From IMG/VR virus record IMGVR_UViG_2840054979_000001, positions 34,281 to 98,280 of that record: DNA of 64,000 nt, one strand, 5' to 3'. Source of the DNA: a virus. Taxonomy: Duplodnaviria > Caudoviricetes. Positions 1 through 64,000 of this stretch are shown piece after piece. The translations under genes were made by a program, and so were the position numbers. How positions within the stretch are numbered: the first letter of the stretch is position 1; each line of letters opens with the position of its first letter. Under the pieces are notes generated by a model. The model was given only the letters and a program-made list of their open reading frames with translations, had not been told where the DNA came from and ran no database searches.

Positions 1-2
1 AC

Positions 3-437
3 GTGTGGGTGGACGACGAGCAGACCTGCCCGCACGACCCGGATGGCCAGCATCACTTCGGCTGCGGCTGCGACTACCAGTCGCCCGACGACGACCCGCC
101 GCCCGGCCTGATCAACTGCGACCGCTGCGGCGAAACGGTGCTCGCGCACCTCGTCGCCACACACCAACAGCTGCACTGCCACGGCGCGTCCGTCGAGCCC
201 GGCCAGTGCTCGTTCCGGTTCGCCAGCGGCGGGTGCTGCACCGAACCCGCGGGCCATGAGCAACAGCCAACACCGAGCGGACATGTCGAACTCATCGCTC
301 CGCTCCGCGTCTGTCGGGACGAGACATGCCCGGAGTGCGGATGGTTCGAGACGTACGGAGAAGCAGGTTCGGCAGGGTTCGAGGGCGGTCCTGTCGCAGT
401 CGGCTGTTCGAGGTGCGGATGGAGGGAAGCGCTGTGA
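3..437 (+). CDS. Cys/His-rich hypothetical phage protein (possibly 5'-truncated)
   Basis: Several CxxC pairs (CDRC, CPEC, CSRC); stop overlaps the next GTG. Confidence 0.55.
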   Translation: MWVDDEQTCPHDPDGQHHFGCGCDYQSPDDDPPPGLINCDRCGETVLAHLVATHQQLHCHGASVEPGQCSFRFASGGCCTEPAGHEQQPTPSGHVELIAPLRVCRDETCPECGWFETYGEAGSAGFEGGPVAVGCSRCGWREAL

Positions 438-1027
438 GCGGCCCGTTCACGTTCGACCTCTTCGCCGCCCGTTTCGACCTCGAGGCGCTTGGCGTCGACG
501 AGATGCCCACGTGGGACGAGTCGCCGGCCCGGATGATTGAGCAGACCTTCTACGACGTCGCCGTCGAAGCCGGCCACCTGGCCGGCCCGGACGGCTGGTC
601 GATCCTGCTGTACCCGCTGATCTACGACTCCGACCCCGACGGTCTGCTTGTCACCGTCGTCCGGCCGAACCCGTTACCCGCGCTGGCGGGCAACCCGAGC
701 GACTGGGACGACTGGCTGCCGAAGGACTCGTCCGCCCGATCATTGTCGGTCGACGAGACGATCGACCTGGTGCAACGCCTGGTCGACGAGGCGAACCGGC
801 TCGTCGCCGACAGCGGCCTCGCGAGGGTTGCCGCGGTCATGGACGAGTCCGCGTTCGACGGGGACGGCTGGAACGGCGGCGACGTGTGCGGCGATCTCGC
901 CGTCATGCTCACCAAGAGCGGCTACTTCGTCGACTGCGCCGAGCACGGCGAGTACTGCGGCCTCGTCAAGCCCGGCTGCCCGCTCTGCACCGGCGACCAG
1001 GAAGAGGACGAGGACGACGACCGGTGA
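434..1027 (+). CDS. hypothetical protein with C-terminal Zn-binding motif and acidic tail
   Basis: GGAGG SD at 421-425, GTGA overlap with upstream stop; CAEH...CPLC. Confidence 0.6.
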   Translation: MSGPFTFDLFAARFDLEALGVDEMPTWDESPARMIEQTFYDVAVEAGHLAGPDGWSILLYPLIYDSDPDGLLVTVVRPNPLPALAGNPSDWDDWLPKDSSARSLSVDETIDLVQRLVDEANRLVADSGLARVAAVMDESAFDGDGWNGGDVCGDLAVMLTKSGYFVDCAEHGEYCGLVKPGCPLCTGDQEEDEDDDR

Positions 1028-1425
1028 TCTACCGGTTCGACGTCGACTGCCCCGCCTGTGGTGCCGACCCGGTCCACGTGACCGGATCGGCACCGCTGCC
1101 CGCGGCGAACCCGAAGTCGTCGGCGATCGTCCGCTGCCCCGCCTGCGACACCGAATGGTTCCTCGAACTCACGTTGGCGTCGATGGCCCGCATCGGCCAC
1201 CGCGAACGCCTCGCCGACCTGCTGCTCGACGAACACATCGCTCGCGCGAACCCCGAACCCGAACCCGTCTTCGACGAGACCGCACCGTTCGCACCGCTGG
1301 TGCTCGCGGTCCTCGAAGCATCCCCCGACACGAAAGATGACGATGTCCACCACCACCACCAAGGCGAAACGCCGCAAGACCGCCGAGCACAGGCCCGCCG
1401 TCAGACGACGCCGATTCCGGCATGA
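1024..1425 (+). CDS. Zn-ribbon hypothetical protein
   Basis: GTGA coupling; two CPAC motifs; 3' end overlaps the methyltransferase ORF. Confidence 0.5.
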   Translation: MIYRFDVDCPACGADPVHVTGSAPLPAANPKSSAIVRCPACDTEWFLELTLASMARIGHRERLADLLLDEHIARANPEPEPVFDETAPFAPLVLAVLEASPDTKDDDVHHHHQGETPQDRRAQARRQTTPIPA

Positions 1426-3319
1426 CGAACTGACCGCCGTCGACCTGTTCTCCGGCTTCGGCGGCCTGACCCGCGGCATCCGCCGGGCCGGCGTGACGAC
1501 GATCATGGCGGCCAACCACAACCCGTACAAGATCGAGGTGCACGAGGCCAACGAACCCGAGTGCGAGCACTGGATCGCCGACCTCGTCGACGAGACGTCG
1601 GGCGACTACCACTCGGCCGCGGACCTGCCGCCGGCCGACATGCTCGTCGCCGGCATCTCGTGTGTGCACCACAGCCAGGCGAACGCGAAGAAGGCGTACG
1701 CACAGGGCCTGAACCTATTCACGATGGACGACCCGGACTGGGAGGCCCGCGTCACCCGCTCCGAACGTGACCGGGCCACCGCGGTCTGTGTGCTGCAGTA
1801 CGCGGAGAAGAACGCACCGCGGGTCATGTTGATCGAATGCACGACCGAACTGACGTCGTGGGGGCCCGCGCTGCCGAACAAGCCGAAGGTCGGCGACGGC
1901 TCGTCGTACCGGTGGTGGCTGAACGAGGTCCACAAGCTCGGCTACCGATCGAAGACGCTGTACCTGAACTCGCAGTTCTTCGGGGTGCCGCAGTCGCGGG
2001 ACCGCATCTACATCTGCTTCTGGCGCAGCGAGCTCCCGACCCCCGATCTGGAGCATCGGCCGCCGTCGTGGTGCTTCCACTGCGACCGTGTCGTCGAGGC
2101 GGTGTGGTCGTGGCGCACCAGGATCCCGCCGACCGGCTCGGTCCGCTACGGAAAGCAGTACGACTACCGATGCCCGTCTTGCAACCACGAGGTGATCCCG
2201 CCGATGACGCCGTCGCTCGCGGCGTTGGACCTGACCGACCTCGGAACCCGGATCGGTGACCGCGACCGGCCGCTCGCCGCGTCGACGATGGCCCGGGCGG
2301 AGCGGTGCCGGCAACGGTTCGCTGACTTCCCGGCCGTGCTGATGCCCGCCAAGGCCCTGCCGCGCGGCTCGGACCGGCACCCCTGGCAGCCGATGGCGAC
2401 ACAGACGTCGCAGCAGGAGACAGCCGTGCTGTCCACCGGCGCCTTGGTGACGGCGGCAGGGAACACGTTCGAGTGGAACGACCGGTCGATGACCCGGATC
2501 CGCCGGTTCGATCAGCCGCTGTGGACCCAACACGCCACCAACGCCGCCGGGCTGCTGACCCCGCCCACCGCGATGGCGCTGATGCCCTATCGCAACGGGA
2601 ATCAGCCAGTGCCGACCGATCAGCCACTGCCGACGCAGGCGTCGCACGAATCGATGGCGGTCGTCTCGGCGCCGCTGGCGAACCGGACGAACGCCACCCC
2701 GACCGACCCGACCGAGCCGATGCCGACGCTCGTTGGCGGCGCCGGCTCCGGTGGCGTCGGCGTCATCTCGTCAGGCGTCCTGCCGTTCCGTGCGAACACG
2801 ATCCCGCCGACGCACGGCGAGCCGATGCCGACGTTCACGTCGGAACAGGTGCCCGGCGTGCTGACCGCCGCCGGCGTCATCAAGAACAACGGCGCGATCG
2901 GCGAAGCCCAGTACCGGGCGCGTCCGGTCGACGAGCCGCTCGGCACGGTCGTCGGGTCCGGCAACAGCAAGGGGCTGCTGTTCTCCGGCTGGTTCAAGCA
3001 GAACGGCGGTCCCGCGGACACGGCACCGCACCCGATGTCGGACCCGTGGGGCACGCTCACCTCGCGCGACACGACCGGTCTGCTGATGGCCGACTGGCGG
3101 GCGCAGCTGGCCGACCTGCCGCTCGAGGACTGCTACTTCCGCATGATGTTCGCCCACGAGGTCGGCGTCGGCTGCGGCTTCGACGTCGACCATCCGGCGT
3201 ACGGCGATGGTGGCTTCATCGTGTGGGGCTCGACCCGTGACCAGGTCGACGGGTTCGGCAACGCGGTTTCGCCGCAGGTCGGTGAGTTCATCGGTGGCCG
3301 GTTGAGGGCGATCCTGTGA
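1337..3319 (+). CDS. C5 DNA cytosine methyltransferase (long actinophage type with repeated TRD-like region)
   Basis: Motif I DLFSGFGG, motif IV AGISC, motif VIII PQSRDRIY, motif X GNAVSP; internal Zn ribbon and 'P.PT' repeats. Confidence 0.9.
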   Translation: MTMSTTTTKAKRRKTAEHRPAVRRRRFRHDELTAVDLFSGFGGLTRGIRRAGVTTIMAANHNPYKIEVHEANEPECEHWIADLVDETSGDYHSAADLPPADMLVAGISCVHHSQANAKKAYAQGLNLFTMDDPDWEARVTRSERDRATAVCVLQYAEKNAPRVMLIECTTELTSWGPALPNKPKVGDGSSYRWWLNEVHKLGYRSKTLYLNSQFFGVPQSRDRIYICFWRSELPTPDLEHRPPSWCFHCDRVVEAVWSWRTRIPPTGSVRYGKQYDYRCPSCNHEVIPPMTPSLAALDLTDLGTRIGDRDRPLAASTMARAERCRQRFADFPAVLMPAKALPRGSDRHPWQPMATQTSQQETAVLSTGALVTAAGNTFEWNDRSMTRIRRFDQPLWTQHATNAAGLLTPPTAMALMPYRNGNQPVPTDQPLPTQASHESMAVVSAPLANRTNATPTDPTEPMPTLVGGAGSGGVGVISSGVLPFRANTIPPTHGEPMPTFTSEQVPGVLTAAGVIKNNGAIGEAQYRARPVDEPLGTVVGSGNSKGLLFSGWFKQNGGPADTAPHPMSDPWGTLTSRDTTGLLMADWRAQLADLPLEDCYFRMMFAHEVGVGCGFDVDHPAYGDGGFIVWGSTRDQVDGFGNAVSPQVGEFIGGRLRAIL

Positions 3320-3627
3320 GCCCGTGCACGCAGTGCGGCCGCGAGTTCGAGCGGCCCAGTCGACGGGGCCCGGCACCGCAGTACTGCTCGCCGGCGTGCC
3401 GCCAGGCCGCTCACCGCGAACGAAAGACGGAGCCGCCGCTGACGCAGTGGCGTCGCCACCTGATGGAGCTCGGCGAGTTCATGGAAACGATCCAGGACTC
3501 CGTTGCCGGCTACCGCTCCGCCCTCCAACGCCTCCAATACCCGAGCGTCGTGGTCGACCAGATGTCGGTCGCCTACCACGCCTTCGTCCTCGACATGGTC
3601 GTCAGACAGATGGGAGCAACGAAATGA
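3316..3627 (+). CDS. Zn-finger hypothetical protein
   Basis: CTQCG...RGPAPQYCSPACRQAAHRER, a common actinophage Zn-finger pattern; coupled start. Confidence 0.7.
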   Translation: MSPCTQCGREFERPSRRGPAPQYCSPACRQAAHRERKTEPPLTQWRRHLMELGEFMETIQDSVAGYRSALQRLQYPSVVVDQMSVAYHAFVLDMVVRQMGATK

Positions 3628-4142
3628 GACAGTCCCCGAAAGACGGCGCCCTGATGCCCGAGCGCGGGTTCTCGAAGGCGTCGAACCGGCAGTCGTCGAT
3701 GCTGCCCGACGGCGCGACGGGCTGGGTGTCGCACGACGGCCTGCTGGTCCTGTCGACGTGCGCAGTGATGGAGCTTCCTGGCCAACCGGACGGCGTCAAC
3801 GGCCTCACGTGGTTCCTGTCGGTGTCGCGCCTCGATGGCGACACGACCGAGGCCCGCCGAGCATCAGACGACGAGATGGCCAGGGTCGTCGAGTGCTTCG
3901 ATCTGCCGGCGTTCGACGAGGACAACCACTTTCCCGGTGTCAGCCGCGGGCTGTTCTGTCCGATCGACCCGCAGTACCGGGCGGCCTGCGATTGCAAGAT
4001 CACCGAGACGGTCGTCGTCGAGCCGGACGGCTTCGAGTGGACGAACCCGACCGACGGCGAATGCCGCGGCTGCAGCTACGAGCACGCCGCGGCCCGGTTC
4101 GGCCAGACGTCGCCGTGCCCGATCCACGGGCCCGGCCAGTGA
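3624..4142 (+). CDS. hypothetical protein, Cys-rich C-terminus
   Basis: ATGA coupling, GGAG SD, phage-like codon usage. Confidence 0.6.
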   Translation: MRQSPKDGALMPERGFSKASNRQSSMLPDGATGWVSHDGLLVLSTCAVMELPGQPDGVNGLTWFLSVSRLDGDTTEARRASDDEMARVVECFDLPAFDEDNHFPGVSRGLFCPIDPQYRAACDCKITETVVVEPDGFEWTNPTDGECRGCSYEHAAARFGQTSPCPIHGPGQ

Positions 4143-4435
4143 CCGCCCGACGCGGCCCGGCACCGCTGTTCCGGCTGCCGTTCGAACCGCTGGCCCGGAT
4201 CGTCGACGTCCGCTACCGCGGCGTGTGCCGAGAGGGGCAGGGCTGGCAGGAGCTCACGCCGGCCACGGTGTTCTGCGAGGCGTTGGACGTGCACCCGCAG
4301 AAGTTCGCCCGGTGGAGGGCGAAAGGCTTGACGGTCGACGACGCGGATGACATCGCGGTGCGGTTGGGGATGCATCCGGCGTCGATCTGGCCCGAGTGGT
4401 GGTCGATCCCGATCGACGAGGACGTCGCGGCGTGA
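4139..4435 (+). CDS. HTH DNA-binding protein (Ner-like C-terminus)
   Basis: ADDIAVRLGMHPASIWPEWW resembles Ner/Cro-like HTH tails; GTGA coupling. Confidence 0.6.
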   Translation: MTARRGPAPLFRLPFEPLARIVDVRYRGVCREGQGWQELTPATVFCEALDVHPQKFARWRAKGLTVDDADDIAVRLGMHPASIWPEWWSIPIDEDVAA

Positions 4436-4448
4436 CGTCGGCGAACTG

Positions 4449-4480
4449 TGTGACACCCTGTCGGTACGGTGGGTTCGGTG
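4449..4480 (+). promoter_or_regulatory. class II ('TGTCACCCC-box') promoter variant, leaderless
   Basis: TGTGACACC-N7-TACGGT-N7-GTG. Confidence 0.55.
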
Positions 4481-4717
4481 AGCAGGTCTGGCGAGATGTT
4501 GGCGGCGATTCATGCCGGCAAGGTGACCGCCGCGGCCGACGGCTCGTTCCAGATGTGGAAGACGGCGACGCTGTCATCACCCGTGACCCGGCATGTCGCG
4601 CCGCTTGTCGACGCGGGCCTCGTTCTTGTCGCCGGCACGACGGTCGAGTTGACCGAGGATGGGCGGGCAATCGTCGACGAGGCTCTGGCTCGGCTGGCCG
4701 ACCGGCTCGACACATAG
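4478..4717 (+). CDS. small winged-helix-like hypothetical protein
   Basis: LVDAGLV...VELTEDGRAIV wHTH-like wing; leaderless GTG. Confidence 0.5.
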   Translation: MSRSGEMLAAIHAGKVTAAADGSFQMWKTATLSSPVTRHVAPLVDAGLVLVAGTTVELTEDGRAIVDEALARLADRLDT

Positions 4718-4726
4718 CGGCGAGGT

Positions 4727-4758
4727 TGTCACCCCCGGCGTTCACAATCAGCGGCATG
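4727..4758 (+). promoter_or_regulatory. class II box promoter, leaderless
   Basis: TGTCACCCC-N7-CACAAT-N7-ATG. Confidence 0.65.
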
Positions 4759-5055
4759 AACAACCTCATGAAGTCCACCGCCCTGGCAGCGCTCGCTGTC
4801 GGGTCGTTCGTTGCTGTCAACGCCGCCGGCGGCGGTTCGGCGTCGGCTCTCGCGCCGTGCGCTGACAGCAACGGCTCCGCTCCGGGTGGTTCCGTGTATT
4901 TCACGGCCGCTTGGTACCGGTCGGGCGCGCCGGCGCCGTGCACGGTGACTCCGCCGCAACGGCTCCACATCACGGGGCTGACCGCTGCCGAGTGCGCCAC
5001 CGCGGGCGGCAGCTATCAGGCGTCGCCGCCGATCTGCTGGGACATCGACCTCTGA
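4756..5055 (+). CDS. small secreted Cys-containing protein
   Basis: N-terminal signal peptide (MNNLMKSTALAALAVGSFVAV...ASA), 4 Cys. Confidence 0.65.
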   Translation: MNNLMKSTALAALAVGSFVAVNAAGGGSASALAPCADSNGSAPGGSVYFTAAWYRSGAPAPCTVTPPQRLHITGLTAAECATAGGSYQASPPICWDIDL

Positions 5056-5117
5056 GCCCGAGGTAGCGCTGGCGGGCGGCTGGCAGCCATCGGGGTCCGA
5101 GGCCCCGACGCCCACGA

Positions 5118-5160
5118 CACCGGGAGGGAAGCCCGGTGCATGACGAAAGGATCCACGATG
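5118..5160 (+). promoter_or_regulatory. AGGGAAG-loop leader hairpin + RBS, copy 1
   Basis: CACCGGG-AGGGAAG-CCCGGTG...GAAAGGATCC..ATG. Confidence 0.8.
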
Positions 5161-5622
5161 ACCCGTACCCGCAATTTCGACGTCGACACGCCCGAGGGCC
5201 AGGCGAACGTCGCCCGCGCGATCGGCAAGGCAGTGGCGACCGTGATCGTCGCGATCGTCTTGGTGATCGTCGGCTGGAAGGTCGTGTCGCCGAAGCTGAA
5301 CCTGTACCGCAGCAACACCGAGAAGCAGTCGGTGATCGCCGAGCAGGAAGCCATCAGCCAGGCGGAGGTGTACGCCGCTCAGAAGCGCGTCACCGCGGCG
5401 GAGGCCGAGGCCGAGGCGCGCATCATCGAGGCCGAGTCGATCGCCGAGTCGCAGCGCATCATCTCTGAGACGTTGACGCCGGAGTATCTGACGTGGCGGT
5501 TCTACGAGGTGCTGGCCACGACGGAGAACGAGATCATCTACGTGCCGACCGAGGCGGGGCTGCCCATCTTGGAGGCCGCACGCAACACGCCGCCTGTCGT
5601 CGTGGAGTCCGACAATGGGTGA
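5158..5622 (+). CDS. single-TM protein with SPFH/band-7-like C-terminal coiled coil
   Basis: TM helix, AEAEAEA coiled coil, LTPEYLTW...IYVPTEAGLPI tail. Confidence 0.65.
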   Translation: MTRTRNFDVDTPEGQANVARAIGKAVATVIVAIVLVIVGWKVVSPKLNLYRSNTEKQSVIAEQEAISQAEVYAAQKRVTAAEAEAEARIIEAESIAESQRIISETLTPEYLTWRFYEVLATTENEIIYVPTEAGLPILEAARNTPPVVVESDNG

Positions 5623-5890
5623 CGCCCCGGTTCCGTCTGACTACGTGAAGTCGTTCATCGGTCGGACCGTGACGATCGAGTCGAGCCGCAAGGCGCACAA
5701 CGCGACGGGTCGGATCGACGGGGTCCGGTGGGATGGCTGCTCGATCCGCACGGAGCGTGGCGATTTCCCCGGCGTGGCGTTCCTGATCAAACCGGAGGAC
5801 GGCCGCCGCGCGTTCTGGTCGACGGCGTTCCCCGACTACGGCGAACCCGTCGACGCCAAGGCGAAGGAGTCGGCCGATGTCGGCGGCTGA
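5615..5890 (+). CDS. hypothetical protein
   Basis: Overlapping ORF in operon, GGAG SD. Confidence 0.55.
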   Translation: MGDAPVPSDYVKSFIGRTVTIESSRKAHNATGRIDGVRWDGCSIRTERGDFPGVAFLIKPEDGRRAFWSTAFPDYGEPVDAKAKESADVGG

Positions 5891-6254
5891 GGACTACCCG
5901 AACCTGGCGTCGATCGCCGACAACAAGCGCCACGTGAATCCGGCGATCCCGGAGCAGTGCCGTGACGCGCTCGCCGAGCTCGACAAGCTTCGTGGCGACG
6001 TCGCCAATCTGCTCGCCCAAGCCGCGACGGCGGCGAGAACGATCGCCGTCACCCGGTTCGTCGCCGACCACTGGCGCGAGGCGCTGAACGCTTCGAACAG
6101 CAGTCGGCTGTGTGCCCATCCGTTGTGCATGGTGCTCCACGCTCTCGATGGCGAGACCGACCCGGTGCAGATGGGCATCGAACACGACGCTCACGCCGCG
6201 CTCGCTGCCGTGGTGGCGCGGCCGCCGTGGCCCGCTGAGGCGGTGACCGAGTGA
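5877..6254 (+). CDS. hypothetical protein
   Basis: AAGGAG SD upstream, operon context. Confidence 0.6.
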   Translation: MSAAEDYPNLASIADNKRHVNPAIPEQCRDALAELDKLRGDVANLLAQAATAARTIAVTRFVADHWREALNASNSSRLCAHPLCMVLHALDGETDPVQMGIEHDAHAALAAVVARPPWPAEAVTE

Positions 6255-6476
6255 ACGTGGACGGCCAGACGTGGAAGTGGCCGACGCTGTGAGCGGCAAG
6301 GCCCGCGACGTGTTCTACGGCCGCCGCGGAGGCCACTGGATCGACGGCGACCTGCCCGCGCCACCATCACCGTGCGACGTGTGCGGCGGCCCGGTGTACG
6401 GCCACACCGGTTCGGGCCTCCCACTCCACCAGGACTGTCGGCCAGCGCCGCCACCAGACGCACAAGGAAGCCTTCT

Positions 6477-7298
6477 ATGACCCAACTGACCTGCCTTAGC
6501 CTCTGGCAGCCATACGCCACGCTGCTGGTCCTCGACAACCCGGCAACCGGAGACCCGTTCAAGGAGATCGAGACCCGCCCGATGCCCCCGTGGAAGACGC
6601 CCGGCTACCGGACGTTCCCCGGCGCGGCGCCGAAGCCTGGCGACTGGATCGGCATCCACGCCACCGCTCGCCACGCCCGCGAACGCGAGCTCGACCAGTT
6701 GAACAACGCGGTCGGGGACCTGCCGATCCACTTCTCGACTGAGGACACCCGTGATGGCCTGATGCTCGCGGTCCGTGACGACGAGGTCGAGACTGCGTTC
6801 GAACCCGGAGCGTGGACGTCGGGGAACACGCACGGCTATTGGGCGCCGTACAGCGCCCTGGTCGGCACGGCTCGCATCGTCGGCGCGGTCCCGATGGTCC
6901 GTCCCGGCCAACGGTCGACGCCGGAGCATGTGTCGATCGCCGAGGACGGCGACGGTGTGACGCTGCTGCGTTGGAAGTTCGACGGCGTGGGCCAGTCCGC
7001 CGATCTGGTCGAGTGTGAACCGATCGGCCACGAGTACCCGTTCGGCTGGTACGAGCCGGGCAGGTGGGCGTGGATCCTCGAGGACGCCAAGTCGGTGCTC
7101 GAACGGTGCCCGCGATGCATGGACTCTGGACGGGTGCCGGACGATCGGCCCGAGGCGCCGCGGGGCCTACACGGCCATCTGCAGGCGTGGATGCCGTGTT
7201 CTGTCTGCGAGGGCGCAGGCCGGCTCGCCCGATACCCGACGGTGGCGGGCCGGCAGGGCTGGTGGCGTCTCGATCTCGACACGCTGGCGGTGGCGTGA
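6477..7298 (+). CDS. ASCH-domain protein with C-terminal Zn ribbon
   Basis: LSLWQPYATL...KEIETR...IGIHA...GRWAWIL...GRQGWW ASCH signature; AAGGA SD. Confidence 0.8.
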   Translation: MTQLTCLSLWQPYATLLVLDNPATGDPFKEIETRPMPPWKTPGYRTFPGAAPKPGDWIGIHATARHARERELDQLNNAVGDLPIHFSTEDTRDGLMLAVRDDEVETAFEPGAWTSGNTHGYWAPYSALVGTARIVGAVPMVRPGQRSTPEHVSIAEDGDGVTLLRWKFDGVGQSADLVECEPIGHEYPFGWYEPGRWAWILEDAKSVLERCPRCMDSGRVPDDRPEAPRGLHGHLQAWMPCSVCEGAGRLARYPTVAGRQGWWRLDLDTLAVA

Positions 7299-7502
7299 TG
7301 CCCGGCGAGTTGGAGGCGTTGCGTGACTGGAAGCGCAGCGCGCTCGTGGTGCTTGCCGAGTGGGAGGCCGTGTTCGATGCTGCGGGCCGGCCGGGCCCGG
7401 TGGGACGCTCGAAGGCGGCGAACACGAACGCGGAGGTGCTGCGCCTCCGAGCGGAGAACAGCGTGCTGGCCGCTGCGCTCGCAGACCGAGGGGATGGCGA
7501 CG

Positions 7503-8117
7503 ATGGGTGAGATGCGTTGCCCTCACTGCCGGTCGAGCGATGTGTGGTGCTCCCGGGAGTGCACCAGCGAGCGGCCGCACATGCACTACTGCAAGACGTG
7601 CGGCTACGACGGCACGACCCCGGTCGACCGGCCGCGCCGGATCCGTCTGCGTCGAACGAAGGGCTGGCGAAAGCCCGACGGCGCCGTGGTCGTCGCGCGG
7701 CCGTCGAGGTGGGGCAACCCGTTCCGTCTCGGCACCCCGCACGGCCTCGTCCGCTATGGGCCCCGTCACCTCGAACGGTTCGGGCGGGCATGGGACTACG
7801 AGGGCCGGATCAGCGCGGACGGGAACCGGCACGACATGTGGTTCGCTGCGGACGACATCGTCGAGACCTATGTCCGCTACGCCACCGCGGCCGAGGCGGT
7901 CGAACTGTTCCGCCTGACGCTGACCGCACCCACGCCCGCGATGCTGATGGCCTTCCCGTCCGGTGGCGGCCACTTGGCCCGCTTCACCGTCGACGACGTC
8001 GCCCAGCTGGCCGGCCACGACCTCGCGTGCTGGTGTCCGTTCGACCAGCCCTGCCACGCCGACGTCCTGCTCGAGCTCGCCAACCTGGCGACTCCGGTCG
8101 AGCAGAATGTGTGCTGA
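7503..8117 (+). CDS. DUF4326-family protein with N-terminal Zn ribbon
   Basis: RRTKGWRKP..VVVARPSRWGNPF and LAGHDLACWCP..PCHADVLLELAN. Confidence 0.8.
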   Translation: MGEMRCPHCRSSDVWCSRECTSERPHMHYCKTCGYDGTTPVDRPRRIRLRRTKGWRKPDGAVVVARPSRWGNPFRLGTPHGLVRYGPRHLERFGRAWDYEGRISADGNRHDMWFAADDIVETYVRYATAAEAVELFRLTLTAPTPAMLMAFPSGGGHLARFTVDDVAQLAGHDLACWCPFDQPCHADVLLELANLATPVEQNVC

Positions 8118-8971
8118 TGGCTCGACTCTTCGACAAGGCCTTGGCATACCGGCCACCGAGTGGCAACAACCGCAACCTCTTCACCGAACTACAGGAAGGC
8201 TTGCAGTGGGCGACACCGTTGGTCTGCGATGACCTTCTCCCGTACGCCCCCGACGACACTGACTTCTCGGCTCTGTCGGGCGTACGCGTGCCCTGGCCGC
8301 TCGCATTCGTTGAGTGGCGCAACAATCAGGGGATCGAGCTGGGGGTCACCGCCTTCGAGGTCGATGCGGACGTCGTGCACGGCGGCCCGCCACCGAATGG
8401 CGCGACGCGAACGATCGTGATGCGGGGCATGTCAGCCCGACGGAAGTCTGACCAAGTGCTGGCGTGGGCGGACGGCATCGACATTGATGTCACTGAGAAC
8501 GGCGACGTTGTGGACTACAACATCCGGTTTCTCGATCCCGACTTTGAACGCGACCTCGCTGCCGACCCCGATAGAGCGAAGACGATGATCAGAGATCTGA
8601 TCGGCATCGCACATCTTGCGGGCTGGTTCCTGATGGCGGCAAACGCCAAGAACATTGAGATCGAACCGGTGGAGCCGTCAGCTGGCCTGTCTCGGAACTG
8701 GCGGCGCAAGACCGGGCAGCCCTTGCACAGCTACAACCGGGTGCTGCTGCCGCACGATGCCCGTAGCGGGTCGTCTCGCCGATCGGGCGGCGCGCCGGCT
8801 CCGTTGGAGATCGTCAAAGGTCACTTCAAGACCTACGACGATCAACGTCCCCTGTTCGGGAAGCTGACCGGAACGTGGTGGTGGGCGCCGTTCGCTCGTG
8901 GCGACGCATCGGCCGGGGTTCGGGAGCACGACTACGCATTCGGGCCTGAGGCACCAGACGGCAACAGCTGA
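8117..8971 (+). CDS. conserved phage hypothetical protein
   Basis: TGATG coupling; C-terminal VKGHFK...WWAPFARG motif seen in phage proteins; more AT-rich codons. Confidence 0.65.
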   Translation: MARLFDKALAYRPPSGNNRNLFTELQEGLQWATPLVCDDLLPYAPDDTDFSALSGVRVPWPLAFVEWRNNQGIELGVTAFEVDADVVHGGPPPNGATRTIVMRGMSARRKSDQVLAWADGIDIDVTENGDVVDYNIRFLDPDFERDLAADPDRAKTMIRDLIGIAHLAGWFLMAANAKNIEIEPVEPSAGLSRNWRRKTGQPLHSYNRVLLPHDARSGSSRRSGGAPAPLEIVKGHFKTYDDQRPLFGKLTGTWWWAPFARGDASAGVREHDYAFGPEAPDGNS

Positions 8972-8975
8972 GCTC

Positions 8976-9052
8976 TGTCACCCCGCCGTCGCAAAGTCGA
9001 TGGCATGAAGCTTCGTGTCCAGGCCGACGTGAACGGCGCCGTGAACCGGTGA
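8976..9052 (+). pseudogene. class II promoter plus truncated 15-codon copy of the 10067 gene start
   Basis: TGTCACCCC-N7-CAAAGT-N7-ATG; MKLRVQADVNGAVNR* vs MTLRVQVDVNGTVLA. Confidence 0.6.
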
Positions 9053-9058
9053 CCGACC

Positions 9059-9262
9059 ATGATCGTCGCGCGGCTGTGGGCCGATCACGTCCGGGAGTGT
9101 GACCCGATCGCCACGATCGAGATCGCTGAGGCGCCGTTGGAGCTCGTGGTGCCGTCGGATCTCGGGTTGAACGCTGTGTACACGCTGCGGTCGAAGGTTG
9201 TGCCGGATTGGACGGGTCGGACGCCGGCGTCGGCCGACTACGAGTTCGACCACATCGCCTGA
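9059..9262 (+). CDS. hypothetical protein
   Basis: Short ORF with phage-like codon usage. Confidence 0.4.
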   Translation: MIVARLWADHVRECDPIATIEIAEAPLELVVPSDLGLNAVYTLRSKVVPDWTGRTPASADYEFDHIA

Positions 9263-9268
9263 TCGAGT

Positions 9269-9568
9269 TCAGTGGATCTCGTCATGAAGAACGAATGCGG
9301 CGATCGCCGCAGCTAGTAGCAGACCCGCCGTACCGATGGCTGTCCAGTTGTGCGAGGGGGCCGGATCTCGATCAGCGAGTGCCACCATCGATTGCACGAT
9401 GACCGCCGCCGGACCGACAGTGAGGTAGGCGAAGGCCAGCCCCCGAACGATGCCTGGCCTGTCGTTGGGAGTCTTCGCGGCGCGCTGAATGAGCAGAAGT
9501 GAGACCGCCAGGAAGACGGCCGAGATGGCAGCGGCGGTTGCCCAAAACTCCGGGTTCGACTCGGTCAT
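9269..9568 (-). CDS. small multi-pass membrane protein (moron-like)
   Basis: Three hydrophobic helices; opposite strand to neighbours. Confidence 0.6.
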   Translation of the reverse strand: MTESNPEFWATAAAISAVFLAVSLLLIQRAAKTPNDRPGIVRGLAFAYLTVGPAAVIVQSMVALADRDPAPSHNWTAIGTAGLLLAAAIAAFVLHDEIH

Positions 9569-9649
9569 CACGCCGGCAGCATTGCAGACCGTGATGTCGG
9601 ATGAGCACTGGTTCGTCGCCGCGCGATGGGGCGGACGCCGGCTCAGCGC

Positions 9650-9682
9650 TGTGACACCCAATCCGTAGAGTCCTGGCCCATG
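9650..9682 (+). promoter_or_regulatory. class II promoter variant, leaderless
   Basis: TGTGACACC-N7-TAGAGT-N8-ATG. Confidence 0.55.
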
Positions 9683-10030
9683 AGCGACTCCACCGTCACC
9701 GTCCAATCGATCGGCAAGCGCTGGCACTCTGTGTCCGGACCGCTCCGCTCGGCGGACGAGATCGGACAACGGATTGTCGAAGCCGCTGTGGACGGCCAGC
9801 TGGTCACGATCTGGCTCGCCGACCACCCCTGCCAATTCCGCGACGGCTACCCGATTGCCGACGTCACCGCGGCATCTCGCACCCCAGGCGGCTTCCGCAG
9901 CTACCTTCGGGCCCGCTATGAGACCATCAGGGACTGGGAGGACGACGACCGGCTCGGCGTCATGCCGGCGTTCGACGACATCGCTGACGACGCAGCCGTA
10001 GACATCACTCTCACAGCCCCACTGACCTGA
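9680..10030 (+). CDS. hypothetical protein
   Basis: Leaderless ATG after a -10 element. Confidence 0.55.
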   Translation: MSDSTVTVQSIGKRWHSVSGPLRSADEIGQRIVEAAVDGQLVTIWLADHPCQFRDGYPIADVTAASRTPGGFRSYLRARYETIRDWEDDDRLGVMPAFDDIADDAAVDITLTAPLT

Positions 10031-10037
10031 ACTCGCG

Positions 10038-10069
10038 TGTCACCCCTCGGCCTCATTGTCGAGGGTATG
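10038..10069 (+). promoter_or_regulatory. class II box promoter, leaderless
   Basis: TGTCACCCC-N7-CATTGT-N7-ATG. Confidence 0.6.
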
Positions 10070-10534
10070 ACGCTTCGTGTGCAGGTCGACGTGAACGGCA
10101 CGGTGTTGGCCGACGTCACGGTGGAGAACGTCGGCTACCCGACCGGTGAGCCAGCCGATCTGGACGGTGTGTGGGAGTACCACTGGGCGAACAGCATCAG
10201 CCACGCCGCGGGGGCGGTGACGCATCGTCGCAGTGACGGCGCACTCCGCCTGGCCGCGGCGGCGCTGCTCGAGCAGACCGTCACCCCCGATGTCGGCCGG
10301 GTGGGTGCGCAGATCGGGGTGCTGGCGATCACGGGGTCGAACCTGCCCGACGAAGCGGGCCAAACCGCGGCCGCCGGCCTAATGATGAACCAGCCGCGCG
10401 ACGTCCTGATCTCGACGATCGCGTTCCTCACCGGTCTGTGCGCCGCACACATCGACGACAAGGCAGCACGTGAAGGCATCCCGGTCGACGAGGTGATGCA
10501 CGAGCTCGGCCGTTACGCCGAGCAGATGACATGA
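10067..10534 (+). CDS. hypothetical protein
   Basis: Leaderless ATG; coupled to next gene. Confidence 0.6.
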   Translation: MTLRVQVDVNGTVLADVTVENVGYPTGEPADLDGVWEYHWANSISHAAGAVTHRRSDGALRLAAAALLEQTVTPDVGRVGAQIGVLAITGSNLPDEAGQTAAAGLMMNQPRDVLISTIAFLTGLCAAHIDDKAAREGIPVDEVMHELGRYAEQMT

Positions 10535-11178
10535 CCCGGATCCCGCATCGTTCGGTCGCCGAAGCGTTGGAACGTCTCGCCGGCCAGGTGATGATCGCCG
10601 ATGACGGCCCGCACGTCGCGTTCGTCATCGGTGTGAACATCGGCGATCCGCCATCGCTGTGGGTGTGTGACCGGCAGGGTGATGTCGTCCCGTTCGACCA
10701 TGTCCGCAACGCAACGGACCGTCCCGACCCGACCGCCCCGTCGACAGAGACCGGCCGTGCCGCCCCGTGGACACCAGGTGACCTTGCCGAAGCCTCCGCG
10801 CTGGTCCATGACCTGCTGATCGCCTGGCAACACACCAACGACCCCGAGCAGGCGCTCGATCAGGCCCGCCGCATGTACCGGCGGCGCCGCGACGCCGAGT
10901 TCGACCATCAGCTGGCCGTCGACTTGGAACGATCCCGCCTGCCGCACCAATGCTCACGCTGCGGACGCCGCTGGGCGACCGAGCTCGACCGTGACCGCCA
11001 CGAGGCCGCCTGCCGCCAGCCGTGCCGCCACCAGCCCGCCTACCAGTGGATCGCCTACGGCCGCCAGCACGCCGTCCGCTGCGTCTGCGGCCACGTCATC
11101 CACGCTCCGACCGCTACTGACGCGGGCCGGGCGATGCTCGCCCACGCTCACGCCTGCCGCCTGGACGACCCGGTTTGA
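10531..11178 (+). CDS. hypothetical protein with C2H2-like Zn fingers
   Basis: CSRCG...HEAAC and CVCG...HAHAC. Confidence 0.55.
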   Translation: MTRIPHRSVAEALERLAGQVMIADDGPHVAFVIGVNIGDPPSLWVCDRQGDVVPFDHVRNATDRPDPTAPSTETGRAAPWTPGDLAEASALVHDLLIAWQHTNDPEQALDQARRMYRRRRDAEFDHQLAVDLERSRLPHQCSRCGRRWATELDRDRHEAACRQPCRHQPAYQWIAYGRQHAVRCVCGHVIHAPTATDAGRAMLAHAHACRLDDPV

Positions 11179-11217
11179 TCGGCGCGATCCCGGGGGGCCG
11201 AGTCATGGCGGTCAGGC

Positions 11218-11475
11218 ATGATGATGTGCGTGCCTGACGAGACGTATGGACCTGGCGACCGGGCGGCGATCGCCCTGCTGACCGAAGGGTTGGCGGGCGG
11301 ACGCCTGGAGGTGTCAGCACAGCTGCTCGACGAGCTCGACCCGGCCGACATGAGAGACGCTGTCGTGTTCCTGGCCGGGTTGGCGTTGGCATGGATGCCG
11401 TGGATGGCAGCCCTCGAAGAGATCCCGGTCGACGACTATCTGGCCGGCCTGGCGTTGCAGGTGGCCGCGCGATGA
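11218..11475 (+). CDS. hypothetical protein (resembles the C-terminal half of the 10067 product)
   Basis: Similar helical 'D....FL.GL.......A..E.IPVD' pattern; start uncertain. Confidence 0.5.
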   Translation: MMMCVPDETYGPGDRAAIALLTEGLAGGRLEVSAQLLDELDPADMRDAVVFLAGLALAWMPWMAALEEIPVDDYLAGLALQVAAR

Positions 11476-12188
11476 CCGTCTACGCCATTGCGAAGGCGAA
11501 CACGAACGCCGAACTGGTGGAGCAATGCGCCGAGCTCGGCTATCTGCGCCGCGAGTTCCGGGTGTTGGAGCCGACGTGGCGGAACGGCCGGTTCTGGTCC
11601 CGTTGGCAGCCGGACGAGTTGTACGGCTCGGATCTGGTGACCGAGTGTTCGCCGGTCGGCCGCAGCATCGATGCGCGGCGGTTGCCGTGGCGTGACGGCT
11701 GGTTCGACGCCGTCGTCGTGGATGGCCCGTACAAGCTGAACGGCACGTCGACCGGCGAAGGACCGTCCGCGTCCGATGTGGACTACGGCGTGGACCGGTA
11801 CAACTCGGTCGCGGGCCGCCACGGTCTGTTGGCCGACATGATGACCGAAGCGCACCGGGTGCTCGCCCCCGCCGCCCGGGTGCGGGTTGATCGTGGCCGT
11901 CACGAGTGGGTGGGCGGCATCCTGCTGTTCAAGTGCCAAGACCAGGTGTGCAACCAGCAGATCTGGTGGCAGACCGACATCTTCACCCGACACGCCGAGA
12001 CGCTCGGGCTGGTGAAGGTCGACTCGTTGATGCTCGAGGGCTACAGGGAGCAGCCGCCACGGACCCGGAAGCACGGTGACTGCCACGGCAGCGGCTGTCT
12101 GATGTGTGAGGACGGCAGGGTGCCGTCACGTCAGGAGCACGCCGCCCGCAACTACTCGACGCTCATGGTGCTGCAGAAGTTGTCGTGA
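11472..12188 (+). CDS. SAM-dependent amino (N6A/N4C)-type DNA methyltransferase-like protein
   Basis: DARRLPW.DGWFDAVVVDGPY (DPPY-like), EAHRVL...GGILLFKCQD, HAARNYS. Confidence 0.7.
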   Translation: MTVYAIAKANTNAELVEQCAELGYLRREFRVLEPTWRNGRFWSRWQPDELYGSDLVTECSPVGRSIDARRLPWRDGWFDAVVVDGPYKLNGTSTGEGPSASDVDYGVDRYNSVAGRHGLLADMMTEAHRVLAPAARVRVDRGRHEWVGGILLFKCQDQVCNQQIWWQTDIFTRHAETLGLVKVDSLMLEGYREQPPRTRKHGDCHGSGCLMCEDGRVPSRQEHAARNYSTLMVLQKLS

Positions 12189-12648
12189 CCGGGAGTTCGA
12201 GCGCCATGACCGGCTCCAGATAGCCCTCTTCGTTGTAACGGAAGCCAACCGGTTCCGTTGGGTCGCTGTTCGCACAGACGAGGCGAAAGTCGAGGAACCC
12301 AGCGAAGAGTGGGGGGTCGGCGCCGAGAAGCTCCGCAAGGGACTGGTACGGCTCCGGAAGACTGAACACGGCCGAACCGCCGGCAGGGACCGACGCCGGG
12401 TCGCCGAACCGACGACGCGCGCCAGCCTCGTCGGGCCCTTCCACCAGGCAGCCGCGAGCATCCTCGTCGCCGACATTGAACACGACCAAGGTGCGCCCAT
12501 CGGTTTCGTCGCGTGCGATGAGTTCGGGTTCTGGTTCGGCAGCGCGGGCGTCCATGAACTGAATGACATTCAAGACGATCGACGCCAAGGCGACGCCCGC
12601 GAGGACGACCTGCATCAAAGTGTTCGTCCATTCCCGCCCCTCGCTCAC
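12163..12648 (-). CDS. membrane-anchored/secreted protein (moron-like)
   Basis: Minus-strand TAGTCT-N7-GTG leaderless start; N-terminal TM helix. Confidence 0.55.
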   Translation of the reverse strand: MSEGREWTNTLMQVVLAGVALASIVLNVIQFMDARAAEPEPELIARDETDGRTLVVFNVGDEDARGCLVEGPDEAGARRRFGDPASVPAGGSAVFSLPEPYQSLAELLGADPPLFAGFLDFRLVCANSDPTEPVGFRYNEEGYLEPVMALELPVTTTSAAP

Positions 12649-12707
12649 CGCCCGGAGACTACGAGGCCACGCAGGCGCTCTGCGCAGTGCGTGCCGTCCA
12701 ACCGTCC

Positions 12708-12739
12708 TGTCACCCCGACGTCGTACCGTCGTAGACATG
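12708..12739 (+). promoter_or_regulatory. class II box promoter, leaderless
   Basis: TGTCACCCC-N7-TACCGT-N7-ATG. Confidence 0.65.
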
Positions 12740-13042
12740 TCCGATAGTCATGATGATGCTTTTGGCGTCATGGTCTCGAACCCCAGCAACGACAGCCTGC
12801 TGATCGACCTGCCCGGCGCCATCCCGACCCAGGTCGACGCTCTGTCGGTCATTGCCATCCGGCTCGAGGTCGACAACCCGCAAGGCCCGATGGTCGGCGT
12901 GTGGACCCGGCACGGCGCCCTGTTCGTCCTCACCCCGGGCGACTCGACGACGGTCGAGCTGCTGTACGACGAGACCCGAGCGACGATCGACTGGGCCCGC
13001 AAGCTGTACGCCGCATCTGATCACGGCCGGGCCGGCCGGTGA
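12737..13042 (+). CDS. hypothetical protein
   Basis: Leaderless ATG; coupled to J-domain gene. Confidence 0.55.
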   Translation: MSDSHDDAFGVMVSNPSNDSLLIDLPGAIPTQVDALSVIAIRLEVDNPQGPMVGVWTRHGALFVLTPGDSTTVELLYDETRATIDWARKLYAASDHGRAGR

Positions 13043-13698
13043 AGCTCATCTACCGGCCGCTCGACGGCGGCTGGACCGACCCCGTCGACCCGTCGCCGCA
13101 ACGCTCCCGCTTCGAAGCATCGTGGTCGAAGACCGTCGACCTGCTCGACCGCGAAGTCTGGTACCTGCAGGCCGGCAGCGCCGAGCCTCTCGTCATCGTC
13201 CAGCTGGACGTCCCCGACCGAGGCGTCCGCCTCGACGGCGGCCTGCGCGCCGACGTCCGCGTCGGCTACCACGGCGCCGTCGTCTCGTTCGAATCGAAGT
13301 ACGGGCCGCTCCGCTACGCCTGCGACCGCTTCGACTCCCCCGGCGGCGGCCAAGCCTGGAAGCACAACGTCCGCGCGATCGCGCTCGCCCTCGAAGCACT
13401 CCGCACCGTCGACCGGTACGGCGTCACTCGCCGAGGCGAGCAGTACACCGGCTTCGCGCAGCTGGGGTCGGGTCCGTCGACGTCACCGTCGACCGACATG
13501 TCCGTCGACGAGGCCGCCCTGTTTGTCGCCCGTGTCGCTGACCTGCCGACGCCGTTCACGCTCTCGCACGTCCTGCGTGACCTCGCCCACCTGTACCGGC
13601 GCGCGGCCCGCAAGCTGCACCCCGACGTCGGCGGCGACGAGAACGACTTCAAACGCCTGCAGATCGCCTACGGCGTCCTGTGCGCTGCCCGCGGCTGA
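13039..13698 (+). CDS. phage DnaJ-like protein (C-terminal J domain)
   Basis: YRRAARKLHPDVGGDENDFKRLQIAY with HPD; conserved NVRAIAL.LEALR.VDRYG...QY.GF. Confidence 0.85.
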   Translation: MKLIYRPLDGGWTDPVDPSPQRSRFEASWSKTVDLLDREVWYLQAGSAEPLVIVQLDVPDRGVRLDGGLRADVRVGYHGAVVSFESKYGPLRYACDRFDSPGGGQAWKHNVRAIALALEALRTVDRYGVTRRGEQYTGFAQLGSGPSTSPSTDMSVDEAALFVARVADLPTPFTLSHVLRDLAHLYRRAARKLHPDVGGDENDFKRLQIAYGVLCAARG

Positions 13699-13804
13699 CC
13701 GCCGTTTCGCCGCTCCGCTGCGGCCGCCTCTCCCCCGCCGAACCCTGGAGACCCCGTTGAGCCATCCGTCCGCCGTCACCTCGTCCAGCCAGACCGCCCT
13801 GCCC

Positions 13805-15001
13805 GTGATCGGGAAGGTGTCCGCCGCAATCTCGACCGCTCGTGCCGTCCAGGAGCTCGTCAAGGACGTCCATCGCCGCTGGCAGTCCCGTTCCGAGTAC
13901 GTCTCGTCGATCGACTCGACCGACGACGCCTACCACCTCGTGCTCACCGCGGTGTTGGATCGGCTCCCGACCGTCGGTCAGCGTGCTGTGGAGATGGTGA
14001 CCGGCCGTGGTGGCGCCGTGGCCGACCACCCGTCGAGCAGCGGCAGCGATCGCACGGTCCGCTGGGTGTATGACGGCGCCCGCCAGTCGGTCCTCTCGAT
14101 CGGCGGGCACCGTATCGAGGTGGCGTTGACGGACGCGGAGACGCAGCAGCGCGGCGAGGGCTACACGCTGCGGCGCCGCCAGGTCCGGTTCACGTCGTCG
14201 TCGATCGCCGCCCGTGACGCCCTGCACGACTGGCTGACGTCGATCGTCGCGACGGCCCGGGCGCAGCGGCCGGCGTTGCGGATGGCCGGACGTTGGGGTG
14301 GCTGGGAGCACCGGGGTGACGTGCCGCAACGCGACCTCGACACCGTCATCTTGGACGGCGACCAGAAGGAGCAGCTGATCGGCGACCTCGACCGGTTCCT
14401 CGCCTCGGAGGCCGACTACGCCCGGCTCGGTGTCCCGTTCCACCGCGGCTACCTGCTGTACGGGCCGCCTGGGACCGGCAAGACGTCGATGGTGAAGGCG
14501 ATTGCCGCGCACTTCGCGTTGCCGCTGTTCTATCTGCCGTTGTCCGACATGAGCAGCGACGTGAACCTGCTCGACCTGGTCGCCGGTGTCCCGCCCCGCT
14601 CGATGCTGTTGCTCGAGGACATCGACGTCGCCGCAACGGCTACCGAAGGCACCGATGGCGACGGCAAGCGGGCGTCGCTGGCCGGTCTACTCAACGCGTT
14701 GGACGGCGTGTTCACGCCTCATGGCCTGATCACGGTGATGACGACGAACCACCGTGAGAAGCTCGACGAGCGGGCGTTGCGGGCGGGCCGAGTCGACATG
14801 GAACTGCGGCTCGGGTTGACGTCGATCGACCAGGCGCACGGTCTCTGGCATCTGGCGTTCCCGGCTGTTCCGCCGCCGCGGGAGGTCGGTGAGCTCGTCG
14901 GCCTGCCGCCGGCCGAGGTGGTGGAGGCGTTGCGCCGCAGCCTCGACCACCCCGACGCCGCGGCGCACGCGCTGCGTGCCCTGGTCGGAGATTCGGCATG
15001 A
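13805..15001 (+). CDS. BCS1-like AAA+ ATPase
   Basis: RGYLLYGPPGTGKTS, LLLEDID, LAGLLNALDG, MTTNH..LD..LRAGRVD; start uncertain. Confidence 0.85.
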   Translation: MIGKVSAAISTARAVQELVKDVHRRWQSRSEYVSSIDSTDDAYHLVLTAVLDRLPTVGQRAVEMVTGRGGAVADHPSSSGSDRTVRWVYDGARQSVLSIGGHRIEVALTDAETQQRGEGYTLRRRQVRFTSSSIAARDALHDWLTSIVATARAQRPALRMAGRWGGWEHRGDVPQRDLDTVILDGDQKEQLIGDLDRFLASEADYARLGVPFHRGYLLYGPPGTGKTSMVKAIAAHFALPLFYLPLSDMSSDVNLLDLVAGVPPRSMLLLEDIDVAATATEGTDGDGKRASLAGLLNALDGVFTPHGLITVMTTNHREKLDERALRAGRVDMELRLGLTSIDQAHGLWHLAFPAVPPPREVGELVGLPPAEVVEALRRSLDHPDAAAHALRALVGDSA

Positions 15002-15309
15002 CCGAGGATCGGGTGTTGCGCCGCGACGACGGCTCGATGGTCGACCTGACCCCGACTCAACTCGTCGCGACCCGCATCGACCTGGACGCCGAGCGCGCCG
15101 TCGTCGGGATGGCCGATGGCCGCTGGCTGTTCTCCCACGTCTGCGATCGCGGCGACCGTGGCATTCTGCGCGCCGCGCCAGCGCTGCAGGTGGCGGGCGG
15201 CGGGCACCGGATTGTGCACGTCGTCCCGTTGACGATCACGCCGTCGATCCTCTGCGACGACTGCGGGACGCACGGCTTCGTCACACGGGCTGAGTGGGTG
15301 CCGGCGTGA
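14998..15309 (+). CDS. small Zn-binding protein (DUF6527-like)
   Basis: LTITPSILCDDCGTHGFVT..EW motif. Confidence 0.6.
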   Translation: MTEDRVLRRDDGSMVDLTPTQLVATRIDLDAERAVVGMADGRWLFSHVCDRGDRGILRAAPALQVAGGGHRIVHVVPLTITPSILCDDCGTHGFVTRAEWVPA

Positions 15310-15482
15310 TGGAGGGGTGCGGCAACTGCCGGTTCGCTCAGCCGACCGTGCATGACGACGGCGACGTCGCCCTGGTGTGCCGCCGGTATCCGCCGACCGT
15401 GTTCGCGCTCGACGGCGAACCAGCCGCCGGTCAGCCCGATGTCGAGTCGTCCGGCTGGTGCGGCGAATGGGCCCAGTCGTGA
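15309..15482 (+). CDS. small 4-Cys phage protein
   Basis: CGNCRF...CRRYPP...WCGEW pattern. Confidence 0.65.
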   Translation: MEGCGNCRFAQPTVHDDGDVALVCRRYPPTVFALDGEPAAGQPDVESSGWCGEWAQS

Positions 15483-15645
15483 GACGCCGGTGCACGGGGT
15501 TGACGGCGATGTGGTGCCCGGTCCACGGCCACTGCCTCTGCCCGCAGGACGGCGACCAAGGCCTCGGGCCGGGCGACGACGACCGCTGTCCGCTGCACTC
15601 CCCCCGCTCGCGTCACCCGCGCCCCACAGTCGTGACGGTCCGAAG

Positions 15646-15990
15646 ATGAGCGCGGTTTTCCCGCAGGAGGGCCCGCCGAGTACTGGCTCTGCTTGTCCGC
15701 AACACGCAGGGTCAGCGGGCCCTGCTGTCCCGCCGGAACATGCAGCGCAATGGCTCGAAGCTGACTCTACCGCCTCGTCGAAGTACCACCGTCGGCACCC
15801 GGTGACCGACGTCGAGTTCGACTACGACCACGTCTGCCAGACCTGCCGGTTCTGGCAGCCAGGTCGCCGCCTCGGCGACCCGTGCGCTCACAACCGGTCA
15901 TTCCAGACCCCGCCCGGCCAGGTGCGTGAGTCGTTCCTGGCGTGCCAGCTGTGGCAGCCCGCCACCGTCCAGAAAGGAGAGACGCCATGA
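15646..15990 (+). CDS. Cys-rich hypothetical protein
   Basis: CQTCRFW...C...ACQLW; start uncertain. Confidence 0.45.
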   Translation: MSAVFPQEGPPSTGSACPQHAGSAGPAVPPEHAAQWLEADSTASSKYHRRHPVTDVEFDYDHVCQTCRFWQPGRRLGDPCAHNRSFQTPPGQVRESFLACQLWQPATVQKGETP

Positions 15991-16502
15991 GCGATCTCAG
16001 CAACGAAGCAACCCCGACCGACCCGATCTTCGAGCACGCCGCCGTCGAGCAGCTGGAGTCGATCGAGCATGTCTCCCCCGACGTCTTGCCTCCGTCCACG
16101 GTGGAGATACCGGCCAACCCGACCGTCAAGGGGCTCGTCGCCTACGTCGCCGACCTCGAGGCCCGCATCAACGTCACCTTGGGTGCGCTCGCCCAATCCC
16201 GCCTGCAGCACGGGATGCTGTACGTCCCGGCAGGTGACGGGACTGACGAGGCCGACGACGGGCTGGAGGTCGTGGAGATGCCCGCCGACGAGTTCGACGC
16301 CCTCATCGAACGGCTCGACGCCCTCGAGGAATCGGTCCGCAAGCTCAGTGACGCGACCCCGCTCGCCGGCGTCACGGTCGACGAGTCCGGCAAGCTGTTC
16401 GTCGTCACCCCCGACCAGGAGTCACACGGCCCGTACGCCACCATCGGCGACGCCCACCGCGAGGCCGCTCGGCTGGGCGGCCAGGTGAGGCGGATCGCGT
16501 GA
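15987..16502 (+). CDS. acidic coiled-coil hypothetical protein
   Basis: Strong AGAAAGGAG SD. Confidence 0.7.
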   Translation: MSDLSNEATPTDPIFEHAAVEQLESIEHVSPDVLPPSTVEIPANPTVKGLVAYVADLEARINVTLGALAQSRLQHGMLYVPAGDGTDEADDGLEVVEMPADEFDALIERLDALEESVRKLSDATPLAGVTVDESGKLFVVTPDQESHGPYATIGDAHREAARLGGQVRRIA

Positions 16503-17032
16503 ACGAGCCCGGCGACTACCGGTACCTGCTGACGCGGGACTGGCTGACCGGTGACGGCACGGTGCTGTACGTCATGCTGAACCCGAGCACGGCGGACACG
16601 GCGAACGACGACCCGACGATCCGACGCTGCAAGACGTTCGCGCAGGTGCACGGCTTCGCGCGTCTGGAGGTGGTGAACCTGTTCGCCGCCCGAGCGACGA
16701 AACCCGAGCGGCTGCTGTCCCTGGATGATCCGGTCGGGCCGGCCAACGAGCGGTATGTCGCCGACGCGATGCAACGCGCCGATCTCGTCGTGTTCGCGTG
16801 GGGTGCGTGGCTGGCGACCCTGACCGCCAAGAAGCGCCTGCGGCTCGCGCCGACCGATGTCGAGGCGATCGCCGCACAGCTGGACGTCACGCCGCACTGT
16901 TTGGGGTTGACGTCGTCTGGTCTGCCCAGGCATCCGTTGTATGTGCCGGGCGATCAGCGGTTCGTCCCGTTCCGGCAGCCAGCGTTCCTGCCGGCCGACG
17001 AGCCGCTGGATTTGGGTGTCGAGGTCGGCTGA
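16499..17032 (+). CDS. DUF1643-family protein
   Basis: YRYLL.R.W, MLNPSTAD..DDPTIRRC, VVNLFA.RAT.P, AWG, G.PRHPLY. Confidence 0.9.
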   Translation: MNEPGDYRYLLTRDWLTGDGTVLYVMLNPSTADTANDDPTIRRCKTFAQVHGFARLEVVNLFAARATKPERLLSLDDPVGPANERYVADAMQRADLVVFAWGAWLATLTAKKRLRLAPTDVEAIAAQLDVTPHCLGLTSSGLPRHPLYVPGDQRFVPFRQPAFLPADEPLDLGVEVG

Positions 17033-17038
17033 CGCGCG

Positions 17039-17473
17039 CTATGGCAGGGTGCAGGTGCCGGTCGCCGGTGCTTCGATCGTGCAGCTACCGGTCGGGTCAT
17101 CGGCCGCCGGCGATGGCCCCGTCAGTGCGAGGACTCCGAACACGGCGAGGCTGACGAGCCCGAGGGCGAAGGCCCCCATCTGAATGCCTGCCTTGCCTGT
17201 GACCGAACCCGAATAAATGTCGAGTGCCTCATCAGCTTTGCCGACGACTCCGGTGAGCGATAGATACGCAGCCACACCGGCCAGGATCGCTAGCGCAAGT
17301 AGTAGCCACGAGATCCATAGGAAGAGTTCGTCGAATGGGAACGTGTCGCCGGCGATGTCCTTGCGGAAGGCGATGGTGAACGACAGGATCGTCGTCGACA
17401 GGGTGAGAACCTGCTTGCAGGAGTCAGAGGCGAAGGTGAACGCCAGCTTCTCCCGATCGGTCGGCGCGGTCAT
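17039..17473 (-). CDS. three-TM membrane protein (moron-like)
   Basis: KQVLTLSTTILSFTIAF, SWLLLALAILAG; more AT-rich; coupled to upstream minus gene. Confidence 0.7.
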   Translation of the reverse strand: MTAPTDREKLAFTFASDSCKQVLTLSTTILSFTIAFRKDIAGDTFPFDELFLWISWLLLALAILAGVAAYLSLTGVVGKADEALDIYSGSVTGKAGIQMGAFALGLVSLAVFGVLALTGPSPAADDPTGSCTIEAPATGTCTLP

Positions 17474-17796
17474 CAGCAGAACGGCCAGAGCGGGCAGATC
17501 TTGCCGAACGCGATGCTGAGAACGTCGTCGCCCAACGGGCGCGTCGCTCGCGTCAGTCCTATTTCGGCGATGACCCGTTCCAGCCGATCGATGCTCGCCG
17601 CCGCCACCGTTTCAGCCAGTTCGAGTTCCTCGTCACGTGACTTCGGACGCGTCTGGTCGCGGCCGATTGCGTGCTTCACCGAAGGAGCGGAGGCGATTCT
17701 CTCGTACAGCTGATCTCGAGCGTCGTCTGTCAGGTCCTCAAACATGCCCGACTCTTCAAGAGCTCGGATCACGACCCCTTGCTGTTCTCTGTCCAC
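17473..17796 (-). CDS. small helical protein ending CPLWPFC (possible histone-fold-like)
   Basis: AAGGAGG SD then GTG at 17796; helical pattern; fold call is inference. Confidence 0.6.
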   Translation of the reverse strand: MDREQQGVVIRALEESGMFEDLTDDARDQLYERIASAPSVKHAIGRDQTRPKSRDEELELAETVAAASIDRLERVIAEIGLTRATRPLGDDVLSIAFGKICPLWPFC

Positions 17797-17882
17797 CCCT
17801 GGACCTCCTTGTTTCCGGGATCGGCGAACACTACTCGACCCGGGAGATGCCGTTGCCCGGCCGGTATCCCTCCTGGCACTAC

Positions 17883-17933
17883 TCGCCGCAAACATTGACT
17901 ACCGTAGCCGTCTCTGCTACAGTATTAAGGGTG
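17883..17933 (+). promoter_or_regulatory. class I (sigma-A-like) promoter with inverted repeat, leaderless
   Basis: TCGCCGCA-N4-TTGACT-N17-TACAGT-N7-GTG; ACCGTAG-N9-CTACAGT. Confidence 0.8.
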
Positions 17934-18173
17934 ATCAACCCCACCAACCACTCGGAGGACTACCAGCACGGCATCGACATCGGCCTCAAGACGCCAGCGC
18001 ACCTGCTCGACATCACGTTGCAGCGACGCAGCTTCGACGTCGCCACATTGACCGACACGATCGCCAGCCAGGAAGGCGCCGGGGTCGAAAGCCACGTGCT
18101 CGACACCTACCGCCGGAAGCTGGCACAGAAACGAGGCATCGTCGACGCCATCAACCAGCGCCTCACCGCCTGA
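17931..18173 (+). CDS. hypothetical early protein
   Basis: Leaderless GTG at the predicted TSS. Confidence 0.6.
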   Translation: MINPTNHSEDYQHGIDIGLKTPAHLLDITLQRRSFDVATLTDTIASQEGAGVESHVLDTYRRKLAQKRGIVDAINQRLTA

Positions 18174-18187
18174 TCGCCCCTGATCGC

Positions 18188-18220
18188 CGGCGAGGGAAGC
18201 GCCGACGTCGAAAGGAACCC
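18188..18220 (+). promoter_or_regulatory. AGGGAAG-loop leader, copy 2 (orphan, no start codon)
   Basis: CGGCG-AGGGAAG-CGCCG..GAAAGGAACCC. Confidence 0.7.
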
Positions 18221-18224
18221 ACCA

Positions 18225-18258
18225 GCCGTCCGGGCGGTCCCGCCGCCGCCCGGACGGC
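18225..18258 (+). terminator. 13-bp GC hairpin, probable terminator
   Basis: GCCGTCCGGGCGG / CCGCCCGGACGGC; no U-tract. Confidence 0.5.
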
Positions 18259-18304
18259 CAACCATCCGCCGCGAGGACGCGGCCTTGATAATGTCCGAGA
18301 CACA

Positions 18305-18343
18305 TGCCGGGAAGGGAAGCCCGGCACCGAAAGGAACCCGATG
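18305..18343 (+). promoter_or_regulatory. AGGGAAG-loop leader, copy 3
   Basis: TGCCGGG-AAGGGAAG-CCCGGCA..GAAAGGAACCCG-ATG. Confidence 0.85.
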
Positions 18344-18742
18344 TCCACCGTCAGCCTCGATCAGCCCGAACTCGACCTGTACTCGTCGGTCCGAGTCGAC
18401 GACCCCGCGACCTCTGAGGAAGCCGCCCACTTCGCCGCGCCCCGGGCCGGCACCCACCGCCTCCTGGCCCTGCAAGCCCTCGCCGACGCCGGCGAAGGCG
18501 GCCTCACCGACTTCGAACTCGAAGCCGCCACGCGCGTCAAGCAGACGTCGATCGGCAAGCGCCGCAAGGAGCTCGCCGACATGGGCTACGTCGTCCCGCG
18601 GCTCGACGAGCACGGCAAGCAACGTCGCCGCCCCGCCCCGTCGGGGACGCCGGCCGGCGTGTACATGATCACCCCGGGTGGCCGCAACGCGCTCGCCCAC
18701 GCGCTCGACTCCGGCTCGCTCGACAAGGCGAAGGCGTCATGA
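18341..18742 (+). CDS. winged-helix DNA-binding protein
   Basis: R..DPATS.EAA, GLTDFEL, KRRKEL..MG.V, typical of actinophage wHTH. Confidence 0.7.
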   Translation: MSTVSLDQPELDLYSSVRVDDPATSEEAAHFAAPRAGTHRLLALQALADAGEGGLTDFELEAATRVKQTSIGKRRKELADMGYVVPRLDEHGKQRRRPAPSGTPAGVYMITPGGRNALAHALDSGSLDKAKAS

Positions 18743-18984
18743 CTCTCGACCCCGCTCTCGACTCCGCACGCCGTCGCATCGACTGCCCGCTGGATCGGAT
18801 CGTTGCCGAGCTCGACGAGATGATCGACCTGTACGGAGAGCACGAAGCGTGCCGGGCCTGGCGCGAGGCCAGCGCCGAGCGCGCTGCGTCGTGCGAGCTC
18901 GCCCACTCGTTCGCCACGGCCGGTGACGCTCCCGACCCCGACCCGACCAGAGTGCACGGGTTTCCGAGGCCGGTGCTGTCGTGA
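18739..18984 (+). CDS. hypothetical protein
   Basis: ATGA coupling. Confidence 0.45.
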   Translation: MTLDPALDSARRRIDCPLDRIVAELDEMIDLYGEHEACRAWREASAERAASCELAHSFATAGDAPDPDPTRVHGFPRPVLS

Positions 18985-19220
18985 CGCTGGCTGTCTGGCT
19001 CCGCCAGTGCACCGGCGACCCGGAGCCGTCGACGATCCCGATCGAGTCTCTCAAGCCGGGCACCGAGCTCGTAGTCCACGGGCTGTTCGACCGTCTGACC
19101 ACGATTCGGTACCGGCGTCACGGCCGTTGCGCCGACGGGGGCCGGTGGGTGGCCGGCACCAACCGTTGGGGCCTCGTCACCGTCGTGCGAGCGAACGCCG
19201 TCGTGTCGGTGCGGCGATGA
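18981..19220 (+). CDS. hypothetical protein
   Basis: GTGA coupling. Confidence 0.45.
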   Translation: MTLAVWLRQCTGDPEPSTIPIESLKPGTELVVHGLFDRLTTIRYRRHGRCADGGRWVAGTNRWGLVTVVRANAVVSVRR

Positions 19221-19379
19221 TCGCCGTCCGGCTGCTGCTCGCCTGGAGCACGCTCTCGGTGATCGTGTTCGCCGGCGGTGGCATCTGGCACCGCCTGGGC
19301 CGCAGTCCCGTCGAATACTCGCCACGCATCGTAATGTGTAAGCCGTGTACGTTGCGTCGCCAGCCACGACAGGGTCGCG

Positions 19380-19793
19380 GTGATGTTCGCCGACGCCGGA
19401 GTGACCATTGCCATCATCAGTTCGATCACCGGCGTTCTGGTCGCCCTGTGCTCGGCGGCTGGGGTCGTGTACCAAGCGAAGCGGTCGTCCGACGCGAAGG
19501 AACGTGAAGCCGACGCCACACGCGCCGCCGCGGCCGCGCAGGAGAAGGCGTCCAACGTCGAAGTCGCCCAAGGCGTGCTCCGAGAGACGATCGAGTTCCA
19601 GAAACGTGAGCTCGCCGAGACCCGCGCCGAGCACGCCCGCGAGATCGAAGCGCTACGGGCTGAGCTTCGCCAGGTGCGCAGCGCCCAGGACGAATGCAAT
19701 AGGAACCACCGCGCGTGCATGGCACGCAACGAGACGCTGGAACGCGAGAAGCGAGACCTCGAACGGGAACTCGTGACGCTTCGTGGAAGGTAG
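19380..19793 (+). CDS. TM + coiled-coil protein
   Basis: N-terminal TM helix, long heptad region; class III motif upstream at 19326. Confidence 0.65.
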   Translation: MMFADAGVTIAIISSITGVLVALCSAAGVVYQAKRSSDAKEREADATRAAAAAQEKASNVEVAQGVLRETIEFQKRELAETRAEHAREIEALRAELRQVRSAQDECNRNHRACMARNETLEREKRDLERELVTLRGR

Positions 19794-19803
19794 GAGGCCA
19801 GTG

Positions 19804-20340
19804 ATGGACAAGGACCGGGAAGCTCGAGTCGACCAGGCGTACCGAGTGCTGGACGAGGCCGCCGAGGATCGGCTGATCACCGGCGAGATCCCGATCGTCG
19901 TGGTGAAGCACCCGTGGTGGGTGACGTTGAAAGGCCCGATGTACCTGCTCGGCCTCGCGATGGTGCTGTTCGCTGTGTCGATCACGACTCTCGCGTTCGC
20001 GACGCTGTCACGGACCGACGCGCAACGCGAGCAGGAAGCGATCGACGAATGCAACCGGCTCTGGTCGCAGCGGATCACGGAGGCGTCGTTCGGAAGTCGG
20101 CGCGCGTCGGCTGAATCGGACGTCGCCTTCAACGATGCTCTGCTGGTCGTGCTCGAGTCGGGCGATCTCGACGCCGTCGACACCACTGGGTTGGTCGAGT
20201 CGAACTCGAACACCGAGCAGGCGTTGGAGCGGGACGAGGCGACGATCCGGGATCGTGATGCGTGGGTGGCTGCGGGTCAGCCGATGCCGTGTCCGGTGGA
20301 GGCACCAGATCGTGACGCCGAGCCGGAGCAGGCAGGCTAA
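19804..20340 (+). CDS. single-TM membrane protein with 2 Cys
   Basis: AGGAGG SD; TM helix. Confidence 0.65.
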   Translation: MDKDREARVDQAYRVLDEAAEDRLITGEIPIVVVKHPWWVTLKGPMYLLGLAMVLFAVSITTLAFATLSRTDAQREQEAIDECNRLWSQRITEASFGSRRASAESDVAFNDALLVVLESGDLDAVDTTGLVESNSNTEQALERDEATIRDRDAWVAAGQPMPCPVEAPDRDAEPEQAG

Positions 20341-20343
20341 ATC

Positions 20344-20394
20344 TCGCCGCACACCTTGACTACTGTAGCCCTTCAGACTACAGTAGGTGTTGTG
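20344..20394 (+). promoter_or_regulatory. class I promoter/operator, leaderless
   Basis: TCGCCGCA-N4-TTGACT-N17-TACAGT-N7-GTG; perfect TACTGTAG-N9-CTACAGTA. Confidence 0.85.
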
Positions 20395-20652
20395 AACAAC
20401 ACCTATCGAGCCACCGTCTACCCGGCACCGCCAGAGTTGCGCGACCGACCGGGTATGACGCTCGCCCGCATCTTCGACAACGCCGCCGACGCCCTCGACT
20501 GGGTGTGCTCGAAGATCAGCCACGCCCGCGAGCGAGGCGACATCGAGGAACTCGCCGACAACGGCGACATCGACCACAACGGCGTCTGGATCAGCTGCTA
20601 CCGCAGCCGTGGAGGAAGCATCAAGATCGACGGCTACTCCCAGGTCGCCTGA
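20392..20652 (+). CDS. hypothetical early protein
   Basis: Leaderless GTG. Confidence 0.6.
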   Translation: MNNTYRATVYPAPPELRDRPGMTLARIFDNAADALDWVCSKISHARERGDIEELADNGDIDHNGVWISCYRSRGGSIKIDGYSQVA

Positions 20653-20669
20653 ACCAACCACCAACCACC

Positions 20670-20713
20670 GCTGCCGGAAGGGAAGCCGACAGCACACCGA
20701 AAGGAACCCGATG
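20670..20713 (+). promoter_or_regulatory. AGGGAAG-loop leader, copy 4
   Basis: GCTGCCGG-AAGGGAAG-CCGACAGC..GAAAGGAACCCG-ATG; preceded by a C/A tract. Confidence 0.85.
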
Positions 20714-21187
20714 ACCACCAGCCTCTACTGGCACGCGCCCGGCACCCGGGCGTTCATCCGCACCGCCCATTTCCCGTCGAGCACCTACGTCGGCGCCAGC
20801 CAGGCGTTCGCGTCGCTGTACCGGGAGATCGAACTCGACGACACCGACATCATCGCCGTCTTGGCCGGCGGCACGTTCGTCCGCACCGACACCGACCCGT
20901 ATGGCAACCGGATGGGCGACACGTACGTCTTCGAAGCACGGTTCTCACCGAACTGCCAGCACCTGTTCGAACGCGGCCCCGTCCGCAAAGACCCGGTGCC
21001 CGAAGGCACCCCAGCGCCCGCGTTGGTGTGGGCGTCCTATTGGCAGCCGTGGCGCTGGAAGCCGTTCACGCTCGACTGGACCTACCAGCAGGTTCGAGAC
21101 GCGGGTGCGGTCCCGTTCGGCGCGATGGACTACCACTGGCCGCTCGACGCCGAACAGCCCGTCTTCCCGGCGAAGGCAGTGCGGTGA
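20711..21187 (+). CDS. hypothetical protein
   Basis: Conserved leader and RBS. Confidence 0.7.
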   Translation: MTTSLYWHAPGTRAFIRTAHFPSSTYVGASQAFASLYREIELDDTDIIAVLAGGTFVRTDTDPYGNRMGDTYVFEARFSPNCQHLFERGPVRKDPVPEGTPAPALVWASYWQPWRWKPFTLDWTYQQVRDAGAVPFGAMDYHWPLDAEQPVFPAKAVR

Positions 21188-21648
21188 TGGGCGCGCTCAT
21201 CGGATTCCTGCGTGCCGCCGACATCGGCGACTGCACCAACGGCGGCACGTCAGGCCGGCACGTCCGCTGTGTCGTCGTCAACGTGCCCGGCCCGTTCGAC
21301 CCGTCGCCGGATTCGCCGGCAATGATGCTCGTCCCCGGCGCCTACGGTGCCCCGATCCTCGTCGACGCCGTCCGCGACGGCAACGGCGGATGGAAGCCCG
21401 CTGAATCCGGGCCGGACGGCAAGACGATCGGCCCGATGGCCGGCGGCAATTACGCCGCGACGCACGGCTCGTGGCGCGACATCGTCGCCGACATGACCGC
21501 CACCGCGATGTTCGACCGGAACTACGGCCGCGGCCCCGACCTCGACCTCGAGGGCCTGCGCCGCCTCGCCCGCGACTGCGCACCGCACGCCGTCGCCGTC
21601 CACGACCGATGGGAAACCCCAGCCCAGTACGACCAGCTGTCCCGATGA
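21187..21648 (+). CDS. conserved phage hypothetical protein
   Basis: DCTNGG...GPF.P...GPMAGGNY...HDR.ET pattern. Confidence 0.7.
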   Translation: MGALIGFLRAADIGDCTNGGTSGRHVRCVVVNVPGPFDPSPDSPAMMLVPGAYGAPILVDAVRDGNGGWKPAESGPDGKTIGPMAGGNYAATHGSWRDIVADMTATAMFDRNYGRGPDLDLEGLRRLARDCAPHAVAVHDRWETPAQYDQLSR

Positions 21649-21692
21649 AAGCCTCCCAGGGCCGTGTCGCCGCCATCGCTACAGTTATCCGC

Positions 21693-22097
21693 ATGGCGAA
21701 GGCAGACCCCGTCGGAGCGATCGAAATCGCCCACCGACTCGACGTCACCCCGAAGACCGTGCAGACCTGGCGGTTCCGACGCGCCCTGCCGCCGGCCGAC
21801 TACCAGGTGAACGGGGCCGACGCCTGGGACTGGATGACGATCCTGCGTTGGGCCGGCCAGACCGGCCGTCTCCGCACCGAAGCCATGGCCGCCGCGTACA
21901 AGGCGAAGTTCCGCAAGGACCCGGCCCCGCCGAACGAAGGCGGCGCCGGCACGTGGAAGACACCGGCGAAACAAGTCGCCGCGCAACGCGCCGCCCGCCG
22001 AACCGCGACGAAGCCACCGTCGACGAAGTCCGTCAAGAAGAAGCCCGCCCGCAAGACCGCCGCCAAGAAGGCGGCAGCCGCCGGGAAGCCGAACTGA
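21693..22097 (+). CDS. AlpA/excisionase-like HTH protein with Lys/Ala-rich histone-H1-like tail
   Basis: VGAIEIAHRLDVTPKTVQTWR..LPPAD..AWDW; KKKPARKTAAKKAAAAGK; alternative start 21645. Confidence 0.7.
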   Translation: MAKADPVGAIEIAHRLDVTPKTVQTWRFRRALPPADYQVNGADAWDWMTILRWAGQTGRLRTEAMAAAYKAKFRKDPAPPNEGGAGTWKTPAKQVAAQRAARRTATKPPSTKSVKKKPARKTAAKKAAAAGKPN

Positions 22098-22303
22098 TGG
22101 GCTCCGACCGCTTCGACTGGGAGACCTACGTCATCGGCGAGGTGATCGACCCCGAGCTCGAGGAACGCCTCGACAGCATCGCGCTCAAACGTGCCGAGTT
22201 CGACCTCGCCCTCGAGCGATTCGACGCCGTCGCCGGGAGCGCCGCTGACGCTCTGAACGAGTTCGCCGCCGCCTGGAACGACTGGGGCCCCGTCGTCAAC
22301 TAG
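22097..22303 (+). CDS. hypothetical protein
   Basis: TGATG coupling. Confidence 0.5.
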   Translation: MGSDRFDWETYVIGEVIDPELEERLDSIALKRAEFDLALERFDAVAGSAADALNEFAAAWNDWGPVVN

Positions 22304-22321
22304 CCGCTCTCCGCACATCAC

Positions 22322-22366
22322 GTCGGGGAGGGAAGCCCCGACACCATCTGAAAGGAATCCGAAATG
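22322..22366 (+). promoter_or_regulatory. AGGGAAG-loop leader, copy 5
   Basis: GTCGGGG-AGGGAAG-CCCCGAC..GAAAGGAATCC..ATG. Confidence 0.85.
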
Positions 22367-23554
22367 CCAATCCAGCTGAACCCCCGTCTCCTGTCGTGGG
22401 CGCCCGACCTCGAAGACTCCGCCCGCGACCAGGCTGTCAACACGTCGAAGCTGCCGTTCCTCGCGGGCCACGTCGCGTTGATGCCCGACGCCCACTGGGG
22501 GATGGGTGCCACCGTCGGCTCCGTCATCCCGACCGAGGGTGCGATCGTGCCGGCTGCGGTCGGTGTCGACATCGGCTGCGGCATGATCGCCGCGCGCACC
22601 GACCTCACCTCGCACGATCTGCCCGACGATCTCGATCGGCTGCACGCCATGATCGGCGAAGGGATCCCGCACGGTGCCGGCCAGCAGCACGACGACGGTC
22701 GCTCCATCCCGCCGACCAACGGCGCGTCGGTCGCTCTCACGCATCGCCTGTTCGACAAGGCGCAGCATCAGATGGGCACGCTCGGTGGCGGCAACCACTT
22801 CGTCGAGGTGTGCTTGGACGAGCTCGACCGGGTGTGGATCGTCCTGCACTCCGGTAGCCGCGGCGTCGGCAAAGAACTCGCCGAGGTCCACATCGACAAG
22901 GCGAAGGGCCTGATGAAGTCGTACTTCATCGACCTGCCCGACCCCGACCTCGCCTACCTGGCCGAAGGGACGCCGGAGTTCGCCGACTACATCGGCGACA
23001 TGCTGTGGGCCCAGCGGTACGCGATGCGGAACCGCGAGCAGATGCTGATGGCCGCGCACGAAGCATTCGACGACTTCCTCGGCCGTGGCGTCGTGATCGA
23101 GGACGTCATCAACTGCCACCACAACTTCACCGAACGCGAGCACCACCGCGGCCGGAACGTGTGGCTGACCCGCAAGGGAGCGATCCGGGCCCGGACGGGT
23201 GACCGTGGTGTGATCCCCGGCTCGATGGGCGCGGCTTCGTACATCGTGTCCGGTCTCGGCAACCCGGCCAGCTACGACTCGTGCTCTCACGGCGCCGGGC
23301 GTCGCATGTCGCGGGCGAAGGCGTTCGCGACGTTCACGGCCGACTCGTTGATCGAAGCGATGGCCGGCAAGGCGTGGAACGGCGCCGGCGAGGCCGCGGA
23401 CCTGGTCGACGAGCATCCCGGCTCGTACAAGGACATCGACGAGGTGATGGCGAACCAGGCCGACCTCGTCACCGTCGAGCACACGCTGCACCAGATCCTG
23501 AACTTGAAGGGCAAGGACGACCGCAACCGGCGTCGCCGCAAGGGTCGCCGCTGA
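22364..23554 (+). CDS. rtcB: RtcB RNA-splicing/repair ligase
   Basis: MPDAH.G.G, VGVDIGCG, GTLGGGNHF, HSGSRG, HHN, RKGA, IPGSMG, SHGAGR, YKDI. Confidence 0.97.
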   Translation: MPIQLNPRLLSWAPDLEDSARDQAVNTSKLPFLAGHVALMPDAHWGMGATVGSVIPTEGAIVPAAVGVDIGCGMIAARTDLTSHDLPDDLDRLHAMIGEGIPHGAGQQHDDGRSIPPTNGASVALTHRLFDKAQHQMGTLGGGNHFVEVCLDELDRVWIVLHSGSRGVGKELAEVHIDKAKGLMKSYFIDLPDPDLAYLAEGTPEFADYIGDMLWAQRYAMRNREQMLMAAHEAFDDFLGRGVVIEDVINCHHNFTEREHHRGRNVWLTRKGAIRARTGDRGVIPGSMGAASYIVSGLGNPASYDSCSHGAGRRMSRAKAFATFTADSLIEAMAGKAWNGAGEAADLVDEHPGSYKDIDEVMANQADLVTVEHTLHQILNLKGKDDRNRRRRKGRR

Positions 23555-23796
23555 TGTGCGCAACGATCGCCCTGCCGGATGGCCGGTGGCTGCACTCCCC
23601 CAGGGAGCTCGCAGCCGCCGGCCTACCCCTCTCCGACGCCGCTCTCGTCGAGCTCGCCGACGAGCTCGACGGGATGCCCGTCGAGCCGCTGGACGTGTGC
23701 CTATGCCTCGTTGACGTCCCAGCCCTGCTCGGAGGGCACGGCGTCGGCTGGTCCGACGACGACGGCCTCTACATGGTTCGGCAGGTGCCGTTGTGA
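23554..23796 (+). CDS. hypothetical protein
   Basis: TGATG coupling. Confidence 0.5.
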   Translation: MCATIALPDGRWLHSPRELAAAGLPLSDAALVELADELDGMPVEPLDVCLCLVDVPALLGGHGVGWSDDDGLYMVRQVPL

Positions 23797-24083
23797 TCTG
23801 CAGCTGCAAGGGTCTCGAACTCTCTGACGGGACGATTGCCACGATCCGCCGCAAGGACTGCGTGATTCACGGGCTCGGCCTGCTCGCCGTGCCCGGCGTG
23901 AGTAGCGCTCTCGCCGACGTGGCCCGAAAGGTCGGCGAGTCGGTGGGTGCGTCGATCGGCGCCGCGCTGGCCGCAGCCGGGCTCGCGGTCGTCGAGCCGT
24001 ACCGGCAAGCGATCGCCGAAGCACACAAGGCCGAAGAGGCCGCCGTCCGCGCGGCCGTACTGGAAGGAGCCAAACATGAGTGA
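23793..24083 (+). CDS. hypothetical protein
   Basis: GTGA coupling. Confidence 0.45.
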   Translation: MICSCKGLELSDGTIATIRRKDCVIHGLGLLAVPGVSSALADVARKVGESVGASIGAALAAAGLAVVEPYRQAIAEAHKAEEAAVRAAVLEGAKHE

Positions 24084-24459
24084 CGTCCCCGCGGGCTGCT
24101 GGCCTGTCGAGTTCCCGATCGTTGCCCGGATCGGCACCCCGACGGTCGACAACCGGCTGGTGACCGTTCCGCCGATCGTCGACGTGCCTGTTCCGATCCT
24201 GCACGGGACCGAGCAGGTCGGTGTCATCACCGCGGTGGCGGCCATGCCCGACGGGCTCGCCGCGATTCGCTGGTTCACGACCCCGGCCTGGGACGGCCTC
24301 GTCCCGTGTCTCGATGCCGAGGGCGGTGAATGGGTGATCGTCGGAGACATGCACGAGTTGCGCGGCGACTGGCGGCTCGCCGCGGTCACGATGTGTCCTG
24401 TAGCAGAGGCGCCGTGGCCCGACCTCGACGTGATCGTCGGCGACCAGGTGCCAGCGTGA
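24076..24459 (+). CDS. hypothetical protein
   Basis: AAGGAG SD. Confidence 0.55.
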   Translation: MSDVPAGCWPVEFPIVARIGTPTVDNRLVTVPPIVDVPVPILHGTEQVGVITAVAAMPDGLAAIRWFTTPAWDGLVPCLDAEGGEWVIVGDMHELRGDWRLAAVTMCPVAEAPWPDLDVIVGDQVPA

Positions 24460-24601
24460 GCGATCAAGGCGAGCCGACCAAGGTGACCATCGTCATCCAC
24501 GCACCGCCCCAGCCGAACCTGGATCCGTGCGCACGGGGGGCCCACGCCTGGGCGTGGCTCACCGCCGGCGGCCAGCAGTGCGCGGCGTGCGGAGCCAGGC
24601 G

Positions 24602-25069
24602 ATGATCGTCGAGACCACGCTCGTCAACGGTCACGGGTTGTTCAACGTCCGGCCGATCGCCCCCGACGGCATCGAACTTCCTGCAGCGTTGTACTCGACG
24701 GCCGCGCTGCAGCTGGGCCACATGCGGGAGCGTGACTGCACGCCGTGGCGGTTCGAGATCCGCTTCTCGCTGGCGATGGTCCGCTGGCTCGGCCCGGCCG
24801 GGCTGGCCGCGCTCGCGCGGATCGACGCGTTCGACGACGTCCCGGTGATCCGACCGGAAGAGCCGTTCGCTCCGTGGGTCGAGCCGGCCTCGATCAACGA
24901 CTGGTTCGAAGCTGTGGCACTCCGCCTCGTCGCCTCCACGGTCCCGGTCCCCGAGTCGCACCACGCCCGCAACCTGGAGGTGATCGGGCATGAGCTCGGC
25001 ATCCACGCCGTCGCCTGGGAGCATGTCATCACCCGCCGTCACCTCGAAACGTCAGGATGGACCCGATGA
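24602..25069 (+). CDS. hypothetical protein
   Basis: ATGA coupling. Confidence 0.5.
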   Translation: MIVETTLVNGHGLFNVRPIAPDGIELPAALYSTAALQLGHMRERDCTPWRFEIRFSLAMVRWLGPAGLAALARIDAFDDVPVIRPEEPFAPWVEPASINDWFEAVALRLVASTVPVPESHHARNLEVIGHELGIHAVAWEHVITRRHLETSGWTR

Positions 25070-25461
25070 CCTACGAGATGTTTGAAGCGGCCGAGGCATT
25101 CCGGTTCCCCGACGTCGAAGCCCAGCAACGCGTCGTCGACGAACTGCGCGCCAGCCTGGCTGCCGCTGTCGGCGACGTCGCCGGCAAGCTGATGCTCGAG
25201 CTCGGCGTCCGAGCCCGAGCCGCCCACGTAGCGGCGGCCCATCTCGTCCCGCACGCCGTTGCGCGCGACCGCATGGACGCCTGCCGTGTCGCCATCAGCT
25301 TCGTGGCCGTCGACGATCGAGAGCTCGCCGAACGGTATCTGCAGTGGTGTTCGTCGGGCCGGCTCGACGCCACCCGGCCAGCAAGAATGTTGATCGACCG
25401 GTCGAAGCTGCCACCGCATCTGCGCGCCCGCCTCGACAGCCACCCGTCCGCCGACGGCTGA
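25057..25461 (+). CDS. hypothetical protein
   Basis: Operon context; start may be 25066. Confidence 0.5.
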   Translation: MDPMTYEMFEAAEAFRFPDVEAQQRVVDELRASLAAAVGDVAGKLMLELGVRARAAHVAAAHLVPHAVARDRMDACRVAISFVAVDDRELAERYLQWCSSGRLDATRPARMLIDRSKLPPHLRARLDSHPSADG

Positions 25462-25482
25462 TCAGGGAGTACCGTCGCCGAT

Positions 25483-25731
25483 ATGGCGAAGGTGCATTGG
25501 CGGCCCGAGGCCGCCGACGATTTGGACGGCGCGACGGTGTTCGTCCACGCCGGCTTCCCGGACGTGCGCATCCAGCCTGGTGAGCACACGGACGCTGCCG
25601 GTGGAGTGTGGCCGCACGGCGTGCAGGTGACGGTCCGCGATGACGAGCACGGCTGGCTGCCGGTAGACAGCGGCTCGTTCTTCTGGGTCCACGAGGCCGA
25701 GGCGTGGGCGGAGAGAGAACTGGCACCCTGA
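25483..25731 (+). CDS. hypothetical protein
   Basis: GGGAG SD; followed by hairpin. Confidence 0.5.
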   Translation: MAKVHWRPEAADDLDGATVFVHAGFPDVRIQPGEHTDAAGGVWPHGVQVTVRDDEHGWLPVDSGSFFWVHEAEAWAERELAP

Positions 25732-25749
25732 CCGCATAGGGTTTGAGGG

Positions 25750-25789
25750 GCCGGCGGGGCTGGTTTGCCCACACCACGGCCCCGCCGGC
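25750..25789 (+). terminator. GC-rich hairpin after operon
   Basis: GCCGGCGGGGC / GCCCCGCCGGC. Confidence 0.5.
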
Positions 25790-25982
25790 ACTGTGACCAG
25801 GGCGATCATCGATTCTGTCGCCACGATCCAGAGGCCGAAAACACTGGTCCAGTGGCTGGTCTAGCCTTTCGTCGCCGGCGGGGAGTACGCCACAACGTCA
25901 CCCTGCCGGCACCATCTCGATGAGCGCGTAATCTAGGCGGCAACAGCTGTCGGCCATTCCACCACCGGGCTGACGGCGGCCA

Positions 25983-26016
25983 GCCGGCAGGGCCGAGGAC
26001 CAACGGCCCTGCCGGC
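25983..26016. terminator. 13-bp perfect hairpin
   Basis: GCCGGCAGGGCCG / CGGCCCTGCCGGC. Confidence 0.5.
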
Positions 26017-26024
26017 GCTCGCGA

Positions 26025-26055
26025 TGTCACCCCAGCGGCGCACGATCGACCGATG
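26025..26055 (+). promoter_or_regulatory. class II box promoter, leaderless
   Basis: TGTCACCCC-N7-CACGAT-N6-ATG. Confidence 0.65.
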
Positions 26056-26715
26056 AGCGACACCCGCTACGGTCAACCCCCTGTCGACGTCGGCCCCGTC
26101 GCAGTCGAGTTCGTCGAGCTCATGCACTGGATGTATTTACCGGTGAAGATGGCCGGCACATACGGGTTCAGGTATCCCGACAACGTCCGGTTCCTCGAGC
26201 CCCTCGTCGACGCCGCCACCCACGATTTCTTCGGCTGCTACGACGATGGCGGGTTGCGAGCGGTGCGCGACCATTACGTCTACCTGACCTGCCGGCGCGG
26301 TTGGGCGACACCGGACAACCCGATCAACCGACCGGGCTGGCACACCGACGGGTTCGGCACCGACGACATCAACTACGTGTGGTGCGACCGGTGGGGCACC
26401 CGCTGGGCCGTCCACGACTTCGACGACATCTCCGGCGACCACATCGAGTCGATGCACCAGTTCGAGACCCAGGCCCGAACAACCGGCGCCGCCGAACCCG
26501 GCCGCCTGTACCGCCTCGACCAGTACGTCGTCCACGCAACGCCGATCATTCCCGACGACGGCGGCTGGCGGTCGTTCGTGAAGGTGTCGTTCTCGACGGC
26601 CCGCTACGATCTGGCCGGCAACAGCCACAACCACCTGTTCGACTACGACTGGACGATGCGGGACCGCGACGACGTCCGCAACGACCCGTGGACGGCGGGG
26701 AAGGACCACTCGTGA
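26053..26715 (+). CDS. putative Fe(II)/2-oxoglutarate dioxygenase-like phage protein
   Basis: NRPGWHTDGF (HxD), distal VVH, downstream RSFVKVS. Confidence 0.6.
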   Translation: MSDTRYGQPPVDVGPVAVEFVELMHWMYLPVKMAGTYGFRYPDNVRFLEPLVDAATHDFFGCYDDGGLRAVRDHYVYLTCRRGWATPDNPINRPGWHTDGFGTDDINYVWCDRWGTRWAVHDFDDISGDHIESMHQFETQARTTGAAEPGRLYRLDQYVVHATPIIPDDGGWRSFVKVSFSTARYDLAGNSHNHLFDYDWTMRDRDDVRNDPWTAGKDHS

Positions 26716-27056
26716 AGCTGCGAGACCTCGTCACCGTCGGGTTCGCCGCGCACCGAGCCGCCCGCGCCGTCGCCACCGATTCGATCACGAAGCCGTTGCG
26801 TGACCGGCTGGAGGTGTGGTCGATCGACATCGAAGCGTCCGACGCCCAGGTGGCGCGCCGCGAGAAGCTGGTGCAGCTTGTGCGATGCCAGTACTGCTGC
26901 GGGTTCTGGCTGGCGCTCGTCACGTTCGCCGCGCTGGTCGCCGCACGCCGCAAGGGCTGGTGGCTGCTCGAGCGGTGCATCGACGGTTGGGCCGGCGCCG
27001 GCGTGCAGTCGACGATCACGTCGTTCCGCCAGATGATCGACGACCACACCGATTGA
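26712..27056 (+). CDS. DUF1360-like membrane protein
   Basis: R..R.V..DSITKPLR...LV.C.YC.GFW; sits just before the portal. Confidence 0.7.
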   Translation: MKLRDLVTVGFAAHRAARAVATDSITKPLRDRLEVWSIDIEASDAQVARREKLVQLVRCQYCCGFWLALVTFAALVAARRKGWWLLERCIDGWAGAGVQSTITSFRQMIDDHTD

Positions 27057-27098
27057 ATACCTCTGGAACATGATGATGCGCGCCTAGTCTGTGAGGCT

Positions 27099-29132
27099 AT
27101 GGCCCCGGCGAGCACGAAGGCAGCGAAGCAACGCCGCCTGTTCAACCGCAAGCCCGAACGCCACGGCTCGTTCGCCATGACCCAGCCGAACCGGGCCCAC
27201 GCCACGTCATCGACCGCGGCGACCCGCCAAGTCAAAGACGGCGTCAAGCCGCGCAACACGCTCGACGGCTGGCAGCCCGAGGCGTACATGTACTCCGACG
27301 AGATCGGAGAGGTCGGCTACGTCAACAACCTCAAGGCGAACTCGGCCGCCGACTGCGAACTCGTCCTGCAGGAGTACGACGCCGACGCCGACGACTGGAA
27401 GGACTCAGAGGACGTCCGAGCCGCCCGGGTGATGAAGGCGTTCGTGTCGCCGCACGGCGGCCAGTCCGAACTGATCCGCCGCGCGTTCCTGCACCTCGAC
27501 ATCGCCGGCGAGACGATGCTCGTCGGGTCGCCGACCAAGGAACTTGGCATCTCGACGGGAATCTGGTGGGAGTTCCTGTCGTCCGAAGAGCTCGTCATCA
27601 CGCGGGGCAACGCGAAGCCGCGCCGCAAGCGTGACGGCATCAGCCAGGGCGAAGACCTCGACCAGGACGCCTACATCGCCCGCCTCTACCGCAGCCATCC
27701 TCGGTTCTCCGATCTGGCAGATTCGCCGATGCGCCGCGTGCTCGGCATCTGCTCGGAGGTGCTGACGCTCACGCAGATGGTCTCGGCAATCGCCCGAAGC
27801 CGGCTCGCCGCGGGCATCTTGTACGTGCCCGAAGAGTTGTCGTTCGCCGTCGACGACGAGTCCGACGAGGTGCTCGACGCCGACGACGAGGGCTACGACG
27901 AGAACTCGATCGAACCGTTCCTCAAGGACCTCGAAGAGCACCTCAAGGCGCCAGTCGAGGACCGCACCTCCGTCGCATCGCTGGTGCCGCTGATCCTCCG
28001 CGGTCCCGCCGAGATGAAGGACAAGGTCGGTCTCATCGAGATCGCCCGCAACCTCGACACGTGGGCCCAGGAGCTTCGCAAGGAAGCCCTCAGCCGGTTG
28101 GCGACCGGCATGGACATCGACCCGGCCTACCTCGAAGGCAAGTCGCAGGTGAACCACTGGGGGACGTGGAACATCGACAACGAGTTCGTGATGAAGCACG
28201 TCGCCCCCACCGGGTCGCTCGTCGCCGACTTCGTGACCGTCGCCTACCTGCGACCCATGCTCGAGACGTTCGAAGCGATGTCGGAGGACGACGCGCTGCG
28301 GTTCCGTGTCGTGTTCGACACGTCGAAGATCATGGCCCGCTCCGACGAGGCCGCGAACGCCCGCCTGCTGCACACCGAGTTGCAGTTGTCCGACTCGTCA
28401 CTGCGATCGTCGAACGGTTTCGACGAGTCCGACGCACCCGACCCCGACGAGCTCAAGCGGCGGATGGCGTGGCGTCTGCTCGAGAAGGCGCCCGTCCAGC
28501 TGGGCCCGGCGCTCGGCCCGCTCGTCGGTCTCGACGACGTCGACTGGTCGAAGGTGACCCCGCAGCAGATCATCGGCAACCCGTCGAACCCGACCCGACC
28601 GGACCTCGACGGGCCCGACGACGTGTCCGGGATGCAGCCCCCCGAGCAGCAGTCGCAGGAAGAGGCCGAACGGATCCCCGGCATGTCGATGCTGATCGAA
28701 CGAGTCGCCACCGCCGCGGACGCCGCGGTGGACCGGGCGATCGACACGGCGGCGTCACGGGTCGTGTCGAAGGCCCGCAAGAACCTGTCGATCAAGGACC
28801 GCATCGCGACGGTCGACAAGGGCCGCGTCCTCACCGTCGTCGCCCCCGCTGATCTCGGCGAGCTCGGCTTGAATGCCGGACAGCTGCTCGCCGGCGCCTG
28901 GGACACGGTCGGGTTGAAGGTGCGCGGCTGGGTCCGCTCGTACCTCGAGCAGCGCGGCCGCGACGGACTGGCGGCCGACGACATCGCTGCGTTGGCGTCG
29001 TCGAACCTGTGCTCCGCCCTCGATCGGCTCGTCAGCGACCGGCTGCACACGCAGCTGTCGCCGAACGGCAACGGGCTGCGCGTGCCGCACCGTCTCGTGA
29101 TCGACGCGTTGGCTCACGCCGGAGTGGGGTGA
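27099..29132 (+). CDS. portal protein (cluster-B-like)
   Basis: Size and position; GEVGY, HPRFSDLADSP.R, ARSRLAAGILYVP, NHWG.W motifs. Confidence 0.8.
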   Translation: MAPASTKAAKQRRLFNRKPERHGSFAMTQPNRAHATSSTAATRQVKDGVKPRNTLDGWQPEAYMYSDEIGEVGYVNNLKANSAADCELVLQEYDADADDWKDSEDVRAARVMKAFVSPHGGQSELIRRAFLHLDIAGETMLVGSPTKELGISTGIWWEFLSSEELVITRGNAKPRRKRDGISQGEDLDQDAYIARLYRSHPRFSDLADSPMRRVLGICSEVLTLTQMVSAIARSRLAAGILYVPEELSFAVDDESDEVLDADDEGYDENSIEPFLKDLEEHLKAPVEDRTSVASLVPLILRGPAEMKDKVGLIEIARNLDTWAQELRKEALSRLATGMDIDPAYLEGKSQVNHWGTWNIDNEFVMKHVAPTGSLVADFVTVAYLRPMLETFEAMSEDDALRFRVVFDTSKIMARSDEAANARLLHTELQLSDSSLRSSNGFDESDAPDPDELKRRMAWRLLEKAPVQLGPALGPLVGLDDVDWSKVTPQQIIGNPSNPTRPDLDGPDDVSGMQPPEQQSQEEAERIPGMSMLIERVATAADAAVDRAIDTAASRVVSKARKNLSIKDRIATVDKGRVLTVVAPADLGELGLNAGQLLAGAWDTVGLKVRGWVRSYLEQRGRDGLAADDIAALASSNLCSALDRLVSDRLHTQLSPNGNGLRVPHRLVIDALAHAGVG

Positions 29133-29947
29133 TGGTCGACCTCGGCGTCGAGGCGCCGTCGTCGCTGAACGTCACCGAGATGACCGACTGGCTCGACACG
29201 GTGGCTGCCAAGCTGGCCGCCGCGGTGTCCGATGTGATGGGCGACATGGTCAACGAGGCGTTCAACGCGGCCGCGGCGTCGCCGGTAGCGACCGCTGCGT
29301 CGGTGTCGGCGGTGTCGTCGAGTTGGTCGACCTACGTCACGTCGAATCTGGCTCCGACGCTCGCCGTGCTGTTCTCGCAGGCCGGCCAGATCGGCTTCGG
29401 TCGCATCGACACGCCACTCGTCGACGTGTGGGGCATCGAGTTGGGCCGCCTGGGGCTCGTGCACGCCGACCAGCGCGCCGTACTGCTGAACAGGATCGGC
29501 AGGGACATGTCGGCCCTGGTGCGTGCACAGACCGCCGGCTACGGCAGCCTCGACCTGGGCGTCGAAGTCCCGGGCGGAGCGGTCGAGGCGATTCACCGGT
29601 TCGCCCGCACCCGCGGCGAGTCGGTCGGCTGGATGGAGGCGTACACGGCGGGCAGCCGCGGTGTGATCACCGGCCAACGAGTCATGGGCCCGGCCGGCGC
29701 GGTCGAGAAGGAATGGATCGCCGTCATGGACTCTCGGACCCGTCCGACGCATTCGATGGCGGACTCACAGACCGTGCTGATCGGCGAACAGTTCCAGGTC
29801 GGTGTCTCAATGATGGACGGCCCCCACGACCCGTCGGCCCCCTCGAACGAGGTGATGGGGTGCCGCTGCCAGCTGCGCTACCTGTACCCCGGCGACCGGC
29901 GAAGAGACGGCACAACCGTCGCACGTCCCACGCATCATGATGTGTAG
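29132..29947 (+). CDS. MuF-like minor head/morphogenesis protein
   Basis: KEWIAVMDSRTRPTH..AD.Q...F.VG...P.DP.AP..EV..CRC. Confidence 0.85.
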   Translation: MVDLGVEAPSSLNVTEMTDWLDTVAAKLAAAVSDVMGDMVNEAFNAAAASPVATAASVSAVSSSWSTYVTSNLAPTLAVLFSQAGQIGFGRIDTPLVDVWGIELGRLGLVHADQRAVLLNRIGRDMSALVRAQTAGYGSLDLGVEVPGGAVEAIHRFARTRGESVGWMEAYTAGSRGVITGQRVMGPAGAVEKEWIAVMDSRTRPTHSMADSQTVLIGEQFQVGVSMMDGPHDPSAPSNEVMGCRCQLRYLYPGDRRRDGTTVARPTHHDV

Positions 29948-29964
29948 CGGCCATACTGGTAGTC

Positions 29965-32040
29965 ATGCCGATCGTCGCGCTCCTACCGTCGGATCCCGAC
30001 GCGCTGGCCGTCGACGGCGGCGATCCAGCTGACCAGCTGCACGTCACGATCGCCTACCTCGGCGACACCGACGACGGCGTCGAAGTCGACTACCAGCTGC
30101 TCGGTGACGTCGTCGACGACGTCGCCGCCAGTTACGGGCAGATCAGTGCCGAGGTGTCCGGTGTCGGCACGCTCGGCGACCAGGGCGCGGTCGTCGCGTT
30201 CCTGCAGTCCGAGACGCTCGAACGGTTCCACGACGACATCGGCTCGGCGATCGACGCCGCCGGCATCGCCATGCCCGACCAGTTCCCGTCGTTCATCGCC
30301 CACCTGACGCTCGGCTACCCCGACGACCCGGCCCCGTTCATCGCCTCGGTCCTGTCGCTCGCCGGCACCGACATCACTTTCGACCGTGTCGGCCTGATCG
30401 AAGGCGCCGCCCCCGTCGTCGAGCACGAGCTCGCCGCCCAGCCCGCCCAAGCACCCGCAGCAGCCGCTGCATCGATCCGGGAGGAAGCCATGACCACCAC
30501 GATGACCGTTGCCGCGCCCGCCGGCACGTCGTTCCGCCTGATCCGCTCGACGGCGCTCGCCGCCACCCCCGCGGACACGGCTCCGCCCGTCGAGGCCGAC
30601 ACCGAGCCCGAGGTTGAGGTGGAGGTGGCCGCTCTCGCCGCCGAGACGGCCGCGTGGGAAGGCGTCCTCGTCGTCGAAGGCCCCATGTCCGGTGACCGCC
30701 GGCGGATCGAGCCCGGCGCGTTGACGTGGCGTGATCTGCCGTTGCCGCTGATGGTGCTGTTCGAAGCCACCCATGGACCCGACACCGTGGCGAAGGGCTC
30801 CGAGCTTGCCGGCCGCATCGACTGGATTGAACGGCGCGACAACGGCGAGGTGTGGGGCGGCGGCATCCTCGACCTGGCCTCCGAGGCCGGCAGCCGCCTG
30901 TACGACCTGATGGACAAGGAGATGCTGCGCGGCGTCTCCGTCGACCTGGACTCGACGCAGGCCAGCCTGGTCGGCGACGACGGCGAACCGCTCGACGAGC
31001 TCGCCGCCATGATGGGTCAGGGCACGATGAACCTCACGTCGGGCCGGATCATGGGCGCCACCGCGTGCGTGTTCCCGGCGTTCCAGGAGGCCGTCATCTG
31101 GCTCCGGTCGCTCGGCGACGACGGCCTGTTCGACGACGACGTGCTCGCCGAAGGCCTCGTCGCCGCCGCGGGCCCGGCGTTCGAAGGTGCGTCGGCCCGG
31201 GTGTTCACGCCGTGGCCGCACCACGCCGCGCTCGTCGCCTCGGCCGCGGGCCCGGTCGCTCCCCCGCTGGCCTGGTTCCAGCTGCCCGACAGCCCGGCCC
31301 CGGACGGCATCCGCGTGTCTCGCGAAGGTCAGGTGTACGGGTTCGCCACCGACTGGGACTCGTTCCACATCGGTGTCGGCCGGCGTGCTCCCCGCTCGAA
31401 GTCCGGCTACCGGTACTTCTGCAACAAGCAGACGTTGACCGCCGAGGGCACGCTGGTTGCCACCGGCCCGCTGATCATGGACACGGTGCATCCGTCGCTC
31501 AAGATGAACGCGTCGGACGCCCAGGCGTTCTACGCCCACACCGGCTGCGCGGTCGCCGACGTCGCTGTGTACGAGACGGCGTTCGGCATCTACGTCGCGG
31601 GCGCGGTCCGGCCGGACGCCACCCCGGAACAGGTTCGGGCACTGCGCGGGTCGGACATCTCGCCGGACTGGCGGCCGATCGGCGGCGGCCTCGAGTGCGT
31701 CGGCCTCGTCGCGGTCAACGTGTCCGGGTTCGTGCTGCCGATGGTCGCGTCCGCGGCCGGCGATGACTGGGCGAAGCCTGGCGTCCCGGCGATGCATCTC
31801 GACGTCGACACGGGCGAAGTGCTCGCCCTCGTCGCCGCGGGGATGGTGCGGAACACGACGGTCGGACAGCTGCAGCGCGAGCTCGCCGATCTGCGTGCCG
31901 AGTTCGCGTCGTTCGTCGCTCAGGCCGGCCCGGTGGTGAACCGTCTGGCTGCGGAGCGTCGTGCGGCACTGGCGGCACGGCTCGGTCCGGGCCCGCGCCG
32001 GCAGCGCCGCGATGCGCTCGCCGCGCGCTTCGACGGGTGA
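29965..32040 (+). CDS. 2H phosphoesterase domain fused to putative capsid maturation protease
   Basis: Two HxT motifs (LHVTIAYLG, AHLTLGY); then SGDRR.I..GAL, AGRID, LRGVSVD, GAT...PAF. Confidence 0.8.
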   Translation: MPIVALLPSDPDALAVDGGDPADQLHVTIAYLGDTDDGVEVDYQLLGDVVDDVAASYGQISAEVSGVGTLGDQGAVVAFLQSETLERFHDDIGSAIDAAGIAMPDQFPSFIAHLTLGYPDDPAPFIASVLSLAGTDITFDRVGLIEGAAPVVEHELAAQPAQAPAAAAASIREEAMTTTMTVAAPAGTSFRLIRSTALAATPADTAPPVEADTEPEVEVEVAALAAETAAWEGVLVVEGPMSGDRRRIEPGALTWRDLPLPLMVLFEATHGPDTVAKGSELAGRIDWIERRDNGEVWGGGILDLASEAGSRLYDLMDKEMLRGVSVDLDSTQASLVGDDGEPLDELAAMMGQGTMNLTSGRIMGATACVFPAFQEAVIWLRSLGDDGLFDDDVLAEGLVAAAGPAFEGASARVFTPWPHHAALVASAAGPVAPPLAWFQLPDSPAPDGIRVSREGQVYGFATDWDSFHIGVGRRAPRSKSGYRYFCNKQTLTAEGTLVATGPLIMDTVHPSLKMNASDAQAFYAHTGCAVADVAVYETAFGIYVAGAVRPDATPEQVRALRGSDISPDWRPIGGGLECVGLVAVNVSGFVLPMVASAAGDDWAKPGVPAMHLDVDTGEVLALVAAGMVRNTTVGQLQRELADLRAEFASFVAQAGPVVNRLAAERRAALAARLGPGPRRQRRDALAARFDG

Positions 32041-32069
32041 CGTCACCCCGGGTCTTTACCGTCGAAATA
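32041..32069 (+). promoter_or_regulatory. class II box promoter in tandem with a class I promoter
   Basis: CGTCACCCC-N7-TACCGT. Confidence 0.5.
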
Positions 32070-32083
32070 CTTCCCGACACACC

Positions 32084-32125
32084 TTGCCAACTGTCGCCCA
32101 ATAGACTACAGTAGTAGAGGTCAAC
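32084..32125 (+). promoter_or_regulatory. class I promoter/operator
   Basis: TTGCCA-N17-TACAGT-N7-GTCAAC; ACTGTCG-N9-CTACAGT. Confidence 0.75.
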
Positions 32126-32133
32126 CAACACCA

Positions 32134-32177
32134 CCCCCGGGAAGGGAAGCCCGGGGGCATCGAAAGGAACCAACGTG
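32134..32177 (+). promoter_or_regulatory. AGGGAAG-loop leader, copy 6
   Basis: CCCCCGGG-AAGGGAAG-CCCGGGGG..GAAAGGAACC..GTG. Confidence 0.85.
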
Positions 32178-33191
32178 AGACTCCGTCGAACACTCGCGGC
32201 CGCGGCCATCGCGACCGCCATCCCGCTCGCCGTCACCGCCGGCGTAGCGTCCGCCCACACGAACGACTCGAGCGTCGACTGCTCAGGCCTGTCCGTCACC
32301 GGCTCCGCCTACTGGGAGTCGCCGATCCTGCTGTCGGCCACCGTGAACGGTGAGACGACCGAGTGGGCGGTGTCCGGTCCGAACTTCAACGCTCGGTTCC
32401 CGTTCAACTACGCCGGCGACAACACCTGGTCGTACTCGATCGACCCGCCCGGCAACGCACACGACGTGTCGCGTTCGGGTGTGACCGAGGGGTGTGGTGG
32501 CCCCGTCTTGACGACGACCACAGCGGTCCCGCCCGTCACCGACCCGCCCGAGACAGATCCGCCCGAGACAGATCCTCCCGCCACCGACCCGCCAGCCCCG
32601 GTCTACGAGTTCGACCTCGACGTCGACTGCGACGACTGGTCGATCACCGCGATCACCGACGTCGTCTTCTTCATCGACGGCGGCCAGTACTACATGCCGG
32701 CCGGTACGACCGGCTACGGGTCGCAGCTGCCCGGCGACGAGACCGCGATCACGATCAACGGTGTCACCTACAGCCTCGTTGCCGACGACTGCACGCCGCC
32801 CACCGACCCGCCGGCCACCGACCCGCCGCCGACCGACCCGCCGGCCACCGATCCCCCGGCGACCGATCCCCCGGCGACCAACCCTCCCGAGACCGATCCT
32901 CCCGCGACGGACCCCGAGCCGACGGACCCGATCGACACGACCGAACCGCCCGCGGGACCGCCCACGACGGCAACCTCCGGCGCCGGGCCGAACACGACCG
33001 CACCCAGCGAGCCGCTCCCCGCACCGACACCGACCGACCCGGGCAACACGCCGCCCGCAGATCCGGCGCCCGCGGGCGAACTGCCCGCCACCGGTACCGG
33101 CACCGTCGTGCTCGTCGGCATCGCGGGCATCGCCCTGATCGCCGGCGCACTCGCGATCGGCCTGACCCGCCTGCGCCGCCAGCCCTCCTAG
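32175..33191 (+). CDS. LPXTG sortase-anchored surface protein with TDPP repeats
   Basis: Signal peptide (ASA), two small Cys-bridged domains, TDPP(E/A/P) repeats, LPATG + TM + RLRR tail. Confidence 0.85.
   Translation: MRLRRTLAAAAIATAIPLAVTAGVASAHTNDSSVDCSGLSVTGSAYWESPILLSATVNGETTEWAVSGPNFNARFPFNYAGDNTWSYSIDPPGNAHDVSRSGVTEGCGGPVLTTTTAVPPVTDPPETDPPETDPPATDPPAPVYEFDLDVDCDDWSITAITDVVFFIDGGQYYMPAGTTGYGSQLPGDETAITINGVTYSLVADDCTPPTDPPATDPPPTDPPATDPPATDPPATNPPETDPPATDPEPTDPIDTTEPPAGPPTTATSGAGPNTTAPSEPLPAPTPTDPGNTPPADPAPAGELPATGTGTVVLVGIAGIALIAGALAIGLTRLRRQPS
32802..32930 (+). repeat. 15-bp tandem repeat encoding TDPPx (second block ~32538-32600)
   Basis: ACCGACCCGCCGGCC-type units. Confidence 0.85.
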
Positions 33192-33282
33192 CCACGCCCG
33201 CCCTGCCCGTGAACGGGCGGTCCGTGCGCCACTCAGCAGCACGGACCGCCCGTCTCGCGTCCGCCCACGAAAGGAGATCGTC

Positions 33283-33513
33283 GTGGACGCCTTCATCACG
33301 TCGAGCGCCCGCAAGCACGGCCTCTCCGACGACGACATCTGGAACTGCTACCGCAACTTCCACCTCGAGCGCTGGGATGACGACGACGAGCTCTGCTGGC
33401 GCTACGGCACCGACCTCGCCGGCAACGACCTTGAGATAGCGTTTCTGACGAGATCCGATGACGTCGACGTCATCGTTCACGCCCTGCGGGTGGCGCACCC
33501 GCCGACACCATGA
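33283..33513 (+). CDS. putative type II toxin (RelE/HigB-like actinobacterial family)
   Basis: ITSSARKHG.SDDDI...G.D..G..LEI...IVHA; GAAAGGAG SD. Confidence 0.65.
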   Translation: MDAFITSSARKHGLSDDDIWNCYRNFHLERWDDDDELCWRYGTDLAGNDLEIAFLTRSDDVDVIVHALRVAHPPTP

Positions 33514-33785
33514 AGCGATACACGCAAGCCGAGATCGACGAGATGGCCGAGAGCGGCGAGCTCGACGCGATGGTCGCACGGTCGAAGGCCCGCATCGAGG
33601 CGGGCGACCCAGCGATCCTGACGATCGACGGGCCAGCCCTCGTCGCCCTCGCCCGAGTGGCCCGCCACCCGGATGCGACCGACGAGCAGATCGACGATGC
33701 CGTCGCGGCGGCACGCAAGGCCGGGCACACCTGGACGGAGATCGAACCCGTCCTGCACGCCGCTCGGGGCCGCGTGACGGCCTGA
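33510..33785 (+). CDS. putative antitoxin
   Basis: ATGA coupling to toxin; AVAAARKAGHTWTEI HTH-start motif. Confidence 0.6.
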   Translation: MKRYTQAEIDEMAESGELDAMVARSKARIEAGDPAILTIDGPALVALARVARHPDATDEQIDDAVAAARKAGHTWTEIEPVLHAARGRVTA

Positions 33786-33798
33786 CCAGGCGCTTTTC

Positions 33799-33852
33799 TC
33801 GCCGCACCCCTTGACAACTGTAGCCGTCTAGACTACGGTTAGAGGGGTCAAC
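33799..33852 (+). promoter_or_regulatory. class I promoter/operator
   Basis: TCGCCGCA-N4-TTGACA-N17-TACGGT-N7-GTCAAC; ACTGTAG-N9-CTACGGT. Confidence 0.85.
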
Positions 33853-33860
33853 AACTCCAC

Positions 33861-33905
33861 CCCACCGGAAGGGAAGCCGGCGGGAGAGAAAGGAACCCAA
33901 CGATG
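33861..33905 (+). promoter_or_regulatory. AGGGAAG-loop leader, copy 7
   Basis: CCCACCGG-AAGGGAAG-CCGGCGGG..GAAAGGAACCC..ATG. Confidence 0.85.
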
Positions 33906-34274
33906 GACACGACGCTCGCCTTCGACATCACCAAGCCGTACACGCTCGGACGGCAACTGGTCGACGAGCACGGGATCGACCCCTCGATCGTCGAGATCGT
34001 CATGGAAGGGTTCAAGGCCCGCCAGCGCATCGAAGAGCAGCTGACGCACAAGGCCGACGAGCTCCAAGCGATCGCCAGCCGCATCAGGCTCGCCATCGCC
34101 AACAACCTGCACGCCAACGTGTTCGCCCAGCCCGGCAGGGACGCCGTCGACATCGAAGCGTTGCTCGCCCGTCGCGCTGACGCCATCGAGCACCTGCAGC
34201 AGCTGCTCGGGATGCTGCGCACCATCAACCAGCCGGTCGCCGACGCCCTCCACAGCGCCGCGTTCGGCAGCTGA
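33903..34274 (+). CDS. hypothetical early protein (helical)
   Basis: Conserved leader. Confidence 0.7.
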   Translation: MDTTLAFDITKPYTLGRQLVDEHGIDPSIVEIVMEGFKARQRIEEQLTHKADELQAIASRIRLAIANNLHANVFAQPGRDAVDIEALLARRADAIEHLQQLLGMLRTINQPVADALHSAAFGS

Positions 34275-34294
34275 CCAACCATCCACCAACCACA

Positions 34295-34339
34295 GCCCCC
34301 GGGGAGGGAAGCCCCGGGGGCCCGAAAGGAACCCACATG
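34295..34339 (+). promoter_or_regulatory. AGGGAAG-loop leader, copy 8
   Basis: GCCCCCGGGG-AGGGAAG-CCCCGGGGGC..GAAAGGAACCC..ATG; C/A tract upstream. Confidence 0.85.
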
Positions 34340-34678
34340 CTGCAACCGCACCAAGACGCCCGGGCACGGGCGATCGACAAATTCATGCGCGGCGTCACCT
34401 CGGTCGAACCCGACGGCGACACCGTCTACGCCGCCTGGCAGGTGGCGTCGACCTGGGCCCGCTGGAACGTCGAAGACGAGCCGTGCGACTGGTCCGGCCC
34501 GCTCGACCACATGCACTCGCCGCTCGATGCCCACCCGACCGACCCGAAGGTCCGGGAGGCGTGCACGCTGGCGTCGATCGCGGCGATCCAGCTGATGAAC
34601 GCCACCCCGCATGTTGCCCTCGCGTCGATGAATGCTGAGGAACGCTGGTACGCGCTGAACGACGGGTGGGTGTCATGA
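34337..34678 (+). CDS. hypothetical early protein
   Basis: Conserved leader. Confidence 0.7.
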   Translation: MLQPHQDARARAIDKFMRGVTSVEPDGDTVYAAWQVASTWARWNVEDEPCDWSGPLDHMHSPLDAHPTDPKVREACTLASIAAIQLMNATPHVALASMNAEERWYALNDGWVS

Positions 34679-34971
34679 CCGACCGCACCGACCGACCGAT
34701 CGTCGCCCGCCGCCCCAACGGCCCACCCGAGAAGCGAAATCAGCCGTTCGCCGTCTCGTGGTTCGCTCCCGTCGTGTACGTCCTCGACGACGGCACCGAA
34801 CAGCCCGCCACCGTCGGCCCGTACTCCCGGAAGCGTGACGCCGTCGCCGGCTCGACGGAACTGACCGGGATCACGAACATGACGGCCAGCTACCACGACG
34901 GCGAGTTCTTCGGCACCCGCACCACGGTCCCGACCGTCGCGTTCCTCGAAGCCCTGCAGGCAGGCCGCTGA
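34675..34971 (+). CDS. hypothetical protein
   Basis: ATGA coupling. Confidence 0.55.
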   Translation: MTDRTDRPIVARRPNGPPEKRNQPFAVSWFAPVVYVLDDGTEQPATVGPYSRKRDAVAGSTELTGITNMTASYHDGEFFGTRTTVPTVAFLEALQAGR

Positions 34972-35762
34972 TGGGCGCCTACCAAGACCGGCTCGACGCC
35001 CGACGCCAACGCCTCGAGGACCGCGCCGCGGCGACCCGGGCCGACGCCGAACAGCGACTCGCCACGGTGCACGCCGAGTACGACGCCATCCCGTTCGGCC
35101 AGCCGATCATGGGAGCCAGCGACGCACGGCGCCGCGAGAAGCTGCGCGAGCGCACCGGCCGAGCGTTCCGCAGGCTCGACGAGGCCAAGGCGCTCGAGCA
35201 GCGCGCTGCCGCGGTCGGCACCGCCGGCATCTCGTCCGACGACGAGAACGCGGTGGCGAAGCTGCAGGCGAAGCTCGCCAAGCTGGATCGCCGCCAGGAG
35301 TTCATGAAGGCCGTGAACGGTGCGATCCGCCGCAGCGCCAAGAAGGGCGCCGACGCGCAGGTCGCCGCGATGGTCGCGCTCGGCTACGACGGCCTCGACG
35401 AGGACGTCGCCCGCAAGCTGCTCGAACCGGACTTCTGCGGCCGGATCGGGTTCCCGTCGTACGCGCTGTCGAACGGCAATGCCGAGACCCGCCGGATCCG
35501 GCTGCGCATCGCCGAGCTCGAAGCGAAGGCCGCGGCGCCAGCGATCGAAGGAGGCTCGAACGGCGACGTCAGCTGGGGTGAGGACAAGGAGTTGAACCGG
35601 ATCTGGATCGCCTTCCCAGGCAAGCCTGACGACGACACACGCCGAGCGTTGAAGTCGGCCGGGTTCCGGTGGGCGCCCAGCGTGAACCGCTGGCAACGCC
35701 AGACGTCGAACGCCGCCGAGTACCACGCCAAGCGGATCGTCGAAGGCCTGGCGGCGTCATGA
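34971..35762 (+). CDS. DUF3560-family protein with polyvalent-protein-type C-terminal domain
   Basis: IPFGQPI, GISSDD..A..KL, F.SY.LSN..A..RR, NRI.I.FPGKP...R..LK..GFRWAPS..WQR. Confidence 0.85.
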   Translation: MGAYQDRLDARRQRLEDRAAATRADAEQRLATVHAEYDAIPFGQPIMGASDARRREKLRERTGRAFRRLDEAKALEQRAAAVGTAGISSDDENAVAKLQAKLAKLDRRQEFMKAVNGAIRRSAKKGADAQVAAMVALGYDGLDEDVARKLLEPDFCGRIGFPSYALSNGNAETRRIRLRIAELEAKAAAPAIEGGSNGDVSWGEDKELNRIWIAFPGKPDDDTRRALKSAGFRWAPSVNRWQRQTSNAAEYHAKRIVEGLAAS

Positions 35763-36196
35763 GCGGCCGCACGCTGCTCGGCTCGATCGCCTACGCCCTG
35801 TGCGCCCACGACGAGTCCGACGACCCCGACTACGGCAACGACAACATCGCCGCCTGGATCGAGCGGCAGCTGATCGCCGACGGGCACGTCGCCGCACCGG
35901 CCCCGGGCACGCTTCCGGCCGACGCCGAAGCGATCAGCTTCGCTCGCAGCGTGGTGACCGACCTGGACGCCGACGGCATCGAAGAAGCCGACATCTACGC
36001 CACCGAGACGTTGCGGCACCACCAGTACATGCTCGCCGGCGGCGGCGACGCCGCCTGGCTGCACATCGTCGAGCTCGACAGCGGCGGCCTGGACCACGCC
36101 TACGTCGAAGCGAACCGGTGGGGGCACAAGGCGTTCGTCCCGATCGCGCCGCCACTCGCCCACCGGCTCGCCGACCAGATCGAGTCTGCGCTGTGA
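35759..36196 (+). CDS. hypothetical protein
   Basis: ATGA coupling. Confidence 0.55.
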   Translation: MSGRTLLGSIAYALCAHDESDDPDYGNDNIAAWIERQLIADGHVAAPAPGTLPADAEAISFARSVVTDLDADGIEEADIYATETLRHHQYMLAGGGDAAWLHIVELDSGGLDHAYVEANRWGHKAFVPIAPPLAHRLADQIESAL

Positions 36197-36356
36197 GACG
36201 GGTGATACCGACCGACGCCGTCCGAGCCGAGGGCCGGTTCGAGCCCGACGGCCCGACTGGCTTCCGGGCACAGCCGCCGTACGCCGTCGACGCTCCGCTG
36301 CGGACGACACGGGCCGAGGCGCGCGCCGACATCGACGTGGAAGCACTGGACGCTCG

Positions 36357-36545
36357 ATGAGTCTCGACGACATCATCGGCGATCGGCTGCTCTCCCACGT
36401 CCAGGCCCGCCGAATCGCCGCCGATCGTGCGATGTCTGAGGCCGAGCAGGTCGACTGCACCACGCCGCGGGCGCACAGGTTGCGCGGCCGCTACGAAGCC
36501 CTGCTCGAGATCGAGAACGACATCCGCTACGGGAGCACCCGATGA
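36357..36545 (+). CDS. hypothetical protein
   Basis: ATGA coupling on both sides. Confidence 0.5.
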   Translation: MSLDDIIGDRLLSHVQARRIAADRAMSEAEQVDCTTPRAHRLRGRYEALLEIENDIRYGSTR

Positions 36546-36868
36546 GCGCCGACTACCTCACCGCTTGCGCCGAAGCCGCCGACCGCCAGGGCCTCTCGCC
36601 CGTCTGTCGGCTGCTAGCCGCCGGCTACGTGCCGTTCGCTCTCGAACAGACCGGCGGAATGATGATGTGCATACGCGTCGCCTACAGCGACGCCGGCAAA
36701 CCGCACTGGGCGCCCGAGCAGGATGTCCGGTACGCGTGGGTCACGCTCGACGACGACGGCGACGACTTCATGGTCGGCTGGTACGACGAACCCGGCGACC
36801 CCGTGCACTGGGACGTCCACCCGCTCGCCACGCTCCCGGGCGTCCTGGCCGAATGGCACGCAGGATGA
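36542..36868 (+). CDS. hypothetical protein
   Basis: GGAG SD; QTGG..M motif common in small actinophage proteins. Confidence 0.6.
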   Translation: MSADYLTACAEAADRQGLSPVCRLLAAGYVPFALEQTGGMMMCIRVAYSDAGKPHWAPEQDVRYAWVTLDDDGDDFMVGWYDEPGDPVHWDVHPLATLPGVLAEWHAG

Positions 36869-37131
36869 TCCCCGCCCCCGTCGTCGAGCTCAACGCCCCG
36901 AGCGACTGGCTGATCGCCGACAGCGCCAAGGCGATCGCCGAGATCCGGGCGGTCATCGCCCGCCGCACCGAAGCCGCGGCGCGCTGGAAGCCCGGACCGT
37001 TGCCAGTCCGTCACGGTCGCTACCGGCCCGTCCCGACCCGCCGGCGTCGACGCTGGCACGGCCGCGCGTTCGCTGCCTGAACCCGGCCCGACCGCCACGG
37101 CGAGTCGGAGCGTTGGCTACCCTCGCCGTGG

Positions 37132-37854
37132 ATGAGTTCACGGACCCGCGCCGCTGGCGCCACGATCGCCCTGCTCGCCGGCCTGGGAGCCGGCAGCGTC
37201 CACGCCACCACGGCCCCTGACGACACGACCGGAGAGCCGCCGCCGCCCGGAGTGTCCGTGATCGGCGATGTCGAGATCCCCGAAGGCACCGGGACCGGCG
37301 ACGTCGAGGTCGTGCTGCTCGGCGCCCCGTTCGAAGACATCGCCGTGCCGTTCGTGGTGCGCAACAACACCGACGAGCCCTTGTACGGCCTCCGCGCCGA
37401 ATCGACGGCGCGCGCCTCCGACGGCACCCTCGTCGCCGCCGGCCGCACGCTCGAGGTGGCACCGGTCGTCGTCCCGCCCGGCGGATACGCGTTCGGGGAC
37501 GTCGCCTACCCAGCGTCGCTCGACGGGACCGAGACCCACGACCTGCAATGGTCCAGCAACGACGACCCCGGCGACGAGATCCAGGTCGACGTCGTCGAAG
37601 CCGAGCTCACTGACGACATCGCCGGACCGATGTACGTCGGCATCGCGCGCAACACGTCCGACCACGACGTGACCAGCGCGCTCACCGTGCTGGCCGCGTG
37701 CTTCGACGACGCTGGGGCGATCACCAGCATCTCGCACGCGTTCGCCGGGCACGACGGTCTCGCGGCAGGCGCCGAGGTCGGGTTCAACGTCGGCGTGTCA
37801 CGGGCGGCCGACGGCTGCACGAACGCGTTGATCGCCGTCAGCGGCCGCCGATAG
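37132..37854 (+). CDS. secreted protein with two FxLYD-like beta-sandwich domains
   Basis: Signal peptide; VRNNT...G.LVA.G and G.ARN.S...A.FD..G.I patterns. Confidence 0.6.
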   Translation: MSSRTRAAGATIALLAGLGAGSVHATTAPDDTTGEPPPPGVSVIGDVEIPEGTGTGDVEVVLLGAPFEDIAVPFVVRNNTDEPLYGLRAESTARASDGTLVAAGRTLEVAPVVVPPGGYAFGDVAYPASLDGTETHDLQWSSNDDPGDEIQVDVVEAELTDDIAGPMYVGIARNTSDHDVTSALTVLAACFDDAGAITSISHAFAGHDGLAAGAEVGFNVGVSRAADGCTNALIAVSGRR

Positions 37855-37855
37855 C

Positions 37856-38197
37856 TCAGTCCGGGTCGGCGGCCGGCCAGTCCGACTGCACGACCAGCTG
37901 GGCTCGGCCTTTCGACGGCCATGTCCAGCGTGCACCGGACCCGAACGCGACGACGATCCTGACGTCGTAGGTCCCCTGGTCGGCGTCGACGAGCCACGAG
38001 CCGAGCTCGATCCGCACCGTGCGCGCGTCTGCGTCGACGAGCTCGCCGGCGAGCTCGACCCGTGGGTCGAGGCGGCCCCGGCGGACTTCGCCGGTCACGG
38101 ACACGACCGACTCGAGCGCGGTGATCCCGTCGAGTCGGGCGTCGATCGACGCTCCGATGTCGCCAGCGGTCCGCGTCCATGTCCCGTTCACTGGCAT
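37856..38197 (-). CDS. small Ig/BppU-N-like virion-associated protein
   Basis: GGAGG SD; G.YDVRI.V.F..G..WTWP beta-sandwich pattern. Confidence 0.6.
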   Translation of the reverse strand: MPVNGTWTRTAGDIGASIDARLDGITALESVVSVTGEVRRGRLDPRVELAGELVDADARTVRIELGSWLVDADQGTYDVRIVVAFGSGARWTWPSKGRAQLVVQSDWPAADPD

Positions 38198-41100
38198 TGG
38201 CAGCCTCCTTCGAGTGTGGCGATCACGTAGTCGGGGTCGAGCGTCTGGATCATCAGCGGACCGCAGATCGTCGGCTCGCTGCCGAACACCCACGCCGCGT
38301 CGCGGACGGTGACGACCACGACGGTCGGCTCGCCGCCCCAGGTCGCTGCCCCTGGGGTCCAGACGCCGTCGTCCGGTGCGGCCTCGACGAGCACCGGGTC
38401 GATGATCCAGGTCTGCGGCTCCGCTCCCGTGGCCCACGGCCCATCGTCGACTGTGACGGTGACGGCGGCCGCATCGACGTGCCAGGTCGTTGCGCCGGCC
38501 GTCCAGACGCCGTCCTCGGCCGCAACGACGACAGTGACCGGCTCGGCGGTCCAGGCCGCTTCACCGGACACCCAGGCACCGTCGTCAGCAGTGACGACGA
38601 CCGCAGCCGGGTCGCCCGACCACGTCGTCGGCCCCGCTGTCCAGACGCCGTCGTCGACGGTGACGGTCACGATGATCGGTTCGGTCGTGAACGCAGCGAG
38701 CGTCACCCAGGCGCCGTCGGCTACGGCCACCGCGACCCCGGCCGCATCGCCGGTCCATGTCACCGCCGTGGTCCACGCGTCGTCGACGGCCGTCACCTCG
38801 ATCACGGCCGGGTCGATGTCCCAGGTTTGCGGCTCGGGGTCCGGCACGCTCGCCGGCATGGTGACCGACCAGCCGCGGGCGATCAACGCCGCACGGTCGT
38901 CGTCGGTCGCGGCCGCCGGCGCGGCAGCGTCGTCCATGCGAAGGTTGCCGTTCGACGCGCCGAGCGTGTTCAGCGTCTCGAGGTACAGGCTCGCCGTGGC
39001 GCTGTCGATTGGGTTGGAGTGCGCGAGGACCGAACGCAGCAGCGGCGAGATCGGGGCGTCGTAGGTCGTGATGCCGGTGTCCCACACCCACCACTGCTCG
39101 ACGACCGGCAGCTGCGACATGGGCAGGTGCTGGGTGACGTTCTGCACCCGGACGCAGTAGTGCCACAGCGCCAGCATCGGTGTGTCGCTGACGAAGCCGA
39201 TCGTCGCGGCGCCCGACTGCTGGTTGGCGCACCGAAGGTCCTGCAGCGTGCCGGCGAGCGGTGTCAGGTCGATGGTGCCGGACAGGTCGTTCTGCTCCAT
39301 GCACAGCCGGATCATGCTGTCGCAGCCGGTGAAGTCGATCGACGTGACCTCGGCCTGGTAGCACTCGACGTGCGTCAACGCTGCGAGGCCGCTGACGTCG
39401 AGGTGGCCGGTCAGCCCGGATTGGGCGGCGAAGAAGTGCTTGAGGCCTGTGCAATGGGTGAGGCCGGTGATGCCGGTGAGCGACTGCGGCGCCCAGTTGA
39501 ATGTCGCGGGCAGGTTGTCGCGGCCGGAGTCCTGCGTGTTGTCGTAGCCGAGGTTGATGAACTCGACGTCGCCGATGGCCTGTGCGCCGCCGTCGAGCAC
39601 CCGCATGACGACCACGCCGTCGACGGGAGCGGTGATCGACGGTGTGATACCGGTGGCGAGTAGGGCGTCGCTGGAGTCGCGCCACTCGACCGTGGCGGTC
39701 GACCCCGCTACGAGTCCGATCCACGGTGCGAACGTTCCGGAGACACCCGTCATCGTGACGCCGGCTGGCGCTGCTGCGGTGACGAGCGGGTCGATCCAGT
39801 ACCAGGCGTCCGTTGTGGCGAACGGGACCGTTGATCCGGCAGTGTCGCCGTTGTAGTGCGAGGTCGGCTGCGTCGCCTCCAGCAGACCGAGCCTCGACGG
39901 CTGCTGGTCAACGAAGTAGGCGGCCCATCGGGCGAGGTCGAAGTTCGCTGATGCCTCAGCCGAGATCCAGATGCACCGAGGAACCCCGGCCGTCAGGGCG
40001 ACGGGCTCGTCGAATAGGTAGGTGGACCAGCCTGGCGACGGGAACGGTCCGGAGTAGCCAGCGAGAGTGGCCACGGCGGCTGCTCCGCCATCGATCGGGC
40101 CGACGTAGATCGTCTCGGTGATCGTCTCGGCCGGCGCTGCCGGGCCCACGTGCCAGGTGCGCACGCCGTGCAGGTGCACGTCGACGGTCGGCGTGAACGC
40201 GAAGCCGCGCCGGTGGGTGGCGTTCCACCACTGAATGTGCTGGCCGTCGCCGCCGGCACTGACGTGGATCGGGCCGACGTCATCGACGGTGAGGAACGAG
40301 TCGTACGCCGGCGCCGGCGGCGCCCCGGGCGTCGCGCTGACTGCCGTCGACGCCGGGCCGGTTCCGACCTCGTTGATCGCCGACACCCGGTACCAGTACG
40401 TCGAACCGTTGACCACGTCGGTGTCGAGGTAGGTCGTCGCGGTGCTCGTGCCGTCGGCGAGCGTCGACCACGCACCGGGCGCTCCGGCGACATCGGGTGC
40501 CCGTTCGACGACGTAGTCGGTGATCGGCGATCCGCCGTCGGCCGGCGTCGTCCAGGCGAGCTCGACTTCGGCGTCGCCCGGCGTCGCCACCAGGCCGGTG
40601 ACCTGTGCTGGCGGGTCAGGCTCCGGTGGCAGGTCGCCGGCCTCGAAGTTGTCGGCGATACCGCGCATCGCCGAATCGGAGAAGAAGCCCCAGCCGAACC
40701 CGACCTTGGTGCCGGTGAGCGGCTCGGACGGATCGGTGTACGTGATGACCGGTGTGTCGAGGTCGTCGACGTAGGCCCGAAGCTCGGTCGCCGTGCCGTC
40801 GAGGTCTCTCGCCTCCAGGCGGAACCGGTGGATGCCGGTCAGGTCGCCGATCACCGCCGATGTCAGATCGGAACCCGCCCCGCCTCCGGTGTTCTTGCGA
40901 AGCCAGAGAGTGGTGTAGGCGGGCCAGTAGTACAGCATGTAGCCGTCGAGCCAGGGGAACTCGAACACGCCGTTGGATCGCAGTGTGCACGACGTGGTCT
41001 CACCGTTGTCGCAGTCCATGTCGACCTGCGAGTACTGGTTCAGGGTGACGCAGTCGCCTGCCCACACGAGTTGATCGCGTCCGTTGCCGGTCGTCGTGAC

Positions 41101-42336
41101 CGCTTGGCTGTTGACACGGGTAACGCCGGAGCCGTTGACCAGGATCCAGTGGGGCGCGAGGGGACCGTCGCCGGCGAAGTCGTCGGAGAACGCTGCGAGC
41201 GGCGGCGGGTCGGGCACGAAGTCGAACGTTTGGGCGTAGCCGAGATCGCCTGGCTCGGACTGCCACCACACCACGAACCGGGTGTCGCTGATCTTCTTGA
41301 TATAGGGGTCGACGCCTCCGGTGAACACGGCGACCTGACTGCCGGGGTCTGTCGTCACCGCCCATGTCGTCGAGTCGACGGTGATGACGTCGACGAAGAT
41401 GTCCGAGGCGGCGTCGCGGCGGGCCCGCACCACGCTGTAGACGCCGGCGACCTCGGACATCAACGTCATGGTCTGCGGCCGTTCGGCCGACAGCGTGAAC
41501 GCCGAGGCAGGCAGACTCGTCGGCGTGCCGATAGCGGTGATCGCCCAGGTCGCCAGGTCGACCTCGAGCACCTGACCGAACGTCGCGCCTGTGGTGGCAT
41601 TCGTCCACACGGCGAGGAAGTGGTTGGCGTCGAGGCGTTGCAGCGAGTTCTGGCGGCCCTCGGTGGTGTCGAACTCGAGGACCGACAGTTCGCTGATCTG
41701 GTAGGTGGACGCGTCGACGTTGAGCACCTTGGCGAACCCGTCGTTGTTGGCGCCGTCGTAGGTGACGAGGTACTTCGTGTCGTCGTCGTTGATCTTCGAG
41801 ACGGCCGGGCCCATGCCGTTGGTCGTGTCGAACTCGAACGAGTGGAGCGTCGACGGCACGCCGGCCGTCACCTGGATCGTGGATGCCCAGCCGTCGTTGG
41901 CGTCGCCGCGGTACACGACGAGGAAGATGTCGCCGGTCACGACCTCGACGTCCTGGGAGCTCGTGAAGGCCGGGTCGTACTCCAACGCCGGGCCGGTCGA
42001 CGTGATGTCCCATGTCGAGTCGTTGACGGTCAACACCTGGGCGAACCCGTCATTGTCTACCGACCGGTAAAAGACCACCGGCTGATAGGGCGTTGCACCG
42101 ACGGCGACGTAGGGCCGGGACTCCGCTGCGCCGATCGGGTCGAACTCGAACGGGGTGCCGACCTGGGTGATCGTCCCCGCGGCGTCGATGTGGTGGATGA
42201 CGGCGAAGCCATCGGACCCGACGACCTGGTAGGCGACGACCCAGTGCGTGTCGTCGAGCCGTGCGGCGTTCGGCGTCATGCCGACTTCGGTGCCCGACCA
42301 GTTCGACGGGGTGCCGATCGGCTCTACGGTCGCCAT
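38188..42336 (-). CDS. 1382-aa multidomain fibre/adhesin-like protein (propeller repeats, lectin-like, FN3, LRR, C-terminal W-repeats)
   Basis: Repeated 'DGFA.V...EFD' blades; FN3 (LAWTTP.DGGSPITDY...YWYRVSAIN.VG.G); LRR; ~23-aa W..DP..V.VT..DG.W repeats. Confidence 0.8.
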   Translation of the reverse strand: MATVEPIGTPSNWSGTEVGMTPNAARLDDTHWVVAYQVVGSDGFAVIHHIDAAGTITQVGTPFEFDPIGAAESRPYVAVGATPYQPVVFYRSVDNDGFAQVLTVNDSTWDITSTGPALEYDPAFTSSQDVEVVTGDIFLVVYRGDANDGWASTIQVTAGVPSTLHSFEFDTTNGMGPAVSKINDDDTKYLVTYDGANNDGFAKVLNVDASTYQISELSVLEFDTTEGRQNSLQRLDANHFLAVWTNATTGATFGQVLEVDLATWAITAIGTPTSLPASAFTLSAERPQTMTLMSEVAGVYSVVRARRDAASDIFVDVITVDSTTWAVTTDPGSQVAVFTGGVDPYIKKISDTRFVVWWQSEPGDLGYAQTFDFVPDPPPLAAFSDDFAGDGPLAPHWILVNGSGVTRVNSQAVTTTGNGRDQLVWAGDCVTLNQYSQVDMDCDNGETTSCTLRSNGVFEFPWLDGYMLYYWPAYTTLWLRKNTGGGAGSDLTSAVIGDLTGIHRFRLEARDLDGTATELRAYVDDLDTPVITYTDPSEPLTGTKVGFGWGFFSDSAMRGIADNFEAGDLPPEPDPPAQVTGLVATPGDAEVELAWTTPADGGSPITDYVVERAPDVAGAPGAWSTLADGTSTATTYLDTDVVNGSTYWYRVSAINEVGTGPASTAVSATPGAPPAPAYDSFLTVDDVGPIHVSAGGDGQHIQWWNATHRRGFAFTPTVDVHLHGVRTWHVGPAAPAETITETIYVGPIDGGAAAVATLAGYSGPFPSPGWSTYLFDEPVALTAGVPRCIWISAEASANFDLARWAAYFVDQQPSRLGLLEATQPTSHYNGDTAGSTVPFATTDAWYWIDPLVTAAAPAGVTMTGVSGTFAPWIGLVAGSTATVEWRDSSDALLATGITPSITAPVDGVVVMRVLDGGAQAIGDVEFINLGYDNTQDSGRDNLPATFNWAPQSLTGITGLTHCTGLKHFFAAQSGLTGHLDVSGLAALTHVECYQAEVTSIDFTGCDSMIRLCMEQNDLSGTIDLTPLAGTLQDLRCANQQSGAATIGFVSDTPMLALWHYCVRVQNVTQHLPMSQLPVVEQWWVWDTGITTYDAPISPLLRSVLAHSNPIDSATASLYLETLNTLGASNGNLRMDDAAAPAAATDDDRAALIARGWSVTMPASVPDPEPQTWDIDPAVIEVTAVDDAWTTAVTWTGDAAGVAVAVADGAWVTLAAFTTEPIIVTVTVDDGVWTAGPTTWSGDPAAVVVTADDGAWVSGEAAWTAEPVTVVVAAEDGVWTAGATTWHVDAAAVTVTVDDGPWATGAEPQTWIIDPVLVEAAPDDGVWTPGAATWGGEPTVVVVTVRDAAWVFGSEPTICGPLMIQTLDPDYVIATLEGGCQCQ

Positions 42337-42377
42337 TGGTCAGGAGACGTCGCGGTGAGGGGCCGGGATGCCGGCGC

Positions 42378-42830
42378 TCAGGCCGGGCGCTGGAACGAGT
42401 ACGTGAACCCGGGGGCGGTGATCGACCCGCCGTTGGTCGGCAACGGCGTCGGCGTGCCCGCGACGTCACGCCGATGCACCGACAGCAGCACGGCGGCCGA
42501 GTCGTCTGCGTTCTGCAGGTAGAAGAACGCGCCTGCCCACGACTCGCCTTCGGCGACGGTCGCCCAGGACGCAGCATCGGCGGTGATCGCGACGGCGTTC
42601 GACGTGTCGTCCTCAGCGACCGTGACGTTGGCCAGGTCGACACGGCTGTAGCCGGCGGCTTGGGCCTCGGTGGCGACGGCGAGCAGGTCGGACACGAAGT
42701 TCATGTCGACGATCGCCGCGGGGTCGGGGAACGCCTGGCCGTCGGTGATGACGCCCATCCGAATGTCGGTGGCAGCCGACACGGCGGCGGTCACCAGGGT
42801 GTAGATGCCTCGGTTGGTTGGGACGTGCAC
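42378..42830 (-). CDS. putative virion structural protein
   Basis: GGAGG SD + GTG; E...AGYSR.L...W.TV...TNGG.IT pattern typical of fibre-associated genes. Confidence 0.65.
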   Translation of the reverse strand: MHVPTNRGIYTLVTAAVSAATDIRMGVITDGQAFPDPAAIVDMNFVSDLLAVATEAQAAGYSRVDLANVTVAEDDTSNAVAITADAASWATVAEGESWAGAFFYLQNADDSAAVLLSVHRRDVAGTPTPLPTNGGSITAPGFTYSFQRPA

Positions 42831-42883
42831 GGCGGGCCTCCGATCGACGGGCGTGGTATCCACACACATGGTATGCGTCTTCA

Positions 42884-42896
42884 GTATTATCATGCG
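42884..42896. promoter_or_regulatory. class III (late) motif between divergent structural operons
   Basis: GTATTATCATGCG; relatives at 19326, 27068, 29932, 48353, 56509, 60804. Confidence 0.6.
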
Positions 42897-43005
42897 TGGA
42901 CCGCTCGTAGATCGGGACAGTGGGCGACGTAGTCGGCCTGCGACAGCCACTCAGTCGTGACCCCGGACGCCGGGGCCCTTGGCAGCGCAAGGAGCTACGC
43001 CCGCT

Positions 43006-44802
43006 ATGAACCCGATCCAGATCCCCGAGAACCTGTCGGAGCTCGGCGACGACGCGCTCGAGACGCTCACCACGAGCATCGCCGCCGCTGCCGAGGAACT
43101 GCTGTCGCAGGACGAGATCACCGACGAGGTGAACGACGAGCTCGAACGGCTCGCCGACGCCCGCGACGCCATCACGGCGCTTACCAAGGAGCGGGCCGCG
43201 GCAGCCGCCGCCCGCCAGGAGCGCCGCGACTCCGCCGCCGCACGATTCGCCGACCCCGAGCCGGAGGCCGAGGTCGATGACGTTCCGGCCGCCGAGACCG
43301 CCCCCGACGCCGACCCCGAGCCCGAGACCCCGGTCGCCGAGACCGAGCCCGACCCGGAGCCCGACGTCGTCGTCCCCGACGACGCGTCGTCGATCGACGA
43401 CACCGCTCCGGCCGCCGTCGAGCCGGCCGCACAGGTCCCGGCGGTTTCGGCCGCCACCACCGAGCCGGCACCCACGCCGGCTCCCGCACCGGCCGTTGCG
43501 CCGGAGAAGGGGTTGGCCGCCATGAGCGCCAAGCGTTCCCGTTCCACCACGGCTCGCCCCGCACGGGCCGACTTCATGACGGCCACGGCGCACGCGCTCG
43601 GTGGTCGTGAGGGCAACCCGTTCGACAACGTGCTCGACCTGGCCACGGCGATCACCAAGAAGCGGCACAGCTTCTCGGTCGTGCCTGCCGGCGTGAAGCG
43701 CGACTTCGTGCCGATCGCGTCGGGCATGAAGGAGATCGAGCACGCCGTCGGCGGCGACCTCGAGCAGAACTTCCAGGTGCTGCGCGACCTGCAGGTCGGT
43801 GCGGAGGCGCTCGTCGCCTCCGGTGCTGGCTGTGCTCCGTACTCGCCGAGCTACGAGTTCTTCCGGCTCGCCGAGCCGCAGAACCCGGTCGAGGCCGGCA
43901 CCCCGGTCGTCCAGGCCCCCCGTGGCGGCATCCGCTACATCGTGCCGATGAGCGTCGCCGCCGCGGCCGGCGCGATCGACATCTCGGCCCAGGACCGCGA
44001 CTACGAGCCGTACGACGAGACGACGAACCCCGACGGTCTCGGCCCGAAGGCGTGCATCTCGGTCGACTGCGCCGACATCGCCGAGGAAGAGGTGTCGGCC
44101 GTGTCGCAGTGCGTCACGTTCGACAACCTCCGATACAAGGTGTTCCCCGAGCAGGTCGCCGCGTTCCTCGAGGACGTCGCCGTGCAGTTCGCCTCCACCA
44201 AGGAGGTGTTCTACCTCGACTACATCAAGGGCAAGTCGACGGCCGCGACGTCGGCCGGTGCGTATGGCGCCAGCCGCAGCCTGCTGCGTGACTGGACGCA
44301 CGCCACCGTCGCCTACCGCAAGCGGCACGGGATGCGGCGCAACGCGGTCATCAACGTGCTGGCCCCCGACATCGCGATCGACATCATCAAGCTCGACATC
44401 GCTCTGTCGAACGATCGGGGATGGCCCGGGACCGTGTCGGACGCCGAGGTCGAGTCGGTGCTTCGCAGCCTCGGCATCGTCGCCATCTGGTACAACGACA
44501 ACCCGACCGGGACGACCCCGAACCAGAAGTTCGCCGGCGCCCAGGGTGCCGGTGCCCTGGCGGTGTTCCCGACGTCGATCGTCAGCTACGTGTACGCCCC
44601 CGGGACGTTCGTCCGTCTCGACGGCGGCACGCTCGACGTCGGCCTGGTGCGCGACAGCGTGCTGAACCGCACGAACGACCTTCAGCTGTTCATGGAGGAG
44701 TGGATCGGCATGGCGAAGCTCGGCTTCGAGTCGGTCCAGCTGACCTCGACGATCAACGTGAACGGCGCCGCCCCGAACTACGTGACCGCCCTCGCTGCGT
44801 AA
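43006..44802 (+). CDS. major capsid (hexamer-type) protein with N-terminal scaffold-like region
   Basis: AAGGAG SD; acidic coiled-coil/Pro-rich N-half; ALVASG.GCAP, RGGIRY, LD.G.VRDS.LN.TND...F.EE. Confidence 0.85.
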   Translation: MNPIQIPENLSELGDDALETLTTSIAAAAEELLSQDEITDEVNDELERLADARDAITALTKERAAAAAARQERRDSAAARFADPEPEAEVDDVPAAETAPDADPEPETPVAETEPDPEPDVVVPDDASSIDDTAPAAVEPAAQVPAVSAATTEPAPTPAPAPAVAPEKGLAAMSAKRSRSTTARPARADFMTATAHALGGREGNPFDNVLDLATAITKKRHSFSVVPAGVKRDFVPIASGMKEIEHAVGGDLEQNFQVLRDLQVGAEALVASGAGCAPYSPSYEFFRLAEPQNPVEAGTPVVQAPRGGIRYIVPMSVAAAAGAIDISAQDRDYEPYDETTNPDGLGPKACISVDCADIAEEEVSAVSQCVTFDNLRYKVFPEQVAAFLEDVAVQFASTKEVFYLDYIKGKSTAATSAGAYGASRSLLRDWTHATVAYRKRHGMRRNAVINVLAPDIAIDIIKLDIALSNDRGWPGTVSDAEVESVLRSLGIVAIWYNDNPTGTTPNQKFAGAQGAGALAVFPTSIVSYVYAPGTFVRLDGGTLDVGLVRDSVLNRTNDLQLFMEEWIGMAKLGFESVQLTSTINVNGAAPNYVTALAA

Positions 44803-44812
44803 CCCAGCTGGT

Positions 44813-44850
44813 CCGGGGTCCGCGCCGCGCCCACGAGGCGCGGACCCCGG
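44813..44850 (+). terminator. 14-bp hairpin after major capsid gene
   Basis: CCGGGGTCCGCGCC / GGCGCGGACCCCGG. Confidence 0.6.
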
Positions 44851-44871
44851 GATCGACTCCTGGAGGCCGAC

Positions 44872-46086
44872 TTGTCGCCCATCTCCCCGCCGAAGATCGT
44901 CAACGGACCGGCCGTTACGCCGTCGCTCCGTGGCCTGGTCGCGTCCGCGACCCCTGCAATTGAGGACAACGACGGTTGGGTCGGCGGGTTCACGTGGGAT
45001 CCCGAGACCTGCGCGATTGTCAACGTTCTTCCGAACGACTGCGGCGGCGACGTCGACTACCCCGACCCGGCCGAGTTCGAGAACTGCGTCACGGTCCTGC
45101 CGTCGATGCTCGAGGTCGCGGTCATCCGCGGCACGTTGCACGCCCGGCTGGGCTCGTACCCGACGATCCCTCTGCGGATCCTGGAGGCCGGCACCACCAA
45201 GGCCCTCGAGGCCGACTTCTGGACCGGTGTCGGGTCGCGTCACGCCGACTCCGGCGTCGTCGGCAACCAGTACCTCGCCAGCCCCGACGCCACGGTCGTC
45301 AACCCGACGCCCGGCACCGCAGTGCCGTTGCGGCAGGGCCTGGCACTGCTGGAGCAGGCGTTGGCCGACTGCGGTGTCGGTGGCCGCGGCATGATCCACG
45401 CGCCGGTCGAGGTCGCGTCGCTGTGGACCTACGACAGCAGCGCGTTCGTCGTCGACGGCGACCAACTCGTCACGCTCGCCCGCGGCAACATCCTCGTCGC
45501 CGGCGCCGGCTACCCCGGCACCGGGCCCGACTCGGAGTCGACGCCGACCGAGCACACGTTCACCGGCACCGGCGGCATCACCGGCGGCACCTACACGCTG
45601 ACGGTGCTCGGCGCGACGACAGCGCCGATCGTGTGGGACGCCAACGCGCTCGACGTGCTGCTGAGCGTGCAGGTCGCAGTCGAGCAGACGGACCCGACGT
45701 TCGACATCGACTCGATCACCGTCACCGGCGGCCCGCTCGAAACCGCGCCGATCGTCGTCAGCTACCCGACCGTCGGCCCCGTCCAGCCGGCCAGCGCCGA
45801 CGCGTCCCAGCTGACCGGCACCGCCCCTGCGATCGACGTCGCCACCACCGAAGGTGATGTCGTCACGCCGGCCGCCACGCCCGCTGCCGGCACCGCATGG
45901 GTGTACGCGACCGGCCAGGTGCAGACCCGGTTGTCGCTCCCCGAGATCACGCCCGACGAGTTCAAAGAGGCGTTCGACCGCAAGACGAACACCGTCTCGT
46001 ACCGGGCCTGGCGGCACGCCGCCGCCAACTTCGACCCCTGCTGCGGACCGTTCGCCGTCCTCGTCTCCCTCTACCCCGCCACCTGA
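44872..46086 (+). CDS. second capsid-fold (pentamer-type) protein with inserted beta domain
   Basis: GGAGG SD + TTG; ALE..FW.G, LEQALA..G.GMIHAP, GN.LVAGAGY, WVYATG.V motifs. Confidence 0.65.
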   Translation: MSPISPPKIVNGPAVTPSLRGLVASATPAIEDNDGWVGGFTWDPETCAIVNVLPNDCGGDVDYPDPAEFENCVTVLPSMLEVAVIRGTLHARLGSYPTIPLRILEAGTTKALEADFWTGVGSRHADSGVVGNQYLASPDATVVNPTPGTAVPLRQGLALLEQALADCGVGGRGMIHAPVEVASLWTYDSSAFVVDGDQLVTLARGNILVAGAGYPGTGPDSESTPTEHTFTGTGGITGGTYTLTVLGATTAPIVWDANALDVLLSVQVAVEQTDPTFDIDSITVTGGPLETAPIVVSYPTVGPVQPASADASQLTGTAPAIDVATTEGDVVTPAATPAAGTAWVYATGQVQTRLSLPEITPDEFKEAFDRKTNTVSYRAWRHAAANFDPCCGPFAVLVSLYPAT

Positions 46087-46101
46087 CCAGGAGAACCTGC
46101 C

Positions 46102-46992
46102 ATGACTGCCGCCTGCTACTCAAGCATCCAGGGCCTCGCGATGCGGGCGACCCGAACGAACACCGCTGGTCAGTGGATCCCCGGCCCGACCGGGTCCGCT
46201 GTGTCAAAGGGGTTCGTCCAGATCGCCTTCGAGGACAACATCGAAACCGGCACCGAGTACTCGGCCAAGGCGGCCGACGGCACACCCTGTGTCGCCGAGA
46301 AGGCTCGTGACACCCTCAAGTGGGTCGCCGCGACGATCGACTTCTGCAAGGTCGACCCTGAGCTCTTCGAGCTCATGACCGGTGTCCGCACGTTGGAGAA
46401 CTACGCCGGTGACACGGTCGGGTTCACGAAGGGCTCGTTGCCGTCGGTGAACTTCGCGCTCGAGGTGTGGTCGAAGGTGTCCGGCGATCTGTCGAAGGGC
46501 GAGTGGATCTACTGGCTGCTGCCGCTGCTCACCAACGGCCGCGTATCGACGCCGACGATCCAGGACGACGTGGCCACGTTCCAGTTCACGGGCAACACGA
46601 TCGTGAACCCGAACTGGGGAATCGGCCCCTACAACGTCGTTGCCCAGGATGAACTGCTGACGGCCGGCCGGCTGCTCGATCCGGTCCTGGCCGACGAGCA
46701 CGTCTACCACCGGGTGACCGAGATCGCTCCGCCGACGATCACCTGCGGCTACGTCCCGCAGCTGGTCGAGTGGACCGCCTACGTCGGGACCGCGACCGGC
46801 GCCACGGCCGGCACGCCGGGCACGTTCACGCCGTCAGGTGCCGACGCGCCCGCCAACCTCGCAGACCTGCAAGGCGCCAACGTCACGGCGTCACCGTCGA
46901 CGGCATGGACCACCGGCCAGCATGTGGTGCTCGGTGACTCGTCCCAGGCGTACTGGGACGGCGACTCGTGGGAGTCCGGCGCCGCGCCGTGA
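46102..46992 (+). CDS. major tail protein
   Basis: R.TR...G, FC.VDPEL..LMTG, FALEVWS, Y.LLP, W..GPYNV. Confidence 0.8.
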   Translation: MTAACYSSIQGLAMRATRTNTAGQWIPGPTGSAVSKGFVQIAFEDNIETGTEYSAKAADGTPCVAEKARDTLKWVAATIDFCKVDPELFELMTGVRTLENYAGDTVGFTKGSLPSVNFALEVWSKVSGDLSKGEWIYWLLPLLTNGRVSTPTIQDDVATFQFTGNTIVNPNWGIGPYNVVAQDELLTAGRLLDPVLADEHVYHRVTEIAPPTITCGYVPQLVEWTAYVGTATGATAGTPGTFTPSGADAPANLADLQGANVTASPSTAWTTGQHVVLGDSSQAYWDGDSWESGAAP

Positions 46993-47013
46993 CGATGACG
47001 ACGGGGTGACCCA

Positions 47014-47787
47014 ATGACCGCGCCGGCACGCCGCCCGTGCGAGCCGTGGGCCGACGACTTCAACGTCGGCAACCTCGGCCAATCCGAAACGCAAGTCGAC
47101 CAGGCGTTGATGGCCGCGACCGAGATCGTGTGGGCCCTGTCGGGCCGCCGATACGGGGTGTGCACGGCATCTAACGTCCGCCCGGCCCGCGCTCCGTCGC
47201 TCTCGTACGACCTCACGTCGGGCAGGTCGTGGTCGCGGTCGGGCGGCTGGCCGCTGCCGGACCCGTTCTGGCCGATGACGTGCGCGCCCGGCAGGCCGTG
47301 GCGGCTCAAGCTGTGGCACCGCTCCGTCATCGAAGTCACCAACGTGACGATCGACGGTGCCGTCGTCGACCCCGAGTCGTACTGGGTTGAGAACTGGCGT
47401 TGGCTGGTACGCGCCGACCGGCAGCCGTGGCCGAACACTCAGAACCTCGACGTCGCCGAGAACGCTCCGGGTGCCTGGCATGTGTCGTACCGGTGGGGAC
47501 GCACCCCACCCCAGTCCGGGATCCGCGCCGTGCAGAAGCTCGCCGCCGAACTGCTCAAGGACGACCTGGGCCTGGACTGTGACCTTCCGCAGCGGGTCAC
47601 GCAGGTGACCCGCCAGGGCTTGCAGTTCGTCCTCAACGACCCGACGGCCCTGTTGGACAAGGGCGTGCTGGGCGTGAACGCCGTCGACCAGTTCATCGCC
47701 GTGGCGAACCCGAACCGGCTCAAGCGGGCCCCGGGCATCTGGCGAGCCGACGACCCGCGGCGCGCCAGCAACCGGATCGGCACATGA
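47014..47787 (+). CDS. head-to-tail adaptor
   Basis: ATEIVWALSGRRYG.C, V.IDG, WP..Q, LP.RV..V.RQG, G...VD.FI...NP. Confidence 0.75.
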   Translation: MTAPARRPCEPWADDFNVGNLGQSETQVDQALMAATEIVWALSGRRYGVCTASNVRPARAPSLSYDLTSGRSWSRSGGWPLPDPFWPMTCAPGRPWRLKLWHRSVIEVTNVTIDGAVVDPESYWVENWRWLVRADRQPWPNTQNLDVAENAPGAWHVSYRWGRTPPQSGIRAVQKLAAELLKDDLGLDCDLPQRVTQVTRQGLQFVLNDPTALLDKGVLGVNAVDQFIAVANPNRLKRAPGIWRADDPRRASNRIGT

Positions 47788-48341
47788 CCGACCCGGTCAC
47801 CGCCCGCGCCAACGAGTTGCTCGAGACCGGCATCGAGGCGCTCGCCGGTTCGATCGGCGGCGCGCCTGGCTACACGCTGATCGCGCCGGGCGATCATGCC
47901 TGGGACCAGTGCTGCCAGGGGGCGATGTGGGTCCGGATCGTGCGGATCTTCCCGTACGCGTCGTTCCCGAACCCGATCGACGCCAACGTGCAGGTCGTCC
48001 ACTGTCCCGCCGGCGTCGCCGCCGAGTTGGAACTCGTGTCGCTGCGCTGCCTGCCGAACCCGCAGCAAGCCGCCAGCTCGGCACGCGCGGCGGCGACCGA
48101 CACGCCCGGCGCCGGCAAACTGCCGTCGACCGTCGACCTCGAAGGTGCCGCGACAAAGCTGCACGACGACGGATGGCGCATCGTCCGTCACGTCGTCGCG
48201 CTGCTCGCCCAGTGGCGCGACACCGGCACCCTGTCGACGATGACGCCGTGGGTGCCGCTCGGCCCCGAAGGAGGCTGCGTTGGCGGCGCTTTGACCGTCA
48301 TCGTCCAACTCTCCCCCGGACGTGATGGCATCGGCTGCTGA
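47784..48341 (+). CDS. putative tail terminator/neck protein
   Basis: Position; WD.CC.G..WVR, P.GPEGGCVGG. Confidence 0.6.
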   Translation: MTDPVTARANELLETGIEALAGSIGGAPGYTLIAPGDHAWDQCCQGAMWVRIVRIFPYASFPNPIDANVQVVHCPAGVAAELELVSLRCLPNPQQAASSARAAATDTPGAGKLPSTVDLEGAATKLHDDGWRIVRHVVALLAQWRDTGTLSTMTPWVPLGPEGGCVGGALTVIVQLSPGRDGIGC

Positions 48342-48369
48342 ATAGGCACCACACATTATGATGCGTGCT

Positions 48370-48657
48370 ATGTCGCGCATCGTTGTCCATGTCACGGCCG
48401 CTGTCGGCGGCTACCGCGCCGGCGAAACGGTCGAGGTCGTCGAGAACCGCGAGACCCTCAACCGGATCCGCAACGGCAAGTACGTGCCGATCCCCGACCA
48501 AGACATCGGAGATCCGATCGAGATCGCCCCGCTCGCCGCCGTCGCTCCCCCGCTCGACGACCCCGACCCCGACCCCGATCCCGACGCCGAGGACTACGAC
48601 GACGGCCTCGACGACGACGGCCTCGACGACAACGATGACGAGCCCGACGGCGAGTAG
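48370..48657 (+). CDS. small protein with acidic tail
   Basis: Leaderless-type ATG 7 nt after TATGAT. Confidence 0.55.
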   Translation: MSRIVVHVTAAVGGYRAGETVEVVENRETLNRIRNGKYVPIPDQDIGDPIEIAPLAAVAPPLDDPDPDPDPDAEDYDDGLDDDGLDDNDDEPDGE

Positions 48658-48660
48658 CCG

Positions 48661-49035
48661 ATGGCGAACGTCGTCCGCATCAACTGGTACGGCCTCGACG
48701 ACCCCACGATCCAAGTCGCGATCACGGGGCCCGTCGAGGAAGCCGCGCGGACCATCCGCCGCCGCATTCCCGTCCGCACCGGCGCACTGCGCCGCTCCCT
48801 GCGCACCTACTTCACCCGAACCGCATCCGGGCCGACCGGCATCATCGAAGCCACGGCGAAGCACGCCATCTTCGTGCACGAAGGCACCGGACGCTACGGG
48901 CCCCGTGGCCGCGACATCGTCGCCCCGCCCGGCCGAGTGTTCGCCTTCACCGGCTCCGACGGCCGCCGCGTCTTCACCCGGCGCATCAAGGGCCAACGCC
49001 CGAACCGGTTCCTCACTGATCCGCTCGGCCTGTGA
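48661..49035 (+). CDS. HK97 gp10-like neck protein
   Basis: PVRTGALRRS, A.FVHEGTG, G.RPN.FL. Confidence 0.8.
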   Translation: MANVVRINWYGLDDPTIQVAITGPVEEAARTIRRRIPVRTGALRRSLRTYFTRTASGPTGIIEATAKHAIFVHEGTGRYGPRGRDIVAPPGRVFAFTGSDGRRVFTRRIKGQRPNRFLTDPLGL

Positions 49036-49096
49036 CCCGTCCCGCACAGCCTGAGCGCCCCAACCCCGACGGGACGACTGACAAGGGGTACCGACC

Positions 49097-49528
49097 ATGA
49101 CTGACGAGCTCGACCCGTCGATCAAGACGTTCACGTCGCAACGCAAGTCCGCCCAGGGCCACCGTGTCCTGTTCGAACTGCCGCCCGGCTCCGGGGAGGT
49201 GTACGAGGCCACACCGGACCCGCCAGGCGGCGTGCTGCTCGACCTGTCCATCGTCCAGAAGCTCAAGCCCGACGAGCAGGCCGCCAAGTTCGGCGAGTTT
49301 TTCGACACCGTCCTGCTGCCCGAGTCCCGCGACCGGTTCGAAGCCAACTTCCGGTCGAAGGACCCGACGAAGAACATCACGCTGCCCGAGGCCAACGAGG
49401 CGCTCGAGTGGCTCATCACCGAGTACGCCGGCCGCCCTACCACGCCTGCCGCCGACTCGCCGAGTTCGGTCGCAGGAACTGGTCCGAACTCGACGCCATC
49501 GCCCTCCTTGCCGGCGCCGACCCGCTGA
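49097..49528 (+). CDS. tail assembly chaperone
   Basis: Directly upstream of tape measure; WL..EY.GRPT end motif. Confidence 0.75.
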   Translation: MTDELDPSIKTFTSQRKSAQGHRVLFELPPGSGEVYEATPDPPGGVLLDLSIVQKLKPDEQAAKFGEFFDTVLLPESRDRFEANFRSKDPTKNITLPEANEALEWLITEYAGRPTTPAADSPSSVAGTGPNSTPSPSLPAPTR

Positions 49529-49773
49529 CGATGCCGCTTCGGCGGCTCATCAACCTCATCTACCACCTGCTGGTGCGACACATGGACAAGAAGGACCGCG
49601 TGAAGCTCGACATGGAACTGGACGTTCCCGACGAGCCGCGCACCGTCGAGTTCACCAACCCCGACACCGGGGAAGTCGACGCCAAGCTGGAGCCCCCGTC
49701 GTGGTGGCGAGGCGAGGCGGAAGCTCACCGGCAGGCCCTCGACGTACAACGCTGGCTGGGAGAGAACCGGTGA
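49438..49773 (+). CDS. tail assembly chaperone C-terminal extension (-1 frame)
   Basis: Overlapping -1 ORF: W.ELD...G.DP..PLRRL.N.IY. Confidence 0.6.
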   Translation, partial: YHACRRLAEFGRRNWSELDAIALLAGADPLTMPLRRLINLIYHLLVRHMDKKDRVKLDMELDVPDEPRTVEFTNPDTGEVDAKLEPPSWWRGEAEAHRQALDVQRWLGENR

Positions 49774-52700
49774 GCCTCGCCAAAGCGTTCGTCGAGATCC
49801 ACCCGGACCTCGGGCGATTCGACAGCGAGGTCCGCGACGAGATCCGCGAGGCAATGGCTTCCGCGGCCCGCGCCGCGGCGTCTGCGTTCGAGCGGACGTT
49901 CGACGGAGCATTTGCCAGTGCTGGAGCAGCAGCCGACCGCGCCGGCGAATCCGTCACGTCCGCATTCCGAGAGGCGGCCTCCCAGTCCGACCTTCATCTC
50001 GACAGCATCGGCGGCGCTGACGTTTTCTCCGAACTCGGCGGCCAAGCAGACCGCGCAGGTGAAGCGGTCGAGCGAGCGTTCGACGAGGCCGCGCGGCAGT
50101 CGAACAACTCGTTGGACCGGATCGACGCGAAGGGCGTCGGCGTGTTCGGCCGGATCACCGCGGGCATCGCCGCGCTCGGGCTGGCCGCGGGCGGCGTCGG
50201 ACTGACGAGATGGGGTCTCGAGACCGCCGGCGCTCTCGAGCAAACCCAGGTCGGCTTCGAGGGTCTGCTCGGTTCGGGTGAGGCCGCCGAAGCGATGATG
50301 GAGCGGATCACCGAATACGCGGCTCGCACGCCGCTGGAACTGCCCGGCCTGTCGAACATGACCCGTCAGCTGTTGGCGACCGGCACGGCGTTCGGCGTCA
50401 CCGAGGGGAACGTCCTCGACTACGTCACGGTGATCGGAGACATGACATCGGTGCTTGGCGGCAGCCAGGCGGAGATGGACGCGGTCACGTTGACGTTGGG
50501 CCGGCTCGGGTCGGCGACCAACGCGCAGATCGGCGACTTCGAGATGTTGCAGACGGCGCTGCCCGGCTTCAACGTGTGGGCCGAGCTCGGTGCCGGCATG
50601 AACATGACCGCCGGTGAAGCCCGCGAGCTCGCCAGCAAGGGTCTGCTGCCTGGCGCCCAGGCCGCCGAGATCCTCCTTGAACGGATGGAGCAGTTCCCGG
50701 GGGCTGCGGGAGCGATGGAAGCCCAGTCCAAGACGCTGATCGGCGTCCTGTCGACGTTCAAGGACACCGCCGCGATCGCGCTGGCTGAGGGGCTGACGCC
50801 GCTCGTCGAGGGGTTGAAGGAGACCCTCGCCGGCGACGAACTGCTCTCGTCGCTTGAGGGGGCATTCAACTCGTTCGGCGAGCTCGCCGCCGGCCTCTTC
50901 GACGCCATCGGTCCCGCGCTGCCCGGTCTCCTCGACACCCTCGCCGTCGTATTCGACGATCTCGGACGCGTCATCATTGCGTTGACGCCGGCGATCGAAC
51001 CACTGCTGGCGATCTTCGGCGAGCTCGCCACCCTGTTCTCCGGGACGCTGGCCGACCTGTTCGAAGAGATCGGCCCGTCGCTCGTCATCATCGTCGAAGC
51101 ATTCAGCGAACTGGGCGACGCGTTGCGGCCTGTCGTTCGCATCATGGCCGGCAGCCTCGCCATCGCGTTCCGCGCCTTCGCCAAGGTCATCGAGTTCCTG
51201 GAACCGGCGCTGCCGCTGCTCGTCAACGCGTTCATCGCCTGGTCGATCGCCACCCGGATCGCAGCCGCGGCGCAGGCCGCGTTGAACCTCGTGATGGCGG
51301 CGAACCCGATCGGGTTGATCGTGATCGCTCTCGTCGGGCTTGGCGCCGCGCTGTACGCCGCGTATCGCCGCTTCGAACCGGTCCGCAACGCCGTCGACTC
51401 GCTGTGGCAGGGGATGCAGGACCTGTGGGACGTCATCACGAACCGGGTCGTCGCGGTCTGGCAGAACCGGCTGCTGCCGATCGTGCAGGAGCTCTCCCCC
51501 ATCCTCGACGGCGTCCGATCGGCGATCTCGAGTGTCGTCGACGCCTTCCGGGCGCTGTTCTCCGGCGACTTCTCCGGCGCACTCGAGGCGCTGCGCGACG
51601 CGTTCTCATCGCTGTGGGAAGGCATCACGAACGTCGACTGGGGCCGCATCGGCGAGCTCACCATCGACGCCCTGATCTCCGCGCTACAGCTGGCATGGGA
51701 CGGGCTGCAGTCGCTCGGCGATGTGCTCGGGGACGTCGCCGGCCGGTTCGTCGAGTGGTTCGAGAGCGTCGACTGGGCAGCGGTCGGGTCCACGATGCTC
51801 GACCTGCTGGCGACCGCGGTGAGCACCGGCTTCGACGCGCTCGGCTCGGTGGCGTCGTGGTTCGGTGACCTGGTCGGCAAGTTCACCCAATGGCTCGGCA
51901 CCATCGACTGGGCGTCGATCGGCTCGTCGATCGTCGGCTTCCTCGGCAACGCCGCGTCGCTCGCCTGGTCGGCCCTCGGCTCCGTCGCCGGCTGGTTCGG
52001 CGACCTGATCGGCAAGTTCACAGCATGGCTCGACGGTGTCGACTGGTCGGCGGTCGGATCAGCGATCGTGGACGGTCTCGGTGCCGCAGCCGGAGCCGCG
52101 TGGTCGGCTCTCGTGTCGGTGGCGCCGTGGTTCGCTGACCTGGCCGCCAAGTTCACCGCTTGGATCAGCGGCGTCGACTGGGCGTCGATCGGAGGGGCGT
52201 TCCTCAACGCCCTCGGTCTCGCCGTCGCCACCGCGTTCCAGGGCCTCGGCAGCGTCGCGTCGTGGTTCGGTGACATCGTCACGAAGCTGTCCGACTGGAT
52301 CAGCGCCGTCAACTGGGATGACGTCGGGTCGAACATCGGCGACTGGGTCGGCCAGCTGCCCGGCAAGCTCATCGGCTGGATCGCCGATGCCTTCTCCGGC
52401 GGAGGGGGCGGAGGCGGCGGCGGCGGGGGCGGCGGCCCCGATTGGAGCGGCATCGCCCTCAACGTCCTCGAGGGAATCGGCAACGCCCTGCTCGCACTCG
52501 GCGTCGAACTGCCGATCGCGGTCGTCACCGCTCTCGGCGAACTCGCGCTCGGGATCATGACCGGGATCGGCGAAGCACTCATCGAGGACGACAACCTCGA
52601 ACCGGTCAAATCGTTCTTCACCGGGTTGCCCGGCCGACTGTGGGATTGGGTCGTCGAGTCGGTAACCGACCTGGCCAACATCGGCAAGCGGATCTTGCTG

Positions 52701-54143
52701 GAGATCGCCGCCGGATTCGCTGGGGCCGCGTCCGACTCGTGGCTCGGCCCCGTCGCCGACTTCTTCGGAGCCGACGACATCGAGAACACTGCGCGCGCGG
52801 AGATCGCCAAGATGGACTGGCCGGGCATCGCCACCGAGTTCATGTCTGGCTGGGAGAGCGCCATCTCGGCGATCCCGCTCAACGTCGACTTCACCGACCA
52901 GGTGCAAATCAGCGGGTTGCGTGACGACTTCAACAACGCGTTGGCCCCGTTGCTGCCGATCATCGGCGACGACGCCGCCAGCGAGATCTCCACCATGTTC
53001 AACACAGCGATGGAGGGTGGCATCACCAACGCCGAGATGACCGACGTCACCGCGGCACTGATCGACAAGATCGCCGACGCGATGAACATCGACCCGTCGC
53101 AGGTGCCGGGGATCGAGGACATCTTCATGTCGATCGGCGCCGCGTCCGCAGACTCGATCCCGCACGGCTTCTCGTCGCAGCTGACCAAGGCTGGCCGCAC
53201 GCCGATGGTCGAGGCGATGACGACGTTCGCCGAAGCGACCGGAAATCACCTCGAGACCGAGTTCAACCGCAAGGTGTCGCCGGTCGCCCGGGCTCTGCCG
53301 AATGCGTTACGTAGCGACGTGTCCGAGACTCCCGACGCGCTCGTCGGGCCTGGCGCCGTTCTCATCGAGGGCTTCCAAGCCGGCATCACACAGGCGCTCG
53401 TCGCCGTCCGCGCCGGCATGTTGATCCTCGCCATCAGCATCATCGCCTGGGTCGGGCCGCTGACCAACACGCTCGTCGCGGCTGGCACCGGCCTCATGCG
53501 CGGTCTCGGCGTCGGCATCACGATCGGGTCGATCCCGATCATGGCGACGATGCGGGCTCTCGACACCACGTTGGCCGCAGCGGTCGGAGACATCGCCCCG
53601 ACGTTCGTTGCGATTGGCGCACGAGCGATGGCCGGTCTGCTCTCGGGCGCTCAGGCCACCATCGGCGGGGTCCGGTCGTGGTTTGCCGGCCTGCCCGGCA
53701 GCCTCGCATCCGCGGCTGGGGGCAACCTGGGTGGACTCGTGTCGCTCGGTTCGTCGATCGTTGCCGCGATCGTCAACGGCATCAACGGCAGCAGCTACCG
53801 GATCCGCAACGCGATCATGTCTGCGATCCCGTCGGCCGGCACCATCACGGCACGGATCCCGGGGTTCGCGACCGGCGGCGTCTTCACCCGGCCGACGCTC
53901 GGCTGGATCGGCGAGTACTCGGGCGCCAGCACTGACCCGGAGATCGCCGCGCCGCAGTCCATGATCCGCTCCACCCTGTTCCGCGCACTGTCAGACGCAT
54001 TGGACGGCGGCGTCGCGTTGCAGGGCGGCGGCAGCGGCGAAACGACGATCGTGCGGATCGACCACGCCGAGTTCCATCAGCCGACCGACCTCGACTCGCT
54101 CGCCGGCGTCGTCGTCGGCGCCTACCAAACGTTGGGGGTGTGA
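49770..54143 (+). CDS. tape measure protein
   Basis: GTGA coupling, A.VEI.PD start, tape-measure domain, ANPIG.IV, W-repeats, C-terminal FATGG. Confidence 0.93.
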   Translation: MSLAKAFVEIHPDLGRFDSEVRDEIREAMASAARAAASAFERTFDGAFASAGAAADRAGESVTSAFREAASQSDLHLDSIGGADVFSELGGQADRAGEAVERAFDEAARQSNNSLDRIDAKGVGVFGRITAGIAALGLAAGGVGLTRWGLETAGALEQTQVGFEGLLGSGEAAEAMMERITEYAARTPLELPGLSNMTRQLLATGTAFGVTEGNVLDYVTVIGDMTSVLGGSQAEMDAVTLTLGRLGSATNAQIGDFEMLQTALPGFNVWAELGAGMNMTAGEARELASKGLLPGAQAAEILLERMEQFPGAAGAMEAQSKTLIGVLSTFKDTAAIALAEGLTPLVEGLKETLAGDELLSSLEGAFNSFGELAAGLFDAIGPALPGLLDTLAVVFDDLGRVIIALTPAIEPLLAIFGELATLFSGTLADLFEEIGPSLVIIVEAFSELGDALRPVVRIMAGSLAIAFRAFAKVIEFLEPALPLLVNAFIAWSIATRIAAAAQAALNLVMAANPIGLIVIALVGLGAALYAAYRRFEPVRNAVDSLWQGMQDLWDVITNRVVAVWQNRLLPIVQELSPILDGVRSAISSVVDAFRALFSGDFSGALEALRDAFSSLWEGITNVDWGRIGELTIDALISALQLAWDGLQSLGDVLGDVAGRFVEWFESVDWAAVGSTMLDLLATAVSTGFDALGSVASWFGDLVGKFTQWLGTIDWASIGSSIVGFLGNAASLAWSALGSVAGWFGDLIGKFTAWLDGVDWSAVGSAIVDGLGAAAGAAWSALVSVAPWFADLAAKFTAWISGVDWASIGGAFLNALGLAVATAFQGLGSVASWFGDIVTKLSDWISAVNWDDVGSNIGDWVGQLPGKLIGWIADAFSGGGGGGGGGGGGGPDWSGIALNVLEGIGNALLALGVELPIAVVTALGELALGIMTGIGEALIEDDNLEPVKSFFTGLPGRLWDWVVESVTDLANIGKRILLEIAAGFAGAASDSWLGPVADFFGADDIENTARAEIAKMDWPGIATEFMSGWESAISAIPLNVDFTDQVQISGLRDDFNNALAPLLPIIGDDAASEISTMFNTAMEGGITNAEMTDVTAALIDKIADAMNIDPSQVPGIEDIFMSIGAASADSIPHGFSSQLTKAGRTPMVEAMTTFAEATGNHLETEFNRKVSPVARALPNALRSDVSETPDALVGPGAVLIEGFQAGITQALVAVRAGMLILAISIIAWVGPLTNTLVAAGTGLMRGLGVGITIGSIPIMATMRALDTTLAAAVGDIAPTFVAIGARAMAGLLSGAQATIGGVRSWFAGLPGSLASAAGGNLGGLVSLGSSIVAAIVNGINGSSYRIRNAIMSAIPSAGTITARIPGFATGGVFTRPTLGWIGEYSGASTDPEIAAPQSMIRSTLFRALSDALDGGVALQGGGSGETTIVRIDHAEFHQPTDLDSLAGVVVGAYQTLGV
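51633..52307 (+). repeat. five 135-bp (45-aa) repeats in the tape measure gene
   Basis: (V/I)DW starts at 51633, 51768, 51903, 52038, 52173 (VNW at 52308). Confidence 0.85.
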
Positions 54144-54144
54144 G

Positions 54145-55005
54145 ATGACTCAGCAGTTCGCGCTGGTCGACCCGCGGCTCGGCACCCTCGAGTTGACGTG
54201 CGACAACGGCTACGTCATCGAGCAGTACGACCTCGGCTACCGCACGCCGCGCGTCGTCGCGGAGAACCGCACATTCGACGACGGCCAACTCGACACGACG
54301 TTCTACTCCGGTGCCCGCACCGTCAACATGACCGTAGGCCTCAAAGGGTCGGTGGCGGCGTGCTCGGTACTGCGCGACCGGCTCTCAGCGTTCACGTCGC
54401 AGCGGCGCCGGCCGACACTGCTGATCGAAGAGCACAACGACCCGCGGCTACGGCAGATGACCCTTCGCGGCCATCAGCACGGCATCCCGATCTCCAACCC
54501 CGCCTACAACCGGATGACGGTCTCGTGGTCGTGCCCCGACGGGCTCATCACCTCGCGCGAGCCCCGCACCGTGACGTTGCGGCCCGGTGTGCTCGACGTC
54601 GACGGCCGCGTGTACGACCTTGTCCATGACCGGGTGTACCCGTTCGCGTTCCCGTCGGGCTCGCAGTCGGTGGTCAACGAGGGCTACGAAGACGCCCACT
54701 GGGTGGCGCGCCTCTACGGCGCAATGACGTCGCCGCGGCTCATCTGCACCGGCGTCGGGGTCGTCGACCTGGGCGGTGGCGGCGGTCTCAGCCTCATCTC
54801 CCAGCAGATGGTGGAGCTCCGCTCCCAGGGCCAGTCGGTCACGTTCGACGGCAACCCTCTGACCTCCGCGGCCCAGTACGTCGACCTCGCTCAGACGACG
54901 TCGAACTGGTGGCGGATCCCTCCCGGCACCTCGGCAGTCCGGCTCGAAGCCGACACGTTCGCTACCGACGCGCTCGCGGTGCTCGAGTGGTCCGACACGT
55001 GGTGA
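54145..55005 (+). CDS. distal tail (Dit-like) protein
   Basis: Follows tape measure; GARTV, V.NEG, WW.IPPG.S. Confidence 0.75.
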   Translation: MTQQFALVDPRLGTLELTCDNGYVIEQYDLGYRTPRVVAENRTFDDGQLDTTFYSGARTVNMTVGLKGSVAACSVLRDRLSAFTSQRRRPTLLIEEHNDPRLRQMTLRGHQHGIPISNPAYNRMTVSWSCPDGLITSREPRTVTLRPGVLDVDGRVYDLVHDRVYPFAFPSGSQSVVNEGYEDAHWVARLYGAMTSPRLICTGVGVVDLGGGGGLSLISQQMVELRSQGQSVTFDGNPLTSAAQYVDLAQTTSNWWRIPPGTSAVRLEADTFATDALAVLEWSDTW

Positions 55006-55011
55006 CCGAGG

Positions 55012-56037
55012 ATGGCTGACCAGACGTTGCCGCCACACTGGGTGCTGCGGATCCTCGGCACCAGCGGCGAAGTGACACCCCTGCCGCAGTGGTCCAATCT
55101 GATCGTCACCGAGAACATCACCGGCACGTCGAAGGTGACGTTCTCGATGCCCGGCGACTCGATCGAGGCGACCAAGATCGTCGAGCTTCAAACCGACGTC
55201 GTCGCCTACCGCAACCGAGTCCGCAAGGCGCGACGCCGAATCGTGACCGCCGACGACGACCTGGACGACACATACAAGCTGGCCGTCACCGCCGTCGACT
55301 ACCGGCAGCTGCTCCGCTCGCGGCAGCTGCACAACAACATCACCTTCACGGGCATGTCTCAGGGCGTCATCGTGTCCACCCTGATCGCCTGGACCCAAAG
55401 CTACGACTCGGGCGATCTCGGCATCCTGATGGCGTCGAACGGCGACGGCGGCATCACGCGCGACCGAACCTACGAGACCGGCGACCTGATTGGCGAACGC
55501 ATCGACCAGCTGTCCGAAGTCATCAACGGCTTCGACTGGCACATCGACAACAACCTCGGCCTGTGGATTTGGAATCCGCGTCGCGAGCAGCTGACGACGA
55601 AGGTGCTCGCCTACCGAGCCAACGTCGCCAGGCTTCGCCGTCGATCGACGGCCAGCGAGTTCCGCAACGTCGTCACGTTCTACGGCGACCCCGACCACAC
55701 CGTGCCCGTCACGGTCGACGCGCTGCCCGATCCGCGCGGCCGTTGGGAATGGGAGGGCTCCTCGAACTCGGTGAAGCTGCAGGAAACCGTCCAAGAGCAC
55801 GCAGAAGGCGAACTGGAGAGGCGGTCGAACCCACGGTCGTGGTTCGAAGCGACGATCGCTCCGGGCAAATGGGACGAACTGCTGCTCGAGCTCGGCGACA
55901 TCGTCACGTTGCAAGTGATGCGCGGCCGGCTCAACTTCGGCGGCCCGTGCCGCGTTGAGCAGATCCAGTACAAGGTCGACGTCGACGGCGGCGAGGTCGT
56001 CACGCTCGGCCTACGAGCCGAGCCAGGAGCGGGCTGA
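55012..56037 (+). CDS. baseplate hub/minor tail protein (ReqiPepy6 gp37-like)
   Basis: Position; LSEVINGFDW, GRWE, LGDIV. Confidence 0.7.
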   Translation: MADQTLPPHWVLRILGTSGEVTPLPQWSNLIVTENITGTSKVTFSMPGDSIEATKIVELQTDVVAYRNRVRKARRRIVTADDDLDDTYKLAVTAVDYRQLLRSRQLHNNITFTGMSQGVIVSTLIAWTQSYDSGDLGILMASNGDGGITRDRTYETGDLIGERIDQLSEVINGFDWHIDNNLGLWIWNPRREQLTTKVLAYRANVARLRRRSTASEFRNVVTFYGDPDHTVPVTVDALPDPRGRWEWEGSSNSVKLQETVQEHAEGELERRSNPRSWFEATIAPGKWDELLLELGDIVTLQVMRGRLNFGGPCRVEQIQYKVDVDGGEVVTLGLRAEPGAG

Positions 56038-56459
56038 TGCGCCTCGACCGTGCCGACGAGTGGGCAGAGATTCTCAAAGGCTTCGACAGCCGCCTCCACG
56101 AGCTCGAACGGCAACGCGGCGGTGTCCCCCAAGCCTCCGAAGCGATCACTTTCGCTGCCGGTTGGCGTAACTATGGCGGGAGTTACGTGTCGGCCCGTGT
56201 CACACGCGTCGGCTCGCTCTGCGTGATGAACGGGCTCGCCTACCGCGAAGGCGCCGCGGTGTCGGGCACGTTCATCACCGTCGGCACCGTACCGGCCGAA
56301 TTCCGACCGGTCGGCACGGTTGGGGTGACGAACTCGACGAGCGCCGACCCCACCCGTCTCGAGGTGACGGCGGCTGGCGTCATTCAGTTGGTCAACTTCG
56401 CTGGGACGCTGCCCAATAACGGATTCACCTTCGTCCACGGAGCCTGGGCCCTCCCCTGA
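56037..56459 (+). CDS. minor tail protein
   Basis: RL.ELER coil then GW.NY...VPAEFRP...RLEV...G tail-tip pattern. Confidence 0.65.
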   Translation: MRLDRADEWAEILKGFDSRLHELERQRGGVPQASEAITFAAGWRNYGGSYVSARVTRVGSLCVMNGLAYREGAAVSGTFITVGTVPAEFRPVGTVGVTNSTSADPTRLEVTAAGVIQLVNFAGTLPNNGFTFVHGAWALP

Positions 56460-56535
56460 ACCGGGTTGGTCCCCGTAGCAGGCGTCTCTCCAGACGTATG
56501 CTTATTGCACATCATCATGTCTACGGAGGTCGTTG

Positions 56536-56739
56536 ATGGATCAGGAGGACAGTGAGTTCGGCGATGTTGGCGACTCGTTCGCCGACGGCGACCCGACGCT
56601 CGACGACATCGACGTCGACGCCGTCAGCGCGCTGCAGGCCCGGTTCGACCAGATCAACGCGCTCGACGACCCCGCCGAACAGAAGGCCGCGATGAAGGCG
56701 CTCGTCGCCGAGATGCACCCGGAAGGCGGTGACAGCTGA
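56536..56739 (+). CDS. small acidic protein upstream of endolysin
   Basis: GGAGG SD; TGATG coupling to lysin. Confidence 0.6.
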   Translation: MDQEDSEFGDVGDSFADGDPTLDDIDVDAVSALQARFDQINALDDPAEQKAAMKALVAEMHPEGGDS

Positions 56740-58301
56740 TGGGCGCGGTCTACCTGCTCGACCTCGACGACTGGCTTGCCGAAGAGTTCGACGACGACGA
56801 GTTCTCGTTCGAGCCCGGCTGGATGACCCGGCACCGCTCAACCGGCGGCTACGAGCGTGTGCTGGCGATCGGCACCCACCACACCGCCGGCGGCGGTTCT
56901 GCGGCCGGCCAGGTGTCCCACGCCGTCAATGCCAACGACGCGCCGATCGGCGCGATCCACCTCTACGCCAATGGCCACATCAGGGTGATCGCTGCCGGAG
57001 CGACGAACACCCAAGGCAAGGGCGGCCCGCTGCACTGCTCGCGCGGCACGATCCCGCTCAACCAGGGCAACCTCTACATGGTCTCGATCGAGGCCCACAA
57101 CGACGGCATCGGTGGGGTCTGGCCAGAGGTGCAGCTGCGCAACTACCTGCGCCTCGTGCGGCTGCTGTGCCGCAAGCTCGGGCTCGATCCCGCCCGCGAC
57201 GTCTACGGACACGCCGGCTACTGCGAGCCCAGCTGTCCCGGCCGCAAGATCGACCCCGCAGGGCCGACACCGTCGATGCCGTCGCTCGGCGGCACCAGCG
57301 CGCCGCCCGCGTGGACGTGGGACGACGACGAGTTCCGTCGTCTCGTCATTGGGCTCGGCGATCCCGACCCCGGCCCCGCCCCGGGACCGGCACCAGGCCG
57401 CGTCCCGAACCCTCCCCGCACTGCGCAGCTGAGCAAGCCGCGCTCCGGCACGGTGACGGCGTCATGGTCGGCGCCCGACGACCCGGGCACGAGCGACGTG
57501 TTCGAGTACTTCCTGCAGGTCGAGACGAAGGCGAAGTCGGGCCAGTGGGTCGACGCCGGCACCACGCAGGGCGACGTTCTGTCGGCCGACGTTGCCGTTG
57601 CCAACAACACCGAGGCGCGCGTCCGCGTGCTGGCCCGCAACTCGACCGGCGCGTCCGGTTGGACGACGTCGAGCTACCTCGCGACCCACCGGCAGACAAG
57701 CCCGCCTCCCACGGCGCCCCCGCCGGCGCCGGCGCCGGGAGCCGGTGTCGCCGTGTACACGGTGGTGTCAGGTGACTCGTGGTGGGGTATCTCCCGGAAG
57801 CTCGGCGTCGACATGGGCGAACTCGTCGTCGTCAATCGGACGAACACGCGGGCCACGATCTTCGCCGGTCAGACGCTCGCCGTACCCGGTCGCTCGTTCA
57901 AGGTGCTCGCCGGCGAAGGCTGGTGGGCCGTCGCCCGCGGCGTCGGTGTGCCGCTCGACGAGGTGCTCGACGCCAACGACGCCACCGTCGACACGCCGCT
58001 GCAGCCCAACCAGATCGTCGCCACCGCCCGCGCGTGCCCGTTGCCGGCGTCGACGCTGTCGGAAGGGTCGCGCGGTGACGCCGTGGAGCAGCTGCAGACC
58101 TGGCTCAAGAGCTACGAGCCCGGCTGGTACGACGCCACCGTCGACGGTGTCTACGGACCGGCGACACGGCAGGCGGTCCGCTGGCTCCAGGAACGAATGA
58201 AGACGTGGACGAGCGATCTGTACCAAGCGACCGTCGACGGCCAGTACGGCCGTCGCACCATCGAGGACGGCTGCACGTTCATCGCCCGGCTCGGAGTCTG
58301 A
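56739..58301 (+). CDS. endolysin: N-acetylmuramoyl-L-alanine amidase + FN3 + 2x LysM + PG-binding domain
   Basis: HHTA, SIEA.N, GH...RKIDP; YTVVSGDSWWGIS; GSRGDAV..LQ..L, DG.YGPAT..AV..LQ. Confidence 0.9.
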   Translation: MGAVYLLDLDDWLAEEFDDDEFSFEPGWMTRHRSTGGYERVLAIGTHHTAGGGSAAGQVSHAVNANDAPIGAIHLYANGHIRVIAAGATNTQGKGGPLHCSRGTIPLNQGNLYMVSIEAHNDGIGGVWPEVQLRNYLRLVRLLCRKLGLDPARDVYGHAGYCEPSCPGRKIDPAGPTPSMPSLGGTSAPPAWTWDDDEFRRLVIGLGDPDPGPAPGPAPGRVPNPPRTAQLSKPRSGTVTASWSAPDDPGTSDVFEYFLQVETKAKSGQWVDAGTTQGDVLSADVAVANNTEARVRVLARNSTGASGWTTSSYLATHRQTSPPPTAPPPAPAPGAGVAVYTVVSGDSWWGISRKLGVDMGELVVVNRTNTRATIFAGQTLAVPGRSFKVLAGEGWWAVARGVGVPLDEVLDANDATVDTPLQPNQIVATARACPLPASTLSEGSRGDAVEQLQTWLKSYEPGWYDATVDGVYGPATRQAVRWLQERMKTWTSDLYQATVDGQYGRRTIEDGCTFIARLGV

Positions 58302-58302
58302 C

Positions 58303-58884
58303 GTGGCGTTCGACCTCGCGCTGTGGCTGCAGAACGAGGACTACCCGGCCCGGCTGGATCGCTGGCTCGTCGCCGCGTTCGGCGAGGAAGGCGTCGTCTG
58401 GACCAAACTCTGGCAGACGCCGTGCCGAGTGACGCAGCGCGAAGAAGGCGCGAACTACTCGGTCGACCTCGCCGCGGGCGGTGTCGTCATCGCCGGCGAC
58501 GACGAACCCAACCAGGGCTCCTACTTCGCGGCCAACCACGCCAAGATCAACCTGCCCGTCACGCTGCCACCGGCCACGAACAGCCGCATCGACTCGGTCG
58601 TGGTTCAGGTGTTCGACATCCAAGCCGGAGGAACCGACCCCGGCGTCGACCCGATCGTGCGGCCCCGCGTCATCCCAGGCGTCGCATCCGCGACCCCGGC
58701 ACCGCCCGCGCTGCCGCCCACGGCGATCCTGCTCGCCGAGATCACCGTCCCGTCCGGGCTACCGGCGGTCGGCAACGCACAGATCCGGGACCGCCGCGTC
58801 CTCGCCCGAGAGACGATCTACCGCGGCACGACGCCGCCGCCAGACCCCGTCGAAGGGCTGACCTGGTTCCAGCCAACCACGTAG
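58303..58884 (+). CDS. minor tail protein
   Basis: A..DR, QGSY, RID.VV.QV.D, P.LP..A..LA.I.V, I.DRR. Confidence 0.75.
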   Translation: MAFDLALWLQNEDYPARLDRWLVAAFGEEGVVWTKLWQTPCRVTQREEGANYSVDLAAGGVVIAGDDEPNQGSYFAANHAKINLPVTLPPATNSRIDSVVVQVFDIQAGGTDPGVDPIVRPRVIPGVASATPAPPALPPTAILLAEITVPSGLPAVGNAQIRDRRVLARETIYRGTTPPPDPVEGLTWFQPTT

Positions 58885-58894
58885 GAGGCCCGTC

Positions 58895-60793
58895 GTGATC
58901 CTCGACAGATCCGGCGACGGCGCCTGGGTGCCCGTCGACCCGTACACCTGGGATCCGGTCGCCGAGGACTGGGTGATGCTCAACGCCGTGCACCGCGTCG
59001 TCAACGGCGCGCTGGAACGGCAGTGGCCCGAACCGACCCCGCAAGTCACCGGATTCACGGTGACCCCTGTCTACTCGGCCGGCCCCGACCGGTACGTCAC
59101 CACGCTGACGTGGGACACGTTGCCATACTCGCCGATCTATCGAGTCGAGTACCGCTACGGGCCCGAAGGTGGCGCGCTCGGCGACTGGATGTTGTTCTTC
59201 GCGTCCACTGATCCGCCGCCGTCCGCCGGCTGGTTGCTGACGGGCCGGATGAGCTACCAGTTCCGTATCCGGGCCACGACGTTCGCCGGGACCGGCCCGT
59301 GGTCCAACATCGTGTCGTTCACAACCGGACCGACCAAGGAGCACGTCGGCTCCCCGGCCATCTCCGCGGCCGGCCTCACCTACAACGCCACCGCGGACCG
59401 CTACGAGATCGACATTCACTGGTCCGCGCCGCAGTTCGCCGAGACCTACGACCTCGAGTACCGCTACAACGCTGGCAGCGGCGTGAGCGCGTGGACGCCG
59501 ATCGAGGCCGACACGACAGCGAACATGCGCGCCATGACCGGCATGTGGGGCCAGACGCTCCACGAGTGGCGGGTCCGGGCGAAGAACCCATCAGGGGTCT
59601 CGCCGTGGTCAGCGACGTTCGCTCTCGTCACCGGGATGCAGAAGCCGTACATCGCCGTGACGGGCGGGTCGTGGGTGAACTTCGTCTACCGGTACAACGT
59701 CACGGTGTCGCGGCCGAACGTCGGACCGAGCCGAGCACAGCCTGGCTACTACCAGGTGACGTCGAGTGCCGTGTCGTTCCTACGGCACTCGAACGGGACA
59801 CAGCCAGCCGGTGTCGTATCGACCGTCAACCCGAGATCGGGCCAGACGAACGCCTACTCCATGACGATCGGCGCGTCGGGCGCCACCCCCGGCATCGTGT
59901 ACCGATTCACCTGCTCGTTCGCAGCCACGGGACGGGCCTCGGTCTCGGACATCACCACGGCGACACAACCCGCGGTCGCTCCACCCACCGTGCCGACCGG
60001 AGTGAACGGCCGGTTCACGTCCGGCCGGTTTGTCGCGTCGTGGAACGCGGTCACCAACGCCGAGCTCTACCGCGTCCGGGTCTATCGAGCCAGCGACGGC
60101 GTGCTGATCGGCGAGACGACAACGAGCTCGACGTCGCTCGCCGTTGGCACGGCGGGCCAGTACGCCGCCAACGCCGCGTACTTCTGCTGGGTGCGTGCCG
60201 AGAACGACTCCGGCGTCTCAGGCTGGGAGGACTCGCCCTCACGGATCAAGCGGGCCAACCCGCTGATGATCCACGCGACCACGTCGAACACGTGGCGCAA
60301 TGGCGTGTGGCGCAACGACGCTGACGACATCTTCCAGGGATACAGCCCGGCCGGCATGAACTACGGCGTCTACGGCTACGGCAACCAGTTCGCCGCGCTG
60401 CTCTCCCCGTCGGTGATCGGCTACTCGGTCGACGTCACCCTGTTCCAGACGTTCTTCTACCGACGCGTCGCCGGCGCCGCCGGCGAATCGTTGACCGGCA
60501 TCTACCTGCATAAGCAGCTGCACGCCGGCGACGGCACCTTCGACACCGCGATCGCCGGCGGCCACCGCCAGAACGCCGCCCGCAACACGATCGAGACGTT
60601 CACGCTGCCGAACTCGTGGGCCGACCTGTTGATCGCCGGCAGCTACCGCGGCCTGTGCCTGTGGGCGCCCGAAACGAACCTGGTGTCCGGCTACGGAAAC
60701 GTCGCCCCCCACTACCAGATCAACAGCCGGCACACCGTCGGGCTGTCACCGAACGTCAACGTCGGCACGTGCGCGATCTACCACAACGGCTGA
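58895..60793 (+). CDS. FN3-repeat tail fibre/receptor-binding-like protein
   Basis: Three or more FN3 motifs (YQFRIRA..G.GPWS; WRVRAKN.SG.SPWS; VRAEN.SG.SGW); AGGAGG SD. Confidence 0.75.
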   Translation: MILDRSGDGAWVPVDPYTWDPVAEDWVMLNAVHRVVNGALERQWPEPTPQVTGFTVTPVYSAGPDRYVTTLTWDTLPYSPIYRVEYRYGPEGGALGDWMLFFASTDPPPSAGWLLTGRMSYQFRIRATTFAGTGPWSNIVSFTTGPTKEHVGSPAISAAGLTYNATADRYEIDIHWSAPQFAETYDLEYRYNAGSGVSAWTPIEADTTANMRAMTGMWGQTLHEWRVRAKNPSGVSPWSATFALVTGMQKPYIAVTGGSWVNFVYRYNVTVSRPNVGPSRAQPGYYQVTSSAVSFLRHSNGTQPAGVVSTVNPRSGQTNAYSMTIGASGATPGIVYRFTCSFAATGRASVSDITTATQPAVAPPTVPTGVNGRFTSGRFVASWNAVTNAELYRVRVYRASDGVLIGETTTSSTSLAVGTAGQYAANAAYFCWVRAENDSGVSGWEDSPSRIKRANPLMIHATTSNTWRNGVWRNDADDIFQGYSPAGMNYGVYGYGNQFAALLSPSVIGYSVDVTLFQTFFYRRVAGAAGESLTGIYLHKQLHAGDGTFDTAIAGGHRQNAARNTIETFTLPNSWADLLIAGSYRGLCLWAPETNLVSGYGNVAPHYQINSRHTVGLSPNVNVGTCAIYHNG

Positions 60794-60836
60794 TGCGTCT
60801 CACGTATCATGATGTGCGACCCGAAGGAGGTCCGAC

Positions 60837-61262
60837 ATGACGTTCACCGTTTGGCTCCGCGACACCGCTGAGCGTGCCATCTCCACGATCGTCCAAGCGG
60901 CGATCGTGTTCGTCATCGCCGCCGGCGCCGTCCTCGACGACGCCGAATGGTGGAAGGGCCTCGTCGCCGCATTGATACCCGGCGCCTTCAACGTCATCAA
61001 GCAGGCGTTCGAATCGTGGATCCCGACACCGACCAGCTGGGCAGCCGACATGGCCGTCCGGGCATTCTGGACCTTCGTCATCACGCTCGCCGGCGCCGCC
61101 ACCGCCGCCGGCTTCGAACTGTTCTCCACGTCGGCCTGGCAGACCATCGCCCTCGTCGCCCTGACCGCCGCTCTCGCCATCGCCAAGGCCGGCCTCGCGG
61201 CACGTTGGGCCACCGACGAGACCGCACGCCTCACCCCGGCGAGCTTCGCCAAGGCAGCGTGA
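60837..61262 (+). CDS. holin, tandem r1t-like domains
   Basis: DTAERAISTIVQA and DMAVRAFWTFV; four TM segments; AAGGAGG SD. Confidence 0.75.
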   Translation: MTFTVWLRDTAERAISTIVQAAIVFVIAAGAVLDDAEWWKGLVAALIPGAFNVIKQAFESWIPTPTSWAADMAVRAFWTFVITLAGAATAAGFELFSTSAWQTIALVALTAALAIAKAGLAARWATDETARLTPASFAKAA

Positions 61263-61459
61263 TGGCCAGGCCAGCGCGTTCCTGCTGCGGCGCTCCGCCC
61301 GCGCCGGCAACCACCCCTCCGGCGCGGGCGGCGACAGTCGAGTACGTCGTCATGGGCACGGCCAACCGGATGTTCGACGCCGTCTTCCCCACCCTCGACG
61401 AGGCCAAGGCCCACCAGGCAATCCACGGCGGCAAGGTGCGGTCGCGATCGGTGGCGTAG
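61262..61459 (+). CDS. small hypothetical protein
   Basis: TGATG coupling; CCG N-terminus and F.T..EA.A....GG.V pattern. Confidence 0.55.
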   Translation: MARPARSCCGAPPAPATTPPARAATVEYVVMGTANRMFDAVFPTLDEAKAHQAIHGGKVRSRSVA

Positions 61460-61608
61460 CCCTCGGTAGAGTGGTTCTCAGCCGAGCAGTCCTACTTCCC
61501 AATTTGGATTGTCAGGCCAGAGGCCCCCGCAGCCGGTCCGGGATTTCCGGGTGTTGAGCTCCGCTCCACCCCCGGGTTCCTTTCGACGGACCGCCACTGC
61601 GGGGGCCT
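61460..61608 (+). ncRNA. candidate structured small RNA complementary to the leader motif
   Basis: Three stem-loops with G-U pairs favouring the + strand; CUUCCC loop; CGGGUUCCUUUCGACG. Confidence 0.5.
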
Positions 61609-61649
61609 TGCCTTCTGTCGTCGAATCAGCTACAGTTATAGAGGTCAAC
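61608..61649 (+). promoter_or_regulatory. class I promoter/operator
   Basis: TTGCCT-N17-TACAGT-N7-GTCAAC. Confidence 0.75.
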
Positions 61650-61655
61650 CACCAC

Positions 61656-61694
61656 TCCGGGAAGGGAAGCCCGGACGCTGAAAGGAACCCGATG
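61656..61694 (+). promoter_or_regulatory. AGGGAAG-loop leader, copy 9
   Basis: TCCGGG-AAGGGAAG-CCCGGA..GAAAGGAACCCG-ATG. Confidence 0.85.
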
Positions 61695-62165
61695 ACGATC
61701 ATCCAGATCGACCTCGACGTCGACGACCCCGCAGTCCTCGACCGAGTGCTCCTCCCAGGAGTCACGATGCCGGACCCCGACGACTGCATCCCTCCGATCA
61801 CCGTCGCCGACGAGCTCGTCACGCTCGTGCGCGACGCCGCGTACGAAGCGGTCGAACCGTTCGACGGCATCGACGTCGCCGATGTCCGCACCCGACGCCG
61901 CGGCGGCGTGAAGCTCGAGGTCGCCTACGAGTCGGTGACCGGACGGGTCGTGCTCGCCGTCGTGCGCGACGGCCACCAGGTCGGCACGGTCGTCCAGACC
62001 GCCGAGTACCGATGGAAGGCCGAGGCCCGCCGCTACGACCAGCCTCGGCTCGGCCAGCAGGCGCACGCGCTCGGCCAGGTGTTCTCCACGTCGGCGCTCG
62101 CCGCGGCCGCCGTCGTCGAAGCACACGACCGGCTCGGCGAAGTCACCACGATTGGAGCGTTCTGA
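61692..62165 (+). CDS. hypothetical early protein
   Basis: Conserved leader. Confidence 0.7.
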   Translation: MTIIQIDLDVDDPAVLDRVLLPGVTMPDPDDCIPPITVADELVTLVRDAAYEAVEPFDGIDVADVRTRRRGGVKLEVAYESVTGRVVLAVVRDGHQVGTVVQTAEYRWKAEARRYDQPRLGQQAHALGQVFSTSALAAAAVVEAHDRLGEVTTIGAF

Positions 62166-62350
62166 TGGACCCCGACGCCGCCATCAGGCTGATGCACGAC
62201 ACCGACCACGACCCCGAGAACAGTCGCGCCGCAGCCGAAGGCCTGCTCGACTGGCTTCGCCGTGACGGCTTCCCGCCAGCCGGCATGACCGCCGACCAGG
62301 CGTCGATCGACGCAGGCCAGGTGCTCGCCGAACTCGGGATGCCGGCATGA
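62165..62350 (+). CDS. small conserved actinophage protein
   Basis: MDPDA...L.DWL..GFPP pattern. Confidence 0.65.
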   Translation: MDPDAAIRLMHDTDHDPENSRAAAEGLLDWLRRDGFPPAGMTADQASIDAGQVLAELGMPA

Positions 62351-62928
62351 CGCTGTTCGACGACGTCCGCTCGATCATCGACGAGGTGATGGGCGGCGAC
62401 CCGCTCAACGACGCCGACGAAGGTCCGATCGGCGTCGACCGGGCCGCCGAACTCGTCCACCAGTACCACCGGCTCGGCGAAGACATCGCCGAAGCCGCCG
62501 ACATGTACCAGCGGGCGATCGACAAGCTCGTCGACGCCCGCAACGGCCACCTCGAACCGCTCGAGGCCGAGCGCGACCACATCGAGACGGTGCTGCGCCT
62601 GTGGCACGCCGCCCGCTACGCCGAGGACGGCAAGGCGACGATCAAGCTGCCGACCGGCACGCTGTCGTCGTCGAAGGCCCAGGACGCGTGGACCTACCAC
62701 GACGAGTCGGCGTTCATCACCTGGGCCAAGGACAACGCTCCCGACGCCCTCCGCCAGCCCGAGCCGCCGCCGATCCAGGTCGCCAAGACCGAAGCCCGCA
62801 AGTCGCTCGAGGCGCTGATCGCGATCAACGACGACGGCACCGTCGTCGACCGGTCGACCGGTGAGATCGTCCCCGGCCTCCGTGTCACCCCTGGCGGGTA
62901 CCGCGGACGTCACTACCACGTCAAGTAA
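62347..62928 (+). CDS. Mu Gam-like host-nuclease inhibitor
   Basis: Coiled coil then KATIKLPTGTL...W, K...K, TGEIVPGL.V. Confidence 0.75.
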   Translation: MTLFDDVRSIIDEVMGGDPLNDADEGPIGVDRAAELVHQYHRLGEDIAEAADMYQRAIDKLVDARNGHLEPLEAERDHIETVLRLWHAARYAEDGKATIKLPTGTLSSSKAQDAWTYHDESAFITWAKDNAPDALRQPEPPPIQVAKTEARKSLEALIAINDDGTVVDRSTGEIVPGLRVTPGGYRGRHYHVK

Positions 62929-62933
62929 CCCGT

Positions 62934-62977
62934 CGGCGGGGAGGGAAGCCCCGCCGCCATCGAAAGGAACCCTCATG
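62934..62977 (+). promoter_or_regulatory. AGGGAAG-loop leader, copy 10
   Basis: CGGCGGGG-AGGGAAG-CCCCGCCG..GAAAGGAACCC..ATG. Confidence 0.85.
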
Positions 62978-64000
62978 ACATTCACCCCGACCGTCCGACC
63001 GCCCACCGGGGTCCCTGCGGCGCCGCTCATCATGGTGTCGGGCCCGCCGAAGGCCGGCAAGTCCGTCGTCGGCTACAAGCTTGGCCTGTCCGAACGCATC
63101 GACCACTGCTGGGTGATCGACCTCGGCGAAGGCTCGGCCGACGAGTACGGGGCGCTGGGCTGCTACGACGTGCTCGAGTGGGGCTCGTCGTGGTCGAACC
63201 TGACCGACTCGGTGAAGTGGTGCGTGAGCCAGCGGCCCGCCGACGGCAAGCTGAACGCCGTCATCATCGACTCCGGCACCGAGGTGTGGGAAGGGCTCAA
63301 GGATCGAGCGACTCACCGGGCCCGTGGCTCGAGGAAGAACCGGGCCGAGCTCGCCAAGGACCCCGACTTCGAGGTCGACGTGTCGATGAACTACTGGAAC
63401 GACGCTGCGAACACGTGGGGCGGCATCGTCGGGCCGCTCAAGACGGCGCCGCACGTCGTCGGCGTGATCCTGGTGCGCGCCGACATCGTCGCCGAGGTCG
63501 TCAACGGCCAGCCGACGAAGAACAAGGTCGTGTCGCTGCAGGCCCACAAGAGCCTGCCGGCGACGGTGACCGCCCATGTCGAGGTGCGGCCCGATCACAG
63601 CGCCTGGTTCACCGAGGTCCGCTCGATGGAGGTGCAACTCCCCGCCAAGGGGTTGAAGCTCGACGCAGCGAACCCGCTCGGCCAGGTGCTCGACATGCTC
63701 GCCCCCGACGAGGGCAGCTTCGGTGAGTCGGTGGCCGTCAAGCCGTCCGACGACGAACGGCCCCGCGAAGTCGTTCAGACGGTGACCGCCGAGCAGGCCG
63801 CCCGGCTGCTCGAGCAGATGAACTCGATCACCGACGCAGAGACGATGAAGCAGGTGAAGTGGCGGTTCAAGGAGACGTTCGGCCTACCCGGCGACGTACC
63901 GGCGTCCAGAGCCGCCGAGGCGATCGACTGGGTGGCCGACGAGGTCGCCAAGGCCAACGGCATCACGGAGTCCCCTGACGGCGCTGAGGCGGCCGCCTGA
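62975..64000 (+). CDS. AAA_24/Sak4-like recombination ATPase
   Basis: Walker A GPPKAGKS, IDLGEGSADEY, Walker B VIIDS; adjacent to Gam-like gene. Confidence 0.8.
   Translation: MTFTPTVRPPTGVPAAPLIMVSGPPKAGKSVVGYKLGLSERIDHCWVIDLGEGSADEYGALGCYDVLEWGSSWSNLTDSVKWCVSQRPADGKLNAVIIDSGTEVWEGLKDRATHRARGSRKNRAELAKDPDFEVDVSMNYWNDAANTWGGIVGPLKTAPHVVGVILVRADIVAEVVNGQPTKNKVVSLQAHKSLPATVTAHVEVRPDHSAWFTEVRSMEVQLPAKGLKLDAANPLGQVLDMLAPDEGSFGESVAVKPSDDERPREVVQTVTAEQAARLLEQMNSITDAETMKQVKWRFKETFGLPGDVPASRAAEAIDWVADEVAKANGITESPDGAEAAA

What the first reader, a model, noticed from the sequence alone, without database searches (positions are those of the whole stretch)
5118..62977. Ten dispersed covarying RNA leader hairpins with an invariant (A)AGGGAAG loop and extended GAAAGGA(A)CC RBS: a candidate translational regulon
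Seen in sequence: copies start at 5118, 18188, 18305, 20670, 22322, 32134, 33861, 34295, 61656 and 62934. Stem sequences differ (CACCGGG/CCCGGTG, CGGCG/CGCCG, GTCGGGG/CCCCGAC, GCCCCCGGGG/CCCCGGGGGC, CGGCGGGG/CCCCGCCG), but pairing is kept. The 7-8 nt loop is invariant, which points to an RNA structure rather than a DNA site. GAAAGGA follows 2-7 nt after the stem and continues as ACC in 8 of 10 copies (TCC and ATCC in the other two). GAAAGGA RBSs without a hairpin (15972, 33269) continue as GGAG instead. Several copies have an unstructured C/A tract upstream. They precede early/accessory genes (SPFH-like, wHTH, RtcB, LPXTG protein, Sak4-like ATPase) and never virion genes. Inference: a shared post-transcriptional switch. 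Both loop (AGGGA) and SD (AAGGA) fit the ANGGA pattern of CsrA/RsmA sites, 15-20 nt apart, but I found no CsrA in the window. It recalls mycobacteriophage start-associated sequences, but is structured.
Basis: partly seen in the sequence, partly recalled or inferred. Interest (0 to 1): 0.9.

Follow-up and report, generated by a model that had tools for sequence, protein, structure and literature searches.

The report
Repeated phage mRNA leader hairpin
A 99-kb prophage places the same small RNA hairpin, with a fixed purine loop, just ahead of the ribosome-binding site of about sixteen non-virion genes, and an unrelated phage uses the same hairpin, so it is probably an undescribed signal controlling phage mRNA translation or survival.

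Summary
Seven more lie just upstream of the window, giving 17 copies, all on the + strand. All sit inside one 98.9-kb prophage (G000:C23:129061-227973), and none is elsewhere in the 6.2-Mb genome.

Each copy has a 6-10 bp GC stem whose outer pairs covary, a loop (A)AGGGAAG, 2-7 nt, then GAAAGGA(ACC), then 5-10 nt to ATG. Covariation is strong: 92-97% of cells are paired against 64-67% in shuffles. No Rfam family matches.

The main new result concerns an unrelated 90-kb provirus (G522). It shares only DnaN and a DNA methylase with this prophage, yet carries 15 same-strand hairpins with the same loop, different stems and a different SD context. The conserved unit is therefore GG-(A)AGGGAAG-CC, not the "extended RBS".

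The genome has no CsrA, and Pfam found no RNA-binding family in the prophage. The closest known things are the start-associated sequences (SAS/ESAS) of cluster K mycobacteriophages, whose function is still unknown. The hairpin core matches the SAS consensus at 10 of 13 positions.

My best reading is a post-transcriptional leader element acting on translation or mRNA survival, read by an unidentified partner. I score it a new variant of a known kind, interest about 0.6.

The parts
5118..5160 (+). Copy c08: stem CACCGGG/CCCGGTG, loop AGGGAAG, GAAAGGA+TCC, ATG at 5158. Downstream is a 154-aa membrane protein (PHROG 'protease' family).
18185..18219 (+). Copy c09, an orphan: hairpin plus GAAAGGAACC with no start codon after it. 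A strong GC hairpin follows.
18305..18343 (+). Copy c10: stem TGCCGGG/CCCGGCA, loop AAGGGAAG, ATG at 18341. Downstream is a 133-aa protein with a weak MarR_2 hit.
20670..20713 (+). Copy c11: 8-position stem with one mismatch. It is intercistronic, lying after a TGA and a C/A tract. ATG at 20711.
22322..22366 (+). Copy c12: stem GTCGGGG/CCCCGAC, GAAAGGA+ATCC, ATG at 22364. Downstream is RtcB.
32084..32112 (+). Promoter-like TTGCCA-17-TACAGT. Its spacer holds the inverted repeat CTGTCGCC...GACTACAG. This is one of 8 such copies in the prophage.
32134..32177 (+). Copy c13: 8-bp stem, loop AAGGGAAG, GTG at 32175. Downstream is a 338-aa LPATG-anchored, Pro/Thr-repeat surface protein.
33811..33839 (+). 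Promoter-like copy (TTGACA ... CTACGGT) upstream of c14.
33861..33905 (+). Copy c14: ATG at 33903; downstream is a 123-aa ORFan.
34295..34339 (+). Copy c15: 10-bp stem, loop AGGGAAG, ATG at 34337; downstream is a 113-aa ORFan.
61608..61636 (+). Promoter-like copy upstream of c16. It is conserved in the metagenome contig L211.
61656..61694 (+). Copy c16: 6-bp stem, ATG at 61692. In the 84%-identical contig L211 the hairpin and SD are identical, and only the spacer between them differs.
62934..62977 (+). Copy c17: 8-bp stem, ATG at 62975. Downstream is an AAA_24/Sak4-like protein (weak hits).
20356..20384 (+). Promoter-like copy that is NOT followed by the GGGAAG hairpin. A different small hairpin follows it.
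61575..61584 (-). The only minus-strand GAAAGGAACC. It has no GGGAAG hairpin. The site is conserved in L211.

Best explanation
It is a cis-acting RNA leader module of a temperate actinobacterial phage. It sits in the 5' UTR or intercistronic gap of each independently initiated early or accessory cistron.

Anatomy of the module, 5' to 3':
- A G-poor C/A-rich single-stranded tract.
- A stable GC hairpin. Its two closing G-C pairs and its purine loop (A)AGGGAAG are fixed, while the outer pairs drift by compensatory change.
- 2-7 nt later, an open purine SD (GAAAGGA).
- A C/A-rich spacer (ACC...), then ATG.

Proposed action. It works after transcription. The hairpin keeps the SD region unpaired, and it is read sequence-specifically by a partner that sets how well these mRNAs are translated or how long they survive.

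Two versions of the partner:
1. The module works through general host machinery. The hairpin blocks 5'-end-dependent decay by RNase J and RNase E. Its SD-like purine loop may dock 30S subunits, as in the STAB-SD or polypurine 5' stabilisers of Bacillus. I put about 0.25 on this.
2. A dedicated RNA-binding factor, not yet identifiable by homology, uses the loop as an operator next to the SD. I put about 0.25 on this.

Shown: the repeat, its structure, strand and position, its restriction to phages, and an open SD.

Inferred: RNA-level action, the existence of a partner, and any effect on translation or stability.
For: Structure and position:
- All 17 copies are on the + strand and confined to the prophage.
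- Sixteen of the 17 are followed by a start codon 5-10 nt after the SD; 15 of those 16 are ATG.
- Covariation with an invariant asymmetric loop.
- The stems are stable, with whole-leader MFE of -11 to -27 kcal/mol, and in the MFE folds the SD is largely unpaired.
- The predicted unpaired probability of the SD is 0.63 for the 16 motif genes against 0.40 for 73 other prophage genes (Mann-Whitney p = 3.6e-5).
- The 14 nt before the hairpin hold 28 G in 238 bases (12%), against 33% G in the prophage as a whole.

The same hairpin in other phages:
- G522 has 15 same-strand copies with the same loop. Stems are 5-13 bp and mostly different. Each is followed by an SD and a start codon.
- Only DnaN (26% identity) and a DNA methylase (30%) are detectably shared between the two phages.
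- Single copies sit between a -10-like box and an SD in other high-GC viral contigs.
- In the 84%-identical contig L211 the hairpin and SD are unchanged, while the spacer between them changed.

For version 1:
- The host has RNase J (495 bits) and RNase E/G (347 bits).
- The loop can form 6 pairs with the 16S 3' tail.
- In five viral contigs the same sequence lies directly before an ATG, like a plain RBS.

Absence elsewhere:
- No Rfam match.
- None found in the 150 family genomes searched.
- No cluster of copies in the 400 phylum genomes searched.
Against: - There is no expression or 5'-end data. The only listed holder is the DNA run that may be the source of this assembly.
- No partner is identified. 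There is no CsrA, and no RNA-binding Pfam family among the 133 ORFs.
- Against version 1: the loop is a mediocre anti-SD partner at -5.3 kcal/mol, and 70% of all purine 8-mers pair at least as well. Ribosome docking alone therefore does not explain its invariance.
- Also against version 1: a purely structural stabiliser would not need a fixed loop.
- Against version 2: the two phages that share the loop share no candidate protein.
- The host chromosome has no copy outside the prophage, so a host regulator with targets of its own is unlikely.
- The gene calls and start sites of the 'other' genes come from my own GC3-based heuristic and include errors.
- The alignment used was fitted to the model.
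Confidence: 0.5

Rival explanations
1. It is a transcription-level element of the nut/boxB type or a Rho-related signal. The hairpin with a purine loop, flanked by C-rich G-poor tracts, would be read on the nascent RNA by an antiterminator. Alternatively it would modulate Rho loading, so that RNA polymerase reads through into each cistron.
For: Six of the 17 copies here lie directly downstream of a repeated promoter-like sequence, as do 7 of the 15 in G522. C-rich G-poor tracts lie next to the hairpin: upstream in this prophage, and on both sides in G522. That the known lambda nut site is a hairpin with a purine-rich loop between C-rich segments is recalled, not checked in any call.
Against: There are 17 and 15 copies per genome, and 11 of the 17 here are intercistronic, whereas one site per operon would do. 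Thirty-one of the 32 copies in the two phages are followed by an SD and a start codon (for G522 from the printed tails and my SD-and-start script). No T run follows the stem, so it is not an intrinsic terminator. No N-like or Q-like protein was found, although such proteins are small and divergent.
Confidence: 0.15
2. It is a passive initiation cassette. The hairpin would be only an insulator that keeps the ribosome-binding site open. The identical loops would reflect copying of one cassette by recombination within and between phages, not recognition by any partner.
For: The SD is more open in motif genes. The capsid-related phages G518 and G520 repeat their own extended SD, GAAAGGAAACCACCA: GAAAGGAAAC occurs 14 times in G518 and 11 in G520, and the GGAAACCACC core 26 and 20 times. 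Only 2 copies in G520 have a hairpin just upstream. This shows that this phage lineage multiplies RBS cassettes. Repeated promoters provide sites for recombination.
Against: If the copies were merely recent duplicates, the stems would be alike too. Instead, the four outer stem pairs have changes on both sides, while the loop is unchanged in 16 of 17 copies here and 13 of 15 in G522. The loop is also kept in a phage with no other nucleotide similarity and almost no protein similarity.
Confidence: 0.15
3. It is a CsrA/RsmA-type operator. A CsrA dimer would bridge the GGA in the loop and the GGA in the SD and block the ribosome.
For: AGGGA in a hairpin loop and AAGGA in the SD both fit A-N-GGA. 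The two lie about 17-23 nt apart. That this spacing suits CsrA bridging is recalled, not checked in any call.
Against: No CsrA domain reaches the family cut-off in the six-frame search of the whole genome. The best hit has E 0.165, 15 bits against a 27-bit cut-off, and is not in the prophage. In G522 the distance from hairpin to SD, and the SD sequence itself, both differ.
Confidence: 0.03
4. It is a DNA-level site, such as a cruciform or a single-strand hairpin used for replication, recombination, packaging or a hairpin-type promoter.
For: Structure is conserved while sequence varies in the arms, as in some single-stranded-DNA sites. All copies have one orientation.
Against: Every copy lies in a leader on the sense strand of the gene it precedes, with a tight link to an SD and a start codon. 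Six copies already have a sigma-70-like promoter upstream. No recombinase or nickase is associated with them.
Confidence: 0.05

Closest known systems
[quoted passage not shown] Sources: Pope et al. 2011, PMC3203893, passages read; Adephagia paper, PMC11373665, passages read; PMC12699233, passages read.
   Same: - SAS is a short asymmetric repeat in one orientation, with 11-19 copies per genome. It lies 3-9 bp before start codons, is biased to ATG, is restricted to non-structural genes with larger intergenic gaps, and is conserved beyond what pairs with 16S rRNA. Its function is still unknown.
- About half of the SAS copies have an upstream ESAS, which the 2024 paper reads as a SigA-like promoter with an inverted repeat. 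Here, 6 of 17 copies have a repeated promoter-like sequence with an inverted repeat.
- The 7-nt-loop form of the hairpin core, GGGAGGGAAGCCC, matches the SAS consensus GGGATAGGAGCCC at 10 of 13 positions, including the GGG...CCC ends.
   Different: - The ten window copies miss the family criterion of at most 2 mismatches. Three-mismatch hits in the window are at chance level overall: 22 against 18.35 expected.
- Here the GC-clamped purine loop is extended into a 6-10 bp covarying stem. It sits upstream of a separate SD instead of being the SD.
- Pope et al. found that departures in the ESAS repeats do not support RNA pairing. Here pairing is strongly supported.
- The host and the phage are different. 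RtcB is the only cluster K gene I compared, at about 50% identity.
5' mRNA stabilisers of Gram-positive bacteria: STAB-SD (Agaisse & Lereclus 1996) and the polypurine 5' stabiliser (Hue, Cohen & Bechhofer 1995). I saw only the titles, in the reference list of PMC3997798. Their content is recalled.
   Same: A purine-rich SD-like sequence and/or a stem-loop lies near the 5' end of an mRNA, separate from the real RBS. The host has the 5'-exonuclease RNase J.
   Different: No stability data exist here. The loop is not an optimal anti-SD partner. The element is repeated 17 times and is also intercistronic. Those stabilisers have no fixed hairpin loop, as far as I recall.
Translational operators that are hairpins just upstream of an SD, such as phage T4 gene 43, E. 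coli thrS, and CsrA targets (recalled; not checked in any call).
   Same: A hairpin with a sequence-specific loop lies a few nucleotides upstream of the SD, where a bound protein would meet the 30S platform.
   Different: Those are single operators for a known autoregulatory protein. Here there are many copies, no known protein, and no CsrA.
Extended-SD repeats of the capsid-related viral contigs G518 and G520 (IMG/VR).
   Same: They are large actinophage-like genomes (major capsid protein 53% identical). A repeated GAAAGGAA(A)CC-type RBS precedes many genes on one strand.
   Different: The GGGAAG hairpin is absent: model R2 found nothing at E <= 1 in 366 kb. In G520 only 2 copies have a small hairpin, with a GAGGA or AAGGA loop.

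Membership tests
Cluster K SAS | Match to GGGATAGGAGCCC with at most 2 mismatches (criterion of Pope et al. 2011, quoted in PMC12699233) | tested here: not met
   window only. There are no hits with 2 or fewer mismatches. Four copies (5122, 22326, 34302, 62939) match with 3 mismatches through the hairpin core. The total of 3-mismatch hits is at chance level: 22 against 18.35.
Cluster K SAS | One orientation; 11-19 copies; 3-9 bp before start codons; ATG bias; non-structural genes only | tested here: met
   There are 17 copies, all on the + strand. The SD ends 5-10 nt before the start. ATG is used in 15 of 16. Downstream genes include ParB-like, DnaN, RtcB, an LPXTG protein and ORFans, and none is a virion gene.
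Cluster K ESAS | A conserved ~46-bp SigA-like promoter with an inverted repeat upstream of about half of the SAS copies | tested here: inconclusive
   An analogous repeat of different sequence, cTTGmC-CTGTAGCC-N5-GACTACAGT, occurs 8 times on the + strand. Six of these precede a hairpin copy. There is no sequence homology to ESAS, and promoter activity is untested.
CsrA/RsmA regulon | A CsrA protein encoded in the genome | tested here: not met
   PF02599 best E 0.165, 15 bits against a cut-off of 27, on contig C2.
CsrA/RsmA regulon | GGA in a hairpin loop plus a second GGA at the SD | tested here: met
   loop AGGGA and SD AAGGA in all 17 copies.
Any Rfam 15 family | Score at or above the gathering threshold | tested here: not met
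   One search gave no match in the window. One search, in E-value mode on 32050-34400, gave 3 weak minus-strand hits and none for the motif on the + strand; one of them (Lambda_thermo, 16.7 bits against a 50-bit threshold) lies on the opposite strand across copy c14.
Intrinsic terminator | A GC hairpin followed by a T run | tested here: not met
   The stem is followed by C/A-rich spacers and GAAAGGA. One search reports only minus-strand terminator-like readings of the same hairpin.
nut/boxB-type antitermination site | A boxA-like partner sequence, a phage N-like protein, and one site per operon | tested here: inconclusive
   No boxA search was possible without a consensus from a call. No N-like protein was seen in Pfam or PHROGs. 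The copy number (17) exceeds the number of promoter-like sites (8).
STAB-SD / polypurine 5' stabiliser | An SD-like purine sequence near the mRNA 5' end that pairs with 16S rRNA and is not the initiation site | tested here: inconclusive
   The loop pairs with the 16S tail at -5.3 kcal/mol, no better than 70% of purine 8-mers. Its 5'-proximal position is inferred only from promoter-like sequences. RNase J is present. The effect on stability cannot be tested here.

The most novel reading that the evidence does not exclude
The hairpin GG-(A)AGGGAAG-CC is the operator of an as yet unknown sequence-specific RNA-binding factor. It defines a post-transcriptional early-gene regulon that unrelated actinobacterial phages share. 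The cluster K start-associated sequence, a GGG...CCC-clamped purine heptamer, would be a minimal form of the same device. Solving this one would then explain a phage signal that has been unexplained since 2011.
Probability: 0.25. Interest if true: 0.8.

Novelty: new variant of a known kind. Interest (0 to 1): 0.6.

Why it matters
Repeated start-associated sequences have been known in actinobacteriophages since 2011. The 2024 and 2025 papers I read still call their role unknown.

This element is a structured relative of them that can be put to the test:
- It has a covariation-supported hairpin with a fixed loop.
- It has 17 natural variants in one prophage and 15 in an unrelated one.
- It has a clear separation between hairpin and SD.

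That gives a ready-made mutational series for reporter, toeprint and pull-down experiments. If a partner is found, it would reveal how large temperate phages of high-GC Gram-positive bacteria set apart a class of their own mRNAs. It could also provide a compact expression or stability tag for actinobacterial genetics. If the hairpin turns out to be only an insulator, it is still a useful natural RBS cassette, but of modest interest.

Tried and rejected
Searches and tests that led nowhere or were rejected:

- Closer relatives by DNA. Megablast and blastn of window pieces and of one leader against 50,697 phage records gave no match or only chance hits. G522 also had no match.
- Exact loop-plus-SD pattern scans.
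  - Viral contigs gave 22 hits. The best hairpin flank was 5 bp (L049, a Streptomyces contig, and L074). I treated all as chance or doubtful.
  - The metagenome collection gave 103 hits, of which only L211 is a true relative.
- Orthologues of the motif genes in the capsid relatives G518-G521. Only 2 weak protein matches appeared, so no orthologous leaders could be compared.
- Pseudoknot between the loop GGG and the ACCC after the SD. Rejected, because it gives only 2-3 pairs. An ACC after the SD is also kept in G520, where most copies have no hairpin.
- Antisense partner. CTTCCCT does not occur on the + strand of C23:130001-232000, which contains the prophage; the minus strand was not scanned.
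- rRNA mimicry or pairing beyond the anti-SD. Nothing convincing was found in the 16S-23S region. A resemblance of some copies to helix 45 (shared CCGGAAGG) holds for only some copies and was dropped.
- 6C sRNA (RF01066). Nothing above threshold; the control genome also failed, so this search is weak.
- Loop as an optimised second SD. Not supported.
- Shared phage protein between the prophage and G522. Only DnaN and a methylase appeared, even at E <= 1.
- RNA evidence. No RNA holder was listed; two metatranscriptome runs of the same study hold next to none of the sampled words.
- Intergenic-gap statistics were too noisy to use, because the start sites come from my own heuristic gene caller.

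Tools and files not available:
- Supplementary files of the SAS papers (Figures S3 and S4 and the tables of PMC3203893; the tables of PMC12699233) could not be seen. They may hold variant SAS forms closer to this hairpin.
- included genomes flagged as unpublished (G527, G543, G571, G609, G638, G664, G688, G748, G821, G837, G844). The statement that no other phylum genome shows a cluster rests partly on them.

Full report
**1. The observation**

- AGGGAAGC occurs 11 times in the 64-kb window, always on the + strand, against 0.94 expected. None of 100 shuffles reached 11.
- The extra hit at 423 is an ordinary SD with no hairpin.
- GAAAGGA occurs 13 times against 2.82 expected.

The window is G000:C23:163544-227543 of a 6.2-Mb, 73-contig assembly. 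In the whole assembly the loop-plus-SD pattern has 14 forward matches, 0 reverse matches and 0 control matches, all on contig C23. A looser pattern found 22 matches genome-wide. Twenty-one of these lie in C23:140-240 kb on the + strand, and they collapse to 17 distinct copies. Seven copies lie upstream of the window.

**2. Anatomy**

Across the 17 copies:
- GGGAAG is present in 17 of 17, AGGGAAG in 16 of 17.
- The loop is 7 or 8 nt.
- The stem has 6-10 pairs, with one internal mismatch in 4 copies.
- The stem-to-SD spacer is 2-7 nt.
- GAAAGGA is present in 17 of 17, and GAAAGGAACC in 15 of 17.
- The SD ends 5-10 nt before the start codon.
- The start codon is ATG in 15 of 16 and GTG in 1 of 16.
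- One copy (window 18185-18219) has no start codon and is followed by a large GC hairpin.

The 14 nt upstream of the stem are G-poor and C/A-rich: 28 G in 238 bases, against 33% G in the prophage. Each leader folds into the hairpin in its MFE structure, with whole-leader MFE of -11 to -27 kcal/mol, and in most folds the SD is largely unpaired.

**3. Is it a structure?**

Three tests agree.
- On the model-fitted alignment of 16 copies, 92.3% of cells pair against 66.9% in shuffles. Five of 8 pairs have changes on both sides. The covariation score is 0.487 against 0.097, reached by 0 of 500 shuffles. All slid registers pair at 53% or less.
- RNAalifold predicts the same helix.
- A gap-free alignment cut at fixed offsets from GGGAAG was not fitted to any model. 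It holds 19 copies of the 8-nt-loop class from two phages. It gives 96.7% against 64.2% and a score of 0.711 against 0.155. Four of 6 pairs have double changes, and the two innermost G-C pairs are invariant.

The conserved block is therefore GG-(A)AGGGAAG-CC on a drifting outer stem. Variable arms around an asymmetric fixed centre, always on the sense strand, argue for RNA rather than a duplex-DNA site.

**4. Setting**

The copies lie in a prophage bounded by a 51-bp direct repeat at C23:129061 and 227923. The right repeat overlaps a tRNA-Lys(CTT) gene. The prophage is 98.9 kb.

Genes identified:
- Left end: a tyrosine integrase and a divergent HTH_3 repressor-like gene.
- Elsewhere: three ParB_N-domain proteins (one with the ParB HTH domain), DnaN, an SNF2 helicase, the large terminase, a sugar- or DNA-modification gene set, RtcB, portal, a MuF-like protein, major capsid, major tail, tape measure, lysis genes, Mu Gam-like and Sak4-like proteins.

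The motif precedes:
- a ParB-like gene, DnaN and RtcB;
- an LPATG-anchored surface protein;
- a membrane protein (PHROG 'protease');
- a weak wHTH and a weak AAA_24/Sak4-like protein;
- eight ORFans.

None of these is a recognisable virion gene.

Six of the 17 copies lie about 20 nt downstream of a repeated promoter-like sequence, cTTGmC-CTGTAGCC-N5-GACTACAGT. This sequence occurs 8 times on the + strand, and its spacer holds an inverted repeat. The consensus scan picks one copy as TTGCCA-17-TACAGT. The other 11 hairpin copies are not preceded by this promoter-like sequence; where the context is readable, they lie 5-20 nt after a stop codon.

**5. Distribution**

- Rfam has no match, either at gathering thresholds or in permissive mode.
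- Model R1 (hairpin plus SD) finds 15 of the 17 copies in the genome. It finds one unrelated hairpin-plus-GAAAGGAACC at C23:21522, with a different loop.
- R1 finds nothing at E <= 0.01 in 150 other genomes of the same family.
- The 12-mer GGRAGGGAAGCC occurs 13 times forward and 0 reverse in G000. In 400 genomes of the phylum it never exceeds 6 on one strand, which is similar to the reversed-pattern control. Some of these genomes are flagged unpublished.
- One 1,075-bp metagenome contig (L211) is 84% identical to window 60844-61927. It keeps the promoter-like sequence almost unchanged (3 substitutions) and the hairpin and SD exactly, while the spacer between hairpin and SD differs.
- The nearest capsid relatives are four IMG/VR contigs at 52-57% identity. 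They lack the hairpin: R2 finds nothing at E <= 1 in 366 kb.
- Two of those relatives (G518, G520) repeat their own extended SD, GAAAGGAAACCACCA, before many genes. In promoter-proximal genes the same GGAAACCACC core follows directly after an ATG.

**6. The key comparison**

I scanned IMG/VR for exact 15-16-mers of the hairpin core. This found one 90-kb provirus, IMGVR_UViG_2896028454_000001 (handle G522, GC 0.69), with many copies.

G522 holds 15 hairpins, all on the + strand, and 13 of them lie in 39.7-49.2 kb.
- Loops: AAGGGAAG in 10, AGGGAAG in 3, AGGGGAAG in 1, AAGGGAAA in 1.
- Stems: 5-13 bp, mostly different from one another.
- Each is followed by a C/A-rich tract, an SD such as AGAAAGG or AGGAGG, another C/A-rich spacer, and a start codon.
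- Seven are preceded by a different repeated promoter-like sequence, GGTTAGAGTTCGTGYAATAAT.
- The downstream genes are DnaN, a C5 DNA methylase, a DUF3560 protein and ORFans.

The two phages share only DnaN (26% identity) and a methylase (30%) at E <= 1e-4. Nothing more convincing appears at E <= 1.

Single copies sit between a -10-like box and an SD in a few other high-GC viral contigs: G523, G524, L379; G525, L347; G526; L438, L439. In five contigs the same sequence lies directly before an ATG, as a plain RBS would.

The unit under selection is therefore the hairpin with its loop. The GAAAGGAACC "extended RBS" is particular to this prophage.

**7. What reads the loop?**

- No CsrA domain reaches the cut-off in the genome.
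- Pfam on the 133 ORFs I called in and around the prophage shows no RNA-binding family. Most small ORFs have no family at all.
- No antisense partner for the loop exists on the + strand of C23:130001-232000; the minus strand was not scanned.
- The 16S 3' tail, read from contig C26, pairs perfectly with GAAAGGA (-8.7 kcal/mol). It can form six pairs with the loop (-5.3 kcal/mol). However, 70% of all purine 8-mers pair at least as well. The loop is therefore SD-like but not optimised for the anti-SD.
- The host encodes RNase J and RNase E/G.
- The SD of motif genes is predicted to be more open than that of other prophage genes: 0.63 against 0.40, p = 3.6e-5. The caveat is that the other start sites come from my heuristic gene caller.

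**8. Mechanism**

The anatomy fits a post-transcriptional leader module. A stable hairpin sits one helical turn upstream of an open SD, in G-poor surroundings, at every cistron that must initiate on its own. I give 0.5 to this class of explanation and split it about evenly between two versions.
- Version 1 works through general host machinery. The hairpin protects against 5'-end-dependent decay, and its purine loop may dock 30S subunits, as in STAB-SD and the polypurine 5' stabilisers. I saw those papers only as titles in the reference list of PMC3997798.
- Version 2 is an operator for a dedicated RNA-binding factor.

Strict invariance of the loop, and its absence from the host chromosome, favour a specific phage-linked reader. 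The lack of any shared protein between the two phages favours host machinery. Neither version is shown.

Rivals:
- a nut- or Rho-type transcription element (0.15);
- a passive RBS cassette whose loop is kept only by copying (0.15);
- a DNA-level site (0.05);
- CsrA proper (0.03).

**9. Comparison with what is known**

The closest known things are the SAS and ESAS of cluster K mycobacteriophages.

SAS is a 13-bp asymmetric repeat with these properties (PMC3203893, PMC11373665 and PMC12699233, passages read):
- one orientation and 11-19 copies per genome;
- 3-9 bp before mostly ATG starts of non-structural genes;
- conservation beyond the SD;
- function unknown in the 2011, 2024 and 2025 papers.

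ESAS is now read as a SigA-like promoter with an inverted repeat. That parallels the promoter-like repeat found here.

The sequence criterion for SAS is not met. However, the 7-nt-loop hairpin core matches the SAS consensus at 10 of 13 positions, including the GGG...CCC ends that Pope et al. had noted. This is a lead, not a test: three-mismatch hits are at chance level in the window overall.

Unlike ESAS, for which the authors found no support for RNA pairing, this hairpin covaries. I therefore file it as a new variant of a known kind, not as a member of the SAS family.

**10. Verdict**

This is a real, phage-specific, covariation-supported RNA hairpin family not described in Rfam. Thirty-two copies lie in two unrelated proviruses, and a few single copies lie elsewhere. 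Its function is unknown but testable.

Interest is 0.6. It would be higher if a specific reader exists, and lower if the hairpin is only an insulator.

Noticed in passing
G000:C23:129061-129111 and 227923-227973 (just outside the window; the right copy is about 380 nt past its end): A 51-bp direct repeat bounds a 98.9-kb prophage integrated at the 3' end of a tRNA-Lys(CTT) gene. A tRNA-Trp gene lies inside the prophage's right end, at C23:227630-227704.
   Followed up: partly
window 20356-20384, 32084-32112, 33811-33839, 61608-61636 (plus C23:142501, 154150, 155753, 162564): There are eight + strand copies of a promoter-like repeat, cTTGmC-CTGTAGCC-N5-GACTACAGT-(N)-TAGAGGTCAAC. The inverted repeat CTGTAG/CTACAG lies between the -35 and -10 boxes and is probably an operator for a phage repressor. 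Two copies (C23:155753 and window 20363) are followed by a different small hairpin instead of the GGGAAG one.
   Followed up: partly
window 61575-61584, minus strand: This is the only minus-strand GAAAGGAACC. It is followed by a GTG-started reading frame of about 25 codons. The frame's length and stop codon are kept in the 84%-identical metagenome contig L211. It may be a small divergent gene.
   Followed up: no
window 18185-18260: An orphan motif copy has no start codon. It is followed by a 12-bp GC hairpin (CCGTCCGGGCGG...CCGCCCGGACGG). It may be the remnant of a lost gene, or a leader for something non-coding.
   Followed up: no
L009-L010 (prophage upstream of the window); individual ORFs not mapped: Among the prophage ORFs upstream of the window, Pfam reports sugar-modification families: Polysacc_synt_2, epimerase, WbqC, FemAB-like, GNAT, methyltransferases, a weak PIG-L hit and a TET-associated glycosyltransferase (TAGT). 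This hints at DNA hypermodification or cell-surface modification by the phage.
   Followed up: no
window 32175-33191: A prophage-encoded surface protein has a signal peptide, TDPPA-type Pro/Thr repeats, and an LPATG sortase signal followed by a membrane anchor. It is expressed from its own promoter-like repeat plus hairpin leader, and looks like a lysogenic-conversion gene.
   Followed up: partly
window 33283-33513 and 33543-33785: A 76-aa ORF hits a PHROG labelled 'toxin' (E 9e-6). It is followed by an 80-aa HTH protein. This may be a toxin-antitoxin-like pair. Its RBS is a hairpin-less GAAAGGAG.
   Followed up: no
window 38188-41937, minus strand: A 1,249-aa ORF has no PHROG hit, and no Pfam family in the region's tallies is attributable to it. 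It lies opposite in orientation to almost everything else, between the early genes and the capsid gene.
   Followed up: no
G520 (L184-L189) and G518 (L299-L306): The capsid-related viral contigs repeat GGAAACCACC 20-26 times. It appears both as part of an extended SD (GAAAGGAAACCACCA-ATG) and directly after an ATG that lies 8 nt past a -10-like box (ATGGAAACCACC...). The same core therefore seems to serve both leadered and apparently leaderless starts.
   Followed up: partly
G519 (L293-L296), about 53.8-58.2 kb: An 11-fold repeat, mostly at a 138-nt period, turned out to be a coding repeat (...IYER.G..FTKL.DP...). It is not a regulatory motif.
   Followed up: yes
G000:C23:21522-21555, minus strand (host DNA, 140 kb from the prophage): A single host leader has a 9-bp GC hairpin with a different loop, followed by GAAAGGAACC and an ATG. 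It is the only match at E < 0.01 to the hairpin-plus-SD model outside the prophage.
   Followed up: no
window 32132-32159, minus strand: Read on the opposite strand, the hairpin followed by the complement of the C/A tract (G/T-rich) scores as terminator-like in the consensus scan. The leaders might also stop antisense transcription.
   Followed up: no

Follow-up and report, generated by a model that had tools for sequence, protein, structure and literature searches.

The 3' end of the late (head-tail-lysis) transcript of an actinobacterial-type prophage is predicted to fold, from position 61480 to about 61615 of the window (the whole 64,000-nt stretch of DNA that was analysed), into an RNA element that carries the only reversed copy of the motif found in front of the phage's non-structural genes. 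It is proposed that this element is a terminator-embedded antisense RNA which blocks ribosome binding on those genes late in infection, a reading to which we assign a probability of roughly 0.45. That the element terminates and stabilises the late transcript is probable as judged from its position, because it lies at the end of the head-tail-lysis operon, which has no leaders, and right up against the next promoter.

The window corresponds to C23:163544-227543 of an actinobacterial-type, metagenome-derived assembly (G000) of 6.2 Mb in 73 contigs with 68.6% G+C, and is part of a prophage of about 98.8 kb (~99 kb). The prophage ends are a 51-bp direct repeat (C23:129061-129111 and C23:227923-227973) overlapping a tRNA-Lys gene, with a tyrosine integrase just inside the left end (C23:129861-130439); the element is 2.8 kb from the right end, and an attP or cos reading of it is ruled out by the positions of the att repeat and the integrase. 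No tRNA or tmRNA gene was found in the 64-kb window. The genes around the element are all on the + strand; those upstream encode the major head (42979), major tail, adaptor and minor tail proteins, an amidase/LysM lysin, a holin-like protein and a 65-aa protein, and a leftward fn3-domain gene (38188-42336) sits between this head-tail-lysis block and the genes on its left. The late/lysis operon ends with the 65-aa gene, orf65 (61262-61459, + strand), which starts at an ATG overlapping the stop codon of the holin-like gene (60837-61262) and whose product matches no family in Pfam or PHROG; the element follows orf65 directly, in agreement with the initial annotation, which had placed the RNA at the end of the late/lysis transcript. 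The leader motif is absent from 34324 to 61680, that is, throughout the head-tail-lysis block. On the other side lies a repeated promoter (61608-61636, + strand; repeat families D11/D12) with a -35 TTGCCT, a 17-nt spacer and a -10 TACAGT, which carries the partial palindrome CTGTCG..CTACAG and belongs to the palindromic promoters TTGCCT-17-TACAGT, of which the prophage has about 11 copies. The base of hairpin C, described below, overlaps the -35 and upstream edge of this promoter, and no comparable discrete hairpin precedes the other 10 copies. The promoter is followed by leader copy 9 (61656-61694, + strand), which consists of the hairpin UCCGGG-AAGGGAAG-CCCGGA and then GAAAGGAACCC (61680-61690) before the ATG at 61692 of a 157-aa gene.

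The + strand of 61460-61625 folds to -85.4 kcal/mol (z -4.52; none of 200 shuffles reaches this stability), and the computed structure contains all three hairpins, A (61462-61486), B and C, that the initial annotation had described. Hairpin B (61480-61519, + strand) includes the pairing initially described, CAGUCC with GGAUUG (61487-61492 with 61506-61511), but its stem is longer by GCC/GGC (61481-61483 with 61515-61517). The loop of hairpin B, UACUUCCCAAUUU, is 13 nt long (61493-61505) and wholly unpaired, with an opening cost of 0.05 kcal/mol; it displays CUUCCC at 61495-61500, the complement of GGGAAG in the leader loops. Hairpin C (61520-61609, + strand; 90 nt) features a 13-bp G+C-rich base (61521-61533 with 61597-61609) that begins 61 nt past the orf65 stop, a 7-bp helix (CGGUCCG/CGGACCG), a 6-nt bulge and an apical domain, in total about 30 stacked pairs with small bulges; the 100-nt windows over it rank 7th in stability among non-overlapping windows of 100 kb (z -3.1). 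The bulge, UUUCGA (61581-61586), has an unpaired probability of at least 0.7-0.99 and belongs to the anti-RBS segment GGGUUCCUUUCGACG (61574-61588, + strand) in the 3' arm, the reverse complement of (CGUC)GAAAGGAACCC; the UCC of this segment is held in a weak 2-3-bp helix. No Rfam 15 covariance model matches at gathering score in the window, and the single match in 61300-61800 is at chance level (E 2.5).

Conservation of the element was assessed in a single relative. The leader pattern was found at 58 loci in genome contigs, 2 in viral contigs and 103 in metagenomes; all 163 were inspected, each a single match, and the only true relative among them is L100, a 1,075-bp metagenome contig spanning the holin, orf65, the element, the promoter, the leader and the next gene. 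DNA searches of phage records gave no match to the prophage, and the portal protein reached at best 31% identity over 877 of these records; in 400 genomes of the family DNA searches returned only chance matches of 20-28 nt, in 10 genomes, and no relatives were found with the portal protein in 8 genomes of the genus or with two neighbouring proteins as queries in viral contigs. Identity to L100 is 86% for the holin-like gene (76% at third positions) and 84% for orf65 (66% at third positions, the least conserved; 92% for the protein), 94% for the promoter at 61608-61636, 95% for leader copy 9 and 70% for the gene after it. Hairpins B and C together are 91.5% identical (118/129), whereas third positions in the codons of the two genes upstream reach 73% (149/204; Fisher p 3e-5), a difference that points to selection on the B-C element in the comparison with L100. 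Hairpin A does not share in this: at 70% identity, with its 5' arm replaced and its stem lost in L100, it is not part of the conserved element in which the initial annotation had included it.

The pattern of change within the element follows its structure. Hairpin C is 92% identical with no pair-breaking changes, and the 11 substitutions in B-C comprise 7 at unpaired positions and 4 that keep their pairs through G-U, so that 0 of 44 pairs are broken. The 4 stem substitutions are G-U compatible on the + strand only and become A-C on the - strand; for this reason the window/L100 consensus fold is 14 kcal/mol better on the + strand (-72.3 versus -57.9 kcal/mol), which bears out the earlier remark that G-U pairs favour the + strand. 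Loop B has 3 changes in L100, all of them 3' of UACUUCCCAA, which is itself unchanged. Of 21 positions in the anti-RBS arm none is changed, against 3 of 21 in its partner arm, an asymmetry that is not significant (p 0.23); one of the partner-arm changes removes a pair beside the bulge, loosening the small helix. Both CUUCCC and the anti-RBS, the conservation of which in leader-keeping relatives had been named as a check on the antisense proposal, are thus unchanged in the only relative; the comparison of RNA with leader involves this one relative, in which the motifs on both sides are identical. The candidate -10 of a promoter belonging to the element itself, TAGAGT (61467-61472, + strand; TANNNT type), owes its standing to conservation: TAGAGTGG is identical in L100 at 8 of 8 positions with both flanks diverged, the conserved block begins at 61479/61480, 7-8 nt after it, and the start is predicted near A61480. 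This 8-nt island of identity speaks for the promoter initially suggested; there is no -35 match, and a promoter scan of 59000-64000 made no call. The case for a discrete stable RNA comes from the conserved TAGAGT together with the terminator-like 3' end. Contigs from two metatranscriptome runs of the same study did not align to the stretch, a result that speaks neither for nor against transcription.

The complementarity between the element and the leader motif is exact over a considerable length. GGGTTCCTTTCGACG (61574-61588) is the exact reverse complement, over 15 nt, of CGTCGAAAGGAACCC at 18206-18220, and the match extends over 13 nt for the copies at 18329 and 20699 and 12 nt for the copy at 61680, the same lengths as had been reported for copies 2, 3, 4 and 9. 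If at most one mismatch is allowed, the window has 10 occurrences of GAAAGGAACCC where 0.47 would be expected, 9 on the + strand and one on the - strand; the + strand of the prophage has 16 copies of GAAAGGAACC and its - strand one, and both of these reversed occurrences are the site inside hairpin C. The remainder of the genome (~6.1 Mb, both strands together) has 5 copies of GAAAGGAACC. Given the base composition, chance would produce the exact 11-mer complement 0.012 times per prophage strand and 1.8e-5 times in 149 nt; the match is a real signal, because the reversed copy is unique and its expectation per prophage strand is this low. The 6-nt CUUCCC match taken alone is within chance, as the + strand of the 99 kb has 16 copies of it and the 6-mer for comparison was freely chosen in the initial annotation. 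Loop B and the anti-RBS are also not in an order colinear with their leader targets.

The target set is larger than the ten leaders first counted, since the prophage has 17 + strand copies of the motif, 16 of which sit 2-7 nt before a start codon; the leaders also have a hairpin with a GGAAGGGAAG loop. The 16 genes include those for ParB-like, sliding-clamp-like, RtcB and Sak4-like proteins and several without assigned function, and no recognised virion or lysis gene is among them. This restriction to non-structural genes is consistent with the late shut-off envisaged in the initial annotation. The host 16S tail (...GGAUCACCUCCUUUCU) pairs only with GAAAGGA of the motif, the ACCC part of which cannot pair. 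GAAAGGAACCC is an ordinary strong RBS in unrelated phages too, and the 16-mer of the anti-RBS is found at 18 loci in viral contigs, all unrelated, at 13 of which it is a reversed RBS beside a start codon.

Energy calculations indicate that pairing of the RNA with the leaders is feasible and specific. In a scan that combines partition-function opening energies with local duplex energies, opening UUCCUUUCGA costs 3.5 kcal/mol and opening GGGUUCCUUUCGA 7.5; for the anti-RBS the cost ranges from 3.5 to 16 kcal/mol by length; one half of the segment lies in the 6-nt bulge, the other in helices that are weak or strong. For 15 of the 17 leaders the anti-RBS scores best (-7.1 to -15.2 kcal/mol), and loop B with GGGAAG is the best site for the other 2 and the usual second site. 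The mean for the element over 6 leaders is -13.0 kcal/mol, against -4.6 +/- 1.9 for 68 random 133-nt segments of the prophage, the best of which attains -9.7; as none of the 68 equals the element, the predicted energies favour the leader pairing proposed for it. A nested cofold of element and leaders gives 0 to -4.8 kcal/mol, never uses the anti-RBS and never opens hairpin C; this method is unable to represent pairing from a bulge. Most of the anti-RBS is within a very stable hairpin, and therefore pairing must nucleate from the 6-nt bulge. The alternative once offered, that the element occludes only copy 9 in cis, is unsupported, since the fold of the read-through transcript leaves copy 9 with an unpaired SD and does not open hairpin C.

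It is hypothesized from these features that 61480 to about 61615 is transcribed as the folded 3' end of the late transcript, and perhaps also from the TAGAGT promoter of the element itself. Hairpin C would halt late transcription right before the next promoter and shield the 3' end; because it stops transcription and protects this end, an RNA of about 135 nt comprising B and C may build up during late gene expression. The bulge-centred GGGUUCCUUUCGA would then pair with the start-associated motif GAAAGGAACCC, 2-7 nt before 16 non-structural start codons. Since this interaction would involve 11-15 bp, compared with 7 bp for the host 16S tail, the 30S subunit is predicted to be out-competed and translation of the 16 genes to be shut off late. 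The CUUCCC loop of hairpin B would offer a second contact, to the GGGAAG loop of the leader hairpin, and repression of the leaders would depend on UUCCUUUC of the B+C RNA. If true, the mechanism would be a further device by which phages time gene expression, a multi-gene switch at the level of translation in which RNA-RNA pairing competes with the 16S tail, and would provide a portable repressor/operator pair for actinobacterial genetics.

The main rival view, less probable than the antisense reading, is that B and C are only a terminator and 3' stabiliser which insulates the next promoter, the reversed motif being a captured leader fragment retained merely as a paired stem without function in trans; the element would then be an unusually elaborate terminator. 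Its location directly after the last late gene, with a base that abuts the -35 of the next promoter, fits this well, as does the 13-bp G+C stem followed by UUGCCUUCUGU, and like an intrinsic terminator the element is a G+C-rich stem at an operon end with a partly U-rich tail. The tail, however, contains 6 U among 11 nt and never more than 2 in a row, the scan of 59000-64000 called no U-run terminator and 0 terminator-like sites, and the 'loop' is a 64-nt structured domain rather than one of 3-8 nt. That every substitution preserves structure would be explained by termination, and the nested cofold, which shows no gain from pairing, and the non-significant arm asymmetry are also in keeping with it; yet the basal stem would suffice for this purpose, whereas the 64-nt inner domain is conserved, and so is hairpin B, which is dispensable for termination. 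Chance, at 1.8e-5 per 149 nt, is a poor source for an 11-mer of the phage's own RBS motif (a 15-mer with one copy), and the core of the motif is found in a conserved bulge beside a weak, non-conserved helix, not in the strong stem. The other operon junctions of this phage are also without such an element.

Control in cis is improbable by comparison with both the antisense and the terminator interpretations; here helix C would be an RNase III-type processing site (retroregulation of late mRNA stability), or else the reversed motif would be bound, as DNA or as RNA, by the factor that also reads the leaders and would control the promoter at 61608-61636. The long helix of about 30 stacked pairs with small bulges is suited to processing and the overlap with the upstream edge of the promoter to factor binding, and the authors who described the start-associated sequence (SAS) of Cluster K mycobacteriophages leave open, in the part of their account available, whether its ligand is protein or RNA (Pope 2011). 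No factor is known, however, and the strictly one-way orientation of the leaders at start codons argues for a strand-specific role at the RNA level; the downstream leader is not occluded in a read-through transcript, and no such element accompanies the other 10 copies of the promoter. Very improbable is a - strand micro-gene with the reversed motif as its real RBS, a 25-codon frame from GTG 61569 to TAG 61492 (61492-61569, - strand), for although the GTG stands 4 nt past the motif, within the 2-7 nt seen for real leaders, the frame is uninterrupted in the window and in L100 alike, and the same 16-mer so often serves as a reversed RBS beside a start codon in unrelated viral contigs (13 of 18), 5 of its 25 residues differ with only 2 synonymous codon changes (orf65: 5 of 64 differ, 92% identical), its GC3 is about 60% (by eye) against 80-93% for selected high-GC3 frames of the window, 4 of 4 stem substitutions break - strand pairs and leave the - consensus fold 14 kcal/mol weaker, no - strand promoter is evident, and the neighbouring genes are all on the + strand.

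The antisense RNA proposed here has partial counterparts among known regulators. Bacterial sRNAs that derive from 3'-UTRs or are embedded in terminators share the terminator with the upstream mRNA and usually have their seed 5' of the terminator hairpin, and in the C-rich-loop sRNAs of Gram-positives and actinobacteria a pyrimidine-rich loop faces purine-rich, RBS-like targets. The prophage element resembles these in having a terminator shared with an mRNA and a CUUCCC loop; it differs from the 3'-UTR sRNAs in that its anti-RBS is inside the terminator hairpin, with no known chaperone or processing site. Antisense RNAs of the c4 kind, such as the CI RNA of satellite P4, are found in phages and their satellites. 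The c4 RNA of P1 and P7 is described as a structured phage RNA with exposed segments that pair around an RBS and block translation at more than one target site (PMC12197685). The shared feature, as far as the available description goes, is a structured phage RNA with short segments that pair, or in the prophage would pair, at more than one RBS-region site; c4 targets its own operon and one antirepressor and acts in immunity, whereas the prophage element is proposed to address about 16 dispersed genes. Further, the prophage RNA ends another operon and one of its complementary segments is a bulge in a terminator stem, and the two have no sequence or Rfam relationship. By analogy, the element appears to work like a c4-type antisense RNA combined with a 3'-UTR sRNA, and is a member of no described RNA family.

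The closest parallel is with the Cluster K mycobacteriophages, in which a 13-bp SAS precedes the start codons of non-structural genes and has conserved bases unable to pair with 16S rRNA (Pope 2011). The K1 phages are reported to have one reversed SAS, the role of which is given as unknown (Pope 2011); for Adephagia, Angelica and CrimD these sites are listed in Fig. S3 of that paper. The ESAS are promoters with inverted repeats (Adephagia paper). The role of SAS is still called unknown or ill-defined in the text available from papers of 2024 and 2025, and no antisense partner was found proposed in the passages of SAS articles that were covered. Both systems feature a short asymmetric motif that unites an SD with conserved bases unable to pair with 16S; in both, as far as the published accounts at hand describe them, the motif is confined to non-structural genes and stands 2-7 nt ahead of their start codons, an inverted-repeat promoter precedes a subset, and exactly one opposite-orientation copy is tied to no gene start. 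The consensus is GGGATAGGAGCCC in Cluster K and GAAAGGAACCC in the prophage, the phages share no protein or DNA similarity, and the prophage leaders each add a GGAAGGGAAG-loop hairpin; moreover, the reversed copy is in a bulged stem at the late-operon 3' end in the prophage and in a 5'-leader loop in K1. Judged by this analogy, the leader system of the prophage seems to work like SAS/ESAS without sharing its sequence. The SAS has been catalogued since 2011, and an unrelated prophage now shows the same layout, its sole reversed motif being part of a structured, conserved RNA with which the late operon ends.

The reversed SAS of the K1 phages can itself be placed in a hairpin loop of a late-operon leader. 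That of Anaya lies in a 385-nt gene-free gap between gp96 and gp97 and that of Adephagia in the gap between genes 92 and 93, where late transcription of Adephagia is reported to start (Adephagia paper); in both phages it forms the 10-nt loop CCUCCUAUCC of a strong hairpin. This hairpin should be on the leader transcript of the late operon, the start of the transcript being inferred. It is conceivable, though we consider it unlikely, that in actinobacteriophages the start-associated sequences serve to dock a late-transcript antisense RNA that has arisen twice, in the late-operon 5' leader of K1-type Cluster K phages and in the late-operon 3' terminator domain of this prophage lineage; rising late transcription would then let the RNA out-compete the ribosome on all SAS-bearing non-structural mRNAs, and the early-to-late switch would be timed at the level of translation. 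Adephagia and Anaya in M. smegmatis are a cultivable system for testing such loop-SAS pairing. Among 15 aligned Cluster K phages, 7 have the anti-SAS loop, 5 a related pyrimidine-rich loop that is only about 8/10 complementary, 2 no loop and 1 a different one. Loop and SAS do not covary among the 15, because imperfect loops occur where Unicorn and Amgine nonetheless keep the SAS consensus. The gap with the reversed SAS is conserved in 182 Cluster K records, and an invariant GCTTTTAGACT box, which itself follows a canonical terminator, precedes the hairpin by about 100 nt.

The prophage (~98.8 kb) is delimited by a pair of 51-bp direct repeats that overlaps a tRNA-Lys, the left copy at G000:C23:129061-129111 and the right at G000:C23:227923-227973, ~380 nt past the end of the window; a tyrosine integrase is encoded at C23:129861-130439, and a tRNA-Trp gene (C23:227630-227704) lies within the right end of the prophage.

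A leader here is a hairpin plus the start-associated motif found before start codons of non-structural genes. The copy at window 18210-18220 contains both hairpin and motif with no start codon after it, and the next complete leader and its gene begin 119 nt beyond; it is therefore a tandem or orphan leader. The RtcB RNA ligase gene (22364-23554) bears the leader motif, and the RtcB-like gene of the Cluster K phage Anaya likewise has an upstream start-associated sequence (SAS), in diverged form. The leader-bearing gene at 32175-33191 contains 15-nt repeats (32513-32935) encoding a Pro/Thr/Asp-rich stretch.

Immediately 3' of this last gene is a hairpin with a 16-bp perfect stem and no U tail (33208-33262); GGCGGTCCGT is common to its arm and to the reverse complement of the 3' arm of hairpin C, the structure at the end of the late operon. 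Two very stable hairpins occupy a gap at G000:C23:157296-157430, ~6.2 kb left of the window, directly followed by a variant leader with the loop UGGGAAGU. For the - strand of this gap ARAGORN predicts a 'tRNA-Arg(gcg)' of 94 nt, which is probably a false call; the hairpin pair is possibly the prophage's second structured RNA.

A gene-free region is conserved in Cluster K, at L182 39683-40067 (Anaya record 59682-60066) and as homologues in 182 Cluster K records, some of which have hypothetical proteins annotated across it. It features a canonical terminator, an invariant GCTTTTAGACT box and three conserved hairpins, in that order; the third has a pyrimidine-rich loop, which in K1 phages is the reversed SAS (anti-SAS). 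In the Adephagia paper, gp39 is listed with an Hfq-like fold.

The prophage also contains ~11 copies of a promoter-like repeat, 5-6 of them upstream of the window and the others at 17881-17942, 20342-20403, 32070-32131, 33797-33858 and 61606-61655. Each is laid out as TTGACT/TTGCCT, a 17-18 nt spacer and TACAGT, the two hexamer regions making the palindrome CTGTAG..CTACAG, with conserved CTCGCCGCAC upstream and GTCAAC downstream. The repeats resemble a family of operator-promoters and invite comparison with the extended SAS (ESAS) of Cluster K.

The sole long - strand gene in the window (38188-42336) encodes a 1,382-aa fn3-domain protein, has 69-nt internal repeats and separates the head gene from the non-structural genes. 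A tape-measure-sized gene (1,659 aa) contains three 135-nt tandem repeats (51837-52241), and a 76-aa ORF at 33283-33513 has a match (E 9e-6) to a PHROG with the label toxin.
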